Below the pieces are notes generated by a model that saw only the letters and a list, made by a program, of their open reading frames with translations, had not been told where the DNA came from and did not search any database. Shown piece after piece: positions 1 to 64,000 of a DNA stretch of 64,000 bases. The DNA lies in the IMG/VR virus record IMGVR_UViG_3300046534_001361, positions 12,280 to 76,279 of that record. One strand, written 5' to 3'. The first letter of the stretch is position 1, and every line of letters begins with the position of its first letter. Made by a program: the position numbers and the translations under genes. This DNA is from a virus.

Positions 1-268
1 CAGCGTCCTGTAATTGCAGTTGATCAAACTGACCTTTCGGGTAATTGATGCTGATCGCAAAATCACCGTACGTTCTAGTGTACTCGCCACCAGCCTCGAC
101 ATTATCCTTAGTCCGAATAATGATTACAGGCCAGATCCACTTTTCGTTTACAGTTGCAGTAAACGGCGCGTTTGGGTACTTTACCCTTTGATCTGTATAT
201 CCAGCTGGCAAGTTTGCTTGCAGTCGCAAATAAAGATCAGAGGAAGTTAAAGACAGACTATCGGGCAT
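1..268 (-). CDS. Putative tail terminator/completion protein (runs off window start)
   Basis: Not in the ORF track. ATG at 268 overlaps the previous gene; reads MPDSLSLTSSDLYLRLQANLPAGY...KYPNAPF...GDFAISINYPKG and stays open to base 1. Position after the HK97 gp10-like gene fits a DUF4128-like terminator. Confidence 0.65.
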   Translation of the reverse strand, partial: MPDSLSLTSSDLYLRLQANLPAGYTDQRVKYPNAPFTATVNEKWIWPVIIIRTKDNVEAGGEYTRTYGDFAISINYPKGQFDQLQLQDA

Positions 269-620
269 TTACGATCCTAGCTATTGCGATTTGAACGAAC
301 CGGGCGGGCGCTTGTAGGCTATGCCCATCGTTTAATTTTGGCCCGTAGTCTAAATTGTTGGTAATATAAATTGAATCAAAATCATCACCTAAAACCGACC
401 CACCCAGCAAAATTGCTTGAGCCTCGGATATGGCTTGTGGTGCCCGCCGATTATGATCAGTTTTAGTTACGCGGTTATCCATCCCAACGTACCAATTTCC
501 TCGAAACCTGCCCGTATCGACTGGGGATACAATGGTAAACTCAGTTAGCAACTGCAAGGCCATTTTTCTTACTTCACGGTTGATATTACCGGTTAATTGA
601 GCGTGAAACCTGCTAGCCAT
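258..620 (-). CDS. HK97 gp10-like neck/tail-completion protein
   Basis: SPVDTGRFRGNW and NNLDYGPKLNDGHSLQAPARFV motifs. Confidence 0.8.
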   Translation of the reverse strand: MASRFHAQLTGNINREVRKMALQLLTEFTIVSPVDTGRFRGNWYVGMDNRVTKTDHNRRAPQAISEAQAILLGGSVLGDDFDSIYITNNLDYGPKLNDGHSLQAPARFVQIAIARIVNAR

Positions 621-982
621 TATTTAGTCCGCATTTGAAATGTGGTTGCTGCATCTGCTGTATCTGTTGTAATACTTTCAATGTTCACTGGCAGACCGTT
701 AAAAGTCGCACTTAAATTACCTGGAGATAGATCGACTGTGATTAATTGACGTTCAGCAGTAACAAAAAAATCACCTCTGACTATATTTACTCCGTCGATC
801 TGTGATGATTCGTAATCACCCCGTATCCCCTCAATATTATCAATACCATTAGTTACAACGGATTGTGTGAGATAATCCGCGCCACCCGAACTAGTTAGAA
901 CCAAAGGTTCCTTGAAATCGCCAAAATGTTCATTTATGAGTTCTTTTGATAATTTCTGAAAAAAAACTTTAGTTAATAACAT
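620..982 (-). CDS. Putative head-closure/head-tail joining protein
   Basis: Position in the neck cluster. ATG 982 (MLLTKV) abuts the upstream stop and is preferred over the track start at 1042. Confidence 0.55.
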   Translation of the reverse strand: MLLTKVFFQKLSKELINEHFGDFKEPLVLTSSGGADYLTQSVVTNGIDNIEGIRGDYESSQIDGVNIVRGDFFVTAERQLITVDLSPGNLSATFNGLPVNIESITTDTADAATTFQMRTK

Positions 983-983
983 T

Positions 984-1490
984 TCAAACCCTCTCGTTAT
1001 GCCCAAAACCGCTATTGGATTTAAAAAGATCAGATAGCGCATTTCTTACGCTGCTAAATGTTTTTGTTGAGTAAGCGCCGCCTTTATGAAACTCCGCTTC
1101 CATATTATTTAATTTGCCAACTTTTAAATCTTGAACAGTCTCGTCAGTAATCAATGACTGTCCAGTGTTAGCAATTAAACCCGCCTCAAGTTGAGCTGTT
1201 TTTAACTGATGAGGTATTACATTAGACGCTAATAATTCGCAATGAATATAAACATATTTACGCGGGTAAGGTAAATTTTGATTTAAGGGATCAACCTTTA
1301 GCCCCTTAAATGAGTTCCTCGATTCATATTGCAAAATAAGCTTGATTGCCTTTCTTTGCAATATGTCCCGGTCTGATTCCAGAGCGGGTAATGTAACGCC
1401 AAATTTTGCAGCATAAGCCACAAATTCAGCGTCCGTTGTAAAAGATTCGGCGCTAGCAACACCAGCGCCTGTCTCAACTATTAACGCCAT
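984..1490 (-). CDS. Head-tail adaptor (DnaT-like phage family)
   Basis: MALIVETGAGVASAESF N-terminus and Q-x-L-x-YPR motif typical of this siphovirus adaptor family. Confidence 0.7.
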   Translation of the reverse strand: MALIVETGAGVASAESFTTDAEFVAYAAKFGVTLPALESDRDILQRKAIKLILQYESRNSFKGLKVDPLNQNLPYPRKYVYIHCELLASNVIPHQLKTAQLEAGLIANTGQSLITDETVQDLKVGKLNNMEAEFHKGGAYSTKTFSSVRNALSDLFKSNSGFGHNERV

Positions 1491-1756
1491 TATTCGGCGA
1501 TTTCCTTGTACAATTCTGATAATTCAAATTTGCTTGAATTGCTGGCGAAATTTACGCCAGCAAGATCAAGTTCAAATTTATACCAGTTTGCACTGTTGAT
1601 TTTGTGCGGGTTTTTACTATCATCCAAAACAAGACCAGGCTCAACAAGATCAGGCTCAACGTATACTTGGTGATCTTCCGTGAGGTCACATGTATTGATA
1701 AAGCAAAATCCGCGTTTACTTTGATTGTTGACGATTTTAGTCGTTGGAACTCTCAC
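1490..1756 (-). CDS. Small head-associated protein (C-terminal HeH/LEM-like)
   Basis: Directly after the capsid gene; ends ELDLAGVNFASNSSKFELSEL. Confidence 0.45.
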   Translation of the reverse strand: MRVPTTKIVNNQSKRGFCFINTCDLTEDHQVYVEPDLVEPGLVLDDSKNPHKINSANWYKFELDLAGVNFASNSSKFELSELYKEIAE

Positions 1757-1758
1757 AG

Positions 1759-2898
1759 TTAACCCACCAACATTGCGATATGTTCCGGTTTGATCGCTTT
1801 AACACCCCAGAGAATTTGTACTCTGTAGCCTGTCACACCGTCGCCTTTCCACTCGGAAAATTCGAAAGCGATATTCGATCGTTCATCAGTGATGACGATT
1901 TCACCTGTTCTGGCATCACCGCCAGGAGCTTGTTCAGGTAACCGGGTGATTAGTTGTATCGCATTTCGCGTAAAACCGAGATTAACTTCATACTCCGCAG
2001 ACAATGTTACGGTTGCACCATCAATAATGGGTTTCATCAATCCAGGATTGTTGATAGTGATAACACTACCAGCAAAAGATTTAACGACGTATTTGTTTTG
2101 ATCGCCTGAAATTACGACAATATCACCAGGGATGATTGTGCCAGTACCAGTATCAACCGCGATTGCGGTTGTTCCTTTAGCGTAACCAGCACCGTTATTA
2201 ACCAAATAACCCGCCCCTGTTCCTGGAGTATGAACGACCGCCTGGCCTGTTTCTCGCACTGTAAAACCATGCACCGGTTGACTAAAAGTACCGAGCCTCA
2301 GAAGATCGGAATCACCAGACTCATTGACTTTAGTAAGACTGGTATTTTCCAACGCGTTAGCACCAGATTCAGTATTTAAAACTAGCTGTTTGCCCGCCAT
2401 TGGGGCACCATTGTCTTTAAGTATTTTACCAACCTGGGCGGTGTCCTTCACTCCTGTTGCAAATGGAGTAGTTCCCGGCACGCCGTATGCCCTGCAAGCA
2501 TTCAAGTACCCTTCGGTTAACAAATCAAGCTCCATTTCATTTAGCAGCTCGCGTAGAGCTTCCGTAACGTTTGCCTGCAACGTTGCGCTAACTGTTGCGC
2601 CACTATCCAAAGCCACGGCCTCTTCACCAGTAATAGCAAAGAAAACCATTCGGTCCTTTGTTAGTGAAACCTGGACTGCTTCAGTTACCAAATCGGTGGG
2701 CGTCTGAGTTGTCATGCTAGGAACGTTGTCACGTCCGGTTGCTTTAGTTGATACGTTAATTGTGATTGGTCGATTTAATCCCGCTCTAGCTGCGCTTAAG
2801 TTCATGCCAACCGAGGGAACCATGCCGATAATTTCTTTAGAAATTTCGTTTACTGAAGCAAAAAGTGTACCGTAAGCAAGTGTAAAAATGTTACTCAT
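1759..2898 (-). CDS. Major capsid protein, P22 coat-like
   Basis: 379 aa after the scaffold; C-terminal YRVQILWGVKAIKPEHIAMLVG and internal insertion domain (GYLVNNGAGYAKGTTAIAVDTGTG). Confidence 0.85.
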   Translation of the reverse strand: MSNIFTLAYGTLFASVNEISKEIIGMVPSVGMNLSAARAGLNRPITINVSTKATGRDNVPSMTTQTPTDLVTEAVQVSLTKDRMVFFAITGEEAVALDSGATVSATLQANVTEALRELLNEMELDLLTEGYLNACRAYGVPGTTPFATGVKDTAQVGKILKDNGAPMAGKQLVLNTESGANALENTSLTKVNESGDSDLLRLGTFSQPVHGFTVRETGQAVVHTPGTGAGYLVNNGAGYAKGTTAIAVDTGTGTIIPGDIVVISGDQNKYVVKSFAGSVITINNPGLMKPIIDGATVTLSAEYEVNLGFTRNAIQLITRLPEQAPGGDARTGEIVITDERSNIAFEFSEWKGDGVTGYRVQILWGVKAIKPEHIAMLVG

Positions 2899-2909
2899 AA
2901 TTTATCCTG

Positions 2910-3755
2910 TTAATGTTGTGTGACGATACCGCCGCTTGTCATATATTTATGCTGTTCTGATGAGTTCATCAATTTGAACTTGTCATCACTCATTTTTTGC
3001 CTGTTAGTACCACTTTCAGAACCGCCACCCTGAGCGCCAACACCGCCTTTGGCCTGATGATTTTTAAATGGTTTAAAAAGATCATCAGTTTCAAACGATG
3101 CTATCAAAGCATTTTGATCAGGCAATTCCCGACCAGAGTGGTCGGTGTAATGTAAAACGCCGTTAATATTTTCAACTCGGCCCGTGGCTTTTAGCATTTC
3201 AGCCACGCCTTTAGAACTTGCCGCGTTAGAATAACCGGCAGCAATAGTTTGGACGGCTGATGATAGCTGTAGGCTATAGCTTTCAAGTTTAACTTTTTCG
3301 GCTTGATCAATGAGTTCTTTGTTCGTTAATTCGAGGGCTGTGAATCGCGCTTTTTCCAGGAGCATTGCAGCGTCAGCATTTGATTGAGCCTGATCAGACA
3401 ACTTTTTTGAAACTGCCATTGCCTCGTCATGCTTACCCTTTGATAGGTAATTTCCCAGTTCGTCAGTAAGCGCTTGCTTCGCCGCCTCTGCCGTCGCCGT
3501 TTCAAGCGCTAATTTGTCGGCTTCTTGATTTTTAATAAAATTAGCAAGTTTTAATTGGCTTTCTTTGCTCGCTTGATTTGCAATTTCAGTAGCGGCGTTC
3601 GCAGCAGTCAAACCAAGATTACCTTCATTTAGCTGCGCTTGCATAGCGATCATTTCGTTGTGAACGTATGATACTCCGGCATCACTTTTCACTTCGGAAT
3701 AATTGTCGCCCTCATCGTCTGGGATGTCTTGTTTATTTAAGTAGGATAGAGCCAT
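2910..3755 (-). CDS. Capsid scaffolding protein
   Basis: Ala/Glu/Lys coiled coil with a Gly-rich C-terminal linker (KGGVGAQGGGS), between portal and capsid. Confidence 0.7.
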   Translation of the reverse strand: MALSYLNKQDIPDDEGDNYSEVKSDAGVSYVHNEMIAMQAQLNEGNLGLTAANAATEIANQASKESQLKLANFIKNQEADKLALETATAEAAKQALTDELGNYLSKGKHDEAMAVSKKLSDQAQSNADAAMLLEKARFTALELTNKELIDQAEKVKLESYSLQLSSAVQTIAAGYSNAASSKGVAEMLKATGRVENINGVLHYTDHSGRELPDQNALIASFETDDLFKPFKNHQAKGGVGAQGGGSESGTNRQKMSDDKFKLMNSSEQHKYMTSGGIVTQH

Positions 3756-3882
3756 TATTATCGGGCCTTACGTTGATTAGTTTCATTACTTAGTCAAATA
3801 TACTATCTATTGGCGTAAATAACAACATAGTAACTATATAAATATTAGTCAAGTTAACTAATTTAGTCAAATTGACTAATGA

Positions 3883-5349
3883 TTATTCTCCAGTTAATGT
3901 TGCTCGCTTCAAGATATCCTCAACATCCCCAATCAAAACACCACCGGATTTTAACTGAAGAAGCGCTTCCTCCCGATCAGTCACACCATCTAAATATGAT
4001 TTTCGGATAACATCTTGTTGTTGTGGCGATATTTTTACTTTGTCGAATTCTTTGTTTATGGTTAATTTTATATTTTCGAAATTAGGCGCTGATTCCATAA
4101 ATTGAAGACATGATTTAAGCGACCTCATATAACCGGCTTCGGTTGAAGTCGCTATATTGATTAGGCTAGATAAAACCTCTGCTTGTTTTAGCTGTGCGAC
4201 CCCCACCGCCTCATCATTGCTGTCTGATGTATTAAAAGCGCCGCCAAGTGCTCTGATTTGTTTTTGATTGTTATCCATAAATACTACAAAAGCGTTATTA
4301 TCTCCATCCCAAGTTAAGTATCCTATATTGCCACCTGGCGGTAACGGTATGTGGGCATCAATCCCCGATCCAAACGTCTCTGATCCCGTCATGTCTTTAA
4401 AAATTTCAAAAGAGTGTGCATCCCAACCTGAACTCCAAGCTGTGGGGGATCCGGCTTTGTGTAGACTAGCCATGTAATCAGCACTAACCTGATACCTAGT
4501 TATCGTTTTCAAGCATATTGGATATAAAATCCCCATTGATTTGGGTATAGAATGCATACTATCTTTTTGATCAATGATAATTTCAAATGGAATTTTTTTA
4601 AATGTATTACCGCTGCCGTCTCGTGGGTATTTTTTTTCAGAAAGCTCTTGAGAGCTACCTTCGCTGCCGGGTTCCGGCTTTGTCGCTTTGCGCTGATAAT
4701 AACCGATATCATCTAACCCTAAAATTAATCTGCTTGTTAGGTTTTTACGCTGGCCCGTTTCATGATCGACAACTGCTATTTCTTCAGTTAATTTAGCATA
4801 AACAAGCTGCTTAATTCCGTTAACAACTCCAAAATCCCAATCAACTAATGACTGGCGCGGATAGTGTTTTATAGTCGCTTTAAAACCCATAGATTTTGCT
4901 TGAGCATCGGTAAGATCACCTTCGATGTCTACACCGTTATAATCAGATAATAAACAATGGAATTTAACTTGTGCAATACTTGATTGAGTCATCTCAATTG
5001 ACTCTGATAGTGGTGTACCTGATCCGTCTGAGTCCGATACAAGGTAATCTATGCTTTTTGGCAATTCTATGTTGGGTGGACTTGCTGACATAGCGCCGCA
5101 CCATCGACTCAGTGTGTGAGCTGGAATTCCATCAAATTCCGCTCGATCTTTATACGCTAAAAACTTCGCATCGTTGTGACCATTATAATTTACATAATCT
5201 TTAGCTTCAGACGGATTTTTAAGATATTCGGCATTGCGATCGCCGTATTTAACACACCAACTACCCTGGACACAATCCAGGACCAGCCTGACCTGTTCAA
5301 TCGTGTCTGAATAATGTGGATGTGTAGTGTTGAAAATAAAACTGTCCAT
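3883..5349 (-). CDS. Portal protein (DUF4055-like)
   Basis: 488 aa; HPHY N-terminus, YKDRAEF, LLSDY, IPFEII motifs; head-cluster position. Confidence 0.75.
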   Translation of the reverse strand: MDSFIFNTTHPHYSDTIEQVRLVLDCVQGSWCVKYGDRNAEYLKNPSEAKDYVNYNGHNDAKFLAYKDRAEFDGIPAHTLSRWCGAMSASPPNIELPKSIDYLVSDSDGSGTPLSESIEMTQSSIAQVKFHCLLSDYNGVDIEGDLTDAQAKSMGFKATIKHYPRQSLVDWDFGVVNGIKQLVYAKLTEEIAVVDHETGQRKNLTSRLILGLDDIGYYQRKATKPEPGSEGSSQELSEKKYPRDGSGNTFKKIPFEIIIDQKDSMHSIPKSMGILYPICLKTITRYQVSADYMASLHKAGSPTAWSSGWDAHSFEIFKDMTGSETFGSGIDAHIPLPPGGNIGYLTWDGDNNAFVVFMDNNQKQIRALGGAFNTSDSNDEAVGVAQLKQAEVLSSLINIATSTEAGYMRSLKSCLQFMESAPNFENIKLTINKEFDKVKISPQQQDVIRKSYLDGVTDREEALLQLKSGGVLIGDVEDILKRATLTGE

Positions 5350-5408
5350 GATTAACCCGTAAAAACCATTAATTAGTCAATCATACCACTATTTAGTTAA
5401 TTTGCAAT

Positions 5409-6584
5409 TTAGTCTAACCCGGCACGTTTAAAGTTTTTTTCAAATCTAGGTATATTCCTTAGCTGATCGATTGTCAGAGGCATATCATTAGCGTCTGTAA
5501 AATCATTAACGCTAAATCCGCCATCAAGAAACAACCGACCTCTTGTTGGTCCAAATTTATCTAGTATAAAAGCATCAGGTTGATCTCTCAACCATTGATC
5601 TGTTGTAGTTTTTGAAGAAACCCGCTTGATACCGTAAACATCAGTGTCAGCTCTACCCCGATATTTGGGCTTGCGTTTGTAATCAGCTATATCATTTGAT
5701 TTTCCACCTACTGAAGGACGCATTCCGGATAGTGCATCAGTACCGGCAACTTGCACTATATAAACAGATCGTTCATTAAAATGAAATGGTAATCTAGGGT
5801 ACGTGTCGTCGTTAATGTCATACTCTCGCAAATTGCGGCTGTAACAAATGGGGGTTGTTCGATTATCTAAAGTGGCAAACAAAATCCTTACATCAATGAT
5901 ATCAGCATTCATCAAATAAAGTTTGTCTCTTGCTGCGTTAGCGTAGTGATTAGTGCCAGTTCTAACCAAGGTTGCGGCATTTCTTAATTGCGTTGCATTG
6001 GTAATTATCCCCCCCATATATCTTTTTTCTGACCTGTTATAATTCCCTCTTAAGTCAGTTACTATTTCGGAATTTGACTTTCCACTTTGATACCCACTTA
6101 ATATAGTGCTGACAATTTCTTTGGATAATTTATCAGTATTTGTTCTGACAAATTCAGCCCAAACACCTGTTATAGTCCTTGCCAAAGCGTTTTTTGTGGC
6201 CGGGATGTTAATCGACAACAACGCAGCTTTAACCGCTGTGGTGATCGCTGATTCTGATGTCATTGTGAAATTGGCATCAACAATATCATTGTAAATCCCC
6301 ATGACATGATCCGCATCAAGCAACGCCATTTTTTCTAACTGCGTTGTTATTTCGGCCCACATGGTTGTCCATTGGTCAATAAATTCCTTAGTTATCAGTT
6401 TTTCAGCGGCGTTCCTTTCAACCCGATTCAGATCCGAACCCTCTCCCTGTGCGCCAATAATCCTTGGTGCTAGCCTAGCCATTTCTTTGATGGTTTTATT
6501 TATGTGCTCAATGATGAGGTGAGAAGCGAATCTTTGCAGGTAAACTTCTCTTCTCAAAAGAGTATCAGTAATTGTATGTTTCAA
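5409..6584 (-). CDS. Minor head/head morphogenesis protein (Mu gpF/SPP1 gp7-like)
   Basis: AATLVRTGTNHYAN, ATLDNRTTPICYS, PFHFNERS, WLRDQP motifs. Confidence 0.85.
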   Translation of the reverse strand: MKHTITDTLLRREVYLQRFASHLIIEHINKTIKEMARLAPRIIGAQGEGSDLNRVERNAAEKLITKEFIDQWTTMWAEITTQLEKMALLDADHVMGIYNDIVDANFTMTSESAITTAVKAALLSINIPATKNALARTITGVWAEFVRTNTDKLSKEIVSTILSGYQSGKSNSEIVTDLRGNYNRSEKRYMGGIITNATQLRNAATLVRTGTNHYANAARDKLYLMNADIIDVRILFATLDNRTTPICYSRNLREYDINDDTYPRLPFHFNERSVYIVQVAGTDALSGMRPSVGGKSNDIADYKRKPKYRGRADTDVYGIKRVSSKTTTDQWLRDQPDAFILDKFGPTRGRLFLDGGFSVNDFTDANDMPLTIDQLRNIPRFEKNFKRAGLD

Positions 6585-6774
6585 CTTTCTTTACTCTTTT
6601 ATGTTTAGACAAACAAGCTCGGTTTGTTTTCATAGGCATTGACCTTGGTTTCTTCGTTTTCACGCTCAAAAAAAGGCATTTGTTTATTTGCAGACATGTT
6701 AATTTCTCCAATTGATTTTATGTGACTTTAGCATAATTTTAGTGATATTAAAAACTGGCGTGAATTCAAGGCAA

Positions 6775-6802
6775 TAAAAAACCCCAACCAAGGGGTTTTT
6801 AA
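6775..6802. terminator. Probable intrinsic terminator
   Basis: AAAAAACCCC-AACCAA-GGGGTTTTT hairpin with A/T tracts, between the accessory block and the head genes. Confidence 0.6.
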
Positions 6803-6910
6803 TAGGGTCTAATTCGCTGGGGTTGTTATGGGGTGTCTACTGTAACTTACGTATATTATAAAGTGTTTTACTATACATTGTTAATTATCAAATCTGACCT
6901 GCTTACTTTT

Positions 6911-7672
6911 TCATTCATTCACGCTGCGGAGAGCATCAAATAAATTATCCCGTTCTTGTTGCCAATATTCAAACTGTGTTGAATCCCATGCTGAAAGCAA
7001 TTCTGAAAGACATGCTGAAAATCCTCCTGCAACTGCTGAACGTGGCGCCGAATGTGCCGAATATACTGATTCTGCTGACAATCCCGCCGAATATGCCGCT
7101 GACTCTGCGGCTGACTCTGCGGCTGACTCTGCGGCTGTAAAAAAGCCTGGGGATTCTGACCATGATTTGTGTGCTGCTTTCTGCGCGGCCCTCCACTGTC
7201 TAATAAGGGCGAATAACACCACCTCTTTATGTGCTTTTGTGTTTGCTGACTGCCACATTTCAATTGTTGCATTCTCCCAATTCTGGTGTAATTCAATCAC
7301 CGCATTGATGCAAGGTTTTATTTCACCCGTTGCTACCGCTGCTAACGGCGTTAACCGGGCAATTGCCGTTAAATGTAAAACTGGGGTTAAATCGGTATCA
7401 ACCGGGATCAACTCGAGCAACTGTACCGGAAAAAATACAGCTTCTCCTTCCGGTAATCCCTCAAAAATAGCTTCTGACAGATAAACGAACCAAAGGGGCA
7501 CACCCATAAATACCGCTGCTTTTTCTAGCGCGTTATCATCCGTTTGCATCATGCACCCGTAACAGCAGCCTACGCCGGAAATTGGGTTAAACCAATCTCC
7601 CTGTTGAATTAGATCTGCAACCTGGTGGCCTTTCATCAGTTCGATTGCCGTTTCTTTTTGTAATTTGTTCAT
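6911..7672 (-). CDS. Phage hypothetical protein, family B copy 1 (C-terminal AESA repeats)
   Basis: First ~140 aa almost identical to 47968..48624; GCCYGC motif. Confidence 0.8.
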   Translation of the reverse strand: MNKLQKETAIELMKGHQVADLIQQGDWFNPISGVGCCYGCMMQTDDNALEKAAVFMGVPLWFVYLSEAIFEGLPEGEAVFFPVQLLELIPVDTDLTPVLHLTAIARLTPLAAVATGEIKPCINAVIELHQNWENATIEMWQSANTKAHKEVVLFALIRQWRAAQKAAHKSWSESPGFFTAAESAAESAAESAAYSAGLSAESVYSAHSAPRSAVAGGFSACLSELLSAWDSTQFEYWQQERDNLFDALRSVNE

Positions 7673-7734
7673 CGTTCTTCACCTTTATTTTGTTTTTTAA
7701 GGCCAGGCAAACAATCCACCTGGGCCTGCCTTTG

Positions 7735-8199
7735 TTATAATAATTCGCCGCTGGGTAGGTTGCTTGCTCCTTTATCGAGGATGCTCATAGCAATCACAGC
7801 TTGGTTAGCGCACTCATCCAGCGGCAAATCTGTTTTTTGAATTATACTACACATTAATCTCACACACGTTTCTCTACGCCAAGCAATGTGCGATTCATTG
7901 GTCGATTCAATGCTGGTAATATGATCACCTGCCTTTTCTTGCTGCTGATTTTGTTTTTTGACTTTGCTAATGGCATTGTCAATAAATTTACAATCATGGG
8001 CATCTGGGTTCCTAAAATATTTAACCCAGCCTAAAACGTTCCCATTGCAATCAATCAGATCGATCGTTATACCACCAAAACAACTATTACGGTTTGTAAA
8101 CCCAACCCGCCAACCCGTCGGCTTTAATTTTTTAATTCTGTCTAAAAGTTTCCCATTCAGTTCGTTTATAGTGTTTATAGTGCTTATATGGTCATTCAT
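7735..8199 (-). CDS. Hypothetical protein
   Basis: 154-aa ORF with GAGG RBS. Confidence 0.6.
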   Translation of the reverse strand: MNDHISTINTINELNGKLLDRIKKLKPTGWRVGFTNRNSCFGGITIDLIDCNGNVLGWVKYFRNPDAHDCKFIDNAISKVKKQNQQQEKAGDHITSIESTNESHIAWRRETCVRLMCSIIQKTDLPLDECANQAVIAMSILDKGASNLPSGELL

Positions 8200-8412
8200 T
8201 ATTTCTAAACCTCAATTTAATGGTTAAGCCTAGCCGAATCTTTTGTTATACTAAATCAATTAATAATTTATTGCGATGCTACAATCTATTTAGATTAAAG
8301 ACAGTGCAAGGTGGGCGGCTACTAAAAGTGCCAGTAAACCCTCAGATAGCATTCTTTCTGCCAGCGTGGGCGGCGCAAGGGTTGTTTTTGTATCGATATG
8401 CAATGTCATTTT

Positions 8413-8679
8413 TTAATCCTCTGTTTCGGAATAATCAAAGCTGCTTGCATCAACTACAACCCCCCAAAATTCAAAAGCTTTTTTAATAAACATGGCCCAG
8501 TCTTTTTCATTCACAGCGCCGTGTGTGCAAAAACGACACTCAGGTGCTCCAGCCATTTGATCGCTGATACTATTGTGTAAATCTATGCCGTATTTACTAA
8601 ACCTACCAACTGTGGACCCATCATCACAATGAATCCAAACAGTGTCTCGGTTGGCACTAGTTTGTATTTCATATTTCAT
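8413..8679 (-). CDS. Conserved phage hypothetical protein
   Basis: TVWIH..DGSTVGRFSKYGIDLH..C..CTHG pattern; overlaps the upstream gene. Confidence 0.65.
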   Translation of the reverse strand: MKYEIQTSANRDTVWIHCDDGSTVGRFSKYGIDLHNSISDQMAGAPECRFCTHGAVNEKDWAMFIKKAFEFWGVVVDASSFDYSETED

Positions 8680-9022
8680 GTTTTATTTTCTTATGGGCTG
8701 GTTGAGAGATTGCAATCAATCCGCGACCGCTGCTATCTTTTCTAATGAACGCGTGTATCAGCTCCTTTGTTATCGCTGTTTGAGTGATCGGAGTTATTGG
8801 TAACAGTGCTGTAGCAACTGCGCAAAACGCCTCCATTTCGATACCCCATTTATCAAATAGCAACTCGTCTAAATCGACATTTTCATTTATCGCGTCTACC
8901 ATCTGAGTTTCATTCATACCGATAGCTGATAGTGCCAGCTCTTCTAAATCATAAACTAGAAAGCTGGGTTTAAGTCGTTTATTTTTAGGTTCAATGGCTG
9001 TTTTGCTTTTTACGTTGCTCAT
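8669..9022 (-). CDS. Hypothetical protein
   Basis: 117-aa ORF with AGGA RBS, in operon. Confidence 0.6.
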   Translation of the reverse strand: MSNVKSKTAIEPKNKRLKPSFLVYDLEELALSAIGMNETQMVDAINENVDLDELLFDKWGIEMEAFCAVATALLPITPITQTAITKELIHAFIRKDSSGRGLIAISQPAHKKIKHEI

Positions 9023-9052
9023 ATTTATTCATCCTTTGCAGTTGATTTAATG

Positions 9053-9274
9053 TTAGTTATTTTCTTTTAATGCGCCCGGATTTTTGGGCGCTTTTGGTGT
9101 TGATAAATAATCTGCGATGGTTTCCAGCTCGACTGATAGCTCAAAAAAATCTGAACCTTGGTAAGCTTGCGCTTCGCCGTTACTTGCTCTGAGCGAATTT
9201 TCAGCTTCCATACCTTTTATTTCTGCATCTATGGACATTGCTCTGATCAACGTTATAGTATATGGATTGTTCAT
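9053..9274 (-). CDS. Hypothetical protein
   Basis: AGGAG RBS; EIKGMEAEN..R..NGEAQAY motif common in phage small proteins. Confidence 0.6.
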   Translation of the reverse strand: MNNPYTITLIRAMSIDAEIKGMEAENSLRASNGEAQAYQGSDFFELSVELETIADYLSTPKAPKNPGALKENN

Positions 9275-9384
9275 TGTTCTACTCCTGTTTTAAATTAATT
9301 TTAACCTACCCAACCCTTTACGAGCTGGGTTTTATTTATTCTATTTAGTTTTGATTTGCTGCCCACCAGTCTGTTCTTAACAGC

Positions 9385-9690
9385 TCATCTTCTAACATTT
9401 TTATATTCCTCAAATTGTGTTGTCATCGCTAACCATTCTGCCGCTTTTGACTCTACTTTAGACCACGCCGTACCGGTGCCGTGCTCAATGGAATCCCATT
9501 TAATATAAAATCCGTACTCCTCAGAACCCTCTTGCATTCCCCTAGGTGCATACACTAACTCCCCCTCGCAATCAGGACCGGTGTAATTCAAACCGTACAA
9601 GTAGCCACTGTCAGCGACACCCTCGCCTCTAGTAATGCCCATTCTTGCCAGCTCGTCAAAGTTTTCGTTGATAATTTCTTCAGTTGTCAT
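9385..9690 (-). CDS. Hypothetical protein
   Basis: 101-aa acidic ORF with AGGA RBS. Confidence 0.6.
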   Translation of the reverse strand: MTTEEIINENFDELARMGITRGEGVADSGYLYGLNYTGPDCEGELVYAPRGMQEGSEEYGFYIKWDSIEHGTGTAWSKVESKAAEWLAMTTQFEEYKNVRR

Positions 9691-9843
9691 TTCATTTTCC
9701 TGTTAAGTATTTTTTTAATCTGCCAAAGCGGCCCTTTTGATTTACACTGAGTATAGGCGATTAAAAACAAAAGTAAACTTATATTTGACTAAACGAAAAA
9801 ATAATACGATAATAGGCTTATCACTTAATAAAGAGTAATAAAT

Positions 9844-10026
9844 ATGAATGCAACACGAAAATTAACTAAACAAGTCAAAATCTTTGACCGTGTACACGCA
9901 ATGGCTAAAGAGATTGTGGATTATCAAATGGAAGGCAACGTGTCACCATCAACTATACAAGGAGTTATCAATCAGGCTGTAATTGACGCTCACGATCGGA
10001 TGAAAAAAAAGGAGAAGAAGCAATGA
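9844..10026 (+). CDS. Small hypothetical protein (possible RHH regulator)
   Basis: First gene of the divergent + strand block; TTGACT...GATAAT promoter-like sequence upstream. Confidence 0.5.
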   Translation: MNATRKLTKQVKIFDRVHAMAKEIVDYQMEGNVSPSTIQGVINQAVIDAHDRMKKKEKKQ

Positions 10027-10427
10027 GTGAATCTGAATCTATATTAAAAGAAATCACTATTGATATATCACGGCTAATATCAGAGTTAAAACCTGATCAA
10101 ATCGCAAGCATTTGCAAAATCGGTACGTTTATTTCAGATGGTGCGTTATTTTCCTCCTCTGGTTTTATTAAAACAAGACAAGAAAATATAGCGCAATTTT
10201 TGAAGTCCTTTAGTGTTTTTAATATAACAATTTACCGCAATATCGAAACTGCATACATACAAATAACAAACACTAAAGGGCTGATGTTTGGCATTGAGTT
10301 AACACTAATCGAGGCAGGGCAGTCAGATGTCATTGCAGAGGCCTGGAGCCATGCAACGAATGCATTTAAAGCAGATGAAATCATTTCTAATAGCATGATA
10401 ATAAAACCAGAGGAGAAGAGGCAATGA
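10023..10427 (+). CDS. Hypothetical protein, tandem paralog 1
   Basis: Aligns with 10424..10786 (LKEI..ISxLIS; IYR..TA.I.IT; MFxIELTL..A.Q..IAExW). Confidence 0.7.
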   Translation: MSESESILKEITIDISRLISELKPDQIASICKIGTFISDGALFSSSGFIKTRQENIAQFLKSFSVFNITIYRNIETAYIQITNTKGLMFGIELTLIEAGQSDVIAEAWSHATNAFKADEIISNSMIIKPEEKRQ

Positions 10428-10786
10428 GCGGCGAATTAAAAGAAATCTCGTATAATATATCAACACTGATATCATCGCTAATTGACGGTGAATCTTTAAC
10501 TGTTTGCAACGGCGATTTCATTTTGCCAAAAAGTTATGTGAGCATTTTTCCGCAGCAATTACTTTATATGCCGGAATTGTTGCAGCATTTAGGTGTTTCT
10601 AGGCTGTCAATATATCGCTACGAAAAAACTGCAAACATAGTAATAACATACACTGGTGATAACATGTTTAGCATTGAGTTAACGCTAGATCAGGCAGAGC
10701 AGCCGGTAATAATTGCAGAGACCTGGAACGATGCGCATTCAAAATTTAACGCACGTAAAGTAGCGGGTCCTAGTGCGATATATTGA
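10424..10786 (+). CDS. Hypothetical protein, tandem paralog 2
   Basis: ATGA overlap; paralog of the previous gene. Confidence 0.7.
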   Translation: MSGELKEISYNISTLISSLIDGESLTVCNGDFILPKSYVSIFPQQLLYMPELLQHLGVSRLSIYRYEKTANIVITYTGDNMFSIELTLDQAEQPVIIAETWNDAHSKFNARKVAGPSAIY

Positions 10787-10837
10787 TAGCAATCTATCTC
10801 GTACAGCATCAATTTTAAACAAAAGAGGTTAAAGGTT

Positions 10838-11104
10838 ATGAGTAAAATTAACATGGCAATAACGTGTGGTATTTCCACATCTGTATTTTTGGCTTTGGTC
10901 ATTTCCGTTGGTCTCATCACTAATTGGGATTGGCAGATAATTAGTAATTTATCCGTTTTGATTCCCATATTATCATTACTGTTTTTTTCACTGTACCTTA
11001 TTATAGCCACGGCAACACTTAAAATAGCTACATTAATATTAAGAACATACCGTCATCGGCAAGTGTCAACCACCAAAAACAAAACAGAGCGAGATCGAAA
11101 ATGA
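10838..11104 (+). CDS. Two-TM membrane protein
   Basis: Two hydrophobic stretches and a basic tail. Confidence 0.55.
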   Translation: MSKINMAITCGISTSVFLALVISVGLITNWDWQIISNLSVLIPILSLLFFSLYLIIATATLKIATLILRTYRHRQVSTTKNKTERDRK

Positions 11105-11682
11105 CAGCAGCAACAATTACAAAGCAAAAATTATTAAACCTTGGCGCACACCAGGGCTTAATCAGCCGGTTTATCGAACAAACAGGCAACACCGATCAGC
11201 CAGTTGATATCCTAAGTTTAATCGGCGCAGAGAACGCCACGGATGATCTTTTATGGTTAGCAGGGCAAACCCTCCCGAAAATCAAGATTGTACAGTTTGC
11301 CGTGGAATGTGCTGAAAGTGTGTTGCATCTCAACAGTGATCCCAGAGCTATTGCTGCGATCCAATCGGCAAAGGACTGGTTAGAGGAACCATCCGAAGAA
11401 AATAGGCTGTTAGCTCGTGAGGCTTTTACTTATGCTAATAATGCTACTTATGATACTGATGCTGCCCGTGCTGCATATTATGCGGCTAATGCTGCTGCGG
11501 CTGATAATGCTTATGCTGCTATTAATACTGCTTATGCTGCTGCGGCTGCTGCGTGTGCTGTAGAGGCTAATGATGCCGCTAATTATGCTAATGCTGCTGC
11601 TATTTATGCTAATGCTTATGCTGATTATGCGGAATCAAATGAAGTGGTTCAAACCTCACTCATGAATCTATTTTCAGAATAA
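11101..11682 (+). CDS. Family A copy 1: Imm5-like helical protein with Ala/Tyr/Asn-rich variable tract
   Basis: Shared core ITKQxLxxLGA...FAVECAESV.HL..DP.A.AAIQ.A.DW...E.NRL.AR, then a low-complexity tract, then SNEVVQxSLxxLFSE. Confidence 0.85.
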   Translation: MTAATITKQKLLNLGAHQGLISRFIEQTGNTDQPVDILSLIGAENATDDLLWLAGQTLPKIKIVQFAVECAESVLHLNSDPRAIAAIQSAKDWLEEPSEENRLLAREAFTYANNATYDTDAARAAYYAANAAAADNAYAAINTAYAAAAAACAVEANDAANYANAAAIYANAYADYAESNEVVQTSLMNLFSE

Positions 11683-11762
11683 ACCGATCAACCACAAGCC
11701 CCTTAATTGGGGCTTTTTGGGTAGTAATGCACTAATCAAAAACACAAAAAGGTAAAGTCATA

Positions 11763-12314
11763 ATGGAACAAATTAACTACAAAAACCGGACAGAGCAAGT
11801 CCGAGATCTCATAGCCAACGCCGACATAAACACCGAAAAATACGCGGTAGATATATTAAACCCGGGCAGAAAGAACGCGAGCTTTGTGGGCTATTACGTC
11901 AGCCCAGACGGCATGAAAACTCTAATGATACGTGTACCTCTAAACACAGATGGTGTAGCTTGCAATATTAAGCGCTGGCTAGGGGTTTTCGGCAAGACCA
12001 AAACACCGTGTGCAGCGCCAAATCCAGAGCAAGCGCCGGCAGATGTTGGCATGGGGAAAATAATAGCCCCGATCAATACTGAATCACTAGTGCCAGCTGA
12101 TAACAAATCACGAGGGGCGTTGAAGCGTGATCAGACGTTAGATAAACAACCAGTTGCTTGGATATTGCTAGAGCAACATTGCAGGGCGGTAGATGATTGT
12201 GAAGACGTGCCGGTGCTTTGCTTCGCTAGCGAGATTAGCGAGACAGAACTTAATAAATACATTGAATCTGGCCGGGCTACGCCGCTTTACACCAAGCATG
12301 GAGCAGCATCATGA
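11763..12314 (+). CDS. Hypothetical protein
   Basis: 183 aa; PVAW...TPLY C-terminal motif seen in phage Ead/Eaa-like proteins. Confidence 0.6.
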   Translation: MEQINYKNRTEQVRDLIANADINTEKYAVDILNPGRKNASFVGYYVSPDGMKTLMIRVPLNTDGVACNIKRWLGVFGKTKTPCAAPNPEQAPADVGMGKIIAPINTESLVPADNKSRGALKRDQTLDKQPVAWILLEQHCRAVDDCEDVPVLCFASEISETELNKYIESGRATPLYTKHGAAS

Positions 12315-12544
12315 GTTTACCAGAAGCGTTAAATACTGATAGTGACAATGCTGCACTGATTGATCAGGTTAAAGGGTTTTTGAGGGACTGGGTGCTAGAT
12401 GATTTTGACGCCGACAAATGCCTTGCCATGATCCGGACTGGCATTGCCAGTGAAGCTTACGGCCGCCAAATAGCACTAATGGCTACGCTCTTGTTTGAGA
12501 TTGGTGTTGTGCGAGATAGTTTTAAAGAGGCGCTAGACCAGTGA
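12311..12544 (+). CDS. Hypothetical protein
   Basis: ATGA-coupled ORF. Confidence 0.55.
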   Translation: MSLPEALNTDSDNAALIDQVKGFLRDWVLDDFDADKCLAMIRTGIASEAYGRQIALMATLLFEIGVVRDSFKEALDQ

Positions 12545-12735
12545 GCAGCAATCAAAAATACCTACATCTTATCGGTGATAGTCACAACGACGACGCCCCG
12601 CTTGGCGTTGATGCCGATGGCTGGGGCAGTATGAGCCAGGAGCAGCGCAAAGAATTAGTCAGTGAAGTTGCCCGTAATATTTACGATGAACACGATTTAA
12701 CACTGTTTAAAGTGATCCAAGACAGTGAAGACTAA
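12541..12735 (+). CDS. Hypothetical protein
   Basis: GTGA-coupled ORF with GAGG RBS. Confidence 0.55.
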   Translation: MSSNQKYLHLIGDSHNDDAPLGVDADGWGSMSQEQRKELVSEVARNIYDEHDLTLFKVIQDSED

Positions 12736-12855
12736 GCGCTTGTTTTTAAATACACTACGCCAATTATCGCAAATTACATTTGATTGGTGTATTTACATTA
12801 ATAAAATGTAGGTCTATAATTGAATCTACTTAAATACATCAACAGGTCTGTTTAT

Positions 12856-13050
12856 ATGACAAGTAAAGGCGGGCCTGGCAGAGGTCAAGGAAACAAACGA
12901 TTACCCGAGGGTAGTCGCAAGATATCTAAAACATTTAGGCTTAAACCTGGTGTAGTGGAGCTTCTTAAGTCTATATCAAAAGAAAATTCACAGTCTCAGG
13001 CTGCAATAATTGAACAGGCTGTAATGGCACAACACGGAGAAATCAAATGA
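12856..13050 (+). CDS. Ribbon-helix-helix DNA-binding protein
   Basis: GGPGRGQGNK leader, KTFRL strand, SQAAIIEQAV helix. Confidence 0.6.
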   Translation: MTSKGGPGRGQGNKRLPEGSRKISKTFRLKPGVVELLKSISKENSQSQAAIIEQAVMAQHGEIK

Positions 13051-13106
13051 CAGGTAAAGAAATAGCGATTTCACTTCATTTCGTAAAATTATAAGGGCAC
13101 TGACAA

Positions 13107-13544
13107 ATGGCGATCTATTTACCAAATACTAAAAACTTCACTGCACAAGAACTGGTTCCACCAGAGGTATTTAAGCTCATTGATGCACACCACATACACC
13201 AACTATTTAAACCGGGTTTATTGCAAACCTTATACAAGGTACGTGAGACATTTGGTTCCACTACAGTAAACACGTGGCATCATTCTGACGATGGTCACAC
13301 AGGGCATAGATACAGAGGCTATCGGCCTTTAGATTGCTTGATTGGTGCAAAATCCAGCCAACACAAATTTGGTGCCGCTGTTGATTGCGTATTTTCAGGA
13401 GTGACAGCGGAAGAATCCCGCCAGTACATTTTAAAGAATCCTGACAAATTCCCAGCAATAACGACGATAGAAGGCCAAGTAAATTGGCTGCATTTTGATA
13501 TTCGTCCGCGCACCACTGATAAAATTTTTGTCTTCAACCCATGA
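13107..13544 (+). CDS. Endolysin, peptidase M15 family
   Basis: RGYRP..C.IGAKSSQHKFGAAVD and WLHFDIR Zn-binding motifs. Confidence 0.85.
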   Translation: MAIYLPNTKNFTAQELVPPEVFKLIDAHHIHQLFKPGLLQTLYKVRETFGSTTVNTWHHSDDGHTGHRYRGYRPLDCLIGAKSSQHKFGAAVDCVFSGVTAEESRQYILKNPDKFPAITTIEGQVNWLHFDIRPRTTDKIFVFNP

Positions 13545-13684
13545 GGTCAATATGCAACACATGAGATCTAAATTATTCTGCGAGGCTGAGCGTATAAAGT
13601 AGGTTATAGATAACCCAAGGCCTAAAAATATGCCTTGGCAAGCGCTGAGTATCGTATCAAAACTTAAAGTAAAAAAGGCAAAAA

Positions 13685-13933
13685 ATGGCAACTTTAAATG
13701 AAGCGCGTAAATTTCTTAATGAGATTTGTCCAGGTGCAACAATCGAAAAGGTTAATCAAGAGGGCGATATATCCGCTTTTATGACGTTGGCAGGTGAATA
13801 TTTATTTTACGGCCAAAATAAAAATCATGAATTTCATAAAGACCCCGGCTGGTCAATGGCTAAATTTTGGAGCGAATTGATAGAAGAGATTGATAACAGT
13901 ACCATTGAAAAGTCACCTGACACTTTGCAATAG
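13685..13933 (+). CDS. Hypothetical protein
   Basis: 82-aa ORF in operon. Confidence 0.5.
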   Translation: MATLNEARKFLNEICPGATIEKVNQEGDISAFMTLAGEYLFYGQNKNHEFHKDPGWSMAKFWSELIEEIDNSTIEKSPDTLQ

Positions 13934-13989
13934 TGAATGGCATTACTGCATCGACAAGTAGCCAAAACAAAACAGAAAGAGGATTCATA

Positions 13990-14463
13990 ATGAAAATTAC
14001 GCAACAACAATTAGTAGATCTCGGTGCGTGTAAGCCGGGTTTTGATCGGTTTATCGAACAAACAGGCAATACGGATCAGCCAGTTAAAATATTGAACTTG
14101 ATCGGTGGGAAAAATACCACGGATGATCTTTTATGGTTCGCTGGTGAAACATTACCAAAAATGAAGATTGTAATATTTGCCGTTGAATGCGCTGAAAGTG
14201 TGTTGCATCTACACACCGATCCACGTGTTCTTGCTGCTATCCAAGCGGCCAGGGATTGGATAAAGGAACCGTCCGAGGTGCATAGATTAAACGCCCGTGA
14301 TGCCGCTGATAATGCCGGTGATAATGCTCCTTCTGCTGCTGCTTATGCTGCTGCTTATACTTCTTCAAATGTTGTTATCTATGCTAGTAATGCTGCTCGT
14401 CATGCTAACGCTGCACCTAATGAAGCGGTTAAAACCTCACTGATTCAGCTGTTTTCAGAGTAA
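13990..14463 (+). CDS. Family A copy 2 (shortest variable tract)
   Basis: ATG 13990 after GAGGA; same core as the other copies. Confidence 0.85.
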   Translation: MKITQQQLVDLGACKPGFDRFIEQTGNTDQPVKILNLIGGKNTTDDLLWFAGETLPKMKIVIFAVECAESVLHLHTDPRVLAAIQAARDWIKEPSEVHRLNARDAADNAGDNAPSAAAYAAAYTSSNVVIYASNAARHANAAPNEAVKTSLIQLFSE

Positions 14464-14608
14464 AACCGATCAACCACAAGCCCGGCTATCTAATGCCGGG
14501 CAAACTAAATTAAACCAATTTTATTTAAAAGTTGCAGTCTGTCATCAGTGTGTTAATATCAATTCATCGGCAAGACGCCGCAAGCCACTACCAAAAGCGA
14601 GAAATAAA
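14461..14608 (+). repeat. Cassette element, full copy: stem-loop + promoter + leader
   Basis: AACCACAAG-CCCGGC-TATCTAAT-GCCGGG, AT-rich UP-like tract, TTGCAG-N16-TAATAT with TGTGT before the -10, CATCGGCAAGACGCC leader, AGCGAG RBS. Confidence 0.9.
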
Positions 14609-15271
14609 ATGACAGCACCAACAATTACAAAGCAAGAACTAATAAAATTAGGCGCAGACCAGGACCTAATTAGCCGGTTCATCGAACAAACCAATAACAC
14701 CGATCAGCCAGTTGATATCCTAAGTTTAATCGGCGCAGAGAACGCCACGGATGATCTTTTATGGTTAGCCGGTAAAATTCTCCCAAAAATCAAAATTGTA
14801 CAGTTTACCGTTGAGTGCGCAGAAAGTTTGTCGCATCTACACACCGATCCCAGTGCTATTGCTGCGATCCAAGCGGCCAGGGATTGGATATCGGAACATC
14901 CCGAGGGGAATAGATTAAAAGCTCGTGATGCTGCTTATGCTGCGGCTAATGCTGCTGCTTCTGCTGCTGCTTCTGCTGCGGCTTATACTGCGGCTAATGC
15001 TGCGGCTAATGCTGCTGCTTATACTGCTGCTTCTGCTGCGGCTTATACTGCGGCTAATGCTGCGGCTAATGCTGCTGCTTATACTGCGGCTTATGCTGCT
15101 GCTTCTGCTGCTGCGGCTAATGCTGCTAATACTGCTATCTATGCCGCTTATGCTGCTTCAAATGCTGCTGTTAATGCTGCTTACGCTGCTTATGCTGCTA
15201 GTGCTGCTGCTGATTATGCTGCATCAAATGAAGTGGTTCGGGCCTCGCTGATCAAGATGTTTTCAGAATAA
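14609..15271 (+). CDS. Family A copy 3 (longest variable tract)
   Basis: Same core; near-perfect 60-bp tandem repeat at 14941-15090. Confidence 0.85.
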   Translation: MTAPTITKQELIKLGADQDLISRFIEQTNNTDQPVDILSLIGAENATDDLLWLAGKILPKIKIVQFTVECAESLSHLHTDPSAIAAIQAARDWISEHPEGNRLKARDAAYAAANAAASAAASAAAYTAANAAANAAAYTAASAAAYTAANAAANAAAYTAAYAAASAAAANAANTAIYAAYAASNAAVNAAYAAYAASAAADYAASNEVVRASLIKMFSE

Positions 15272-15514
15272 ACGGAGTAACCACGATCCCTTGATAATCT
15301 TTAATTTACGTTGAGCAGATTGAGTTTGAAATTAATTTCAAACTCAATTATACTTAAAGTATTGACACAGACCGGAACCTTTTAGGGGTGTTGATGTCGG
15401 AGGAAACTTTCCCAGCCTGTGTGCGGGATATTGAAAGGCAACGCCGGATTTGATTTTATTCTATAAAAAAGCGCATTAACAATGCTCTTTTTTGTTGCAA
15501 GATACAGTATCCGT

Positions 15515-15880
15515 TTATTTACTGCCCCATCTATGCGGCCTATGCCTATCCTGATGATTCAATCTTTTAAATCCATCAATTAGCATTTCATTTGCGCAGT
15601 TAATTACATCAGGTTCTAATTTCTTGTTATTTTTCCGATTGACTTTGTAATGAACACCACGAATGTCATACCAATACTGACCAATTTTAGAGTAAACGTG
15701 ACCCTCAATACAGTCATGCCAGATCTCATGATTGGCTTGCCCTACAATGTTTCTTAATATTAGACTAAACCGGTAGCACTCACCTTCAGTATAGAGCCTG
15801 ACGGCATCAGGATTACTATCTCGTATAGCGCCTATAATGGCAACAAGATGTTTTTTTGTTGGTTTATTGAACGCCATCAT
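15515..15880 (-). CDS. Hypothetical protein
   Basis: LYTEGECYRF..HVYSKIGQYWYDIRG, a common phage small-protein pattern. Confidence 0.65.
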   Translation of the reverse strand: MMAFNKPTKKHLVAIIGAIRDSNPDAVRLYTEGECYRFSLILRNIVGQANHEIWHDCIEGHVYSKIGQYWYDIRGVHYKVNRKNNKKLEPDVINCANEMLIDGFKRLNHQDRHRPHRWGSK

Positions 15881-16126
15881 AAAGCCTCTTTGCTTTTGAA
15901 TGAATTGAGTTTGACTTTTTATTTATCTGATCGTAAAAATAGCGTGGCCGAATATCTCACCCTAAATAGTTTTAAATATTAAGCCAGTAAATACAATCGT
16001 GTATTACTGGCCCTTCGCAAAGTTTTAACCCTGTGTTTATATACCCCTGACCTTATCACATTATATTGTTTAGCTTTGATTGATTCAAAGTGATACCAAC
16101 CAATATAATAGACTTTAATTCCAAGC

Positions 16127-17737
16127 CTACTTAAATTTAGGTCCAAAAACTGCTTTTTTACGGCCTAAAATAGTAACAGCTGCATATCTGAATGCGTCTG
16201 CCCCGTGTGATGACCAATCATGTAACGGTTGATCACGCCAGCATTCGCCTTTATCATTCCATGCTTTTCGGTATGCCTCCAGTGCTTTAATTCCAAGCTC
16301 GCAGGTCTTTTCGTCAAAAACCGATTTATCTAAAAGTTTCCTGGCGTGATTTATACCCTGATCAACACCCAGCTTTGGCACTGTCTGAAATATTATTTTA
16401 TACAATTGCCCGTCATCATCTAAATCAAACCCTATTGCGGCCACTTGTTTAGTTGTTTTTGCTCCAGTAGCTGAAAATTGCCTATTGTCGATATCATGGG
16501 GGCCGTAGTGAGTGCCATACGTGTACTTCTTGGCAATCCCTCTATTCCTGATGTATTTAGCGTAATGATCCAAACCTTCACCGCTGTTTTCATAGTAATC
16601 AACAAAATGAATTTGATTGTTAATTTCTTGCCAAAACCAAATTGCAGTTGAATCACCTACGCCCAGATCCCATGCTGTATTAACCCTAGCGTCATTGCCA
16701 AATCCTGAGCAAATACGTTTTTCTTTGTGTATTTCGGTAAATTGAGTTTTATAGTAAGCGCCTTGAATGGTTTTTTCAAACGCTTCTTCAGGTGTTGTTG
16801 GGTATTCCTGCCGCATCTCATCCCGTAGAGTGTTCCATTTACCAGAATACCAAGCTCTTCGATCGTCATTAATAACTATACCAAGCGTAGCTTCTAGATT
16901 ATCAAAGTAAGGGATCAGCGTTTGCGCTATGTCGCCGCCCGGTAAAATATATTCTTCCCTCTGGAACCAGCTGTAAAAATGCCCCTTCCAATCGAGATTT
17001 GATAACACTTTTTGAAGCCTCACATTTTTTAGGCCGTCCTGACAGATTTCATAATAATAACCCTCCCGCCCATCTGCTGTAGACTCCAGGGTTATACTTC
17101 CGTTGACTGGTACAGCCTCAAACGCACCGCTGATTATCTCTTTTGCAACGTCTGGGCTATTCCTGCATATTTTTCCAAATTCAGACACGTGTAAATCATC
17201 CAGTGTATCACCCCGGTACCCTGTGCTGACCTCTACACTGGATCCGTTAGAAAATACATATGAGTTACTAGTGTCTGATTTTGCTAATGGCAGCTCATAC
17301 CCCATTTCTGAGATGATCTCTCGCTGCACCTGGGTTATTGACTCAAACGCGAATTTTATTTTATTGCGGAATATTTTTTTGGCGTCATCCATTTTATGAC
17401 ATATAACACCGGAGGCAAAATTAGCAACAAACAAACAACTGTCCAAGTTTTGAATCATTTTAAACGTAGTAAAACCTAATTGCCTGACCTTTAAAATAAC
17501 ATCCCTTGTGTGGCTGTTTAGATAGTAGTGTTCCTGTTCTTTGTTTGCTTTAAATGTGATCACTTTGCTTGCGCAATCCTCGTCCTCGTCCGGGCTTGCC
17601 TTTGTCTTTATCTTGTAGAGCGTGTTAATCCTAAACCAGGTGTAGGTCATGGCCTCAGCCATTTGGTCTATATTAAGATCGCTTACATTGTTTAAATACC
17701 AACACGCTTGATTGTGGTTCTCAGTGCTTACTGCCAC
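16127..17737 (-). CDS. terL: Terminase large subunit
   Basis: ILKVRQLGFTT Walker A, LHVSEFG Walker B, ESTADG, AWDLGVGDSTAIW and HDWSSHGADAFRY nuclease motifs. Confidence 0.95.
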   Translation of the reverse strand: MAVSTENHNQACWYLNNVSDLNIDQMAEAMTYTWFRINTLYKIKTKASPDEDEDCASKVITFKANKEQEHYYLNSHTRDVILKVRQLGFTTFKMIQNLDSCLFVANFASGVICHKMDDAKKIFRNKIKFAFESITQVQREIISEMGYELPLAKSDTSNSYVFSNGSSVEVSTGYRGDTLDDLHVSEFGKICRNSPDVAKEIISGAFEAVPVNGSITLESTADGREGYYYEICQDGLKNVRLQKVLSNLDWKGHFYSWFQREEYILPGGDIAQTLIPYFDNLEATLGIVINDDRRAWYSGKWNTLRDEMRQEYPTTPEEAFEKTIQGAYYKTQFTEIHKEKRICSGFGNDARVNTAWDLGVGDSTAIWFWQEINNQIHFVDYYENSGEGLDHYAKYIRNRGIAKKYTYGTHYGPHDIDNRQFSATGAKTTKQVAAIGFDLDDDGQLYKIIFQTVPKLGVDQGINHARKLLDKSVFDEKTCELGIKALEAYRKAWNDKGECWRDQPLHDWSSHGADAFRYAAVTILGRKKAVFGPKFK

Positions 17738-18317
17738 CTTTTAGCCTCTGCTCTAAAGTTAACTCGCCAGTATGCGCTACCTCTGACTGTGTCGGTTTGT
17801 CATATCCCATCAATTTAGCAAGCTGAGCTTTTGCGACTTTTGAATCATGTATTTTTATTTTGAACCCTTCCTTGCCCGCCGTTAGCTCAGTGATCAGTGA
17901 TAAATCCGACTCGGATAGCGCGTTAGAACTTTTAAACTGCCATACAGATTGAGTTGTCGGATTACCCTCTTCATCACTAACAATCGTATCGCCAAAAGTT
18001 ATAAGTTTTGATAGGGACCCACGCGCCTGATTAGTCAAGGACCTTGCCATTTCATCGCGGGACATTATAGCGTCATCTACACGTCCGTAATGCTCTGACG
18101 CCATTGACCCAATGAATGCAACAACATTAAGATTTGATAAGATTTGACTTACGCTGGTTCTTAGTGTCCTGTCTGCCTTTGCTTTGCCTGATGAGTTTTT
18201 ATAGGCGTCAACATCGCTCATCCCCTTGATCGAGTTTAATGATATTTCCCTTTGTAACGGAGTTAATTTATCAAACAGATCTTTTTGCTCCTGCGTCATT
18301 TTGAATTGCTTTACCAT
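17721..18317 (-). CDS. terS: Terminase small subunit
   Basis: Overlaps terL; HTH-like N-terminus and KIKIHDSKVAKAQLAKLMG motif. Confidence 0.85.
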   Translation of the reverse strand: MVKQFKMTQEQKDLFDKLTPLQREISLNSIKGMSDVDAYKNSSGKAKADRTLRTSVSQILSNLNVVAFIGSMASEHYGRVDDAIMSRDEMARSLTNQARGSLSKLITFGDTIVSDEEGNPTTQSVWQFKSSNALSESDLSLITELTAGKEGFKIKIHDSKVAKAQLAKLMGYDKPTQSEVAHTGELTLEQRLKGGSKH

Positions 18318-18413
18318 AATGGCCTCGCGCGTTACTTTTTTAATTGTGATAGTTTATTATACACAAATCGCAACAGGAAACAAATAACCACATTATAGGC
18401 GGAGTTACTTACA

Positions 18414-18692
18414 TTAGGGCACATTGCCATCAGGGTTTTTATACGTCATCGTTAATCCTAACTGACACATTTTAAATTTAAATTCAGAACCCGATCCAAT
18501 GGGGCAATTAATTGAGTAATATTTTTTTTGCTTCGGGTAATTGTCAACCTCAACGCTCCATGTGTTTTTCATATAGCAAATTATTTTCGCGACCGTTTTC
18601 CTGTGATGATTGTACAACTCACAATGATAGCGCGCATATGGGTTTTTAATCAGTCGGATATTGTCGAAAATTTCATGCGGTAATAATTTCAC
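18414..18692 (-). CDS. Hypothetical protein
   Basis: 92 aa, GGAAGG RBS. Confidence 0.5.
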   Translation of the reverse strand: MKLLPHEIFDNIRLIKNPYARYHCELYNHHRKTVAKIICYMKNTWSVEVDNYPKQKKYYSINCPIGSGSEFKFKMCQLGLTMTYKNPDGNVP

Positions 18693-18854
18693 TTTCCTTC
18701 CTTATTCTTAACATACAATCCTAAAATTTTATAACCCACTTTTAGACTAATTAAATACCATAAAACCATTGCCATAATCCCTGTGCGATCAAACATAAAT
18801 ACTGCTTTTTTATGATTTAACCCTTAATATTTTTGTTATGGCGCAATGCACCGG

Positions 18855-19025
18855 CTATTCCAGGTCCCACACATCAGAGTGAATAAAATCTAAATCTTTG
18901 GATTCTTCAAGGTCCGCAAGTTTTTTGCGGACCTTTGTTGCTTTTTCAGTATCGTTGGCGTTTCGATACCATAACGGTTTTCGGCTGACTAGAGCACCGA
19001 CTTTCTTTTGCTCAGACATACTCAT
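18855..19025 (-). CDS. Small protein ending FIHSDVWDLE
   Basis: GAGGATTAAAATC-ATG start; 3' end shared with 19897..20079. Confidence 0.6.
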   Translation of the reverse strand: MSMSEQKKVGALVSRKPLWYRNANDTEKATKVRKKLADLEESKDLDFIHSDVWDLE

Positions 19026-19036
19026 GATTTTAATCC

Positions 19037-19498
19037 TCATAGTTTATAGAAATACTCAGATGCTCCGGGTCGATATAACCCGCTGACAGATTGACAAACA
19101 CTAAATCCTTTTGATTGCAATAATGGCGCTAACTCGGCATTTCGTTCATTTGATACAGTAATCTGAATATTATCACTGTCTAATGTTGATATTGCCAACC
19201 CCATTAAATCATTACCCACGCCCCCACCTCTATATTTCGGCGAAACATAGAATGTACAAATCTTATTTTCTGATATGCTTTTTTTCAGCAGCGCGACACC
19301 TACAATTTCATACCCGTTGTGAGCTAAAACGACCAGCCTCTGACCTGTACCAAGACTGTTACAAAAAGTAAAATTAAACCATGATTTAAAATTAGGATAA
19401 AGAGGTTCAACGTTAGCTAAAAAACTATATAATGCTGAACGGTCAATTGAGTTCAGTACCTCAAAAGTGAACACTTTCTTTCGCCGAAATATACTCAT
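19037..19498 (-). CDS. GNAT acetyltransferase
   Basis: KICTFYVSPKYRGGGVGNDLM acetyl-CoA motif A; ATG at 19498 follows the conserved leader. Confidence 0.85.
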   Translation of the reverse strand: MSIFRRKKVFTFEVLNSIDRSALYSFLANVEPLYPNFKSWFNFTFCNSLGTGQRLVVLAHNGYEIVGVALLKKSISENKICTFYVSPKYRGGGVGNDLMGLAISTLDSDNIQITVSNERNAELAPLLQSKGFSVCQSVSGLYRPGASEYFYKL

Positions 19499-19599
19499 GA
19501 TTCTAATTCTCAATTTTTGGTGGTTTTGTTTTACCAGCACCCGTAGGGACGATTAACACTATCTTACCCGCGCAATTGAAAAAAGTGATTAATGGTGCT

Positions 19600-19857
19600 T
19601 TATTCATTGACTGGGTGTTCTAAACGTGTACCTTGATGATGGAACCTGCTATCGTCTATATTTAGCTCGATACCGTGCGCCTCAAAAACCTCACTATAAA
19701 GCGAACTCAACGCCCCCACTGTGAAGTTTTTGTTTGTAGGCCAAACCAACGGGAGCATACAACCTACGCAATGGTTTGCTATGGCTCGGTCAGCGTCGGC
19801 AACGTCATAAAGTGTACACTCTCTATCCAGTACAACGGTCATAGTTACTGTTCTCAT
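19600..19857 (-). CDS. Hypothetical protein
   Basis: GAGGATTAAACG-ATG start. Confidence 0.55.
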   Translation of the reverse strand: MRTVTMTVVLDRECTLYDVADADRAIANHCVGCMLPLVWPTNKNFTVGALSSLYSEVFEAHGIELNIDDSRFHHQGTRLEHPVNE

Positions 19858-19896
19858 CGTTTAATCCTCAATTTTTGTTATGGTGCAATGCACCGA

Positions 19897-20079
19897 CTAT
19901 TCCAGGTCCCACACCTCAGAGTGAATAAATTCTAACTCTTTGGCCTTTTCAAGCTCTGACAGCACGTTACGCGCTATACGTTGCATGGATCTTTTATTGA
20001 CCCTGCGCCATGCCAACGCTAGAGGTGTGCGCTCGATAAATGTGTCTAATGTATCAGTGTTGTAAGTGCATGATTTCAT
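19897..20079 (-). CDS. Small protein ending FIHSEVWDLE
   Basis: First gene behind the cassette promoter at ~20120-20150. Confidence 0.6.
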   Translation of the reverse strand: MKSCTYNTDTLDTFIERTPLALAWRRVNKRSMQRIARNVLSELEKAKELEFIHSEVWDLE

Positions 20080-20111
20080 AATGTAAGCCTTGGGGTTGTT
20101 TGCTGCGTTTC

Positions 20112-20222
20112 AGTAATTTAATAATAACACACCCAGTGCGGGATGCAACTTTTAAATCAAATTGGTTTAAATTAAATTCCCGGCAATTAGATAGCCGGGA
20201 TCGTGGTTGCTCGGTTTTATTC
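20112..20222 (-). repeat. Cassette element, full copy
   Basis: AACCACGAT-CCCGGC-TATCTAATT-GCCGGG...AAAGTTGCAT-N16-TATTAT. Confidence 0.9.
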
Positions 20223-20531
20223 AAATATTCCTGTTTCTTTTAACGCCCTATTTTCCGTTTCAGATCCACGGTAACCGCTAAAATCTTCTTCGAACTTTTC
20301 GGCGGTTATTACCGCGTAAAAAGGCTCGTCGGTTTCGCTCCAACTTTGCGGGCCGACATATGGCCTACCATTTAAGTTAGTTGCTATGATTAAAACATTC
20401 CCGTCTTCTTTTCTGTATGCCATAGCCACCATTTGGTTAATAGATGTTTTGCCGATTTGTTCAATATTTCCATACGGAATTGTAACGCCGCCGATTTTGT
20501 TTAGTACTTTTGTTAATGAGACCGTTTTCAT
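20217..20531 (-). CDS. Hypothetical protein (cassette cargo)
   Basis: Stop codon embedded in the element (GAATAAAACCGAGCAACC). Confidence 0.6.
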   Translation of the reverse strand: MKTVSLTKVLNKIGGVTIPYGNIEQIGKTSINQMVAMAYRKEDGNVLIIATNLNGRPYVGPQSWSETDEPFYAVITAEKFEEDFSGYRGSETENRALKETGIFE

Positions 20532-20965
20532 GTTTTTTTCCTTTATTGATTTTACTTCAGTGCAGTAAAATATTACTCGCCCTGTTTGTCTAATAAGGGC
20601 GACTCACGCCACCTCTTTATTTTATATTTCCTGTGGTTGATTGATTTTGGTTGACAGTTATCTTAGCTTTGCTTAGTATACAAATATCAGCTTGTAGATG
20701 ACCACTGATTTAAGCCACTACATAAGCAACCGTTTATCGGAGAAAAGCCTCAATCATTTGATTGGGGCTTTTCACTTTATATAGCGCCGTTCAAAACCCC
20801 TTGATTTTATGACATTCAGGCCATGCACCGTTTGCAAACACCTGTTTATGCTTTTGACGTTTGGTTTTAATGTTCATAATTTCCTCTTTGTTTAATTATC
20901 GATTATAAGCATCATAATTATATCTCCTGGGATTGTGTATTTAAATTTAAGGTAAAAATAAGGGC

Positions 20966-21403
20966 TTACGCCGCCCTTAAAGTGATCACCCAGCCATTGT
21001 TTTTATCAGCCAGCTCTTTAATCTGATTAGTCAATCTTGTTTTGAACTCCCAAACAAAGATACTCGCAGAATCATTAATAATGCAGGCATGAACAAACCC
21101 ATCGGCAACAGCATTTTTAACGTATGAATAAAATGGCCCGTCCCCGATTATTCTACCGACTGGCGAAAAACATTTATATTTTTCTTTTTCATTGACCACT
21201 AAAAAGTATTCGTTTTCAATTAATTTCACAAGGCCCTTTACAGTTTTAAACGTGCCAGGGGCATTGTTAACGGATTTATGTATCTCTGCCGAATTGTTAG
21301 CAGGGCAATCATGACTATTGATGTGATCCATAAATTCTGCTTTATTTGAAAAGGGTAAATTAACTTTAACAGACGGAGTAGGTTTGATTTTAACTAATGA
21401 CAT
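20966..21403 (-). CDS. Hypothetical protein (cassette cargo)
   Basis: 145 aa with GAGGA RBS, behind the element promoter. Confidence 0.6.
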   Translation of the reverse strand: MSLVKIKPTPSVKVNLPFSNKAEFMDHINSHDCPANNSAEIHKSVNNAPGTFKTVKGLVKLIENEYFLVVNEKEKYKCFSPVGRIIGDGPFYSYVKNAVADGFVHACIINDSASIFVWEFKTRLTNQIKELADKNNGWVITLRAA

Positions 21404-21443
21404 TGTGTTATCCTCTTGGTGGTTTGTTTAGCTTTAGGCGGTG

Positions 21444-21560
21444 CGCCTTGTCGATGAATTAATAATAACACACTGAGCGGAGACTGCAACTTTTAAATTA
21501 AATCAGTTTAAATTAAATTCCCGGCAATTAGATAGCCGGGATCTTGGTTGCTCCGTTTAT
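21444..21560 (-). repeat. Cassette element, full copy
   Basis: Same stem-loop; TTGCAG-N16-TATTAT; CATCGACAAGGCG leader variant. Confidence 0.9.
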
Positions 21561-21589
21561 TCTCAAAATAGATTGATGAGTGAAGCCCT
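21557..21589 (-). pseudogene. 3' relic of a seventh family A gene
   Basis: Reads R-A-S-L-I-N-L-F-stop-E-stop versus RASLIKMFSE*/TSLMNLFSE* in intact copies. Confidence 0.7.
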
Positions 21590-21613
21590 ATCAGCCGAGA
21601 TCATACGTTTAGG

Positions 21614-21991
21614 TTAAATATTAAAATTAAATACTGGCTCACGCAATCCGCACCACGCGCATAATTCAATCAATGTTTCTTTGCCCACCAAGCTCCTGTA
21701 TTTGAATCCTTTATTGCCCAAGACTATGTAGGCCTGTTCTTTGGTGACAATTTTTAGTGATAACAGGCAGTCGGCAGCACGGGGGGATAATCCATCAGCC
21801 CAGCTACCTTTTTGTTTAAACATATTGGTAGCGTCTTGATCCATAAGTGATCGAACCCAAGGTGCAAGTTTTTTCCCAGGCGACAGTTTGGCCGCTTTGA
21901 CAAAAAACGCCTTGTCTTCGGGTGTCACCCGCAATACTATAGTCGCAGTGGCCGGATCGTTTTTTTTTGCATTTTTGTTACCTGGTTTCAT
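21614..21991 (-). CDS. RHH-like domain fused to RNA polymerase alpha-CTD-like domain
   Basis: IVLRVTPEDKAFFVKAAK (RHH-like); LSPRAADCLLSLKIVT...VGKETLIEL resembles alphaCTD LSVRSANCLK...LGKKSLxEI. Confidence 0.55.
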   Translation of the reverse strand: MKPGNKNAKKNDPATATIVLRVTPEDKAFFVKAAKLSPGKKLAPWVRSLMDQDATNMFKQKGSWADGLSPRAADCLLSLKIVTKEQAYIVLGNKGFKYRSLVGKETLIELCAWCGLREPVFNFNI

Positions 21992-22529
21992 TGTCTTCCC
22001 CCATTTGTTTAAACTCCCCCTCAGTAACCCAAGCTCGGCTAAAACCATGGTTGGTAAACAAACTGGCCAAACCGCTAATTTGCTTTAGCCTTAACAGTTC
22101 ATCAGCATCCATACCGATGTGTCTTAATATCCATTGGTCGGACATGCCGGAATCGACCAGTTCGGCAACAATATCCCGCATTAAATCAATGGAGTGAGAT
22201 CCCCGTGCGCGGTTGTGTCGAATGGTCGAGGCCATTCGGTTGGCTTTGTCTTTGTCGATGACGCTAACCGGTAATAGTCCTCCTTCTCTTTCTCTGATCC
22301 GTTTACTCGTGAGCATTGTGGTGTAGCGGTGATAACCATCCACAATCTCGTAAACGTCTTCCTCTGCAATGTGATAGCACACCACCGGCATGGTATAACC
22401 GTCTTCCCAAATAGACACCTCTAGTAATTTCATTTCAGGCGGAGCCACCTTATTGGGGTTGTACGCGTTTGCGCGGATTTTTTCTAGCGGAATTCCTTGT
22501 ACGTTATACACTGGACTAGGCATTTTCAT
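21978..22529 (-). CDS. ibrB: ParB/Srx-like protein, IbrB family
   Basis: ANAYNPNKVAPPEMKLL..SI.EDGYTMP, IVDGYHRY, RMASTIRHNRARGSH. Confidence 0.9.
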   Translation of the reverse strand: MKMPSPVYNVQGIPLEKIRANAYNPNKVAPPEMKLLEVSIWEDGYTMPVVCYHIAEEDVYEIVDGYHRYTTMLTSKRIREREGGLLPVSVIDKDKANRMASTIRHNRARGSHSIDLMRDIVAELVDSGMSDQWILRHIGMDADELLRLKQISGLASLFTNHGFSRAWVTEGEFKQMGEDNETR

Positions 22530-22626
22530 TATCCTCTTTTATGGTCATTTCCCATTGACCAAACATCTTCTGGTCACTTTCTGTTGACTCGCCTTGCGTG
22601 ATTTTTGTGATTTTCATTGCTTTCCC

Positions 22627-23937
22627 CTACAGCGACTTGTATTTCGCAATCGCAGCTTTTCGCTTTTCGCTTTCAACTTTTGTTTGACTGAATCCCATAA
22701 ATTTACACAAATGGTCATTTTTTAATATACAGATGGCCATGCGCTTATATGATGGGACTGATTGAAACTCTTTCACATCGGGTTCATCCGGATAAGCATT
22801 AAACGTGACCAGCTTTTTGTCGGAGTTGTAATTGCTTTTGCCACCCACCACACACTCAATGCCTATCCCGTGCAACTCGGTAATGGTTTCTTCTGACAAT
22901 ACGCCACCGCGCTCCCGCCAAAACTTGATAGAGGTGGCGAACTTTTCTCGATAGGTCGCTGCTGTTTCGTCCGGCAAGGTCTTTAGCAGAAACTCAACAT
23001 AAGATTGCCAAGTATGCCCTTTTGGCAGTTTTATTTTTTTCCATCCGGTGGCGCTGGTACCGCCATAGATGGCGCAAAAATTAGCGCCATGAACCCGCCC
23101 TATCATACTGGCCCAAATGCCCGGTTCTAACACGCGATACAGTTTAAGGCTATTGATCGCCCAATCGTTGAAGGGGCTGGCGACCCGCATTTCATGCACT
23201 GACAACCCGGCATAATGAAACAAATCATAGAGATTATTGTAGTCAAATTCGAATTTGGCATTGGCCGTCCACACATCTTCCGCAGTCCAATCATAAACGG
23301 GGTAGCCGGTATACACGTCCTTGATAATTTTGGTAGTCCAAGGCTTATCGTTAAAACAACTCTTTTTGGCTACAATCGCCCGGTATCGGTTGAGGCTTTC
23401 TTGCGTTCGTATTCCAACCAGCCCAATCGTTTTACCTTTTTTGCCGCCAACATGCCGGTGATACCAACCTCCAAACTGCCGATATACGTCCTCTTGAAGC
23501 ATGCCGTATTTGTAAAAATCGAATTGATGATTGTCGATGTTGATCACACACTCATCTGTTGGCATATCTCGCACCCAAATGTCCTTTTTGGCACATTCCC
23601 ACGGCAGCCAGTACTGCTCAAACATTGATGTCGCGGTTTTGCAAGCCATGGGGAGGCACACCCAATAAGGGGTGATTAAATCCAGATTATCACGCAGGGT
23701 ACGCTCAACATACTCTGTGGTGGCCGAGTACTGGGCCTCAAAATCTTGGTGGAACACCCCAATTTTTTTGGTGATATTGTTTTCTCGCATGTACTGGAGT
23801 GTAGTCTCCAGTAAAATCCCACTGTCTTTACCACCAGAAAATGACAGGTAAATATTGTCAAAGTGCTCAAAGATGTACTTTAGCCGCTGCTGAGTGGCTC
23901 GGTAAACGTCAATACTTAACCTTATGTCAGTTCGCAT
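22627..23937 (-). CDS. ibrA: PAPS-reductase-like/DUF3440 protein, IbrA family
   Basis: SFSGGKDSG PP-loop, HQDFEAQY, VGIRTQESLNR, YPVYDW, PSYKRMAICILKNDHLCK. Confidence 0.9.
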   Translation of the reverse strand: MRTDIRLSIDVYRATQQRLKYIFEHFDNIYLSFSGGKDSGILLETTLQYMRENNITKKIGVFHQDFEAQYSATTEYVERTLRDNLDLITPYWVCLPMACKTATSMFEQYWLPWECAKKDIWVRDMPTDECVINIDNHQFDFYKYGMLQEDVYRQFGGWYHRHVGGKKGKTIGLVGIRTQESLNRYRAIVAKKSCFNDKPWTTKIIKDVYTGYPVYDWTAEDVWTANAKFEFDYNNLYDLFHYAGLSVHEMRVASPFNDWAINSLKLYRVLEPGIWASMIGRVHGANFCAIYGGTSATGWKKIKLPKGHTWQSYVEFLLKTLPDETAATYREKFATSIKFWRERGGVLSEETITELHGIGIECVVGGKSNYNSDKKLVTFNAYPDEPDVKEFQSVPSYKRMAICILKNDHLCKFMGFSQTKVESEKRKAAIAKYKSL

Positions 23938-25358
23938 TATAATGATCCTATTAAGTTTTTTAACTGGCCCTTACCCATGTCTTTGACAGCATCAATCTCG
24001 CTGCGAAAGACGCCTAGTGCATCGGCTTTCATACCAATGGCTGACCGTATTCTGTCTTCTATGCCACAATTAACCCAAATATCAAAATAGCTTACCGGCA
24101 ACGTTTGACCAATCCGATGTAAACGGTCCTCGGCCTGTATCCGTTCACTATATTTAAACGTATTGGTGTAAAACAAGGCGTGGTGAGATTCAACCAACGT
24201 CAGTCCATAGCCGCCACAACTGGCCGTGGCAACAAATACCCCGCCCAGTCGGCGCCACCGAGCCAAGCTATCTGCCCTTTGCGCCTCGTTCATATCGCCG
24301 TAATACTTACTGATATTGATATCTGGCAGTTCTTTTTCTAAGCAAGATTGAACCGATGCCACCGAACGGCGATATTTTACCCAAACCACTACATGCTTAC
24401 CTTGCAATTGTCCAAGATGCCGGATAAGTTCCCTATTCTTCAAGGTGTCGATGGCTTCTCCGGCACCCGGGTTGTTTGCGGGGATCACCCCATTAACCAC
24501 AGATTGTAACGCTGAAAACAGCCGAAAGATGGCCCCGCCCATATCATCAAAGTCTAAATCTTGCGCTTCCTCTTCAAACGCCTTCTTGGCATCTTGGTAA
24601 TAGGCTTGTTGTTCGCCAGTCATTTCAACCAAGGCGTAGTTCGTCGTTTTGGTCGGCAAGGTCAAGCACTCTTCTTTGGTGACCTGATAAACGTAGGGCG
24701 CAATTTTAGCCCCCAGCCAATCAGTGTGGTACCGCTCTTTGATCATCCCCTTAAAGTGCTCACTGTATTCCAGGTGCTTGCGTCTAAAGGCGTACCACGA
24801 TGTATAACCTAAAATTTTGGTGCTCAGAAAGGTGATTTGTGTATATAGGTCTTCAATACCTTGACTGATAGGGGTGCCATTCAATACCAGGCGATACCGC
24901 GCCCGACCACCCAGCAAGATCAGGCGTTGTGATCGGTTTGAACGATGCCCCTTTATAAATGAACTTTCATCAACAACCAACATGGTTTTGTCATCGATAA
25001 GCCTGTCCATGGCCATAACCACCCGATCACTACTACCCAGACTCTCCAGTCCCACAATATGCCAAAACTTGTTAGGCAGATTATGGGAGGCCGTCTTGTT
25101 GTTGAACACATTAACATCACCCGGTATGCAAGATGTGTGTTGCATGATTTGATCGTGCGTGTTTAGCTTTAACGACACAGGACAACACCAAACCACCTTG
25201 CTGATCTTTTGTCTTCTCAAAAAGGCGAGCATAATAACCACTAGGCTTTTACCCGTGCCCATGTCCATAAACAAACCGCCAACCCTCAACTTCATCATTT
25301 TCATAAATGCGGTGTCTTGATGGGTTAGCGGTGTCGTGGTGATGGCCCAATCAGTCAT
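23937..25358 (-). CDS. SNF2-family helicase
   Basis: MDMGTGKS, VVDESSFIK, LNGTP, QAEDRLHRIGQ. Confidence 0.9.
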   Translation of the reverse strand: MTDWAITTTPLTHQDTAFMKMMKLRVGGLFMDMGTGKSLVVIMLAFLRRQKISKVVWCCPVSLKLNTHDQIMQHTSCIPGDVNVFNNKTASHNLPNKFWHIVGLESLGSSDRVVMAMDRLIDDKTMLVVDESSFIKGHRSNRSQRLILLGGRARYRLVLNGTPISQGIEDLYTQITFLSTKILGYTSWYAFRRKHLEYSEHFKGMIKERYHTDWLGAKIAPYVYQVTKEECLTLPTKTTNYALVEMTGEQQAYYQDAKKAFEEEAQDLDFDDMGGAIFRLFSALQSVVNGVIPANNPGAGEAIDTLKNRELIRHLGQLQGKHVVVWVKYRRSVASVQSCLEKELPDINISKYYGDMNEAQRADSLARWRRLGGVFVATASCGGYGLTLVESHHALFYTNTFKYSERIQAEDRLHRIGQTLPVSYFDIWVNCGIEDRIRSAIGMKADALGVFRSEIDAVKDMGKGQLKNLIGSL

Positions 25359-26505
25359 CTAACAAGCTCTTATCAATGCCTATATTTTCCAAGACTGGTT
25401 CAACCGATTCAATATCAATTCCTTCTGAGACTGGTAATGCCCGTTTGAGCAATTGGCTTTCATGTGCTTCTTTTGTTGACTTTATAAGAGCTTTGGCCCC
25501 AGGAGAAACATGCAACAAATGACGGCTGATCATATCCTCGATGATGTCCACATACTTGCACGGAAGCAACCATTTTTTGTGCTCATAATGACCGCGCTTA
25601 TCTGCATCATTAAGAACTCGAAGTTCATTAAACAATGAATGATTATCATCAAACCAATGTACCGCGAATTTGCCACCTTGATTTACCACCCAACGCGGAT
25701 ATCGAGGTTTAAACTCTCCTGCCAATGCTTTTTCTTTTACCTCAACATCTAGACACTTAACAATAATGTTTTTGGCCAGTATGTGGTTAACCACTTCGGC
25801 GGCTCTATCCAATAGAGCCCCATCAATCACACTGCATTCGAGTACCCACAACTTTCCATTCCAACGGAAAAACAATTGATGCATAATTTCGGTTAAAGTT
25901 GTGAATCGATTTGGAAAATGAACCAAAACGTGGTTGAACCTAGCATCTACAATAACCTCGGCAATTTCTGGACTAGCAGGTTCTTTTGGGCGTACGGTAG
26001 CCTCTTCAAGAACTTTTACTGCTTCAGGTTTACTATCTGACAGTTTGCGAACTGTCAGTGGGAGGGTTTTTTTAAACAGAGATTCAGCATTAAGATCACG
26101 ATTATCAATCCACTGTCGAACATCAGTTTCTACTTGAAGTAGTGTGACAAAACAGTCAAAAGCGTCGAGCTGATTTTCTCCCTCAAGTTCGCAGCTTTCA
26201 AATAACACCGCTTGATTTTGTTCAAACCAATCAAACGAATATGTGATGATTCGCTTGTGACGGATAACAATTGCCCAGTCAATCTGTTTATCCGACCCAA
26301 CCAGTTCAGGCAAGCCATGCTCAAGGCTAAAAGCGATTGCCTCATCTCTTTCTTGTTTTTTCTTTTTTTCTTCACACAACTCACAGATTTTCCCATTTTG
26401 CGAGTGCCAGTCGGCACGTCTTTGTGATTCTTTTGAGTTGCACCCGGAAAACTGCATTTTGATGTCGGTTCCGCATGATACACATCCGCAGTACGCTCTT
26501 GCCAT
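25351..26505 (-). CDS. Hypothetical protein heading the SNF2-IbrAB operon
   Basis: N-terminal CxxC...CxxC and LPELVGSDKQIDWA motif; overlaps the helicase start. Confidence 0.75.
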   Translation of the reverse strand: MARAYCGCVSCGTDIKMQFSGCNSKESQRRADWHSQNGKICELCEEKKKKQERDEAIAFSLEHGLPELVGSDKQIDWAIVIRHKRIITYSFDWFEQNQAVLFESCELEGENQLDAFDCFVTLLQVETDVRQWIDNRDLNAESLFKKTLPLTVRKLSDSKPEAVKVLEEATVRPKEPASPEIAEVIVDARFNHVLVHFPNRFTTLTEIMHQLFFRWNGKLWVLECSVIDGALLDRAAEVVNHILAKNIIVKCLDVEVKEKALAGEFKPRYPRWVVNQGGKFAVHWFDDNHSLFNELRVLNDADKRGHYEHKKWLLPCKYVDIIEDMISRHLLHVSPGAKALIKSTKEAHESQLLKRALPVSEGIDIESVEPVLENIGIDKSLLDD

Positions 26506-26796
26506 TTTATTTCTCCAGTTATTCCTGGTCCCGCCAGGTCGGTTACTATAGGTTAATTATACTTAACTAAATTTGTTTTGTATATACATATCGACGGTTT
26601 GTTTTTGAGTTTCATTTACGGTTTAGGTTAGGCGGCGAACCGCCCCGGTTGATGTAGCTACACTATATCAGTTTAAATCTACGTGCAAGCTATATTTTAC
26701 GTTTACTAATTTAAATTACGTGCGAGTATTTATTTACATGCATCATTAGTAGTGGCATGATAACCGTAGTTTTTTAATCACTGAGTATTTATTTAA

Positions 26797-27006
26797 ATGA
26801 ATTCCCTACAATTAGCATTATTTTTTTCAACATTTAAAACAAAACCCGAGCTACAAGCTGCTATTAGGAGCTTTTTAACGGATAACTCGCAGAGTATGTA
26901 TTCTGCTGAGCAAAAGTACGAGGTGAGCCGGGGGAGCCTGGCACGGGCTTTAGAGCGGGTGGATAAATATCATCAGTTTACGTTAGAAATGGCAAAACTG
27001 GAATAA
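26797..27006 (+). CDS. Small HTH regulator
   Basis: MYSAEQKYEVSRGSLARALERV HTH-like segment. Confidence 0.55.
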   Translation: MNSLQLALFFSTFKTKPELQAAIRSFLTDNSQSMYSAEQKYEVSRGSLARALERVDKYHQFTLEMAKLE

Positions 27007-27095
27007 ATCAAATTACACGTAAAATACCGCTTGCAAGTTTATTTTTACGTGTTATAGTTACCCCATCGAAGCGAAACAAAGCAAAGGAAGTTACT

Positions 27096-27455
27096 ATGAA
27101 TTTATCAATCCAGGGCCTTAACGACTTATTAGACGGTAGTCAGTACCAGGCAGTAGGTATCAGAGCAATGACAGGCGGGTTTGTAGTTAACCCAGGGGAT
27201 GAAATCAATGACAGTTTTGTATGGGTTGATGGTGAATGCACTGACGAGACCTTGGAGGGTGCTAGCGCACTTAATTTAGAGTTTGACGGTTGGGAAGTGC
27301 AATCGGACCGATTTAATGAAATGCTTTTACAGTCAAAATCATACGGCCACGAAAATCAGTTAGTCGTTGTTGGCTGTTGCGGTAATGACCACTACGAGGG
27401 AAATGATATGAATGAAGTGGTTTTGCCAAACGCTGTATGCATTGCAATAATTTAA
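27096..27455 (+). CDS. Acidic hypothetical protein
   Basis: Own promoter TTGCAA..TATAGT and AGGA RBS. Confidence 0.65.
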   Translation: MNLSIQGLNDLLDGSQYQAVGIRAMTGGFVVNPGDEINDSFVWVDGECTDETLEGASALNLEFDGWEVQSDRFNEMLLQSKSYGHENQLVVVGCCGNDHYEGNDMNEVVLPNAVCIAII

Positions 27456-27640
27456 CCTCATTGAAACAAAGCAAATTAAGGTATTGTCATGGTGAACGTG
27501 TTAAATGCCCACATTGCGGCGTAATGACAGAGGTTTGGTAACTCGTTAGATAGGCCGTGATTGTTATTTAACTGGCTACTACCGACAAAGCCCGCAAGCG
27601 CGGGCTGATAAAGTCAGGGGGAGATTCAGCCCCGGTCTGT

Positions 27641-27865
27641 TTAAAACGTGGTCGGTTGCGCGACACCGCGAATCGCCCACATAAAGCCCTGTTGCAGATT
27701 GGTTCTACCCAGGGCCACCGCGCGTTTATCCGTCGAGGCATCAGATTCGAGCGCCGCGATAAATTCGCCGACTTGTTCAGCCAATGCTTTACCCTGATTC
27801 ATTAAATCAATCTCGCGCTGCGAAAGGTCGCGGTACCCTTTTATTTTCTGGTGTTGATTGTCCAT
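27641..27865 (-). CDS. acb2: Anti-CBASS cyclic-oligonucleotide sponge, Acb2 family
   Basis: MDNQHQKIKGYRDLSQREIDLMN and ALGRTNLQQGFMWAIRGVAQPTTF match both hallmark halves of Acb2 as I recall them. Confidence 0.9.
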   Translation of the reverse strand: MDNQHQKIKGYRDLSQREIDLMNQGKALAEQVGEFIAALESDASTDKRAVALGRTNLQQGFMWAIRGVAQPTTF

Positions 27866-27946
27866 TTTAAATTCTCGCTCTTTTTTATATTATTGAGTTA
27901 CTACATTAAGTTTTGTCGCCACAAGTACAGTGCCGATGAATTCATA

Positions 27947-28423
27947 TTAACACAAATTATTGATTATTGTTTCGGCCTGCCCTTTATTAGCCATTAATAC
28001 ACTATCACCGTTGAGGTATACAGCCTGGAAACCTCGGCTTTCGTAATATCGCTGTAGATTAAAACCCTTTAGTTGAGGTTCTGCTGTTAGAGCCACGAGT
28101 ATGTCTACTTTTGTAACATCTAATGTCTGACTCTCAAAATTCGACATCAAAACCTTACCGTATCCCTGCCCTCGCCATATACGCTTAACGTATAGCTCAG
28201 CTAACAAACCCACCGTACCATATTTATCGCGTAAAATCGAGATCAGCGCATTGATGTAGCCGGATTTGTCAGGCAATGAAAGTATTAATTCGCCTTTCAT
28301 CCATTTATAGCTCTCATCGTCGCTAGCTATGACTGTTCTGACTCGACCGTGATCACTCTCAGTTAGACATACGTGATCACGAGTCCACATTCCATCCGGC
28401 CAATTGCTACCGTTGACTATCAT
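27947..28423 (-). CDS. GNAT acetyltransferase
   Basis: LYVKRIWRGQGYGKVLM and YYESRGF. Confidence 0.8.
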   Translation of the reverse strand: MIVNGSNWPDGMWTRDHVCLTESDHGRVRTVIASDDESYKWMKGELILSLPDKSGYINALISILRDKYGTVGLLAELYVKRIWRGQGYGKVLMSNFESQTLDVTKVDILVALTAEPQLKGFNLQRYYESRGFQAVYLNGDSVLMANKGQAETIINNLC

Positions 28424-28485
28424 ATTAATCGGCCTGTTTAATCTAATTTCCCCTGGTTATGTATTGATTGTTAATCCAACCTTTG

Positions 28486-28923
28486 TTATCCGATTGGGTT
28501 TAATACTGGCCGGATAACAACGGTTGTGTGTTCGGCGTGCGAAGCGCTTGGTTTAGTCGACACGTTAATATCTCCACCCCAAACAATAATGCACTCGGGC
28601 GTTGTAAAAATTTTGGGTTGGTGTTTAAACGCATCTAGCTGCCACTCATCAAGATTATGTGTGATTATATCCCTGGCCTCGTCAACAGAGTGCGCAAGGG
28701 CTGACACTGTGCTAGGGCCATACTCTATAGCCGCGTTGTCCCAGACGTATAGTTTTAGTTGTTCGTTTAATTTTTTAAACACAGCTTCATTGTTGAGATC
28801 TTGATCTTCATAATATGTATCAACTATATCACGGGTTTCGCTATACTCACACAACGGGCTTTGATTATGAATACGCTTATACATACGCTTTGTCGTTATG
28901 TGTTGATGAGTCGGGTTTTTCAT
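28486..28923 (-). CDS. Hypothetical protein
   Basis: 145-aa ORF with AAGG RBS. Confidence 0.55.
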   Translation of the reverse strand: MKNPTHQHITTKRMYKRIHNQSPLCEYSETRDIVDTYYEDQDLNNEAVFKKLNEQLKLYVWDNAAIEYGPSTVSALAHSVDEARDIITHNLDEWQLDAFKHQPKIFTTPECIIVWGGDINVSTKPSASHAEHTTVVIRPVLNPIG

Positions 28924-29437
28924 TTTACATTACCTTTGATTTGTGTTGATTGTGGATTCTATCGCACGAAGAATCCTGATAGAAAACGTACACCGCGTTG
29001 GGTTACGTATATGTGGTCTACAACTCGTTGGTTGCGCATTCGACGTGCGCCGCGCTTTGTTTTAATTTTCATGGTTTAGTTCCAGTAGGTTACTGTAGAT
29101 AGGTTGGCCCAAATCCACACTGTTAAAATCAAACATGCAATAGACGTTATTTTTACCGATTTCCTTACATTGTCCCCTAGCAAGAATCCAATAGACATTA
29201 ATATAATTATCACCGATAGCAGAGTGTTAACACATAATATAAAATGAATCATGGTTTAGCTCCACTTGCCCGTTTTACGTAGATAGGTGTTACACCGCTT
29301 ACACAACCGCCATACTTGGTTACGATGGCCGCCAATGCCCCGCTTGACCGTTGCAGTTTGACCACATCCACAACGGAATCGTTTTACTTGTTCCTTCATA
29401 ATTTTTTATCCTGCGGGGCTACTGCCCCGGTCTGTGT

Positions 29438-29767
29438 TTAAATTGGTTCACAAAACGATTTTCGGGCTTTGTCACATCTTGTTAATTGTGGCCCTAGTTG
29501 TTTTTGCACTGCATCAAACAAACCAGGGACAGCTTGCGCGTGAGGCTCTAAATAATGTCGACCCAACTGGGCGTAAAAACCCCTTAAGTAAGCTTCTGGA
29601 CCATATGTGAACATTGCCATCAACGCTCGCGCCTCTTTTTCCGGCAATTCAAAATGCAGTGTTGCCTCAAGTGTTGCTTGGTTTGTTACTTTCATTTTCA
29701 TTCCAGCGGGGCCAATACCCCGGTTTGTTAAATAATTGACTCGTCTTTTACTCTGGTACGATTCCAA
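29438..29767 (-). CDS. Hypothetical protein (true start probably near 29700)
   Basis: EARAL.AM..YG...YL..FY..LGRHYLEPH pattern. Confidence 0.55.
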   Translation of the reverse strand: MESYQSKRRVNYLTNRGIGPAGMKMKVTNQATLEATLHFELPEKEARALMAMFTYGPEAYLRGFYAQLGRHYLEPHAQAVPGLFDAVQKQLGPQLTRCDKARKSFCEPI

Positions 29768-30044
29768 TTTTTTTTACAGCATTGCAACTGACTCTAGATG
29801 TATAGCAGGCTCCGATATTTAAAAGCGCCCTCACCATTTCTAGCTGGCTGCGTCGGATTTAAGCTAACTTTCCTATTTAAATTCCGTGGCTTTGTCGTTA
29901 AGCACTCGTAAAGCCAGTTACAATATTGTTGGCCGTGTTCTGGCCTATTTCGGTTAGCTCCTTGCTATCACCGACTAGCATCCCACCATTATCTCCATTG
30001 CCAGTTATGCCCGTTAACGTTAGGCTCCGCCATTTTTACCTATT

Positions 30045-30641
30045 TTAAACCGGTGACGCGTTATCTTGGTGTTCGTCATCAGCTACAATTTCACCGCTAA
30101 CCAGATCATAACTATGAATCGTACCAATCTCGCCGAAATCCGGTGTAACACCATGAGTTTTACACCAGGTTGCTATTAAGTTATGCAAACCATTGGTTAG
30201 CTCGTCTTCGGCTTCGATTGATACATCCAAGTAGTCCTCTGCGCAATCACCCCCTATATCCTCTGCCTGACACTGCATATCCTCCAATATTACGTGAGCG
30301 TTGGGAAAAAATTTATGGTTTTCAACCGTTATTACCTGACAAATAAACACGGTTTGTTGATCATCGGCATTAGTGCGAGCGTCGGCCAATGCCGATTCTA
30401 CCGAGTCAAACAAACCGTTATCAAATCGATAATTGTCCCAACTGTAACTAAAATTACATTTATTAATCAGTTTTACCATGTTAGCCTCTGGGTGGTATTT
30501 ATTATGAACAGCCTGGATTTGTTCAAATAGTTTGTGACTGTCAGGGTAGTTGCCAGGTGAATTTCCTTTAGCCGGCCTAGCCTGTTCTATGATGCGTTGG
30601 TATTTTCTTAATTCATCAGTCTCTTTGCTCGATATGCTCAT
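30045..30641 (-). CDS. Hypothetical protein
   Basis: 198 aa, coupled to the holin stop. Confidence 0.6.
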   Translation of the reverse strand: MSISSKETDELRKYQRIIEQARPAKGNSPGNYPDSHKLFEQIQAVHNKYHPEANMVKLINKCNFSYSWDNYRFDNGLFDSVESALADARTNADDQQTVFICQVITVENHKFFPNAHVILEDMQCQAEDIGGDCAEDYLDVSIEAEDELTNGLHNLIATWCKTHGVTPDFGEIGTIHSYDLVSGEIVADDEHQDNASPV

Positions 30642-31060
30642 TTTGATTTACCTCTTAATTTCTCAACTGTTCGCATTGCACCCAATCCCAACAACATTCC
30701 AACTAATTCCATCAAGCCATCACCGGAAAATGGAAACTCTTGTATTTGATTTGCTGCCAAACTTTGCATTGCCCAAAGATAGGTAGCAACTGCGTATTTA
30801 ACGGGAAAGAAGAAAAACAACCCCAAAGCTGAAACCCACAATAAAGCTGGTCGCCCACCAGCTACAAAAAACGACGCGTGCCGGGCTGACTCTATGTTTG
30901 CCATGGCTTGCATCAGTTCAGGTTTCAGTTTTATCTCTTCTAACTGATTATTTAACTGCTGGCGCTCTTCATCTGACGTAAACAACCTGTCCCCAACTTT
31001 CCCCACCTGTTCAATGATGGTTCCTGCATCACCACCAATAAACTTTGTCAAAAAACTCAT
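30638..31060 (-). CDS. Holin, 3TM (gene-transfer-release type)
   Basis: FTSDEER, HASFFVAGGRPALLWV, GMLLGLGAMRTVEK. Confidence 0.85.
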   Translation of the reverse strand: MSFLTKFIGGDAGTIIEQVGKVGDRLFTSDEERQQLNNQLEEIKLKPELMQAMANIESARHASFFVAGGRPALLWVSALGLFFFFPVKYAVATYLWAMQSLAANQIQEFPFSGDGLMELVGMLLGLGAMRTVEKLRGKSK

Positions 31061-31207
31061 ACACACCTCCAATTAATTAGAATAAATATCAATACTGATA
31101 CTGATACACCTGCTTTTATAATTATAATGCACTTACATTGTGCGCTTAAATGCAGTAAAAATCAAACCAAATCAATTATATTCTGCTGCATTTAAGCTAA
31201 CGCGCTG

Positions 31208-32569
31208 TTAATTTGAGAATTTACTTTTTATAATAGTAAGAGCTAAACTTTCTTTGGTTTTTGCGCTAATATCACACCAGTCGATTAAATGCTTTTCGTA
31301 GATGTATTCAAAAAGACTAATCCAATCAAGTTTTCCAAATCCTTTTTGGTTGTGATTTGCGCCTGCTATTTTTACAATATCGTCAAGCATTGATGCCTTT
31401 TCCATTTGTAATGCGTGAGACAAATGATTACCTTTATCAGACAGTGATGCTTCGGACCACCAAACTTTAGGGTTTTTTGTTATAGCATGAATGTAACTGA
31501 TTAATTGTTTGTAGTCCGTCCTGAAAATGTTAAATATTTCTTTTGCTTCATTGGAAAATTTAATGTAAAACTGGTCGGCAGCGTCGATACTACCCGCGTC
31601 TTTTGCCCGCACTATTTTTCCCCCATATGTAACATTTTTTGACAAAGATAAGTCATGAACATATTCAACTACGTCGACAAGTGTCCCTGTAAAGCGATAG
31701 GTAAAGTTTTTGAAATTAAACCGAACTTCGAAATTAAAACAACCAGGACACTGGATATCTATCAGATCAGCCGAAAATAATTTTAATGCTGAGCGCATTG
31801 CGTCAAGCAGAAAAATACCTGGAACTGTGAACAAATCAAAAGCTTGAACAACGAGATCAATTTGACTTTTAGTACCAACAAAAGTATTAACAAATCCATT
31901 GAATCTCATTGTGCATTTAAATTTACCAGACCCGATGTAAATTCGACTAAGTACATCAAGCCCTGTATTTTCTGGCGAGTCAGTAGTATTTAGCGGGTGA
32001 CCCTCACAGTGATTAACTGCCCTGTTAATCTCAGTTGTCTTTTCTTTATTTAATAGCTCATAATTAAATGCACCTGCTATCACTTTTGTAGTTATGAATC
32101 CTGCGGCGGCTAAATCCCTTAAACTGCCCTGTTTGGTATTGAAATGCCTTTGCAACGCTCGCATTGTTTCCGGCGAAGCCTCAGTCACTGAATTAAATTC
32201 ATCCACGCTCAACGGAATGTTGCTACCACCGCAAGCAAAACTATAGGAAGGTCCACCAGAACCACAGAATACACCAACACTACCACCACCGCCGCCATGA
32301 AATATCGTGTCAGGTGGCTCACTGGTTACTTTTGCACCGTTTTTATCTTTATCGGTTGCAAATTTATTTAAATGCAACTTCCCAGAATCAAAACGTGCGC
32401 TATGCCAGTTTATAACGTCGCCTGAATCATGGTTGATAAAGTTAATATCAAATCCCCCACAAGTGGGTTTTACAACCAAATCTATTTCACCATTTTTAAT
32501 TACCAATGGGCCGTCATGCCCTGGCAATGAGATCACTTGAGTCTTTTTTGTTTCAACTTTCATCTTCAC
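31208..32569 (-). CDS. Mosaic hypothetical protein with a tape-measure-like segment
   Basis: 453 aa; Gly-rich linker followed by DEFNSVTEASPETMRAL...LRDLAAAGFIT. Confidence 0.6.
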   Translation of the reverse strand: MKMKVETKKTQVISLPGHDGPLVIKNGEIDLVVKPTCGGFDINFINHDSGDVINWHSARFDSGKLHLNKFATDKDKNGAKVTSEPPDTIFHGGGGGSVGVFCGSGGPSYSFACGGSNIPLSVDEFNSVTEASPETMRALQRHFNTKQGSLRDLAAAGFITTKVIAGAFNYELLNKEKTTEINRAVNHCEGHPLNTTDSPENTGLDVLSRIYIGSGKFKCTMRFNGFVNTFVGTKSQIDLVVQAFDLFTVPGIFLLDAMRSALKLFSADLIDIQCPGCFNFEVRFNFKNFTYRFTGTLVDVVEYVHDLSLSKNVTYGGKIVRAKDAGSIDAADQFYIKFSNEAKEIFNIFRTDYKQLISYIHAITKNPKVWWSEASLSDKGNHLSHALQMEKASMLDDIVKIAGANHNQKGFGKLDWISLFEYIYEKHLIDWCDISAKTKESLALTIIKSKFSN

Positions 32570-32591
32570 TCTCTTTATATTTTTTTACATT

Positions 32592-33212
32592 TTAATCAGC
32601 GGAATTATCTTTTGACTCTATTTTAGAATCTATTTTTCCTCTTTTTTTTGGCGTGTAGCATTCAACAAAATTAGGATCAGGTTGCGGCGGGGGATAGCTA
32701 ACAAAATGAGATCCACCACCGAACGGCGTACTAGTATCAAAATCTTTATTTTGATCAACTTCAAAATCGTCGTTAACAAGCTCCCCTTTTTCAATATCAT
32801 AAACCGAAACTTTACCACCGGTGTAAATATCCCGCTCAACTGCATACTGCACCGCATCACGTGCAGACTGACCAAAATCAAGGGCAGCCAAGGCAAAATG
32901 CTGACCAGTGCCGATCGCCCAACTTGATTCTAAAGAATATGTAAATAATTTAAAATCCTCACCGACTCCACAGGCAAAAGCCTCATGATTCCTAACAAAA
33001 AAGGCACCAACCTGTGTACTTTCGCAAAGACCCCCAGTAGTAAATGCATGAATAAACTCTTGCTCAGCGTCTAAATTACCGCATAAAAAAAGCAGATCAT
33101 CACCAGCACGGACCATTTTTTGGCTATCTAAACGAACAATTACATCACCATTAGTTAGCTGTCCGTCAAAAGCAATTTGACCAGCCTCTTTGTCATACAC
33201 TATAGTTGTCAT
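32592..33212 (-). CDS. HslV/proteasome-beta-like Ntn hydrolase
   Basis: MTTIVYD (N-terminal Thr), AFDGQLT, AIGTGQHFALAAL, RDIYTGG. Confidence 0.75.
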   Translation of the reverse strand: MTTIVYDKEAGQIAFDGQLTNGDVIVRLDSQKMVRAGDDLLFLCGNLDAEQEFIHAFTTGGLCESTQVGAFFVRNHEAFACGVGEDFKLFTYSLESSWAIGTGQHFALAALDFGQSARDAVQYAVERDIYTGGKVSVYDIEKGELVNDDFEVDQNKDFDTSTPFGGGSHFVSYPPPQPDPNFVECYTPKKRGKIDSKIESKDNSAD

Positions 33213-33270
33213 TATGTTTCCTCTTTTTTTGACCTTTAATTATACCATATTAATTAACTAATATAGCAAT

Positions 33271-33786
33271 TTATTTATCTAATATAACACGATTTCCAGT
33301 TAATAACGCAAGTGAAAAATCACGGGCCTTATAGCAGTCCTCAGCTTCAAACCAGGCAAAATGACAATCAACTTCTTTGATTTCCATCAGGACAGCGAGT
33401 CGTTTATAAGCCCTGCCTGCACCAATTAACTTACAAAGGGCCGTAAATGGAACTTTGCATTTTGCCCTAGTGGCTCTTAATTTTGCTTTAGCCATTGTGC
33501 CAATGGGGATGTATGTCCATACATGACATCTTACGTGGCTGTCGCACGGTTCACAGCGGTAAATCCAAGGCCACTCGTTCGACTGCCCCCCAAAAACAAC
33601 AAATCGATCAACTAGATTGACTGGCCCGCCGCAATGCCTACAAAATTTAGGCACAGGCATTGGGTTTTGGTTTTTTATTTTATTTTTCATTTTACGTTTA
33701 CTTTTGATTTTTGACTTTCGATTTTTGAACTTCGTTATTTCATAACTCGCGGCTTTTTTAATGTAGTTTTTACCTGATTTTGACAT
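33271..33786 (-). CDS. Zinc-finger protein (DUF3268-like)
   Basis: CRHCGG...YRCEPCDSHVRCH...PIGTMA...CHFAWF. Confidence 0.8.
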   Translation of the reverse strand: MSKSGKNYIKKAASYEITKFKNRKSKIKSKRKMKNKIKNQNPMPVPKFCRHCGGPVNLVDRFVVFGGQSNEWPWIYRCEPCDSHVRCHVWTYIPIGTMAKAKLRATRAKCKVPFTALCKLIGAGRAYKRLAVLMEIKEVDCHFAWFEAEDCYKARDFSLALLTGNRVILDK

Positions 33787-33856
33787 TGTGTTCTCGCTCT
33801 GTTAAATTTAGTTGCCCGGCATTAGATAGCCGGGATCGTGGTTGCTCGGTTTGCTA
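33787..33856 (-). repeat. Cassette element, stem-loop half
   Basis: AACCACGATCCCGGCTATCTAATGCCGGG followed by the AGAGCGAGA leader of the next gene. Confidence 0.85.
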
Positions 33857-34462
33857 TGAAAATAGCTTCCTTAGTGAAGCCTGAACCACTCTATTGGATG
33901 CAACATAAGCCGCATAAGCAGCATAATTAGGATCAAAAGCATCAGCATTAGCATCATAAGCAGCATTAGCAGCATTAGCAGCATAATAAGCGGCATTATA
34001 AGCAGCATTAGCAGCATTAGCATCATAAGCAGCCTTAGCAGCGTAATAAGAAGCATAAGCCGCATTGGCCGCATTGGCAAAAGCAGCAGGATAAGCAGCG
34101 TTAAGAGCATTACTAGCAGCATAAGCAGCGTAATTAGCAGTATTACGGGCGTTCAATCTATTCTCCTCGCATGGTTTCCTTATCCAGTCATTAGCCGATT
34201 GGATCGCAGCATTATCACTCGGATTATTGTTCAGATGCGACACGCTTTCCGCGCACTCAACGGCAAACTGTACAATCTTGATTTTTGGGAGAGTTTTACC
34301 GGCAAACCATAAAAGATCAGCCGTGGTATTCTTTCCGCAGATTAAACTAAGTACATTAACAGCCTGATCAGTGTTGCCTGTTTGTTCGATAAACCGGCTA
34401 ATTAGGCCCTTGTCTGCGCCAAGGTCTACTAATTGTTTTTTCGTAATTGTTGCCGTTGTCAT
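33854..34462 (-). CDS. Family A copy 4
   Basis: Same core and Ala/Tyr/Asn tract. Confidence 0.85.
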   Translation of the reverse strand: MTTATITKKQLVDLGADKGLISRFIEQTGNTDQAVNVLSLICGKNTTADLLWFAGKTLPKIKIVQFAVECAESVSHLNNNPSDNAAIQSANDWIRKPCEENRLNARNTANYAAYAASNALNAAYPAAFANAANAAYASYYAAKAAYDANAANAAYNAAYYAANAANAAYDANADAFDPNYAAYAAYVASNRVVQASLRKLFS

Positions 34463-34570
34463 TTTCGATTTCGCTCTATTTTAGTGGTCGGTTGTGGCGT
34501 CTTGCCGACGAATTAATATTAACACATTAACAGTTGATTGCAACTTTTAAATCAAATTGGTTTGAATTAA
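34463..34570 (-). promoter_or_regulatory. Cassette element, promoter/leader half
   Basis: AAACCAATTTGATTTAAAAG-TTGCAA-N16-TAATAT...TCGGCAAGACGCCACAA. Confidence 0.85.
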
Positions 34571-34634
34571 GTAGCTAGTTAGGATTTTAGGGCAATAAAA
34601 AGGCCACCCGCAGGTAGCCAATTTAAGCATTGAT

Positions 34635-34910
34635 TTACAACCCCAATTCTAAATCATCAAAATATTTATCATCTTCACGCTGTTTTTTTAAACGCTGAAA
34701 ATTATCAATTTTGTAATTTACTTCGATTAATTTATTTTCAAAAACAATTAGTTGTTTTATCAGCATTTCATGCATCAATCCTGCATCAATTATAATTACA
34801 GACTCACTATCTATCACTCTTAGCGAATCAACAGTCAGAATAAAGCGTTTTGCTATTGCAATGCTATTCTCTACCTCGTTTTTTTGCTCTAACAATTCAT
34901 TCATTTTCAT
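34635..34910 (-). CDS. Hypothetical coiled-coil protein
   Basis: 91-aa ORF with AAGG RBS. Confidence 0.5.
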   Translation of the reverse strand: MKMNELLEQKNEVENSIAIAKRFILTVDSLRVIDSESVIIIDAGLMHEMLIKQLIVFENKLIEVNYKIDNFQRLKKQREDDKYFDDLELGL

Positions 34911-34943
34911 TTTTTACCTTTACCTTTACTGTTTTATTAGTTG

Positions 34944-35273
34944 TTACCAATCGATTCTCGCATTAGATTTTTTAGCCTGCGCCATTGCACTATACATCGA
35001 CACCAAAAACGGCGCTAGATACGTTACAGCCGCCGCAACTTTATCAATAGACTCATTGCCAAAAATTGCACTATACTGATTAGCTATTGTTAATGCAGTG
35101 CCTATTACTATCGACACTCTGATCGCTGCCGGGGCAAATTTAATCATTCTTAATTTTTTCTGCTGAGTAGATATTGGTCTGTAATCAAGGGGTTTCCCGG
35201 ATTTGATCTTATAGCTCTTGCAGGTTCGATTAAAGGATTTTGTATCCTGTGCTATTTTTTTTTGTGATTCCAT
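34944..35273 (-). CDS. Small membrane protein with NrtS-like domain
   Basis: AIRVSIVIGTALTIANQ...TYLAPFLVSMYS resembles the NrtS pattern ALxVGTxLxxINQ...TYxVPxxVSxY. Confidence 0.6.
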   Translation of the reverse strand: MESQKKIAQDTKSFNRTCKSYKIKSGKPLDYRPISTQQKKLRMIKFAPAAIRVSIVIGTALTIANQYSAIFGNESIDKVAAAVTYLAPFLVSMYSAMAQAKKSNARIDW

Positions 35274-35275
35274 GA

Positions 35276-36103
35276 TTATTTTTTACCTGAGTTGTTTATT
35301 TTTTTGAATGAGTTTATTGCAGAGGTGAAATCGTCAACTCCGAGGTGTTTGCACGTTCTGATTATTACACTAATCATTGACGGCTTGACACCGGATAGAA
35401 TTGAAATCTGCTTGGTATTCATTAATCCCTCTTGATAAACAAACTTTATCGCTAGTAGACGTTTACGTCGGTCATCAATCACGCCGGTTACGTCCTGACC
35501 CCGGCCAATGCTTACTTTACTGATCAGCCCGGAAACAAACTCATAACTTAGCCCGACGGCCTCAGAAATCTCCTTGATAGTCATTAATTTGCCTTGATAA
35601 ATAAACTGCTTGCCTCTTTTTGTAAGCCGGTCATCAATCACGCCGGTTACGTCATTACCAGGTTCGATGTTCGATTTATTGATCAGGATGCGAACGTGTG
35701 GATACCCCAGCCCGACGGCATTAGAAATATCATGAACAGACATTAATTTATTTTGATAAATGTACTGATCTACTTTATTTCGGTCATCAATAAGGCTAGT
35801 TATGTCATGGTCGGGGCGAATGCTTGCTTTGCGGATCAGCCGACAAACTAATTGGTAGCTCAACCCGACGGCATCAGAAATATCACGTATAGACATTAAT
35901 TGATTTTGATAAATGTACTTTATCCCTGATCTCCCCCCCCCTTCACGCCGGTCATCAATTAGGCTGGTTACGTCGTGGCCGGATTTGATGCTGGATTTAC
36001 GTATCAGCTGGACAACCAAATTATAGCTTCGCCCAATGGTCTCAGAAATATCACGCATAGACATTAATTTTCCGCTGTATAAATAAACTACAGATTTACT
36101 CAT
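35276..36103 (-). CDS. Family C copy 1: tandem ~50-aa HTH-like module protein (~5 modules)
   Basis: Repeats of YxYQxKLMSxxDISxxxGxSYxxVxxLIxKxxIxxGxDVTxxIDDR. Confidence 0.8.
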   Translation of the reverse strand: MSKSVVYLYSGKLMSMRDISETIGRSYNLVVQLIRKSSIKSGHDVTSLIDDRREGGGRSGIKYIYQNQLMSIRDISDAVGLSYQLVCRLIRKASIRPDHDITSLIDDRNKVDQYIYQNKLMSVHDISNAVGLGYPHVRILINKSNIEPGNDVTGVIDDRLTKRGKQFIYQGKLMTIKEISEAVGLSYEFVSGLISKVSIGRGQDVTGVIDDRRKRLLAIKFVYQEGLMNTKQISILSGVKPSMISVIIRTCKHLGVDDFTSAINSFKKINNSGKK

Positions 36104-36783
36104 TACTGATCACCTTTTTTAACTTGAGTTCGTTTCATTTGACGCTGACCAAAACCCCTCAAAACCAATTCGGTAACGTCGCTGCCAGGTGGGTAATTGC
36201 CTGATTTTATTCTTTTAACAATTCCGTGATATCCAACGCAGGAATTTTCTGACAGCTCTTTTTGTCCCATTAACTTACCCATAAGCAACCATTTACCGGC
36301 TTTTCTTGCTGGGTTTAAAGCTAACTCTGTAACGTCGCTGCCAGCCGGGTAATTGCCTGATTTGATTCTGCGCAAAACTGTGGAATAGAGAACCCAGGAT
36401 TTTTCTGACAGTTCTTTTACGCCCATTAACTTACCTTGATAAATGTACTTTATCCCTGACCGCCCCCCCGTTTTACGCCGGTCATCAATTAGGCTGGTTA
36501 CGTCGTGACCAGGTTCGATGCTCGCTTTATTGATCGGCCTGCGAACCAAATTATAGCTTCGCCCAATGGCCTCAGAAATATCACGAGTAGACATTAATTT
36601 ATTTTGATAAATGTACTTTACCCCTGATCTCCACCGGTCATTAATAAAGCAGGTTACGTCATGACCAGGTTGGATGTTCACTTTATTGATCAGCAGACAA
36701 ACTAATTGGTAGCTCAACCCGGCAGATTTAGAAATATCACGCATAGACATTAATTTACCATCGTATAAATAAAATTTACTCAT
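36103..36783 (-). CDS. Family C copy 2 (~4 modules)
   Basis: Same module; C-terminal half nearly identical to 58697..59398. Confidence 0.8.
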   Translation of the reverse strand: MSKFYLYDGKLMSMRDISKSAGLSYQLVCLLINKVNIQPGHDVTCFINDRWRSGVKYIYQNKLMSTRDISEAIGRSYNLVRRPINKASIEPGHDVTSLIDDRRKTGGRSGIKYIYQGKLMGVKELSEKSWVLYSTVLRRIKSGNYPAGSDVTELALNPARKAGKWLLMGKLMGQKELSENSCVGYHGIVKRIKSGNYPPGSDVTELVLRGFGQRQMKRTQVKKGDQ

Positions 36784-37058
36784 TCTGAAACTCCCTCAAT
36801 ATTAAAGTTCGTAGAAATCCTTCCCAGTTCAACGCCAGCAGCAACCGCGCCCCCATCACCAACGTCACCATTGCGACACAGATCAACTTTACTGAAATCA
36901 TAAAAAGCCAACTCACAATCACCCATACAAAACGACCCGAGCCGTCCTGATGGACATGATTTCGCAATCTTTTCAAGCCTCACTAACCAAGCCTTTTCCG
37001 CCGTCGTTAGTGGCTTGCAACTCAAATCTTCATCTGCTGTGTACGATGGCATTAGCAA
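36780..37058 (-). CDS. Hypothetical protein
   Basis: LTTAEKAWLVRLEK...CPSGRLG...GD motif common in phage small proteins. Confidence 0.6.
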   Translation of the reverse strand: MLMPSYTADEDLSCKPLTTAEKAWLVRLEKIAKSCPSGRLGSFCMGDCELAFYDFSKVDLCRNGDVGDGGAVAAGVELGRISTNFNIEGVSE

Positions 37059-37290
37059 CCCTTATTTATTATCTTAACGAGCCACTTATGCAGCTCAAAA
37101 TCAGGATTCAATATTCACATAAATAAACTGATTAAGCAATGGTTATTTGCAATTTTATTATAAATTATGTTTTATGTTTTCTAACGAGCATAAAAAAGCC
37201 GCAAATAAAATATAAATGCGGCTAGCTGAATAATCAGCAATTGCCAGCTCGGCTGGCTACAGGTGGTAAATCACAACAAGTTAAGGCATA

Positions 37291-37836
37291 ATGTATAATA
37301 TCACAATAAACTATCAGATAACAATGTCAATCGAAAAAAGAATGAGCGCAATTGAGGCCTCCCAAAACCAAACAAATGAACTCGCAAGTAAAACTTTTGA
37401 AATGCTTGTAAAATCGACAAATGCAATGTCAAATGCAGTCGATAAATCAACGGAGGTTAATCATAAACTAGATAAGACGATTCAAAAATTTAATCATCAA
37501 TACGAAAGGACTGGTGAAAAAATGGACGCATTCAACGATTCGGTTGGAGAAATAAAAACCAATGTTGCACTGATAAAAGACATACAAAATAAACATGCCA
37601 AAGAGTTGTTTTTGTTATGCGAGGATAAAGCAAGCAGGGACGAAAGAAGAAAGGATCGAGAAAGCGACAGGAAGGAGGTTAAATTGGAAATAAACCATCT
37701 GCAAATATCACAAAGATCTTATGAAGATTTTAAAAATAAGTCGGAAAAAAAGAGCCTTGCTTCTTGGACCGCTATACTCACTATTGCAGGTGGCCTAGTC
37801 GCCGCTTTATTCGGCGCTTTTATAAAAAAGCAATAA
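37291..37836 (+). CDS. Coiled-coil protein with C-terminal TM helix (holin/anti-holin-like)
   Basis: Heptad-rich body; WTAILTIAGGLVAALFGAF anchor. Confidence 0.6.
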   Translation: MYNITINYQITMSIEKRMSAIEASQNQTNELASKTFEMLVKSTNAMSNAVDKSTEVNHKLDKTIQKFNHQYERTGEKMDAFNDSVGEIKTNVALIKDIQNKHAKELFLLCEDKASRDERRKDRESDRKEVKLEINHLQISQRSYEDFKNKSEKKSLASWTAILTIAGGLVAALFGAFIKKQ

Positions 37837-38228
37837 CCTATCAAATGACGTTGAAAGAACTGATATCTCAATCAAAGTGTAACAAATAGAGAAATACTCA
37901 CGAACCCCTGACATCTGAAAATTTAATTCCTTGCTCTGCCAGCCAACATTGAAAACCACTGCTATAATACAAAATACACATAACGTAATTATCCGAACGG
38001 AACTACCGCAGCAATACAGCATAAATAGCATAAATACAACTAGAGGGACCCTAGCTATAGAGTCTATAATGTAATAATCATAATATTTAAATTCGTTGAT
38101 TAAATAGTACTGACTAATAAACCCCACAAAAACACTTGCGACGACTGATAAAAACACATAAAAGTCGCCGCAATGAAGGAATTTAGGCCGGTGGAGTGAG
38201 TACACCGGCATCACCTTCAGGCTCATTG
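37807..38228 (-). CDS. Multi-pass membrane protein (start uncertain)
   Basis: About four hydrophobic segments. Confidence 0.5.
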
Positions 38229-38431
38229 TCTTTCTGCTTTTCAGCAGTAGAGGCAGTAGAGGCAGTAGAGATTTTCGTGATATTTGGTTTTTCAAGCATA
38301 ATAAAATTCCTCGATTTTGATTTTTTACTCAGGGTCTTTTTGACACGCTAGACCAAATGTCTTACTAGTATAGAGCTAGTAAGGCTTTTTTAGGTTTAAA
38401 GTGTAAGGTTTACAAAGCCTCATGAACTATT

Positions 38432-38860
38432 TTATAATGTTACCTGCTCGCTGTCAAGGCCCCAGCCCACTAAAAGCTCACCTCTGTATCTGCATTGCAA
38501 CTTCTTAGGCGTCATTGAGTCAGCTCTAAAATTGCCATCAACAGTTTCAGGTCTGCCATTTTTCCAAACCTCGTAAGTCACTCGTTTTAACAGCGTGTTT
38601 ACAGATGCAACATGATCAATACTTACACCGTCTGCAATGACAGAAAAGGCACTACGATCTAATTTATCACCACTATAAAAATCCATTTTTGCAATACGCA
38701 TATTAAACCAATCGGCATCAAGCTCAAAGTCGTCTTTAGAAACTGCGTCGCTAACAGCGGTCGCAAGAAAATCTGGCAAAAGTTCAATATTTTGAAATAG
38801 CAGCTCTGCTAAGTCTTTGAAATTACCGAGTTTATCTATATTAATTTGTAACTTATCCAT
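38432..38860 (-). CDS. Hypothetical protein
   Basis: 142 aa, AGGA RBS. Confidence 0.6.
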   Translation of the reverse strand: MDKLQINIDKLGNFKDLAELLFQNIELLPDFLATAVSDAVSKDDFELDADWFNMRIAKMDFYSGDKLDRSAFSVIADGVSIDHVASVNTLLKRVTYEVWKNGRPETVDGNFRADSMTPKKLQCRYRGELLVGWGLDSEQVTL

Positions 38861-38923
38861 TTTTTAATCCTGGTTTTGTTTAAAAAACCGTTCTACATGA
38901 CCGGCAGCATTTAGTAAGGCAGA

Positions 38924-39880
38924 CTAATTCAAATCATCAATATGCAAATCATAATCTGCAATCGCAATTGAAATCAAAAACTCGAAATATGAATTCATGT
39001 TTTTAAATTTCGTTTGTTTTTCATACCCTTTATCAAAAACCTCTCTCGTTGCCCGGGCAATTTTGTAACTAGCAGTTTTAAGCTTATTTATCAAAACAAA
39101 CTGATCAACTTCGGTCTCCGGTATTGTACATACCGCTCCATTTTGCAACTGGTATTTTAGAATTCCATCTTTGACACCAAGCGATTTGCAATTGTTCCCT
39201 GAAATCTTCATTTTTCGATCAAGTTTTCTAATTTCATCAGCTAAACAATAGCTAACCACAAACTCACTGAGTCGACTATCAACCAATTTGTCTGTATAAA
39301 TTTTGTCACCAATATGCAGCAAAATTTCAGCGTGTTCTATAGCCGTGTACTTTTTTCTTCCGTTTTTAACACCTAAATAGTGAGCGTCGAATGACGCTTT
39401 TAACTGACTGGTTACGCGCATTTGAATCATTACGCCCCCGCCTATCACTAGCCTGTTCGTTCGATTGCCACTGTTAACTCGATTGTCACTCAAGGTAATT
39501 GTAGATAAATTAGCGGCTGAAAGGTAAATACTATCGACGCCAACCGCCCCCTGATAACTTAAAAACCCGTCATTTAGAGATATTACATTGTAAAATTGAT
39601 TGCTAATTTTGAATTTTCTGCCAGGTTTCGATAACGCAGATAATTTACTACTGTTATTACCGTTGGTAGATCGACCGTTTAAAAATATTTTTTCGATATT
39701 GTCTGATAGACATATTTTTTTTACTGCCGTTTCATTTTCAACCTTATAGCTCAATATTCCGCCTACAACGCCCATACTAATAGCATCCTGCCCGGCGAAC
39801 TGAATTAGCGTACCTTCTTTTGATATTTTTCTGCACTTTCTTCGAAGCGCGATATACTGTGGTGTTTGTCTCATAAACAT
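38924..39880 (-). CDS. Hypothetical protein with internal repeated beta-modules
   Basis: 318 aa; recurring (S/L)xGVxxGILxY segments. Confidence 0.6.
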   Translation of the reverse strand: MFMRQTPQYIALRRKCRKISKEGTLIQFAGQDAISMGVVGGILSYKVENETAVKKICLSDNIEKIFLNGRSTNGNNSSKLSALSKPGRKFKISNQFYNVISLNDGFLSYQGAVGVDSIYLSAANLSTITLSDNRVNSGNRTNRLVIGGGVMIQMRVTSQLKASFDAHYLGVKNGRKKYTAIEHAEILLHIGDKIYTDKLVDSRLSEFVVSYCLADEIRKLDRKMKISGNNCKSLGVKDGILKYQLQNGAVCTIPETEVDQFVLINKLKTASYKIARATREVFDKGYEKQTKFKNMNSYFEFLISIAIADYDLHIDDLN

Positions 39881-39938
39881 GCCTGATTGATTGATGAACT
39901 TAATTGATTTTAAATAAATTAACCGAATGGTGCAAGGT

Positions 39939-40547
39939 TTATAATATTAATCTCAGTTTTTCCCTAAATAAAACCCTGATATCGCTTAAGGATTCTATCG
40001 TATAAGTTACTTTTTCATGCCGCTTTTTATCCAGATCATCGACAGCCTGTTGACCAATTTTCTTTATCAAATTTGGCGTGTACTCGCCTGAATCACCACC
40101 GTTGTACATGTTGCAGTCTGCGCGTTGACCGTGGATATTATTTTCATCGTATCTTATCGATGGATTATTGCCAGACTCCCAAAAGTGACCCGCTTGGTAA
40201 TTTTCACCCATGGGTTTGTTGCAGCAAATACACAAATCAAACTTGTCCCTTTCTCTTATGAATTCATGAACAACTTTTTTTGTGTTTTTTTCCGCTGCCT
40301 TTAACAACTGCGAGTTTGATTTTTTCTCATTTTTCGGTGTTCTTTTTTTGTTTGGGTGTATTACACTTTGGTAATGCAATGATGCTTTTTTGATTTCATT
40401 CATTTTTATTTTTTCAAGCGCCGCTTTAGCATTGCAACTCATAGAGCATCTATTTTTCATAAACGCTGGGTCTTTTCCGTGAGTGTATTTATATTCAACT
40501 TTACACTCTAAACAATTTACAGCTCTTTCACGGGCCATTAAAACCAC
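39939..40547 (-). CDS. ninG: NinG/Rap-like endonuclease
   Basis: FIRERD...CICC...QAGHF...IRYDENNIHGQ...CN...NLIKKIG. Confidence 0.85.
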   Translation of the reverse strand: MVLMARERAVNCLECKVEYKYTHGKDPAFMKNRCSMSCNAKAALEKIKMNEIKKASLHYQSVIHPNKKRTPKNEKKSNSQLLKAAEKNTKKVVHEFIRERDKFDLCICCNKPMGENYQAGHFWESGNNPSIRYDENNIHGQRADCNMYNGGDSGEYTPNLIKKIGQQAVDDLDKKRHEKVTYTIESLSDIRVLFREKLRLIL

Positions 40548-40978
40548 CTCAAAAGTTCATTTATTAAATGCTCATCTGTACTATCATCAAATACAATGTT
40601 AAGCGCAGCATTTACGGCCCTAGCATAAAACTCTTGCCGTTCTTCTGTAGGCATTTTTTCGTAAGAAATAGACCTCGGAATAAATTTAAAAAACTTACCA
40701 TTTCTATCAAACGTCGGGTCACAATGACCGGCCGCGATAGTGATCACTTCACGAACGATGCTAAGTTGCACGGGGTTTTTATGTTCATCCACCCCACCAT
40801 AATAATGGTCTGTACAGTATGAAAAAAATGCAAATATTTTGCGGTGTAACCCATAGTTTTGTTCTAATTTCACATCGCAACTATAAGTCTCGTTAAATTT
40901 AATTTTCTTCATTAAATCCTGGCTTTTCTCGTCCGCAGGATAAAAGCCAGTTTTATTTTTTACGAGGTGTATTTTCAT
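40538..40978 (-). CDS. DUF1367/NinB-like protein
   Basis: NYGLHRKIFAF, ITIAAGH, PRSISYEKM..EER.EFY. Confidence 0.8.
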   Translation of the reverse strand: MKIHLVKNKTGFYPADEKSQDLMKKIKFNETYSCDVKLEQNYGLHRKIFAFFSYCTDHYYGGVDEHKNPVQLSIVREVITIAAGHCDPTFDRNGKFFKFIPRSISYEKMPTEERQEFYARAVNAALNIVFDDSTDEHLINELLRWF

Positions 40979-41856
40979 TTAATCCAGTATGTACCCGCAT
41001 TGCGCCCCTGCCTTGGGTTTTTTCCAACCTGTCCCTCTTCATACATTTCATTCAGTCCGCCTAAAATTGATGCAGTCGAAAAGGAGCATTTAGGGTGAGC
41101 TGATATTTCGCTAGCCGTTAAATGCCGCCTAAGCTCTTTCATAATCAAGGTAATTATTGATCTCCTTCTCCCTGATGTTTTTTTTGAATCTGAATTCATT
41201 TTTGATTTTCGTTTTTTTGTTTGTTTCGTTGCGTTGCTACTTTTGATACCTTGGTATGCTAATTCTAAAATAGTCATGTTTTCACTGCCTGTTTTATTGT
41301 TTATGTTTATTGAATTTTGGACTTGATTACCGAAAACATCCCAGCCAGGTTTGCTATGCCGTGCGAACATTTCCAGTTTTCTCACATTTGGCCCGTACCT
41401 AACTACAATTTGTTTTCTGAAAAAGTTAGGCTTTTCAGAATGTACCCCGGTGTGTGGGATCTTATAGCTAGTATACTGGTTTCTTTTTTTGCCCTCGCGA
41501 TACAGGGAGCAAACACTACCCCGGCCAAAAAGCAGTATATACTCGCAATCGGTCATACCATGCGGCCCTGGCGTTCCGTGCCGTTTTTGCCTTTTAGTTG
41601 ACTTGACCCAAACTTTATCTAATCGTATGAATTTAAACCCCCATGCGTTGCCAACGTTTTTGGCCTCTTGAATGAAAGCACCTGTTACCCACATATGCAA
41701 CGCGCAGTTATCAGCTGTTAACGCGTTAACGTCCATCATACACAGCTCTTTTATTGACATGGTTTGGTAAATCAACTCGCAAAATTTACCACCGACAGGA
41801 CCGCCTGATGTATATTTCCAAGCTGGATCACAATAGATAACATCGTACTCGTTCAT
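40975..41856 (-). CDS. MT-A70-family adenine methyltransferase fused to a winged-helix domain
   Basis: YDVIYCDPAWKY, HSEKP, KLEMFAR, GWDVFGNQ; extra ~100-aa basic wHTH-like C-terminus. Confidence 0.85.
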   Translation of the reverse strand: MNEYDVIYCDPAWKYTSGGPVGGKFCELIYQTMSIKELCMMDVNALTADNCALHMWVTGAFIQEAKNVGNAWGFKFIRLDKVWVKSTKRQKRHGTPGPHGMTDCEYILLFGRGSVCSLYREGKKRNQYTSYKIPHTGVHSEKPNFFRKQIVVRYGPNVRKLEMFARHSKPGWDVFGNQVQNSININNKTGSENMTILELAYQGIKSSNATKQTKKRKSKMNSDSKKTSGRRRSIITLIMKELRRHLTASEISAHPKCSFSTASILGGLNEMYEEGQVGKNPRQGRNAGTYWIK

Positions 41857-42081
41857 AATTCACCTGATTATTTTTAATAATTGAAGTGCTAATGCTATCA
41901 TATTATGTGCAAATAGTAAACCTATTATGTTTAATCAGTTTAATTGCGCTGGTCGGTATTGTTATCATCAAACGAGTTGACAATAGTATGAATGGCAATA
42001 ACGGCAACCGCAATCAACAGTAAAGCAGCTAAAGTTCTCATGGCGCACCGCAAGGGTTCAATATTTTCATTATGGATGACA

Positions 42082-42142
42082 CCTCTGTTTAATTTAGTTT
42101 GCCCGGGGATTAAATAGCCGGGCTTGTGGTCGATCGGTTTTG

Positions 42143-42145
<3 letters not shown>
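42082..42145 (-). repeat. Cassette element, stem-loop half
   Basis: AACCGATCGACCACAAGCCCGGCTATTTAATCCCCGGGCAAACTAAATTAAAC. Confidence 0.8.
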
Positions 42146-42667
<522 letters not shown>

Positions 42668-42820
42668 TTTCGATCTCGCTCTATTTTAGTGGTGGGTTGT
42701 GGCGTCTTGCCGATGAATTGATATTAACACATTCAAAGCAGACTGAAGATTTTAAATCTAATTAGTTTAAATTAAGTTTACCCGGCTATTAGATGGCCGG
42801 GATCGTGGTTGCTCCGTTTA
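42668..42820 (-). repeat. Cassette element, full copy
   Basis: Stem-loop CCCGGC-CATCTAATA-GCCGGG, degenerate -35, TGTGT-TAATAT; leader identical to the one at 43415-43478. Confidence 0.9.
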
Positions 42821-43414
42821 TTCTGAAAACATCTTCATGAGTGAAGCTTGAACCACTTCATTTGATTCCGCATAAGCAGCAGTATAAGCAGCAGCATAAG
42901 CATCATCAGCATAGATAGCAGCATCATTAGCATTAGCATGAGCAGCAGCATAAGCAGCAGCATAAGCAGCATAAACAGCAGAAACAGCAGCATCAGCAGC
43001 ACAATAAGCAGGAGAAGCTACATAAGCAGCAGAAGCAGCATAAGCAGCAGCATCATAAGCAGCATCACAGACTTTCAATCTATTCACCTCGGATGGTTCC
43101 GATATCCAATCCTTAGCCGATTGGATCGCAGCATTAGCTCTGGGATCGGTGTGTAGATGCGACACACTTTCAGCGCATTCAACGGCGAACTGCACTATCC
43201 TGTGCTTTGGCAGGGTTTTACCGGCCAACCACAGAAAATCAGCCGTGGTATTTTTGCCACCGATCAAACTAAAAATCTCAACGGGTTGATCGGTGTTGCC
43301 GGTTTGTGCGATAAATCGATCAAAACCCGGCTTACACGCACCGAGATCTACTAATTGTTTTTTCGTAATTGTTGGTGCTGGTGCTGGTGCTGGTATTGGT
43401 ATTGGTGCTTTCAT
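42818..43414 (-). CDS. Family A copy 6
   Basis: Same core; N-terminal IP/AP 6-bp repeat expansion. Confidence 0.85.
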   Translation of the reverse strand: MKAPIPIPAPAPAPTITKKQLVDLGACKPGFDRFIAQTGNTDQPVEIFSLIGGKNTTADFLWLAGKTLPKHRIVQFAVECAESVSHLHTDPRANAAIQSAKDWISEPSEVNRLKVCDAAYDAAAYAASAAYVASPAYCAADAAVSAVYAAYAAAYAAAHANANDAAIYADDAYAAAYTAAYAESNEVVQASLMKMFSE

Positions 43415-43517
43415 TTTCGATCTCGCTCTATTTTAGTGGTGGGTTGTGGCGTCTTGCCGATGAATTGATATTAACACACTGGCGGCAGGGTGCAACTTTT
43501 AAATCAAATAAGTTTAA
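43415..43517 (-). promoter_or_regulatory. Cassette element, promoter/leader half
   Basis: TTGCAC-N16-TAATAT immediately after the dnaB stop. Confidence 0.85.
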
Positions 43518-44882
43518 TTAAGTAGAATACTTACGGGGTTCATTTTGCTCAACTATCGGCACAGGGCGATCTGTAGAAACAAATTTACTCCGACTCAAAT
43601 GACTTTCCAGAACATCAGATCCCACTTCACCCATTCGCACTTTTCCAGAAATTATTTTAGCCAACATGCCGTCCTCATTTTCTTTCCCGTATTCGTCCCG
43701 ATGAATTAGCATGATCCAATCCGCAGTTTGCTCTATTGCACTAGCACCAAATAACTCGGATATTTTAGGCTCACCTATGCCTGATCTGTTCATTTGGGAT
43801 AAAACTATAATCGGGCAATTCATCTCTTTTGCTAAGTTTTTAAGCCCCAAAACATTTGATCCAATTTCTTCGGTTTTACTCCTGCCACTACCTGTTATTA
43901 GCTGTAGATAATCAACAAAAATACCGTCAACTTTACCATGTTTTATTTTTTGCATTCTGACTCTCGAATTGATTTGAGCTAGTGATAATCCGCCGCTATC
44001 ATCGAGGTAAAGATTTGAATCATAAAGGTCTGCCATCGCTTTAGATACTAACGTAAATTGAGTATCATCAGACATATAATCCGATCGCTTAACGCTGTTA
44101 ATGCCAATATTTGACATGGAGCTGATCAGTTTATGGCGAATTAAAATGTCAGGCATTTCTAGACTAAAAAACAAAATGTGTTTCTTTTCGTGGATCGCCA
44201 TGCTTTCAAGAATGTTCATAGCAAAAGTTGTTTTTCCCATTGAGGGCAGCCCGCCAATTACAATAAGATCTCCATCTTGGGCACCACCAGATCTTTGATC
44301 AAGATCAGCAAATCCAGTGCTAATACCCGTCAACGCAGAGTCGCTCTGAAATACCTTTTCGGCATGATCAACATATTCGCCCATTTGATCTTTAATGTGC
44401 TTTAATCTGCCTTCATTTTCACTTTCGATTCCAACCCCCGCAACCGCAGCAATTGAATCACTAACGCGCTGTGAAATCATCCCAGAGCCGTTTAATATAT
44501 TTAATGCGTCAATATATCCCTTATGTAGTTTTCTGGCGCTAGAGTAGCTTTGAATGCGCTTTACGTGACCATCTGAGAATATTCTGGGTGAGCTTTTAGC
44601 TATTTCACCCAAATAACCAAACCCACCGATCTGATTAGACTGCCCCAATTCGTCAATATGCTGATTTAAGTTTACTAAATCAAAACTATCACCTTTTCCG
44701 TTAAGATGTACAATTGATGCCATGATCAATCGATTTTTCTCAAAATAAAAATCATCAAATGATAATCCATCAAATGCTATTGCGTTGCTCTCTGTTAGTC
44801 GAGCGTTGTTGATTAAGGAGCCAAGCACAGCAGCTTCAGATTCAGCTGAAAACAAATTGTGTTGTGGATTTAGATTTAGCAT
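43518..44882 (-). CDS. dnaB: Replicative DNA helicase
   Basis: ESEAAVLGSL, GISTGFADLD, GGLPSMGKTT, FSLEM, VDYLQL, LSQMNR. Confidence 0.95.
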   Translation of the reverse strand: MLNLNPQHNLFSAESEAAVLGSLINNARLTESNAIAFDGLSFDDFYFEKNRLIMASIVHLNGKGDSFDLVNLNQHIDELGQSNQIGGFGYLGEIAKSSPRIFSDGHVKRIQSYSSARKLHKGYIDALNILNGSGMISQRVSDSIAAVAGVGIESENEGRLKHIKDQMGEYVDHAEKVFQSDSALTGISTGFADLDQRSGGAQDGDLIVIGGLPSMGKTTFAMNILESMAIHEKKHILFFSLEMPDILIRHKLISSMSNIGINSVKRSDYMSDDTQFTLVSKAMADLYDSNLYLDDSGGLSLAQINSRVRMQKIKHGKVDGIFVDYLQLITGSGRSKTEEIGSNVLGLKNLAKEMNCPIIVLSQMNRSGIGEPKISELFGASAIEQTADWIMLIHRDEYGKENEDGMLAKIISGKVRMGEVGSDVLESHLSRSKFVSTDRPVPIVEQNEPRKYST

Positions 44883-45643
44883 CGAAGAGATCCCCAATCG
44901 AAAGCAATTTCAAAACCGCCGTCTTGTTTTAACCGGTCCATGCATCGCTCACCGATCACGGCGGAAACGGATTCACGGGTTAAATTGCTAATCAGGATCG
45001 TAGGTCGTCGTTGTTGGTAGCGATTGTCGATAACATCAAAGATAAACATTTTTTCAGTGTCGGTCCCACGCTGTACGCCGATCTCGTCAATAACCAATAA
45101 ATCTAAATTACTGTAGTGATCGATAATATCAGACTCTTCGAATTCAGATGATTTACTCCATGACCCTTTGAGCTTGCGGATCATATCCATGAGTTTAACG
45201 ATCTCGCAATTGTGATTATCAACTAGCGATTCAACGATGCACGATGCCAATAACGTTTTACCGGTACCAACTGATCCGATCATTAACATGTTACTGACAT
45301 CAGGGAAGTTAAATAAAAAACAATTTACGGCGTTTACGGCAATGAACTGATTGTTTGTTGTCACAGGAAAATTGTTAATGTCGTTACCAATAAATCTTGG
45401 TGAGATACCGGCATTGACGCATTTCTTGTTATGACGTTCACATACGAGTTTTGATCTTACACCTTGCATGTGAATTTGATTTTCTTCGGAAATCCTGTCA
45501 GATGCGCATTTTGGACATGTCTCAGAGTGTACATATCTCAGTGAAAATCCAGCCCCGACTTGTATATAAGTTGGTTTGAAATCCCCGTGAATATTGCACC
45601 GTATCGGGATAATGTTTTTTGGCATTGTAGTTGACTCGATCAT
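44876..45643 (-). CDS. DnaC/IstB-like helicase loader ATPase
   Basis: N-terminal C..H..CPKC; GSVGTGKT, LLVIDEIG, IDNRYQ, PTILISNL, DRL. Confidence 0.9.
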   Translation of the reverse strand: MIESTTMPKNIIPIRCNIHGDFKPTYIQVGAGFSLRYVHSETCPKCASDRISEENQIHMQGVRSKLVCERHNKKCVNAGISPRFIGNDINNFPVTTNNQFIAVNAVNCFLFNFPDVSNMLMIGSVGTGKTLLASCIVESLVDNHNCEIVKLMDMIRKLKGSWSKSSEFEESDIIDHYSNLDLLVIDEIGVQRGTDTEKMFIFDVIDNRYQQRRPTILISNLTRESVSAVIGERCMDRLKQDGGFEIAFDWGSLRC

Positions 45644-46428
45644 AATTTACCGCCCTGAAATGGCCCTGTTGCCATTTTCATGTTCATTGGTGTTGATTGC
45701 TGGCTTTGCGTGAATTTCTGATTGGCAGTGTTTCTGCCAATAAATTCCTCAACTTTACCGGCGTTCCTAAATATCAGATCAATTGAGTTGAAAACCGTTC
45801 CAGAATCATTTTTACCCATGTGATAATCAGATTTTTTACAGCCTCTGATTGCCTCGATCAGCTGATCAGGGGTAAAACCCTCTTTCAATCGGGCCTCAAT
45901 TTTTGATCTCCGATCTTTGGTTAGTTTGGAACTGCTCTTGCCCATAATTTCTTGCCAGCGGCTAAAGACAAATTCACAGTCAGTTTTAATAACAATTTTT
46001 AATTCCTCAATAGTGTTCGGATCACTTTTAAGTTCATTGTTAAGTTCATTGTTAGGATCGTCCGCAGATTCTGCGGGGGTGTGGTGCAGATTCTGCGGGG
46101 GTGTGGTGCAGATTCTGCGGGGGTGTGGTGCAGATTCTGCGGGGGTTGGCTGATCGTGCAGCTCGATCTCAATGCTTTTTAATGTGTAAATACTACTTGT
46201 TCCAGCACGTTCTTTGATGTTTAAAAAGCCGTCTTTTTCCAGTGTTTTTACATGGCCTTGGAATGCCCTTTCAGACATCGAACAGTTGCCAGCCATTTTA
46301 GGTATCGAGTACCAACTAACGCCGTCGTCGTTTGAATTATTAGCTAGCTGCAATAGAGTTAATTTTAATGGAGCTTTTTTTATTTCTTGTTCCCACGCCC
46401 AAAAAGTCCATTTAGCTGACATTGGCAT
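45640..46428 (-). CDS. Replication initiator (N-terminal wHTH, lambda O-like organisation)
   Basis: KLTLLQLANNSNDDGVSW..IPKMA..CSMSER; internal iterons; precedes dnaC/dnaB. Confidence 0.85.
   Translation of the reverse strand: MPMSAKWTFWAWEQEIKKAPLKLTLLQLANNSNDDGVSWYSIPKMAGNCSMSERAFQGHVKTLEKDGFLNIKERAGTSSIYTLKSIEIELHDQPTPAESAPHPRRICTTPPQNLHHTPAESADDPNNELNNELKSDPNTIEELKIVIKTDCEFVFSRWQEIMGKSSSKLTKDRRSKIEARLKEGFTPDQLIEAIRGCKKSDYHMGKNDSGTVFNSIDLIFRNAGKVEEFIGRNTANQKFTQSQQSTPMNMKMATGPFQGGKL
46064..46145. repeat. Probable origin iterons: four GCAGATTCTGC at 22-bp period
   Basis: Unit GCAGATTCTGCGGGGGTGTGGT at 46064, 46086, 46108, 46130 inside the initiator gene; AT-rich 12-bp duplication adjacent. 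Confidence 0.85.
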
Positions 46429-47050
46429 TTCCTTCTTCGTAGCCTGTGGATTTTAATATAGCCAATCTGACCGCCTCATCATTGTTGTTAAGAACATCCG
46501 CAAGCAGCGCTATGTCATTATGCAGTTTACTTCTTAATTTTAACTGCATAACAGTGGCCTCTTCCCAACAAGTAACTCCGCAAGCCAGTTTTATTTTTGA
46601 GGCTACGCTTGTTATTGTTTTTGGGAAATCTGTTTTTCTTGTTTCCCTGACAAAAAGCGCACCGCACATTTTCTTGTAACTGTCCCCACTTTCATTTCGA
46701 TGCTTAATAAGGCTATCAAATATCCATTCATAAGTTTCAATTTTTAACTTGGGGCTAATGGCTAGCGCCATGTCAATAAATAAAAGTGGGTGTAGCCAAG
46801 TGTGGGCGCCTCTGCCTCGCGCTGATTTTTTCACTTTGTCCTTACCAAACTTTATTTGAAGCTCAGATACAAACTCCTTAGTGCCCTTGTTTTGTAACCA
46901 AGCCTTCATCACAAAAAGCGGCATTGAATTTACTGCCCGCCAAGAATTGCCAAGCTTAACTAAGTCGGTTGCGCTAAACATCTCTGTTTTGCTGTGCTGC
47001 GTTATATGTCCGCCTAGTAGCGGTCTTTGCATTAGTGTTACTGTCTTCAT
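46412..47050 (-). CDS. KilA-N domain protein
   Basis: FSATDL...WLQNKGTKEFV..L...RGRGAHTWLHPLLFIDMALAISPKLK. Confidence 0.85.
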   Translation of the reverse strand: MKTVTLMQRPLLGGHITQHSKTEMFSATDLVKLGNSWRAVNSMPLFVMKAWLQNKGTKEFVSELQIKFGKDKVKKSARGRGAHTWLHPLLFIDMALAISPKLKIETYEWIFDSLIKHRNESGDSYKKMCGALFVRETRKTDFPKTITSVASKIKLACGVTCWEEATVMQLKLRSKLHNDIALLADVLNNNDEAVRLAILKSTGYEEGNANVS

Positions 47051-47290
47051 GAATACTCACTTAGGGGTTGTTAATATCCTTAATAATATCACCCTTTTAT
47101 TAAACCGTCAATAATATTGAGGATTTATAGGCGGGTTTATTTTTAATGAAATTTAACACTCTATTATTTTGACGTGCTTACTTTTGCTAGGGGGTTTTTA
47201 TTGGGAGTAATTCAATCAGGGGTCGATATTTTAATTACAAGGATCTTTAATATTAAACCTGAGTTTAATATTAAAGATTTCATTTTAGCC

Positions 47291-47545
47291 TTACTGGTTA
47301 ATCAATGATCCTTGACTCGCCAATCGCTCTAAAACATCAACAAACCCGCGCATACATTCAACATTACCGATCATTTTATCAACGCTAAACTTATCAATAA
47401 TGTCTTGCTCTAAATAACCTGCACCGCCATTTTTAAACAGTAACGTATCACCCTCGTAAATAGGATTGCCGCGCGAGTCTATTAATGTTGTATTCCGTTT
47501 CATTTCTAATAATTGTTCAAGCTCACTTTCTGGTAAATTATTCAT
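47291..47545 (-). CDS. Hypothetical protein (YopX-like fragment)
   Basis: DSRGNPIYEGDTL...IGNV. Confidence 0.5.
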   Translation of the reverse strand: MNNLPESELEQLLEMKRNTTLIDSRGNPIYEGDTLLFKNGGAGYLEQDIIDKFSVDKMIGNVECMRGFVDVLERLASQGSLINQ

Positions 47546-47548
47546 GAT

Positions 47549-47794
47549 TTACCCCTCGATCTTATCAGTGTTATTGCTCAAAACTCTGGTATAAATAACT
47601 TTCCTATTTACCTGAATTTCAATCTCAAGACCCAGATCCTCAAGAATTCTTTTTGTTGGGTTGGCCCTGCCACAGGTTACCGATGAAATAAAGGAAGCTG
47701 ATACACCAAGATGTTTAGCGTACTTACCTTGATTTGAACCGTGGTTGGCAGCAATGTAAATTCTGAGTTCTTTTGCAAAGTTAACTTCTGACAT
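47549..47794 (-). CDS. Cro/XRE-like HTH regulator
   Basis: NQGKYAKHLGVSASFISSVTCGRANPTKRIL; first gene of the replication operon. Confidence 0.8.
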   Translation of the reverse strand: MSEVNFAKELRIYIAANHGSNQGKYAKHLGVSASFISSVTCGRANPTKRILEDLGLEIEIQVNRKVIYTRVLSNNTDKIEG

Positions 47795-47967
47795 ATTTAT
47801 TCCTATTTGGTTTTTATATACCTTAGCATTTAACCAACAAGTTAACCAGATAATTATTTAATTAATTACAAGAAATGAACTAAAATTTAGTTGTGATTGA
47901 GGTTTGACTGTGCTAAGATGGAATCTAAATAAATTGCTACAACGACAATTAAAACAGGTGAAGAACG

Positions 47968-48624
47968 ATGAACAAATTACAAAAAGAAACGGCAATCGAA
48001 CTGATGAAAGGCCACCAGGTTGCTGATCTAATTCAACAGGGAGATTGGTTTAACCCAATTTCCGGCGTAGGCTGCTGTTACGGGTGCATGATGCAAACGG
48101 ATGATAACGCGCTAGAAAAAGCAGCGGTATTTATGGGCGTACCCCTTTGGTTCGTTTATCTGTCAGAAGCTGTGTTCGAGGGATTGCCGGAAGAAGATTC
48201 TATCTTTTTTCCGGTACAATTGCTGCAATTGATCCCGGTCGATACCGATTTAACCCCAGTCCTGCATTTAACGGCAATTGCCCGGTTAACGCCGCTAGCG
48301 GCGTTAACAACGGGTGAAGTGAAATCTTGCATCAATGCGGTGATTGATTTACACAAGGATTGGGAGAATGCAACAATTGAAATGTGGAGGGCCGCGCAGA
48401 AAGCAGCACACAAAGCATGGTTAGAATGTCCAGTGTTTACAGCCGCAGAGTCAGCCGCAAAGTCAGCGGCATATTCGGCGGGATTGTCAGCAGAGTCAGT
48501 ATATTCGGTATGTTCGGGGGCATGGTCAGCACTTTCAGCACTTTCAGCACGGGGTTCAGGAGGCATATCGCCAAGGGAACAGGAGCGGGATAATTTATTT
48601 GCAGCCCTGCGCAGTATCAGTTAA
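47968..48624 (+). CDS. Family B copy 2
   Basis: Near-identical to 6911..7672, inverted; shares the upstream AGGTGAAGAACG RBS. Confidence 0.8.
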   Translation: MNKLQKETAIELMKGHQVADLIQQGDWFNPISGVGCCYGCMMQTDDNALEKAAVFMGVPLWFVYLSEAVFEGLPEEDSIFFPVQLLQLIPVDTDLTPVLHLTAIARLTPLAALTTGEVKSCINAVIDLHKDWENATIEMWRAAQKAAHKAWLECPVFTAAESAAKSAAYSAGLSAESVYSVCSGAWSALSALSARGSGGISPREQERDNLFAALRSIS

Positions 48625-48926
48625 ATCTAAATTAAACAATAAATAAATCTAATTCGGTAATTATAATGTTGGTAAATAATTGGAATGAAGTAGTGTTTTT
48701 ACTTTTGCTGGCTTTTTGTTTTATGATATTTTTTTTATCTCTTTGTGCATGTGCGTACATTTCATATAAGTCATTTCTTGGTGATCATCAATTCACCTGC
48801 CAGGCTGAAAAAAATAGGCAGGGAGACACTGCAATTATAAAGGTGATGATTCTATTTATTGGAACATTTATTTTAAGCCAAATTTAAATATATCATTTTC
48901 TAGCCCCCTACATAAAGGTGATCATC

Positions 48927-49106
48927 ATGGCAACTACATCATTCAACAAAAACTTTGTTGTAACAGATCAAACTAGTATAAAAAACTTAGCAAAAGATCT
49001 TCTTACGCCACATAAAATTGTAATTAATAAACGTGATTATCAAACTGATAAAGTTAAAGGTATCGAACTATTAAAACAACGATTGCTCAGCTTAAAGGCT
49101 TGCTAA
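48927..49106 (+). CDS. Small protein, possible orphan antitoxin
   Basis: MATTSFNKNFVVTD...KGIELLKQ resembles small partners of GNAT toxins (recollection only). Confidence 0.4.
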   Translation: MATTSFNKNFVVTDQTSIKNLAKDLLTPHKIVINKRDYQTDKVKGIELLKQRLLSLKAC

Positions 49107-49566
49107 AAGCATTTAATAAAGAAGTATTTTAAGTTAAACAATAACTCAAAACATAGGGAAATACCTTACTAATGATCAAACGAGACTAAGAACTAATTTG
49201 AGGCGTTGATAAAATGATCGTTTATCCTGGCATCATAGGCACTAGCAAAGGGTCTCGATTATTTTTTAGGTTGCCTGTCTTGAATGACACCTAGTGCGCA
49301 TAAATCATAAACCCGATAACTAATTTGAAATAAATAGATTTAAAAATTGCAGTGTTATATAAGTATCTGTATAGTACGTAATGTAAACTAATATAGTATG
49401 AACAAACTATATTAATTATACAGCATTATATTCCTGCAAATTTCACCTTACGCGAACTTATTAACTTTCAATAAGTCAAAATGTAAAAAACATATACTAC
49501 CAACATGGAAAGCATAAGAACCTTATAGTGGTATGTCATATTTTAAGAATAAATAGAGGATCTAAA

Positions 49567-49860
49567 ATGAAGTCATTCAATAACGCTTTCGAGTTGTTAA
49601 CAGACGATGTCAAAGAGATAGAAAACTACACAATGCGTTCAAACATGATGAATGCGATCGTTGATTTAATTAAGGAGAAAGATTGGACACAAAAAGAAGC
49701 AGCTAAACACTTAGATGTGTCACAGCCGCGCATTAGCAACCTGAAGAACGGGAAAGTAAGTAAGTTTTCAGTTGATATGCTAATAGGGATGTTAGCTAAG
49801 CTAGGTTTTACCTTTGAATTTAACTACACCCCCACAAAGCAAGCCGACATTAATTTATAA
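49567..49860 (+). CDS. XRE/HigA-like HTH protein
   Basis: RSNMMNAI...WTQKEAAKHLDVSQPRISNLKNGKVSKFSVDML. Confidence 0.85.
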   Translation: MKSFNNAFELLTDDVKEIENYTMRSNMMNAIVDLIKEKDWTQKEAAKHLDVSQPRISNLKNGKVSKFSVDMLIGMLAKLGFTFEFNYTPTKQADINL

Positions 49861-49879
49861 GTAAATAACGGGAATTAAC

Positions 49880-50299
49880 ATGAATAACGAACTTAACAAA
49901 AAGTACCTTTTCGCTCTGTGTGAATTTATAAAAAATAAAGAGGAAATGGAAGAATTCAAATTGGAATCAATACAGTCTGGATTGCTAACTAAACAGGATT
50001 GTTCAAATTTTGAGTGCTCTGATCAACCACTGCCATTGACTAACTATCCTGGTTCCGTTGAAGGTCCAATGAAAAAAATTACTCATTTTATGGAACTCAA
50101 CCCGGACTATGCGCACTCCTGGACGGCCAATATTGCAATGCTGATGTTTGACGAGGGCGTTAGCCATCATTCAGCAAATCAGCGGGCATCTAGGTTTGTT
50201 GCTCGCGTGTTTGATTTATCGTTTATTCCGGAGCAGCCAGAGCGGGCTAACGATAATGCAATAAACACGCCGGCGGTTACAATGGAATTATCCACATAA
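49880..50299 (+). CDS. Hypothetical protein
   Basis: DYAHSWTANIAM...HHSANQRASRF conserved phage pattern. Confidence 0.6.
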   Translation: MNNELNKKYLFALCEFIKNKEEMEEFKLESIQSGLLTKQDCSNFECSDQPLPLTNYPGSVEGPMKKITHFMELNPDYAHSWTANIAMLMFDEGVSHHSANQRASRFVARVFDLSFIPEQPERANDNAINTPAVTMELST

Positions 50300-50352
50300 T
50301 TCAAACCAATTAGATTTAAAGATTGCATCTTACGGTTAATGTGTTAATATAC
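50297..50352 (+). promoter_or_regulatory. Cassette element, promoter half
   Basis: TAATTCAAACCAATTAGATTTAAAGA-TTGCAT-N16-TAATAT. Confidence 0.8.
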
Positions 50353-50383
50353 CCTCAATGAAGCAAAACATACGTTTTGCGAT

Positions 50384-50686
50384 TTGAGGCCACACAAAAT
50401 GAATAAAATTGATCAAACTGGATTTACAGTGCTGTACACTCAAGAGCAGATTGATACGCTAGTAAATTTTGCTGTAATGTCGGTTTTCATGCCGATATGT
50501 CCAAAAATACTTGCCATTCAAATGGCACGTTCATGGAGTAGCGAACTTAGCGTCCAACTTGACATGCTTAGCATTGTTGAATACGCGGTAAATATAGGTA
50601 AGCTTAATAAAATCTCTTTTAAATGCAACACCGGATTATCTGTTCGACATATGATTGTGTTGCCAGGATTCCACATTGTTGATTAA
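50384..50686 (+). CDS. Hypothetical protein (cassette cargo)
   Basis: Directly behind the element promoter. Confidence 0.5.
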   Translation: MRPHKMNKIDQTGFTVLYTQEQIDTLVNFAVMSVFMPICPKILAIQMARSWSSELSVQLDMLSIVEYAVNIGKLNKISFKCNTGLSVRHMIVLPGFHIVD

Positions 50687-51339
50687 AACACTATTTGATA
50701 TATAGTGTTTTACTTTATTCGTTTAGACGGGTTATAAATTTAACGTCAAAAAATAGCGAAGGATGTTAAAATGATTAGAAAAAATATTAAAATCTCAGGA
50801 AGAAAAGTTAAAGAATTTAATAAAACCCAGCCTGAAATCCATTTAACTAATGAGTATATAAATGGTAGGCAAGTTATGCCCGTAATTAAACAAATTACAG
50901 TCAGAGATTGTTTACTGCCAAAAATTGGTGTTCGATGTGGATAGTTTGGTTTTTATTATTTTTCTGTTTACATTGTCATCCACATTAATTGGCCTGGCAT
51001 TTCTTTTCCTTTTTAAAGAAAAAATAAATAACGAATCAATGGAGCGTCAAGTTTTTCTTGCTGTAAAGAATGTGATATCTGATTTAAATATAAGGTTTGA
51101 TGATACTGATCAAATCACAGCAGTAAATCTTAAAAAGATTCTAATGGATATTGAAAAAGGCAGGGCAGTTGACATAAAGCGATCAGTTAATCGCTGATTT
51201 AATTAAAGCGCCAGCATACCGGCGCTAACAACCTACAACTTAACTACAGCTGTCATTAACCTACCATCCTTTAAGTCTAGGATGGTAGGCAGCAATAATT
51301 TGTACAGTAAACAATTGTATAATAACAGGATAAATTATA

Positions 51340-51519
51340 ATGAGTAAAGCAACAGAATGGTCCGACTACGGTCAGGTAATGTTCGAAGAGAAACATTGGA
51401 AGCAAGTTCTAAAAAATAGGTCGGCTGTCGGTTGTCGTGGTAATGGTCCAGGGTCCACCGAAGAAGCCCTAGACAAGTTGAGAAAAGCCCGAGAAAAAGC
51501 CGCCTTTTACCGACGGTAA
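51340..51519 (+). CDS. 59-aa hypothetical protein
   Basis: Not in the track. AGGA RBS; MSKATEWSDYGQ...AAFYRR*. Confidence 0.5.
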   Translation: MSKATEWSDYGQVMFEEKHWKQVLKNRSAVGCRGNGPGSTEEALDKLRKAREKAAFYRR

Positions 51520-52151
51520 TACTGAAGTTTTTTAATTAACTGCCTACCGATGTGCTCAGTGTAAATAGGGGGGATAGCCTGAGCCAATTCTTTCTGACCC
51601 AGCCAATCAATGCCCATTGCTGCCTGTGCAAATTTAACGCCGGAAAAATTTCAGACTACATGCATAAATTTCCCCTCTTCAGGTGGCCGCCCCATTTTAA
51701 CATTTTTTGCGGTATGCTTGTTTTTTGGTGGCAGTATTAGTTTAATGTTGGATTCGAATATTCTGGGTCTGTAAGTTTTCATCCATGGGAACATACACCC
51801 ACAATATTCAACAGGGTCTAAAAGTGGAGCGCCACGAGTATTTTCAATCACCCATGGTTTACCTATTGATATGAATGCTGCTCTTACAGCCTCAATAAAA
51901 CACGGGTAAGATTTTCCTGCTATTCGGTGTTGCATAGCCGCTTTTGTGTGTGCTTGACAAGGCGGGCTGGCGTGAAATGCATCATAAAGATGATGGTTAG
52001 CTAGTAGATATTCAATAGCATCTGATTGAATAAATTCAAACGGGTATTTCTCTTGGTGGTCTATATCTATACCGGTTACCTCAAATCCAGCATTATGGTA
52101 ACCTTTGGCAGCACCTCCACCACAACAAAATAAATCTAGCAATTTGACCAT
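51507..52151 (-). pseudogene. C5-cytosine DNA methyltransferase-like gene with in-frame TGA at 51651-51653
   Basis: LLDLFCCGGG and HASPPCQ motifs; after the TGA the frame continues NFSGVKFAQAAMGIDWLGQKELAQAIPPIYTEHIGRQL (motif X region). Confidence 0.85.
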
Positions 52152-52657
52152 TGTCCACCCCTAACTTTATTTGCCTTAGCTTCTTTTGGATCGGGCCAGA
52201 TATTGCACGTAACACCGTGCAATTCTTTGGCTGATAATTCGTCCATTGCAATCATAAATGGATGAACTACGCCAGTATGAAAAACGACCCACTTATAGGA
52301 ATCTGTCGTATTGAGTTCCATAAAATGGTGGGCAATAAATTTACACACAGTAACTATTTTTTCGATTTCATTTGGAACTTTTGACAGCAACCTGTATATA
52401 TCTTGAGGGCGTGAATCTATTGCCTCTATCAATTTTTCGGCTAAAACCTTAATGTCAGTATCATTTGCTTTATTTTCTACTTTTAGCTCAGGCCAATGCC
52501 CCTTTGCCCTTTGATCTGCGATAAAAATAGGCTGTGATGAACCGTTGACACTATCGTAAATCCACCCGCCAAACGTTCTGCGATAGCCTGCAAATTGCTC
52601 ATTAAATTTAAGGTTAAGAACATCGTTAATAATTTTACTGGTGTCTGTGTTATTCAT
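52136..52657 (-). CDS. Hypothetical protein
   Basis: 173-aa coupled ORF. Confidence 0.55.
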   Translation of the reverse strand: MNNTDTSKIINDVLNLKFNEQFAGYRRTFGGWIYDSVNGSSQPIFIADQRAKGHWPELKVENKANDTDIKVLAEKLIEAIDSRPQDIYRLLSKVPNEIEKIVTVCKFIAHHFMELNTTDSYKWVVFHTGVVHPFMIAMDELSAKELHGVTCNIWPDPKEAKANKVRGGQWSNC

Positions 52658-53025
52658 GATTGATCACCTTGATTTTTGGTTTCTGGTAAATACTGCCAAC
52701 TGACAGCACCGCATGATTCAGCGTGAGTTTTATATTTCCCATTACCCTCGAAATATTCAATTGCTCTTCCAGTCTCCCACTTGCATGAGTCAGGCGTTAA
52801 AGGATTTCCTTTAAATCTAACCAATATCATTCTTCCATCGGGTTCGGGCGTTAATTCAGCGAGTAGGGCCGGGTATCCGAACGACCCTACCGCCGGGATT
52901 TCATTAAGCGCGTAATTGTGCTGGTTTTTTTCTATCCATTCCATTGCGTCGCCAGGCGTCATTGCTGCCAAGGAATTAAGGCTCATTGGAGAGTCTTTTA
53001 GATCTTGCAAATATTTATTGGTCAT
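52654..53025 (-). CDS. Hypothetical protein
   Basis: 123 aa; C-terminal VSWQYLPE (DUF551-like ending). Confidence 0.55.
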   Translation of the reverse strand: MTNKYLQDLKDSPMSLNSLAAMTPGDAMEWIEKNQHNYALNEIPAVGSFGYPALLAELTPEPDGRMILVRFKGNPLTPDSCKWETGRAIEYFEGNGKYKTHAESCGAVSWQYLPETKNQGDQS

Positions 53026-53122
53026 GATTTATTCCCGTTTTTAATATAGTAAAGCGCTATAGTTTAATTAAACCATAGCGTGTTAATACCCCCTCAAATA
53101 AGCGAAAATACCTATAGCTATT

Positions 53123-53389
53123 TTAGGTTACGTCTTTTTTGTGTTTAATTACAGTGTCAGGCTGATATTCACCATCTTTTATTTCTCTCGTCAGTGCTAT
53201 CTTTGCACCCAAAAGAAAAGCGTCTCCTTCTTCAGGCGTTTTAATTTCAACAATAAGATCACTGAATCCGCAATTGCTAGCTCTTGCGCGGATAAATAAA
53301 TTATCCCCCTGGAACATCACTAAAAGGCCCAAATTTGATATTTGCTTTTCAAAATTACTGTACCATTTTATTTGTTCGACAATTTTCAT
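53123..53389 (-). CDS. Hypothetical protein
   Basis: 88 aa, AGGA RBS. Confidence 0.5.
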   Translation of the reverse strand: MKIVEQIKWYSNFEKQISNLGLLVMFQGDNLFIRARASNCGFSDLIVEIKTPEEGDAFLLGAKIALTREIKDGEYQPDTVIKHKKDVT

Positions 53390-53494
53390 GCTTCTATTCC
53401 TACTCGGTTGTTTTAAGTTCTGGTTCGTTTTTTAGTTACTTTAGATTTTTGGTCATAGCTCCGCCGTTTGATTAATTGTTAGCGGTAATTTGAA

Positions 53495-53570
53495 TGGTGC
53501 CCCGAGCAGGATTTGAACCTACAACCTGTCAATTATGAGTTGATTGCTCTACCAGTTGAGCTATCGGGGC
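53495..53570 (-). tRNA. tRNA with CAU anticodon (likely Ile2; elongator Met not excluded)
   Basis: GCCCCGATAGCTCAACTGGTAGAGCAATCAACTCATAATTGACAGGTTGTAGGTTCAAATCCTGCTCGGGGCACCA: 76-nt cloverleaf, encoded CCA, paired G1-C72. Confidence 0.92.
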
Positions 53571-53593
53571 TTACTCCGTAGGAGGTGTTAAAT

Positions 53594-53667
53594 TGGGCTT
53601 GTAGTGAAGGGTTTGAGCCTTAAATTTTGAGTTTTGGCACAATTTACACCAGTAAAAATTATCAAGC
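53594..53667 (-). ncRNA. Degenerate tRNA-like element
   Basis: 74 nt; GCTTG/CAAGC acceptor-like stem + CCA; ACTGGT D-loop-like; AAGG-CTCAAAC-CCTT T-arm-like. Confidence 0.4.
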
Positions 53668-53671
53668 ACAA

Positions 53672-53794
53672 AAGGCTTAAATCTGAACCCTAGCAATCAA
53701 GGTGAACAAAGCATTTGTAGGAATTACCTACGAATGCCAAGATTCAGATTTAAGCCTTAATTACTTTATTCTTTAGCAGTTCCTACGCCGCTGA
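53672..53794 (-). ncRNA. Structured RNA resembling phage CI/C4-type antisense RNA, with upstream complementary loop
   Basis: Perfect 16-bp closing stem AAGGCTTAAATCTGAA/TTCAGATTTAAGCCTT with an inner hairpin; TTCCTAC complementary to GTAGGAA in an upstream loop. Confidence 0.5.
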
Positions 53795-53858
53795 TTAATT
53801 TAGATTTCAATCTCTGTTTTCTTAATTAATCTGTGTTTATTCTCGTTTAAAAATTCGA

Positions 53859-54275
53859 TTACTGCAAGTTATTTTCTTCATTAATTGCTAACCTGTATTC
53901 ATGATAATTTGTATTATCAACTTCAATTCTGGCAATTTCAACTAGATCAAGTGAACAAGAAAACATAGCTAAATTTTCGGCCGGAACAAGCCCGATCACT
54001 TTGAATAGCCGCCACTGATCCGACAATGGTACAGCTAGCGTTTGCCCAATAATATCAGCGTCTATTTCTGTACAGCCTATCCTAGATCCGCTATCAATGC
54101 CCAATTTTGGATTGTTGTATAAATTAATATCTGCGTTTGAAACGTCTTCTACATATTTGCTAAACCAGAGCTTACTGACCGCCTCTTTTTTTTGCCTTTG
54201 AATTTCAATGTTTAAAGCCTTTTGCTTGCTTATAGGGAACATTCTTTTCCATGCTAATAAAATTAAATTTTTCAT
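53859..54275 (-). CDS. Hypothetical protein
   Basis: 138 aa, AGGA RBS. Confidence 0.55.
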   Translation of the reverse strand: MKNLILLAWKRMFPISKQKALNIEIQRQKKEAVSKLWFSKYVEDVSNADINLYNNPKLGIDSGSRIGCTEIDADIIGQTLAVPLSDQWRLFKVIGLVPAENLAMFSCSLDLVEIARIEVDNTNYHEYRLAINEENNLQ

Positions 54276-54323
54276 TACTTTTCCTTTGCAAGGTTACAGA
54301 TTCTGTAACCTTGCATTAATTTT

Positions 54324-54686
54324 TTATTTTGGCTCGTAGCCTGGTTTAATTATCAAACTTTTTCGGTGATCAATAATAGGGCGTTCAAGATAACAATCTG
54401 AAATTTCAAAATATTGACCATTTTCGGTAGACCAATCATCGTTAACTAAAGTAGGGATTTGAGTGTGCCCGTAAAAGGAATCCTTGTGCTCACTACGTGT
54501 TATTGCCACTGTTTGTGGGTCCAGGCAGTCCCAATCAACTCTTGGTAATTTTCCCCTTTCTAATTGATATTGTACATCCACGATTAGGTTTTTAATCTGA
54601 TCAATCGACAATGTGACAATATCACCTTTTGATTCTTCACATAAAGCAATTTGCTTTAGTTGTTCAAAATTCATTTTTAGCTCCAA
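54324..54686 (-). CDS. Hypothetical protein
   Basis: First gene of the leftward block. Confidence 0.55.
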   Translation of the reverse strand: MELKMNFEQLKQIALCEESKGDIVTLSIDQIKNLIVDVQYQLERGKLPRVDWDCLDPQTVAITRSEHKDSFYGHTQIPTLVNDDWSTENGQYFEISDCYLERPIIDHRKSLIIKPGYEPK

Positions 54687-54824
54687 ATGTTGGTTAATTT
54701 CTTGACCAAAATAATAAATTTAAATCATACTAATGTCAACTGAATTAAATTAAAACTTTCACTTGATTGTATATAGTTTATGTTTTAATATGACTCACCG
54801 AATAAAATTAAACAGGTAGTAAGA

Positions 54825-55130
54825 ATGGCTATAAGTGATACACAATTGATTGGTAATATCGCAGCGACTATATTAAGTGGTGAAAGTATTAATCTTCAAC
54901 GTCCGAGCAGTAAGCACCCTGTAACATGGTGCCTAAGTGATGTAATAGATCAGTATGGCAGTGATCTTTTAAAAAGCTTGCTGTTTCAACTGGCGGCTGA
55001 AATGTACGTTGATAATGCAGGGTTATCAGTTGCAATTTTATCTGGCATTGAAAAGGCGGCTCAAGATCTGGGCGAGTGCCATTTGGATGAATTAAAAGAT
55101 GATGAAAGCAGGGGTTTAATAAATGAATGA
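54825..55130 (+). CDS. Hypothetical protein
   Basis: First gene of the recombination operon. Confidence 0.6.
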   Translation: MAISDTQLIGNIAATILSGESINLQRPSSKHPVTWCLSDVIDQYGSDLLKSLLFQLAAEMYVDNAGLSVAILSGIEKAAQDLGECHLDELKDDESRGLINE

Positions 55131-56004
55131 TTTAACAACGGTAAACACGTATCTTAGCAGCAACATGGATATAGCTAATATATCCAGCTTGCTACCGCCA
55201 TCAGTTAGCTATGAAGCATTTAAGCGAGCGGCTGTAACTGCCATGGTTGCAAACTCAGAACTTTACGGCTCAGATGTTAATTCCGTAATGCTTGCACTTT
55301 CACAGTGCGCAACAGATGGCTTGGTTCCCGATGGCCGGGAGGCTGCGCTGGTTACATTTAAATGCAAAGTTAAGATCAACAATCGCGATGAATGGATGGT
55401 TAAAGCTCAGTACATGCCGATGGTTGATGGTGTTATAAAGCGCGTGATGGCAACCGGTCAAGTCAAATCAATTGCCTCAAAGGCCATTTACGAAGGCGAT
55501 CAATTTGAAGTTTGGGACGATGAGACCGGATCGCATTTTAAGTATTCACCGGCGCTTGTTAATCGCGGCCCTCAATATGCCGCATTCGCGTGGGTTAAAA
55601 TGTCAGACGGGACGACTTTAACCGAGACCATGATTAAAGAAGATATAGACCGGGTTAGAGCATCAAGCAAAACTGGCAGCTATGGACCCTGGAAGGACTG
55701 GTACGATAGAATGTCATGTAAAAGTGTACTCAGAAGAATATGCACTCGACTACCTAACGCATCTGAAATACTAACAATGTGTGATCAAGGTATGAATATG
55801 GATTTTGACAGGTCGACCGAAAAAAACATAACCCCGCTCACAGAGGGTTCACGAGAAAAGTTAAAATCCTTGTGTAGTAATGTCGATCTTAATGCCGCTT
55901 TTGAATGGTTTTCTTCGGAACTCAATCGCGTAGTAAAAGCTTTTGACGATCTAACAGAAGATGAGGCGGCTAGGTTCTGCGTAGGAATGGAGAATAGCCA
56001 ATGA
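55123..56004 (+). CDS. recT: RecT-family single-strand annealing protein
   Basis: CATDGLVPDGREAALV, AQYMPMVDGVIK, GPWKDWYDRMSCKSVLRR. Confidence 0.9.
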   Translation: MNDLTTVNTYLSSNMDIANISSLLPPSVSYEAFKRAAVTAMVANSELYGSDVNSVMLALSQCATDGLVPDGREAALVTFKCKVKINNRDEWMVKAQYMPMVDGVIKRVMATGQVKSIASKAIYEGDQFEVWDDETGSHFKYSPALVNRGPQYAAFAWVKMSDGTTLTETMIKEDIDRVRASSKTGSYGPWKDWYDRMSCKSVLRRICTRLPNASEILTMCDQGMNMDFDRSTEKNITPLTEGSREKLKSLCSNVDLNAAFEWFSSELNRVVKAFDDLTEDEAARFCVGMENSQ

Positions 56005-56843
56005 CTGCACAACCGGCAATAAGATGTTTTAACGATGAGTGGTTGCTACATGCTGAAACTCTTGGTATTGATCCTAATCAAATTATTGATCAAGGAACTG
56101 CTGAGTGGCACAGATCGCGGGCAGGAGTAATAACGGCATCGAAAGGGTATGTATTGCTAATGAAAGGGCGCTTAGCGCCATTTCCTGACGACGTTAAAAT
56201 AGAAAAAATTGGTAAAAGTAATTTCGTTACTTTTGGTGGTAAAGATTTTGACGGAACCAAGGCGCAGTGTGTTCAGTGGGTCCGTGAACAGCTGCCAATT
56301 ATTAGCTCAGAAACCAGGGCCAGTTATATGAATGAGTTGATAGGCCAGATAGCGACAGGTCTTATTCCTGATGAAATTAAGGCAAAGCAACTTGAGCATG
56401 GGAAATTTTGGGAGCCTGACGCTAGAGCTGCATACAGCGCGAAACGATTTCAAACAGTTGAAGAAATAGCCTTTATTTATAATAATAACTCAATGCGGGC
56501 TGGATGCAGTCCTGACGGAATAATCAAAGGATTGCCAGAAGGACTTGAATTGAAATGCCCATATTCATCATCTGTATTTATTGATTTTGCTGGGCGAGGA
56601 AAAATTAAACCAGAAGAGATAGTGCAGTGTCAGTTTTCAATGTGGGTTACTGGGTTTGAAAGATGGAATTTTGCCAAGTTCGACCCGAGAAATAAAAACT
56701 GTAAAAAATTGCACTGTGTAACGTTAGTGCGGGACGAAAAAATGATCGCAGAAATCCAAGCGGGATATGATTCATTTGTTATTGAAATGGACCATTTGCT
56801 TGAAAGTATGGGTATGTCATTCGGTATGCAGTGGCAAGATTAA
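56001..56843 (+). CDS. YqaJ/lambda-exonuclease family protein
   Basis: QGTAEWHRSRAGVITAS, HGKFWEPDAR, GCSPDG, LELKCP, QCQFSMWVTG. Confidence 0.9.
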   Translation: MTAQPAIRCFNDEWLLHAETLGIDPNQIIDQGTAEWHRSRAGVITASKGYVLLMKGRLAPFPDDVKIEKIGKSNFVTFGGKDFDGTKAQCVQWVREQLPIISSETRASYMNELIGQIATGLIPDEIKAKQLEHGKFWEPDARAAYSAKRFQTVEEIAFIYNNNSMRAGCSPDGIIKGLPEGLELKCPYSSSVFIDFAGRGKIKPEEIVQCQFSMWVTGFERWNFAKFDPRNKNCKKLHCVTLVRDEKMIAEIQAGYDSFVIEMDHLLESMGMSFGMQWQD

Positions 56844-56875
56844 GTAATTATAAATTTTATAGAGTAATCAAAATC

Positions 56876-57985
56876 ATGGAAAATCGATTAACAAATTTAT
56901 CACAAACCAACGATAGTACAATTGCCCAGCTATTCAAATATTCAGAAACCAACGATAGTACGGTTATCCAGCTATTCAAAAATTCAGAATGCTCAAATGT
57001 ATTTTTAGCGGCAGGTCAATCAATTCTAGATGCATTCGAGCCTGACGTTTCGACAGCAAAAGGCAGGAAGGCAATAATTTCATTAGCTTCTAGTTTTAGC
57101 AAGTCAAAAGTTTACCTTGACGAAATCGGTAAAGAACTTAATGCTAATTTAAAAAAGACGACTAGCGCGGTTGATAAAGATCGTAAATCTTTGCGGGATG
57201 GTTTTGATCAGTTACGAGACGCCGCCCGAAAACCTGTAACTGACTGGGAGAGCGAGCAAAAAGAAATTGGACGGCAAAAAGAAATTGAGGCGGCAAGGGT
57301 TGCGCTAAAAGAAAAGCGCAATGCTGATCATGATTCTGCGATTGTTGCAGATGAACTTTTTGATTTGAAAAAAGAAAAACAGGCTCAAGCAGATCTTGCT
57401 GCCGAAAAACAGCGGCAAGAATCCATTGAAACGGCGGCAAGACAACGCGCAGAGTTTGACGCTATGGCATTAATTTCTAAAGCCAAAGCCGATCAGGAAA
57501 AAGCGGAGGAGGCGACGAGAAAGGCAACGGAAAAAGCTGATCAAGCTGAAAAAGACAAAGCTTTCGCTATTGAATCTGCCAGGATTAAGGAAATAGAGCA
57601 TAAACGCGTTGCTGAGCAAAACCGCATTCAGACCGAAAAGGACAATAATTCCGCCATTGAAGCGGCCAAAGTGAAGGCGATTGAAGATAAGCGCGTTGCT
57701 GAGCAAAACCGCATTCAGGCCGAACGAGACGCTAAAGCCGCTCAGAAATTGGCACTGAAAAAGCAGCAGCAAGAATTTCAAGATAAACAAGTGGCTGATA
57801 AACTAAAACTTGAGCAAGAAGAAGCTGATCGGCTCGCAAATCAGCAGCATGTAACGGCGATTAAAACCCAAGTTAAGCAAATGCTTATGTCTCATGGGAT
57901 TCTTGAACCTGACGCTGTAGCAGCGGTTATTGCCATTACCAAACATCAATCTGACGGCGGTAAGTTGGTAAGCATTAAATTTTAA
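56876..57985 (+). CDS. Long coiled-coil phage protein (TolA-like composition)
   Basis: PDVSTAKGRKAIISLA...SKVYLDEIGKEL; internal duplications. Confidence 0.75.
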   Translation: MENRLTNLSQTNDSTIAQLFKYSETNDSTVIQLFKNSECSNVFLAAGQSILDAFEPDVSTAKGRKAIISLASSFSKSKVYLDEIGKELNANLKKTTSAVDKDRKSLRDGFDQLRDAARKPVTDWESEQKEIGRQKEIEAARVALKEKRNADHDSAIVADELFDLKKEKQAQADLAAEKQRQESIETAARQRAEFDAMALISKAKADQEKAEEATRKATEKADQAEKDKAFAIESARIKEIEHKRVAEQNRIQTEKDNNSAIEAAKVKAIEDKRVAEQNRIQAERDAKAAQKLALKKQQQEFQDKQVADKLKLEQEEADRLANQQHVTAIKTQVKQMLMSHGILEPDAVAAVIAITKHQSDGGKLVSIKF

Positions 57986-58125
57986 AATTGCTTAAATTCA
58001 ATAATTAAATTGATTTAAATTGTTGTCAGTGTTAAGATTAAATCACTGAAAAGAAGCACACAAAACATAATCAGCCCGGCTACCCGCTGGGCTAGGTATT
58101 TAAAATAAATAATCAGGAGTAGGTA

Positions 58126-58389
58126 ATGAGTCAAATTGAATCAACTATACATCCAGCTTATACCGAGGTTGTGTCTATCACCTTTAACTGGCACTATGTT
58201 CAAGAAAATTCAAACGGTGAATGGGGTGAATCTCAATCTACTATTTCAGTCGGTAGTCGTGGCGTAACCAGAATTACAGACCAGCGAAAACATGGACGTG
58301 GTTTTTTAATTGAGTCTGAAAACAACGGGAACCCAGTTGAACAGCACAATATCAATAGCGTAACTTATTCAAGTGGTTTTTTAGTATAG
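58126..58389 (+). CDS. Hypothetical protein
   Basis: AGGAG RBS. Confidence 0.55.
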   Translation: MSQIESTIHPAYTEVVSITFNWHYVQENSNGEWGESQSTISVGSRGVTRITDQRKHGRGFLIESENNGNPVEQHNINSVTYSSGFLV

Positions 58390-58413
58390 TAAAGGTTATT
58401 TTAAGGTGCATAA

Positions 58414-58704
58414 ATGATGACTGAACGAAATGAACTACCAGCCAAGAGGGCGTTCTGGGGCGGATTTGAGATTGCCAAGTCTTTTAGTGACATGGACATA
58501 CAAAGCCGGTGGGATGAGTGGGCAAAGTTAAACCAGATTAACCACCCTGCCTATATAGCATCAATTCAGGCTAAGGCGCTTAGGGAGCAAGCCCGGTGCT
58601 GGCGTGAAAACTGCCAAGATTCGTTTGCACAGGTCGTTGCACAAGATCTAGAGCAAGCAGCGGATGAATTACTTGAACAAGCAAAGGAAATAATTAATGA
58701 GTAA
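58414..58704 (+). CDS. Hypothetical protein
   Basis: 96 aa, overlaps the next gene. Confidence 0.55.
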   Translation: MMTERNELPAKRAFWGGFEIAKSFSDMDIQSRWDEWAKLNQINHPAYIASIQAKALREQARCWRENCQDSFAQVVAQDLEQAADELLEQAKEIINE

Positions 58705-59398
58705 ATATACAGCGTATTTATACAATGGACGTTTAATGTCCAGAAAAGACATCGTTTCATCTTCTGGTATATCGATAGGCCAATTGGCATATATGATTAA
58801 CAAAAACAACATTGTTGGCGGTGGCGACGTTACACTTTTTATTGATCAGTTATTATCGATTCCATGGACTGAAATTGAGCGCAAGCAGTTTATTTATCAA
58901 GGCCAATTAATGCACATTCTTGATATTTGCGAGTCTGTCGGATTAAGGCTTGCTCAAGTCAATTGCTTGATCAATAAAGAGATCATCAAACCCGGCCACG
59001 ACGTGACCAGCCTAATTGATGATCGACGTAAAGTAGGGGAAAGATGTCGTGAGTGGCTGTTTATGGGTAAGTTAATGGGCATAAAAGAACTGTCAGAAAA
59101 ATCCTGGGTTCTCTATTCCACAGTTTTGCGCAGAATCAAATCAGGCAATTACCCGGCTGGCAGCGACGTTACCGAGTTAGTTTTAAACCCATTAAGAAAA
59201 GTCAGTAAATGGCTGTTTATGGGTAAGTTAATGGGACCAAAAGAGCTGTCAGAAAATTCCTGCGTTGGATATAACGGAATTATTAAAAGAATCAAATCAG
59301 GCAATTACCCGGCTGGCAGCGACGTTACAGAGTTGGTTTTAAGGGGTTTTTGTGAGCGTCAAATGAAACGAACTCAAGTTAAAAAAGGTGATCAGTAG
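58697..59398 (+). CDS. Family C copy 3 (~4 HTH-like modules)
   Basis: Ends RQMKRTQVKKGDQ exactly as 36103..36783 does. Confidence 0.8.
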   Translation: MSKYTAYLYNGRLMSRKDIVSSSGISIGQLAYMINKNNIVGGGDVTLFIDQLLSIPWTEIERKQFIYQGQLMHILDICESVGLRLAQVNCLINKEIIKPGHDVTSLIDDRRKVGERCREWLFMGKLMGIKELSEKSWVLYSTVLRRIKSGNYPAGSDVTELVLNPLRKVSKWLFMGKLMGPKELSENSCVGYNGIIKRIKSGNYPAGSDVTELVLRGFCERQMKRTQVKKGDQ

Positions 59399-59455
59399 TT
59401 AATCAATTTAATAATCAATCAATTTAATAATCAATAAATTAATAGTGAGAATGTA

Positions 59456-60117
59456 ATGCGAGGAATTAATAAAGTTATAATCATAGGAAATCTTGGTAAG
59501 GACCCCGATGTTAAATTTTTGCCAAGCGGCGGCGCAGTAGCCAACCTAACAATTGCGACCTCTGAAAAGTGGAAGGACAAGCAAACCGGTGAAGAAAAAG
59601 AAGCTACTGAATGGCACAGGGTGGTGATGTTTAACCGACTTGGTGAAATTGCTGGTGATTTTCTCAAAAAAGGGTCTAAAGTTTACATTGAAGGCAAGCT
59701 TCAGACCCGTAAATGGCAAAACAAACAAGGGCAGGACCAGTATACTACAGAAATTGTAGCCAATGAAATGCAAATGCTAGATTCTCGCCAAGGGCAAGGT
59801 GCGCCAATGGGTGGATCACAACAACAAGGGGGTGTTAATCAGCAAGGCCAGCAACCACAACAAGGTGGCTTTAACCAACCGGCACAAAACCAACCCCAAC
59901 AAGGTAGGGTTAACCAACAAGCACAACAACAGGGTGGTTACCAAAGGCCAGAGCAGAAAAAGCAACCACAACAAGGTGGCTTTAACCAACCGGCACAACA
60001 AAATCAGCCTCAACCGCAGGCTAATGATTATAGAGGTAGCCAACAAGGCGGCGGAAATTTTCCCCAGCGAGGGCAGTAGAGCCGCCAATTGATTTTGACG
60101 ACGATATACCTTTCTGA
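59456..60117 (+). CDS. ssb: Single-stranded DNA-binding protein; frame 0 stops at 60079, acidic tail in -1 frame to 60117
   Basis: [16 protein letters not shown]...TEWHRVV...[14 protein letters not shown] fold; [12 protein letters not shown] is out of frame. Confidence 0.92.
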
Positions 60118-60144
60118 CGGGTACCTGACACAAAGTTTAACGTA

Positions 60145-60465
60145 TTAAATTGTTACTTTTGACTGAGATTTTAACGCTAAAATCTCAGTTTCTTTTTCTT
60201 GCATGTGAAAATTTAGCTGAGCAACTTCAGATTTTAACAGATCAATTTTAGCTAACGCGTCATTTTGCACTTGAGTAATAACCGCCTTAAACTCATCACT
60301 ACCAATTTTTAACGGCTGCAAAGGCATTTCCTTTGTTGAATGCACTTTGCCGCTGTCTAAATCAACCATTTGCTCAATGTGCTTACAGTAAGCTCCCTTC
60401 GGCTCCCCTAAATCATCGTACCTAACTAGCAATTCGTTAACTATTAATTTTGTCGCATAAGTCAT
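60145..60465 (-). CDS. Small tail-fibre-associated protein
   Basis: Follows the fibre gene; ELLVRYDDLGEPKGA plus coiled-coil C-terminus; ATG near 60465 preferred. Confidence 0.5.
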   Translation of the reverse strand: MTYATKLIVNELLVRYDDLGEPKGAYCKHIEQMVDLDSGKVHSTKEMPLQPLKIGSDEFKAVITQVQNDALAKIDLLKSEVAQLNFHMQEKETEILALKSQSKVTI

Positions 60466-60478
60466 GTTTACATACCTT

Positions 60479-62263
60479 TTATGTTGTTGATATTGCTGCG
60501 CCATCGTACGATCTGCGCCATGTTGTGCCATTGCTAACGGATATAACTGACTGTCCAATTACATCATTAGTTACTGTTATTTGTGCATTTGTATTTGCTG
60601 CCGCGCTGGGTACTGTTGCAACTGTGTATACACCAGATTTTATCGGACCTGAAACATCAAGTTTTGTGCTGGGTGATGAGGTTCCAATACCTACATTGCC
60701 TATCGAATCGATACGCAACACTTCCCCCGATAAACCAGCCTCGGGTTTGGTGTAAAATGCTAAATCAGCTCCTGAATCACCTCCTGCGTTAGAGTCTGTA
60801 GTTCTAGTCCACGCTGTTACATATGCCGCATTTTTTGACGTAGTAGCATTATAAGCGGTGCTGGAGTTAGCCTGATTGTAAAACATTACAGAACCCAGTA
60901 GCTGTCCGTTTGCAGTTTGTGAAGCTCCCAATGCCATAGCGTTATGGGTGGTTGTTGACGATCCAATATCTAGAAATTTACCTACAGACCAGTTTGTAAA
61001 AGACCCTGGCGTATTTACCCCAACACCTACGTTACCGCTAAAATCACCATCACCACCACTAACAGTGCTTGATCCAACATCAATATCACCGAATCCGCTA
61101 GTGATTGATCCGCTGTCTAATGCGCCGATTTCAACTTGGTTAGCATCCGATAAATTGGTTACATTGCCAAGGCCCAAACTTATCAATGCTTGCGGAACAT
61201 CTAAAAGGTCTGATAGGTGATTCCCTTTTAATAGCGCACCAGACAACGAGCTAGAGCTACCGCCCTGGATTCCTATTGTGTACTCGACAAATTCAGCTTT
61301 GGCCGGATCTGATGTAAATGTAGCTGTTGATTCGATAAACCACCAGCCGCAAAATGTGGCGTTTTTTAAACTTTCATTTAAGACGTAATTTTCGGTTAAC
61401 GCGCCTGATTTTGCCAAGTCAAGGTTAGCATAATTTCCTTGGCCGTACTGCATAGCAAGACCTCCGTTGCTAAATCGGTAAAGTCTATGCGCAACCCAAG
61501 TAGTTGATCCTAAAGGGATTATGGTTGTGGCGTTATCCCAGGATTTCACAAGGTCCGTTTCGGACGACACCACCGCTGTCTGTGACATTAAAAGGTATGT
61601 CGGGTTTAGTACCTCGGCGAAATCACGAATGTTAGGATTATTGATATCACCGGTCCCGCCCAGTTCCATTAAGGTACCAGATGACATATTAAAACCTAAA
61701 TTATCAGCTCTACCAGTCACAACCTGATCAGTCTTAAAAGGCACTCCCTGAGCAAGCAGATAGGTATATAAATCCCTGATTGTATTAGTGTAATGACCGT
61801 TAGGATTATTTAAATACTCAAATCCGATAATTTGCTGACTAACAGTATTAACAGCAATGCGCATTGTAAACATTTTTCTTGACCAATCCTGCCTTGTCGG
61901 GATCGTCGTTTGTTGCTGTAAAGCATTCGACGTGTCAATATAAACATAGGTAGATTGTGAATTTAAATCTTGAACTGTTATACCTGCTGCGCCTGCGTAA
62001 TTAATAGGGAAATACCCTAGGTCGCTATGCACCTCACCCACAACTGAAGGCTGAGAAAACGTTGTACCGCCTGCAACCACGCTACATACGTAGTTTGTGG
62101 ATACTCCTGTACCTCTGTTTTTTAATATCGCTTGATCGATACCTATGGCAAAATCTTGTAGATTAGTTACAGGACTCACTACTAAACTAGTATTGTCTAA
62201 AGTCACATTATCAGCAGATGATACCCCTGCGGATGATCCAGATCCGGGAAAATTTGCAGTCAT
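60479..62263 (-). CDS. Tail fibre/virion structural protein
   Basis: GNVGVGVNTP and GNVGIGTSSPSTKLDVSG fibre repeats; NHLSDL..ALISLGLGNVTN segment. Confidence 0.7.
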   Translation of the reverse strand: MTANFPGSGSSAGVSSADNVTLDNTSLVVSPVTNLQDFAIGIDQAILKNRGTGVSTNYVCSVVAGGTTFSQPSVVGEVHSDLGYFPINYAGAAGITVQDLNSQSTYVYIDTSNALQQQTTIPTRQDWSRKMFTMRIAVNTVSQQIIGFEYLNNPNGHYTNTIRDLYTYLLAQGVPFKTDQVVTGRADNLGFNMSSGTLMELGGTGDINNPNIRDFAEVLNPTYLLMSQTAVVSSETDLVKSWDNATTIIPLGSTTWVAHRLYRFSNGGLAMQYGQGNYANLDLAKSGALTENYVLNESLKNATFCGWWFIESTATFTSDPAKAEFVEYTIGIQGGSSSSLSGALLKGNHLSDLLDVPQALISLGLGNVTNLSDANQVEIGALDSGSITSGFGDIDVGSSTVSGGDGDFSGNVGVGVNTPGSFTNWSVGKFLDIGSSTTTHNAMALGASQTANGQLLGSVMFYNQANSSTAYNATTSKNAAYVTAWTRTTDSNAGGDSGADLAFYTKPEAGLSGEVLRIDSIGNVGIGTSSPSTKLDVSGPIKSGVYTVATVPSAAANTNAQITVTNDVIGQSVISVSNGTTWRRSYDGAAISTT

Positions 62264-62613
62264 GATGTTGCACTCGCAATTTTAAGTGTATAGTAATTTG
62301 CACCAACGGCCAGTGATGGGTCAATTTGGAAAAACTTAAGGTACGCGTTGGCAGAGGGTCTATTATAGCTGCCTCCTAAAGTCACAGTTCCATTTTCTAC
62401 GGTTCCAAAATTAGAATTTGTTTCGGAAGCCGTCAGCGTAACAGAGCCGGTCATAGCAGAAACTAATATCTCGTGTGCTCGGCCAACATCAGAGTAAAAT
62501 GTTATTGAAGCTGTATGTTTAATCAACTTATCGGAAATTTCAAATGTTTTGATCCCATCTGAAACGACACCCTCAAAGTTTTTTAGTGTAAAATATCCGC
62601 CCATTACCGGCAC
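62260..62613 (-). CDS. Small virion-associated beta protein
   Basis: GAGGT RBS, coupled to the fibre gene. Confidence 0.5.
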   Translation of the reverse strand: MPVMGGYFTLKNFEGVVSDGIKTFEISDKLIKHTASITFYSDVGRAHEILVSAMTGSVTLTASETNSNFGTVENGTVTLGGSYNRPSANAYLKFFQIDPSLAVGANYYTLKIASATS

Positions 62614-62660
62614 CTCTCAAATTTAATAATTATAATACGATTAATTAATCAACGCTAGCG

Positions 62661-64000
62661 TTAAGTGCCCCATGACAAAAATCCCGCTTGAGTTGGCGCG
62701 TAAGTTTGCTCACTTGAATTAACCAGCAATCTGACTTTTGCAGAGTTATTTAAACTAACCCATGGCAACATAGGCTGTGTTATTGCCCCTCTGCCTGAGT
62801 GCGATCCAATCAATACATTGTTAACATAAACAAAATAATCACCAAGGTCTAAATCGATTTCTAGTCCGATAATATCGTCAACTGCTGCCGGGCTTGGAAA
62901 TGCCGTTGTTAGTGCGCCAGAGCCTGTAAGTGTTGAAGTTGAACTTTCAATGGCATTCGACACGTAAACAAATTGGCCCGTAGGCGCTGATAATTCAACG
63001 CTAAACCCTGACTCTGCAAGCCCTAGTTTAGTGTCAGTATCTGAAACTCCAGAAGCATCAACTCTATATTCTATGTACCATTTACCGCCAGTTCTAGCGA
63101 TTAAACCCCGAACGTTTGAAAGTGATCCAGTTGACTCAATGATCCGATCCAAATTTGATATTGTGGCCTGGGTTGAAATGTCAAGCGGGTTAAAATGCTC
63201 CGTTGACGTCTGGCCCCAAGGTAAGTACCCTGCCGTTTGTGGTCCATGAATAAATTCGCTGGTATTAATAAGTAATTTACACTCAGCAACACCAGCACCA
63301 CTATTACCCAAAAAGCGAGCAAAAGGCATCATTTTAATCGGATAATTCCCAGCGGTTAACTGGCCGGTTGCAACACCGTTTATATAACCAACGGCCAACC
63401 CAGTATCAAGATCAATTTCCAAACCTAATATTGTAGTTTGATTCGCCTGTTGAGTGCTACTAGACGAGCCTGTACTTATCGATCCAGATGTCGGGGTTTT
63501 CATTCCTAAACTACTGACATCATTAGATTGTGCGTTGTAGGGTTCAAAATTTAATAAACCGCCAAAACTTACAGTTGTTTTACTTATCACACCACACAAA
63601 AATTTAACCGGTTGATTAGACGATGAACAAGAAAACTCAATAAATCTTTTACCGTCAAGATGCTCTATAATACCCCGAGCCTCAATAATCACATTTGTAG
63701 CACCTGAGCGCTGTATTATTGTTCCTGCGGAAATTAAAGTAAATTCCGGCCCTGTATCTGCTGGGTTCCAGTGGGAAGCTACCGTTGATGTCACCGCTAT
63801 AGCATCTGATGGACTATTAAGCGACCCATCATTGACGACAAGACTAACATCATACGTGCCATCTAAATCAGCTGTAAATGTTGGATTAACTACCGTCGTA
63901 CTGCTCAATACCGCAGTGCTCGTTGCTGGTTTTGCAGTCATACTCCACAAGTAGGTGATCACATCACCAGCGTCAGGATCTGAACTGCCCGAACCGTCAA
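62661..64000 (-). CDS. PKD-domain + two SPRY/ConA-like domain protein (5' end beyond window)
   Basis: Frame is open to the window edge: DGSGSSDPDAGDVITYLW...FTADLDGTYDVSLVVNDG (PKD); two GKxxIE...LGLEIDLDxG...PxxAGxLxWG repeats. Confidence 0.75.
   Translation of the reverse strand, partial: DGSGSSDPDAGDVITYLWSMTAKPATSTAVLSSTTVVNPTFTADLDGTYDVSLVVNDGSLNSPSDAIAVTSTVASHWNPADTGPEFTLISAGTIIQRSGATNVIIEARGIIEHLDGKRFIEFSCSSSNQPVKFLCGVISKTTVSFGGLLNFEPYNAQSNDVSSLGMKTPTSGSISTGSSSSTQQANQTTILGLEIDLDTGLAVGYINGVATGQLTAGNYPIKMMPFARFLGNSGAGVAECKLLINTSEFIHGPQTAGYLPWGQTSTEHFNPLDISTQATISNLDRIIESTGSLSNVRGLIARTGGKWYIEYRVDASGVSDTDTKLGLAESGFSVELSAPTGQFVYVSNAIESSTSTLTGSGALTTAFPSPAAVDDIIGLEIDLDLGDYFVYVNNVLIGSHSGRGAITQPMLPWVSLNNSAKVRLLVNSSEQTYAPTQAGFLSWGT

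What the first reader, a model, noticed from the sequence alone, without database searches (positions are those of the whole stretch)
14461..50352. Recurrent stem-loop + promoter + leader element, also framing unrelated cargo
Seen: full copies at 14461-14608(+), 20112-20222(-), 21444-21560(-), 42668-42820(-). Promoter halves at 34463-34570, 43415-43517, 50297-50352. Stem-loop halves at 33787-33856, 42082-42145. Truncated boxes at ~11680 and ~15270. Consensus: stop-AACCACGAT-CCCGGC-TATCTAAT-GCCGGG-(AT-rich)-AAAG-TTGCAN-N11-TGTGT-TA(A/T)TAT-AATTCATCGGCAAGACGCC. The 11 spacer bases vary freely while the flanks are fixed, as expected for selection on promoter function. The hairpin lacks a clean U-tract, so it may be a processing or recombination signal rather than a terminator. 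Known analog: PeSL (promoter-early stem-loop) cassettes that shuffle genes in T4-type phages. Inference: an independent version in a siphovirus, using RecT/YqaJ to excise, duplicate or swap single-gene units between direct copies.
Basis: partly seen in the sequence, partly recalled or inferred. Interest (0 to 1): 0.8.

Follow-up and report, generated by a model that had tools for sequence, protein, structure and literature searches.

The report
Repeated terminator-promoter-leader junction in phage
A 76-kb phage from sea ice has copied one small control unit (an RNA hairpin, a host-type promoter and a ribosome-loading leader) around six copies of one accessory gene and in front of a few unrelated genes, much like the known "PeSL" cassettes of T4-type phages; whether the unit also moves genes around could not be tested.

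Summary
The repeat is real and far beyond chance. It has three separable modules. T is a conserved box plus a GC hairpin after a stop codon: 6 full and 2 truncated copies. P is an AT-rich block, TTGCA, a variable spacer and TGTGTTAATAT: 7 copies plus 1 weak. L is a CA-rich leader ending AGAGCGAGA-N-ATG: 5 full copies plus partial ones.

The "element" is the junction between self-contained promoter-gene-hairpin units that were duplicated.

- The promoter spacer has drifted (44% identity) while its flanks are held at 82-91%, which indicates selection for promoter function.
- The copies are mosaics with 74-78-nt identical tracts, so they exchange sequence by homologous recombination.
- Both hairpins next to unrelated cargo still carry the last codons of a family gene. 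Cargo therefore replaced family ORFs inside existing cassettes.
- RecT and YqaJ are present. No integrase was found.
- No relative carrying the element was found, and only assembled contigs were available. Gene swapping and excised circles remain untested.

In anatomy this is a PeSL analogue or moron-like cassette. This scan has already noted PeSL-like cassettes in several other phage groups. Interest is moderate.

The parts
14455..14611 (+). Full junction C (T+P+L) between family genes 13933/13990-14463 and 14609-15271
   Evidence: hairpin -17.2 kcal/mol, z -4.9
20118..20225 (-). Junction E (T+P). Homology ends just after the -10. It follows the 104-aa gene 20217-20531 and precedes the 60-aa gene 19897-20079
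   Evidence: hairpin -14.1 kcal/mol
21435..21566 (-). Junction F (T+P+partial L) in front of the 145-aa gene 20966-21403
21561..21590 (-). Remnant of the last 9-10 codons of a family gene (reads A S L I N L F stop), directly upstream of junction F
   Evidence: aligns with the ...ASLMKMFSE-stop tails of the six paralogs
42665..42827 (-). Full junction K (T+P+L) between tandem family genes 42818-43414 and 42143-42667; its -35 is mutated to TCTTCA
43412..43521 (-). Junction L (P+L, no hairpin) between the DnaB-like gene 43518-44897 and family gene 42818-43414
   Evidence: 74-78 nt identical to K
34460..34572 (-). Junction I (P+L) in front of family gene 33854-34462
33784..33860 (-). Junction H: T followed directly by the RBS block (P and most of L deleted), in front of the DUF3268 zinc-finger gene 33271-33786
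42067..42147 (-). Junction J: T with the same P-less deletion junction as H, followed by only a 10-codon ORF and ~200 nt of non-coding DNA
11051..11103 (+). Copy A: leader/RBS module only, in front of family gene 11101-11682
11673..11722 (+). Copy B: T box kept, but the element hairpin is replaced by a canonical terminator-like hairpin (GCCCC-loop-GGGGC plus a T-run)
15262..15290 (+). Copy D: T box kept, hairpin lost; followed by a perfect 30-bp AT-rich palindrome at 15319-15348
27863..27954 (-). Copy G: extended -10, start of the leader and the RBS block, in front of the Acb2-like gene 27641-27865
   Evidence: Acb2 homology to PDB 8H2J/8IXZ, E 4.5e-15
50294..50350 (+). Copy M: P module only, followed by a strong hairpin at 50353-50389
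49320..49353 (+). Weak P-like copy N (upstream block + TTGCAG, its own -10)
   Evidence: E 0.054
11101..11682 (+). Family paralog 1 (193 aa)
13933..14463 (+). Family paralog 2 (176 aa from GTG; the more likely start is the ATG at 13990)
14609..15271 (+). Family paralog 3 (220 aa; longest Ala/Tyr array)
33854..34462 (-). Family paralog 4 (202 aa)
42143..42667 (-). Family paralog 5 (174 aa)
42818..43414 (-). Family paralog 6 (198 aa; weak DUF6931 match; all-alpha model)
55123..56843 (+). RecT (55123-56004) and YqaJ-type exonuclease (56001-56843): the phage's own homologous recombination pair
39939..40978 (-). NinG/Rap-like (39939-40547) and NinB/Orf-like (40538-40978) recombination accessory genes, just downstream of the tandem cassettes

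Best explanation
The element is the junction between self-contained expression cassettes. Each cassette consists of:
- a host sigma70-type promoter: an AT-rich upstream block, TTGCA, a ~16-nt spacer and an extended -10 reading TG-T-TAATAT;
- an unstructured CA-rich leader ending in a conserved start-associated block, AGAGCGAGA-N3-9-ATG;
- one gene;
- about 20 nt after the stop codon, a conserved box and a 6-7-bp all-GC hairpin that attenuates transcription and/or protects the mRNA 3' end.

The cassette was built around one accessory gene family (about 110-aa conserved N-domain, Ala/Tyr/Asn array of variable length, conserved C-tail). It was amplified to six copies by segmental duplication, so in tandem pairs the hairpin of one unit abuts the promoter of the next.

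The copies keep exchanging sequence by homologous recombination (gene conversion), presumably through the phage's RecT/YqaJ and NinB/NinG functions. In several cassettes the family ORF was deleted or overwritten. Its promoter, leader or hairpin now serves unrelated accessory genes: an Acb2-like anti-CBASS gene, a DUF3268 zinc-finger gene and small orphan genes.

Shown: the repeat, its modular make-up, the selection signature, the mosaicism and the family-gene remnants.

Inferred: promoter activity, attenuation, the timing of expression and the enzymes involved.
For: 1. Six paralogs carry the modules on their flanks, and self-BLAST homology runs continuously from promoter through gene to hairpin.
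2. The junction travels with the gene. H and J share one identical P-less deletion junction (TTAAAC|AGAG), and their upstream genes are each other's nearest relatives in the 3' part.
3. Paralogs are old (dS 0.45-1.5, third-position identity 55-75%), yet the promoter blocks stay 82-91% identical. The 11-nt spacer has fallen to 44%. This is purifying selection on -35, extended -10 and the upstream block.
4. The hairpins are stable (-11 to -17 kcal/mol) and sit at a fixed 51-53 nt before the -35. One closing pair co-varies: G-C in C and J, U-A in E and F. In copy B the same position holds a canonical GC-stem + U-run terminator.
5. The nearest neighbour switches along every paralog. There are identical runs of 78 nt (K/L leader), 74 nt (coding, 11188-11261) and 43 nt; none of 20,000 shuffles reached these lengths for any of the three pairs.
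6. Family 3' remnants lie next to the hairpins of F and E.
7. The start-associated block occurs 6 times in the window against 0.09 expected, always 3-9 nt before an ATG. It precedes four family genes, the acb2-like gene and the DUF3268 gene.
8. RecT, YqaJ, NinB and NinG are present.
9. The leaders are unstructured.
Against: - No transcript data exist, so neither promoter nor terminator activity is shown.
- The simple sigma70 scanner does not call these promoters, because the -35 matches TTGACA at only 3 of 6 positions. It does not call the hairpins as terminators on the sense strand, because the loop is 8-9 nt and the U-tract is interrupted.
- The hairpin loop and the 18-nt box before it are more conserved than a plain terminator needs.
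- Conservation of the 29-nt upstream block at 85% is more specific than a generic UP element needs. A factor-binding role is therefore not excluded.
- The identical K/L tract lies partly in a selected region, so selection could contribute to its length.
- The 'ORF replaced inside a cassette' history rests on two short remnants.
Confidence: 0.6

Rival explanations
1. Active PeSL-type mobile cassettes. The junction itself is the recombination substrate that brings cargo in and out. RecT/YqaJ-mediated crossovers between direct copies excise single-gene circles, delete or duplicate units, and swap cargo between co-infecting relatives. This would be the main origin of the unrelated genes now next to the modules.
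For: - The anatomy matches the PeSL description.
- Direct copies share exact runs long enough for phage recombination: K-L 74-78 nt at a 747-bp spacing, and E-F 38 nt at a 1,341-bp spacing.
- The phage encodes RecT, YqaJ, NinB and NinG.
- Gene conversion between copies has occurred.
- One Logan contig of the source run joins 20938 back to 18859, and another skips 19040-19644. The 18.8-21 kb region is therefore structurally polymorphic in the sample.
Against: - Those two joints do not lie in the T/P/L modules.
- Both cargo-side hairpins retain family-gene codons, and cargo breakpoints fall at different positions in the leader. This fits illegitimate replacement better than element-to-element crossover.
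- The F-E interval holds two genes, a further terminator-like hairpin and a spacer.
- No relative with the element exists in any collection searched, so no cargo difference could be scored.
Confidence: 0.22
2. Regulon signal. The conserved 29-nt block upstream of -35, the first ~20 nt of the transcript and the AGAGCGAGA block are binding sites for a phage-encoded (or host) transcription or translation factor. They are kept alike by selection for that factor, giving coordinated control of an accessory or anti-defence gene set. The hairpin is a separate terminator.
For: - Conservation extends well beyond the sigma70 contacts while the spacer drifts.
- The upstream block contains a 15-bp imperfect palindrome, AAACCAATTTGATTT.
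- The RBS block precedes unrelated genes, including an Acb2 homologue. This resembles the start-associated sequences of Cluster K mycobacteriophages (PMC3203893).
Against: - No candidate factor was identified.
- Conservation is also explained by common descent plus selection for a strong promoter and a good translation start.
- This reading explains how the modules are maintained, not why they flank paralogs, so it complements the best explanation more than it replaces it.
Confidence: 0.13
3. Site-specific or transposable element. The hairpin would be an attC-like or other recombinase site, or the ~150-bp unit would be a MITE-like mobile repeat.
For: A conserved hairpin with a conserved loop lies next to single-gene units. 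Truncated copies B and D both break at the first CCC of the 5' arm.
Against: - There is no tyrosine or serine recombinase on the 76-kb circular contig.
- There are no terminal inverted repeats or target duplications around the unit.
- The hairpin is a short perfect GC stem without attC-type bulges.
- All copies are co-oriented with the flanking genes and sit at fixed distances from stop and start codons.
- No copies occur elsewhere in the 3.5-Mb assembly.
Confidence: 0.03

Closest known systems
PeSLs (promoter-early stem-loops) of T4-type myoviruses RB49/phi1, T4/PST, KVP40/nt-1 (Arbiol et al. 2010, PMC2839356; Comeau et al. 2014, PMC4122927)
   Same: - A composite intergenic motif bounded by the upstream stop codon and the downstream SD/ATG.
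- It holds a stable stem-loop, an AT-rich tract and a sigma70-type -35/-10.
- It is repeated many times among small accessory genes.
- The copies are similar enough to serve as patches for homologous recombination.
   Different: - The host genome is not T4-like. It has lambdoid-type replication and nin-like modules, RecT/YqaJ, a P22-like coat protein and a tape measure.
- The stem is CCCGGC/GCCGGG, placed ~50 nt upstream of -35, not polyG/polyC within or next to the promoter.
- The motif also has a conserved leader and RBS block.
- Most copies flank one paralogous gene family rather than diverse ORFans.
- Promoter and terminator activity, mini-circles and cargo differences between relatives, all shown for PeSLs, are untested here.
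Morons of lambdoid and other temperate phages (Cumby, Davidson and Maxwell 2012, PMC3594210)
   Same: A single accessory gene forms an independent transcription unit with its own promoter and terminator, set between genes of a phage operon. Here it sits between the replication genes and a nin-like region. The GC content is somewhat higher than the surroundings (0.43-0.48 against 0.40).
   Different: - Six diverged copies of the same unit lie in one genome, with shared regulatory sequences.
- No integrase was found and lysogeny is not established, so expression from a repressed prophage cannot be assumed.
- No related phage lacking the unit is available for comparison.
Start-associated sequences (SAS/ESAS) of Cluster K mycobacteriophages (Pope et al. 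2011, PMC3203893)
   Same: A short asymmetric conserved sequence lies a few nucleotides upstream of the start codons of several unrelated non-structural genes, in one orientation, and is rare in the host genome.
   Different: The sequence is different (AGAGCGAGA against GGGATAGGAGCCC) and lacks a full AGGAG core. There are only 6 copies, four of them in front of paralogs, so much of the repetition here is by descent.
Single-copy homologues of the cargo family in phages 9NA, Sashavirus, Vibrio phages and Shewanella phages 1/4 and 1/40 (all annotated as hypothetical proteins)
   Same: They share the N-terminal domain (50-65% identity over ~60-90 residues), an Ala-rich array and a ...L.KLF.E tail.
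   Different: There is one copy per genome, and none of the T, P or L modules lie around them.

Membership tests
PeSL (T4-type promoter-early stem-loop cassette) | Repeated intergenic motif containing a sigma70-like -35/-10 promoter | tested here: met
   Seven copies of TTGCA, a ~16-nt spacer and TG-T-TAATAT (extended -10). The flanks are conserved and the spacer is free. This is a sequence-level test only. The -35 matches the consensus at 3 of 6 positions, so the simple scanner misses these promoters.
PeSL (T4-type promoter-early stem-loop cassette) | AT-rich tract upstream of the -35 | tested here: met
   A 29-nt A/T-rich block is 85% conserved among copies.
PeSL (T4-type promoter-early stem-loop cassette) | Sequence able to form a stable stem-loop within the motif | tested here: met
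   Stability is -11.2 to -17.2 kcal/mol in six copies. The position (~50 nt upstream of -35) corresponds to the published subclass in which the stem-loop lies in the upstream AT-rich region.
PeSL (T4-type promoter-early stem-loop cassette) | Bounded by the upstream stop codon and the downstream SD + ATG | tested here: met
   The full copies C, E, F and K run from a stop codon to an ATG.
PeSL (T4-type promoter-early stem-loop cassette) | Promoter and terminator activities shown in reporters | not testable with these tools
   No RNA run holds the sequence.
PeSL (T4-type promoter-early stem-loop cassette) | Indels and replacements between close relatives map to the motifs | tested here: inconclusive
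   No relative carrying the element was found in IMG/VR, JGI metagenomes, GTDB genomes or the INPHARED phages.
PeSL (T4-type promoter-early stem-loop cassette) | Mini-circles or deletions formed by crossover between flanking motifs | tested here: inconclusive
   Only Logan contigs were available. No joint mapped to the modules, and contigs drop rare variants.
PeSL (T4-type promoter-early stem-loop cassette) | Resident in hyperplastic regions of a T4-like myovirus genome | tested here: not met
   The genome has lambdoid-type O/DnaC/DnaB, NinB/NinG, RecT/YqaJ, a P22-type coat protein and a TerL nearest to Pseudoalteromonas and Shewanella phages. It is an analogue, not a member.
Moron | Independent transcription unit with its own promoter and terminator | tested here: met
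   Met at sequence level: P+L upstream and T downstream of family genes.
Moron | [quoted passage not shown] | tested here: met
   Family genes are 0.43-0.48 and the acb2-like gene 0.52, against 0.404 for the window. The difference is modest.
Moron | Expressed from the repressed prophage; absent at the same position in related phages | not testable with these tools
   The contig is circular and has no integrase. No relatives were found.
Integron cassette / attC | Neighbouring IntI-type tyrosine recombinase | tested here: not met
   There is no PF00589 or PF00239 match on contig C1.
Start-associated sequence (Cluster K mycobacteriophages) | Short asymmetric conserved sequence a few nt upstream of the start codons of several genes of different families | tested here: met
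   AGAGCGARA-N3-9-ATG occurs 6 times against 0.09 expected, before three different gene families. The sequence is unrelated to the mycobacteriophage SAS, so this is an analogy only.
DUF6931 (PF22011) / Imm5-like, for the flanked gene family | Pfam score above the gathering threshold | tested here: not met
   Scores are 24.5 and 26.6 bits against a cut-off of 27. No Imm5 family appears at E <= 0.01. There is no PDB sequence or fold match.

The most novel reading that the evidence does not exclude
The blocks conserved beyond the sigma70 contacts are the 29-nt partly palindromic upstream block, the first ~20 transcribed nucleotides, the AGAGCGAGA start-associated block and the box-plus-loop of the hairpin. 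In this reading they are recognition sites for phage-encoded factors that define a dedicated regulon of counter-defence genes: six diversified Ala/Tyr-array paralogs, Acb2 and a zinc-finger protein. The same blocks would double as portable homology arms through which RecT/YqaJ plugs new genes into that regulon.
Probability: 0.12. Interest if true: 0.65.

Novelty: new variant of a known kind. Interest (0 to 1): 0.42.

Why it matters
If the modules work as read, this phage shows how a ready-made expression cassette spreads inside one genome. A gene is amplified together with its promoter and hairpin. The copies stay recombinogenic. Decayed copies then leave behind plug-in sockets that express newly acquired accessory genes such as an Acb2-type anti-CBASS sponge.

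That extends the PeSL idea of regulatory sequences acting as linkers for modular shuffling from T4-type myoviruses to a lambdoid-style phage with RecT/YqaJ recombination. It also links the idea to the moron concept.

The fixed flanks around a free spacer give a clean natural mutagenesis map of a marine gammaproteobacterial-type promoter. The six-fold amplification of a gene that is single-copy in the other phages found to carry it marks it as a candidate for functional study, possibly in counter-defence.

Tried and rejected
- **Exact-pattern scans for the hairpin and the promoter/leader:** IMG/VR gave 0 hits. JGI metagenomes gave 0 hits.
- **Search for close relatives through DnaB in JGI metagenomes:** none.
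- **Megablast of 8 kb against INPHARED phages:** none.
- **Element DNA and family protein in 60 related genomes, and a family profile in 400 genomes of the order:** only the window's own genome matched.
- **Family alignment in GTDB genome contigs:** none.
- **IMG/VR:** four loci with single family genes but no modules.
- **The look-up of encoding contigs:** closed, so the 11.9-kb Logan contig encoding the nearest outside homologue (P0006) could not be read.
- **Sequencing runs:** two ice-metagenome DNA runs hold the phage, and no RNA holder is listed.
- **Laying contigs on 10800-28200:** no joint at the modules. The joints 14592->11081, 14355->15178 and 14928->15073 are best explained by cross-mapping of the paralogs at 33-44 kb and of Ala-codon repeats. 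Contigs cannot show rare circles.
- **Rfam:** no family matches the modules at gathering score or at E <= 1 beyond chance-level hits.
- **Leader hairpin (boxB-like) idea:** the leaders fold no better than shuffles. Rejected.
- **Family protein:** PADLOC gave no match, a PDB sequence profile gave no match, and an AlphaFold model (pLDDT 79, all-alpha) gave no Foldseek match.
- **Integron/MITE reading:** rejected for lack of a recombinase, TIRs or TSDs.

Full report
**Observation**

A hairpin pattern gave 7 matches at 6 sites (one site matches on both strands) against 0.00 expected, and a -10/leader pattern matched 6 times against 0.01 expected. Self-BLAST, an alignment of 13 copies and profile searches of the whole contig resolve three modules that occur together or apart.

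- **T module.** This is the last ~10 codons of a gene, the stop codon, an 18-nt box (AAACCGAGCAACCACGAT) and a 6-7-bp all-GC hairpin with an 8-9-nt loop (TATCTAAT).
  - Six copies are full.
  - In two copies the box is kept but the hairpin is lost or replaced.
- **P module.** This is a 29-nt A/T-rich block, TTGCA, an 11-nt variable stretch and (A/G)N-TGTGTTAATAT, giving an extended -10 of TG-T-TAATAT about 16 nt after the -35. There are seven copies and one weak one.
- **L module.** This is a CA-rich leader starting AATTCATCGGCAAGACGCC and ending AGAGCGAGATCGAAAATG.
  - Five copies are full.
  - Partial copies lie in front of the 145-aa gene, the Acb2-like gene and the DUF3268 gene.

It missed the copies at 11051-11103, 27863-27954 and 33784-33800.

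**Genomic setting**

- The window is bases 12280-76279 of a 76,279-bp contig. The ends of the contig overlap by about 55 bp, so the assembly is circular and probably complete.
- It is binned with a 3.5-Mb, 233-contig assembly of the same GC content. Every element copy is on this one contig.
- The contig is a tailed phage. It encodes:
  - replication genes: O-like initiator, DnaC-like loader and DnaB;
  - recombination genes: NinB/Orf, NinG/Rap, RecT (PF03837), a YqaJ exonuclease (PF09588) and SSB;
  - packaging and structural genes: TerS/TerL and a P22-type coat protein;
  - other genes: a holin, and a block of ParB-like, PAPS-reductase-like and helicase genes.
- No tyrosine or serine recombinase lies on the contig.
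- TerL is only 47-55% identical to that of the nearest sequenced phages (Pseudoalteromonas BS5/HS2, Shewanella 3/49 and Vibrio phages).
- Two ice-metagenome DNA runs hold the sequence.

**What the modules flank**

- Each product has a ~110-aa conserved N-domain, an Ala/Tyr/Asn array of variable length and a conserved tail (...SNEVVQASLMKMFSE).
- Two of the six were scanned against Pfam. They score just below the DUF6931 threshold.
- The predicted fold is all-alpha and has no PDB match.
- Homologues in phages 9NA, Sashavirus, Vibrio phages and Shewanella phages 1/4 and 1/40 are single-copy, and none of the modules lie around them.
- The family was not found in the 400 genomes of the host's order that were searched.

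The "stem-loop + promoter + leader element" is therefore the junction between promoter-leader-gene-hairpin units, and it is seen most clearly in the two tandem pairs.

**Evidence that the modules are functional signals**

- The paralogs are old. Pairwise dS is 0.45-1.5, dN/dS is roughly 0.1-0.4, and third-position identity is 55-75%.
- Against that background the seven promoters keep 85% identity in the upstream block, 82% at -35 and 91% at the extended -10. The 11-nt spacer is down to 44%. Gene conversion would homogenise the spacer too, so this pattern indicates purifying selection on promoter contacts.
- The hairpins are stable (-11.2 to -17.2 kcal/mol). They start about 20 nt after the stop codon and 51-53 nt before the -35.
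- The hairpins show one co-varying closing pair: G-C in C and J, U-A in E and F.
- At the equivalent place after gene 11101-11682 the hairpin has been replaced by a textbook GC stem followed by a U-run. This supports a terminator or attenuator role.
- The tails are only partly U-rich, and the simple scanner does not call them. I therefore expect partial termination and/or 3'-end protection.
- The leaders fold no better than shuffled sequence. Their 3' block AGAGCGARA-N3-9-ATG occurs six times in the window against 0.09 expected. Six of the 12 copies in the whole 3.5-Mb assembly are on the phage.
- That block precedes four family genes, the DUF3268 gene and a 74-aa gene whose N-terminal half matches solved Acb2 (p26) structures at E 4.5e-15.

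**How the copies are related**

- Junctions travel with genes. H and J have the same deletion junction that removes P and most of L. The family genes upstream of them are each other's closest relatives over their 3' parts.
- Copies recombine. The nearest neighbour of every paralog changes along its length.
  - Gene 42818-43414 is 100% identical to its tandem neighbour from the -10 through the first codons (78 nt).
  - The same gene is then 96% identical to 13933-14463 over the next stretch.
  - Further on it is closest to 14609-15271.
  - A 74-nt tract inside the coding region is identical between 11101-11682 and 14609-15271.
  - In 20,000 shuffles of the match/mismatch vectors no run reached these lengths.
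- Homologous exchange among copies is thus shown, in the form of gene conversion.

**How unrelated genes came to sit next to the modules**

- Directly upstream of junction F lie the last 9-10 codons of a family gene (A S L I N L F, then a TGA where the family has TCA). They abut the end of the unrelated 5-kb ParB-like/PAPS-reductase/helicase block.
- The 104-aa gene before junction E ends ...IFE-stop, in sequence that aligns with the family's ...MFSE-stop.
- Downstream breakpoints differ from copy to copy:
  - right after the -10 in E and M;
  - about 20 nt into the leader in F;
  - only the -10, the start of the leader and the RBS block retained in G;
  - only the RBS block retained in H.
- These patterns fit repeated deletion or overwriting of family ORFs inside pre-existing cassettes, with selection keeping whichever module still serves the new neighbour. 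They fit less well with cargo carried in by crossovers between intact elements.
- The F-E interval is not a single-gene unit. It holds a 145-aa gene with its own terminator-like hairpin, a ~430-nt spacer with promoter-like and hairpin sequences, and the 104-aa gene.

**What could not be tested**

- No relative carrying the element was found in IMG/VR, JGI metagenomes, GTDB genomes or the INPHARED phages.
- Only assembled contigs of the two runs could be laid. They break at the repeats and show no joint in the modules.
- Two joints elsewhere suggest structural variants in the 18.8-21 kb region of the population: a skip of 19040-19644, and 20938 joined back to 18859.
- Circles, deletions between direct copies and cargo differences between relatives therefore remain open.

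**Comparison with known systems**

- The published PeSL description is an intergenic composite of upstream stop codon, AT-rich tract, sigma70-like -35/-10, a stable stem-loop in one of several positions, then SD and ATG. Recombination between copies produces indels and mini-circles (PMC2839356; PMC4122927).
- The present element meets every anatomical criterion. It is not a member of that family.
  - The genome is not T4-like.
  - The stem is different.
  - The functional and comparative criteria are untested.
- Each unit also fits the definition of a moron: an independent transcription unit with its own promoter and terminator and a deviating GC content (PMC3594210). Six diverged copies with shared signals are unusual for morons, and lysogeny is not established.
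- The RBS block is analogous to the start-associated sequences of Cluster K mycobacteriophages (PMC3203893).
- Earlier notes of this scan describe PeSL-like cassettes in T1-like, Felix O1-like, phAPEC8-like and phi92-like phages, so the general kind has been met before on other DNA.

**Verdict**

- The most likely account (0.6) is the amplified, recombining expression cassette of one accessory gene family, whose modules have been re-used for other accessory genes.
- Active PeSL-type shuffling (0.22) and a factor-bound regulon signal (0.13) remain possible. Both partly overlap with the main account.
- I class this as a new variant of a known kind, of moderate interest.

Noticed in passing
window 15361-15496 (+): Rfam match to the enterobacterial Hfq-binding sRNA sraL (RF01408; 58 bits against a gathering score of 39; E 5e-10). 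It lies just after the truncated copy D and a perfect 30-bp AT-rich palindrome (15319-15348), between convergent genes. A phage-borne sraL-like RNA would be unusual.
   Followed up: no
window 27641-27865 (-): The N-terminal half of this 74-aa protein matches solved Acb2 (p26) structures 8H2J/8IXZ at E 4.5e-15, and the protein matches PHROG 717. It is shorter than the solved 92-93-aa proteins. It is driven by the element's -10, leader and RBS modules.
   Followed up: partly
window 18794-18914 and 19840-19956 (-): A second, independent repeated junction. Two small paralogs (61 aa at 18855-19040 and 60 aa at 19897-20079, both ending ...FIHS(D/E)VWDLE) are followed by the same GGTGCATTGC(A/G)CC sequence. 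A shared RBS context, GAGGATTAAA-N-ATGAG, recurs three times in this operon.
   Followed up: no
window 19039/19645 and 20938/18859: Logan contigs of the source run show two joints at depths near that of the phage. One skips 19040-19644 and so lacks the GNAT acetyltransferase gene. The other joins 20938 back to 18859, which could be a tandem duplication, a circle or a rearranged variant. Each rests on a single contig with a short side.
   Followed up: partly
window 7013-7684 vs 47956-48549 (inverted): About 650 bp are duplicated in inverted orientation (80-91% identity). This makes gene 6911-7672 (253 aa, next to the head genes) a paralog of 47968-48624 (218 aa, in the control region). Neither has a Pfam family, and 47968-48624 also has no PHROG match.
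   Followed up: no
window 35276-36783 (-) and 58697-59398 (+): These proteins are built from repeated ~50-aa HTH-like modules. 36104-36535 is 88% identical to 58969-59397 on the other strand, and there are many internal repeats.
   Followed up: no
window 50353-50389 (+): Promoter copy M is followed at about +3 by a very stable hairpin (-16 kcal/mol, z -5.6). This could be a small RNA or an attenuator rather than an mRNA leader.
   Followed up: no
window 14926-15222, and the Ala/Tyr arrays of all six paralogs: GCT-rich arrays with many internal DNA repeats. A contig in the source run skips 144 nt (14928->15073). This may be length polymorphism by slippage, or cross-mapping of a paralog.
   Followed up: no
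whole contig (G000:C1): The assembly is circular (about 55-bp terminal overlap) and has no tyrosine or serine recombinase, despite lambdoid-type replication and nin-like modules. The lifestyle (virulent, plasmid-prophage or other) is open.
   Followed up: partly
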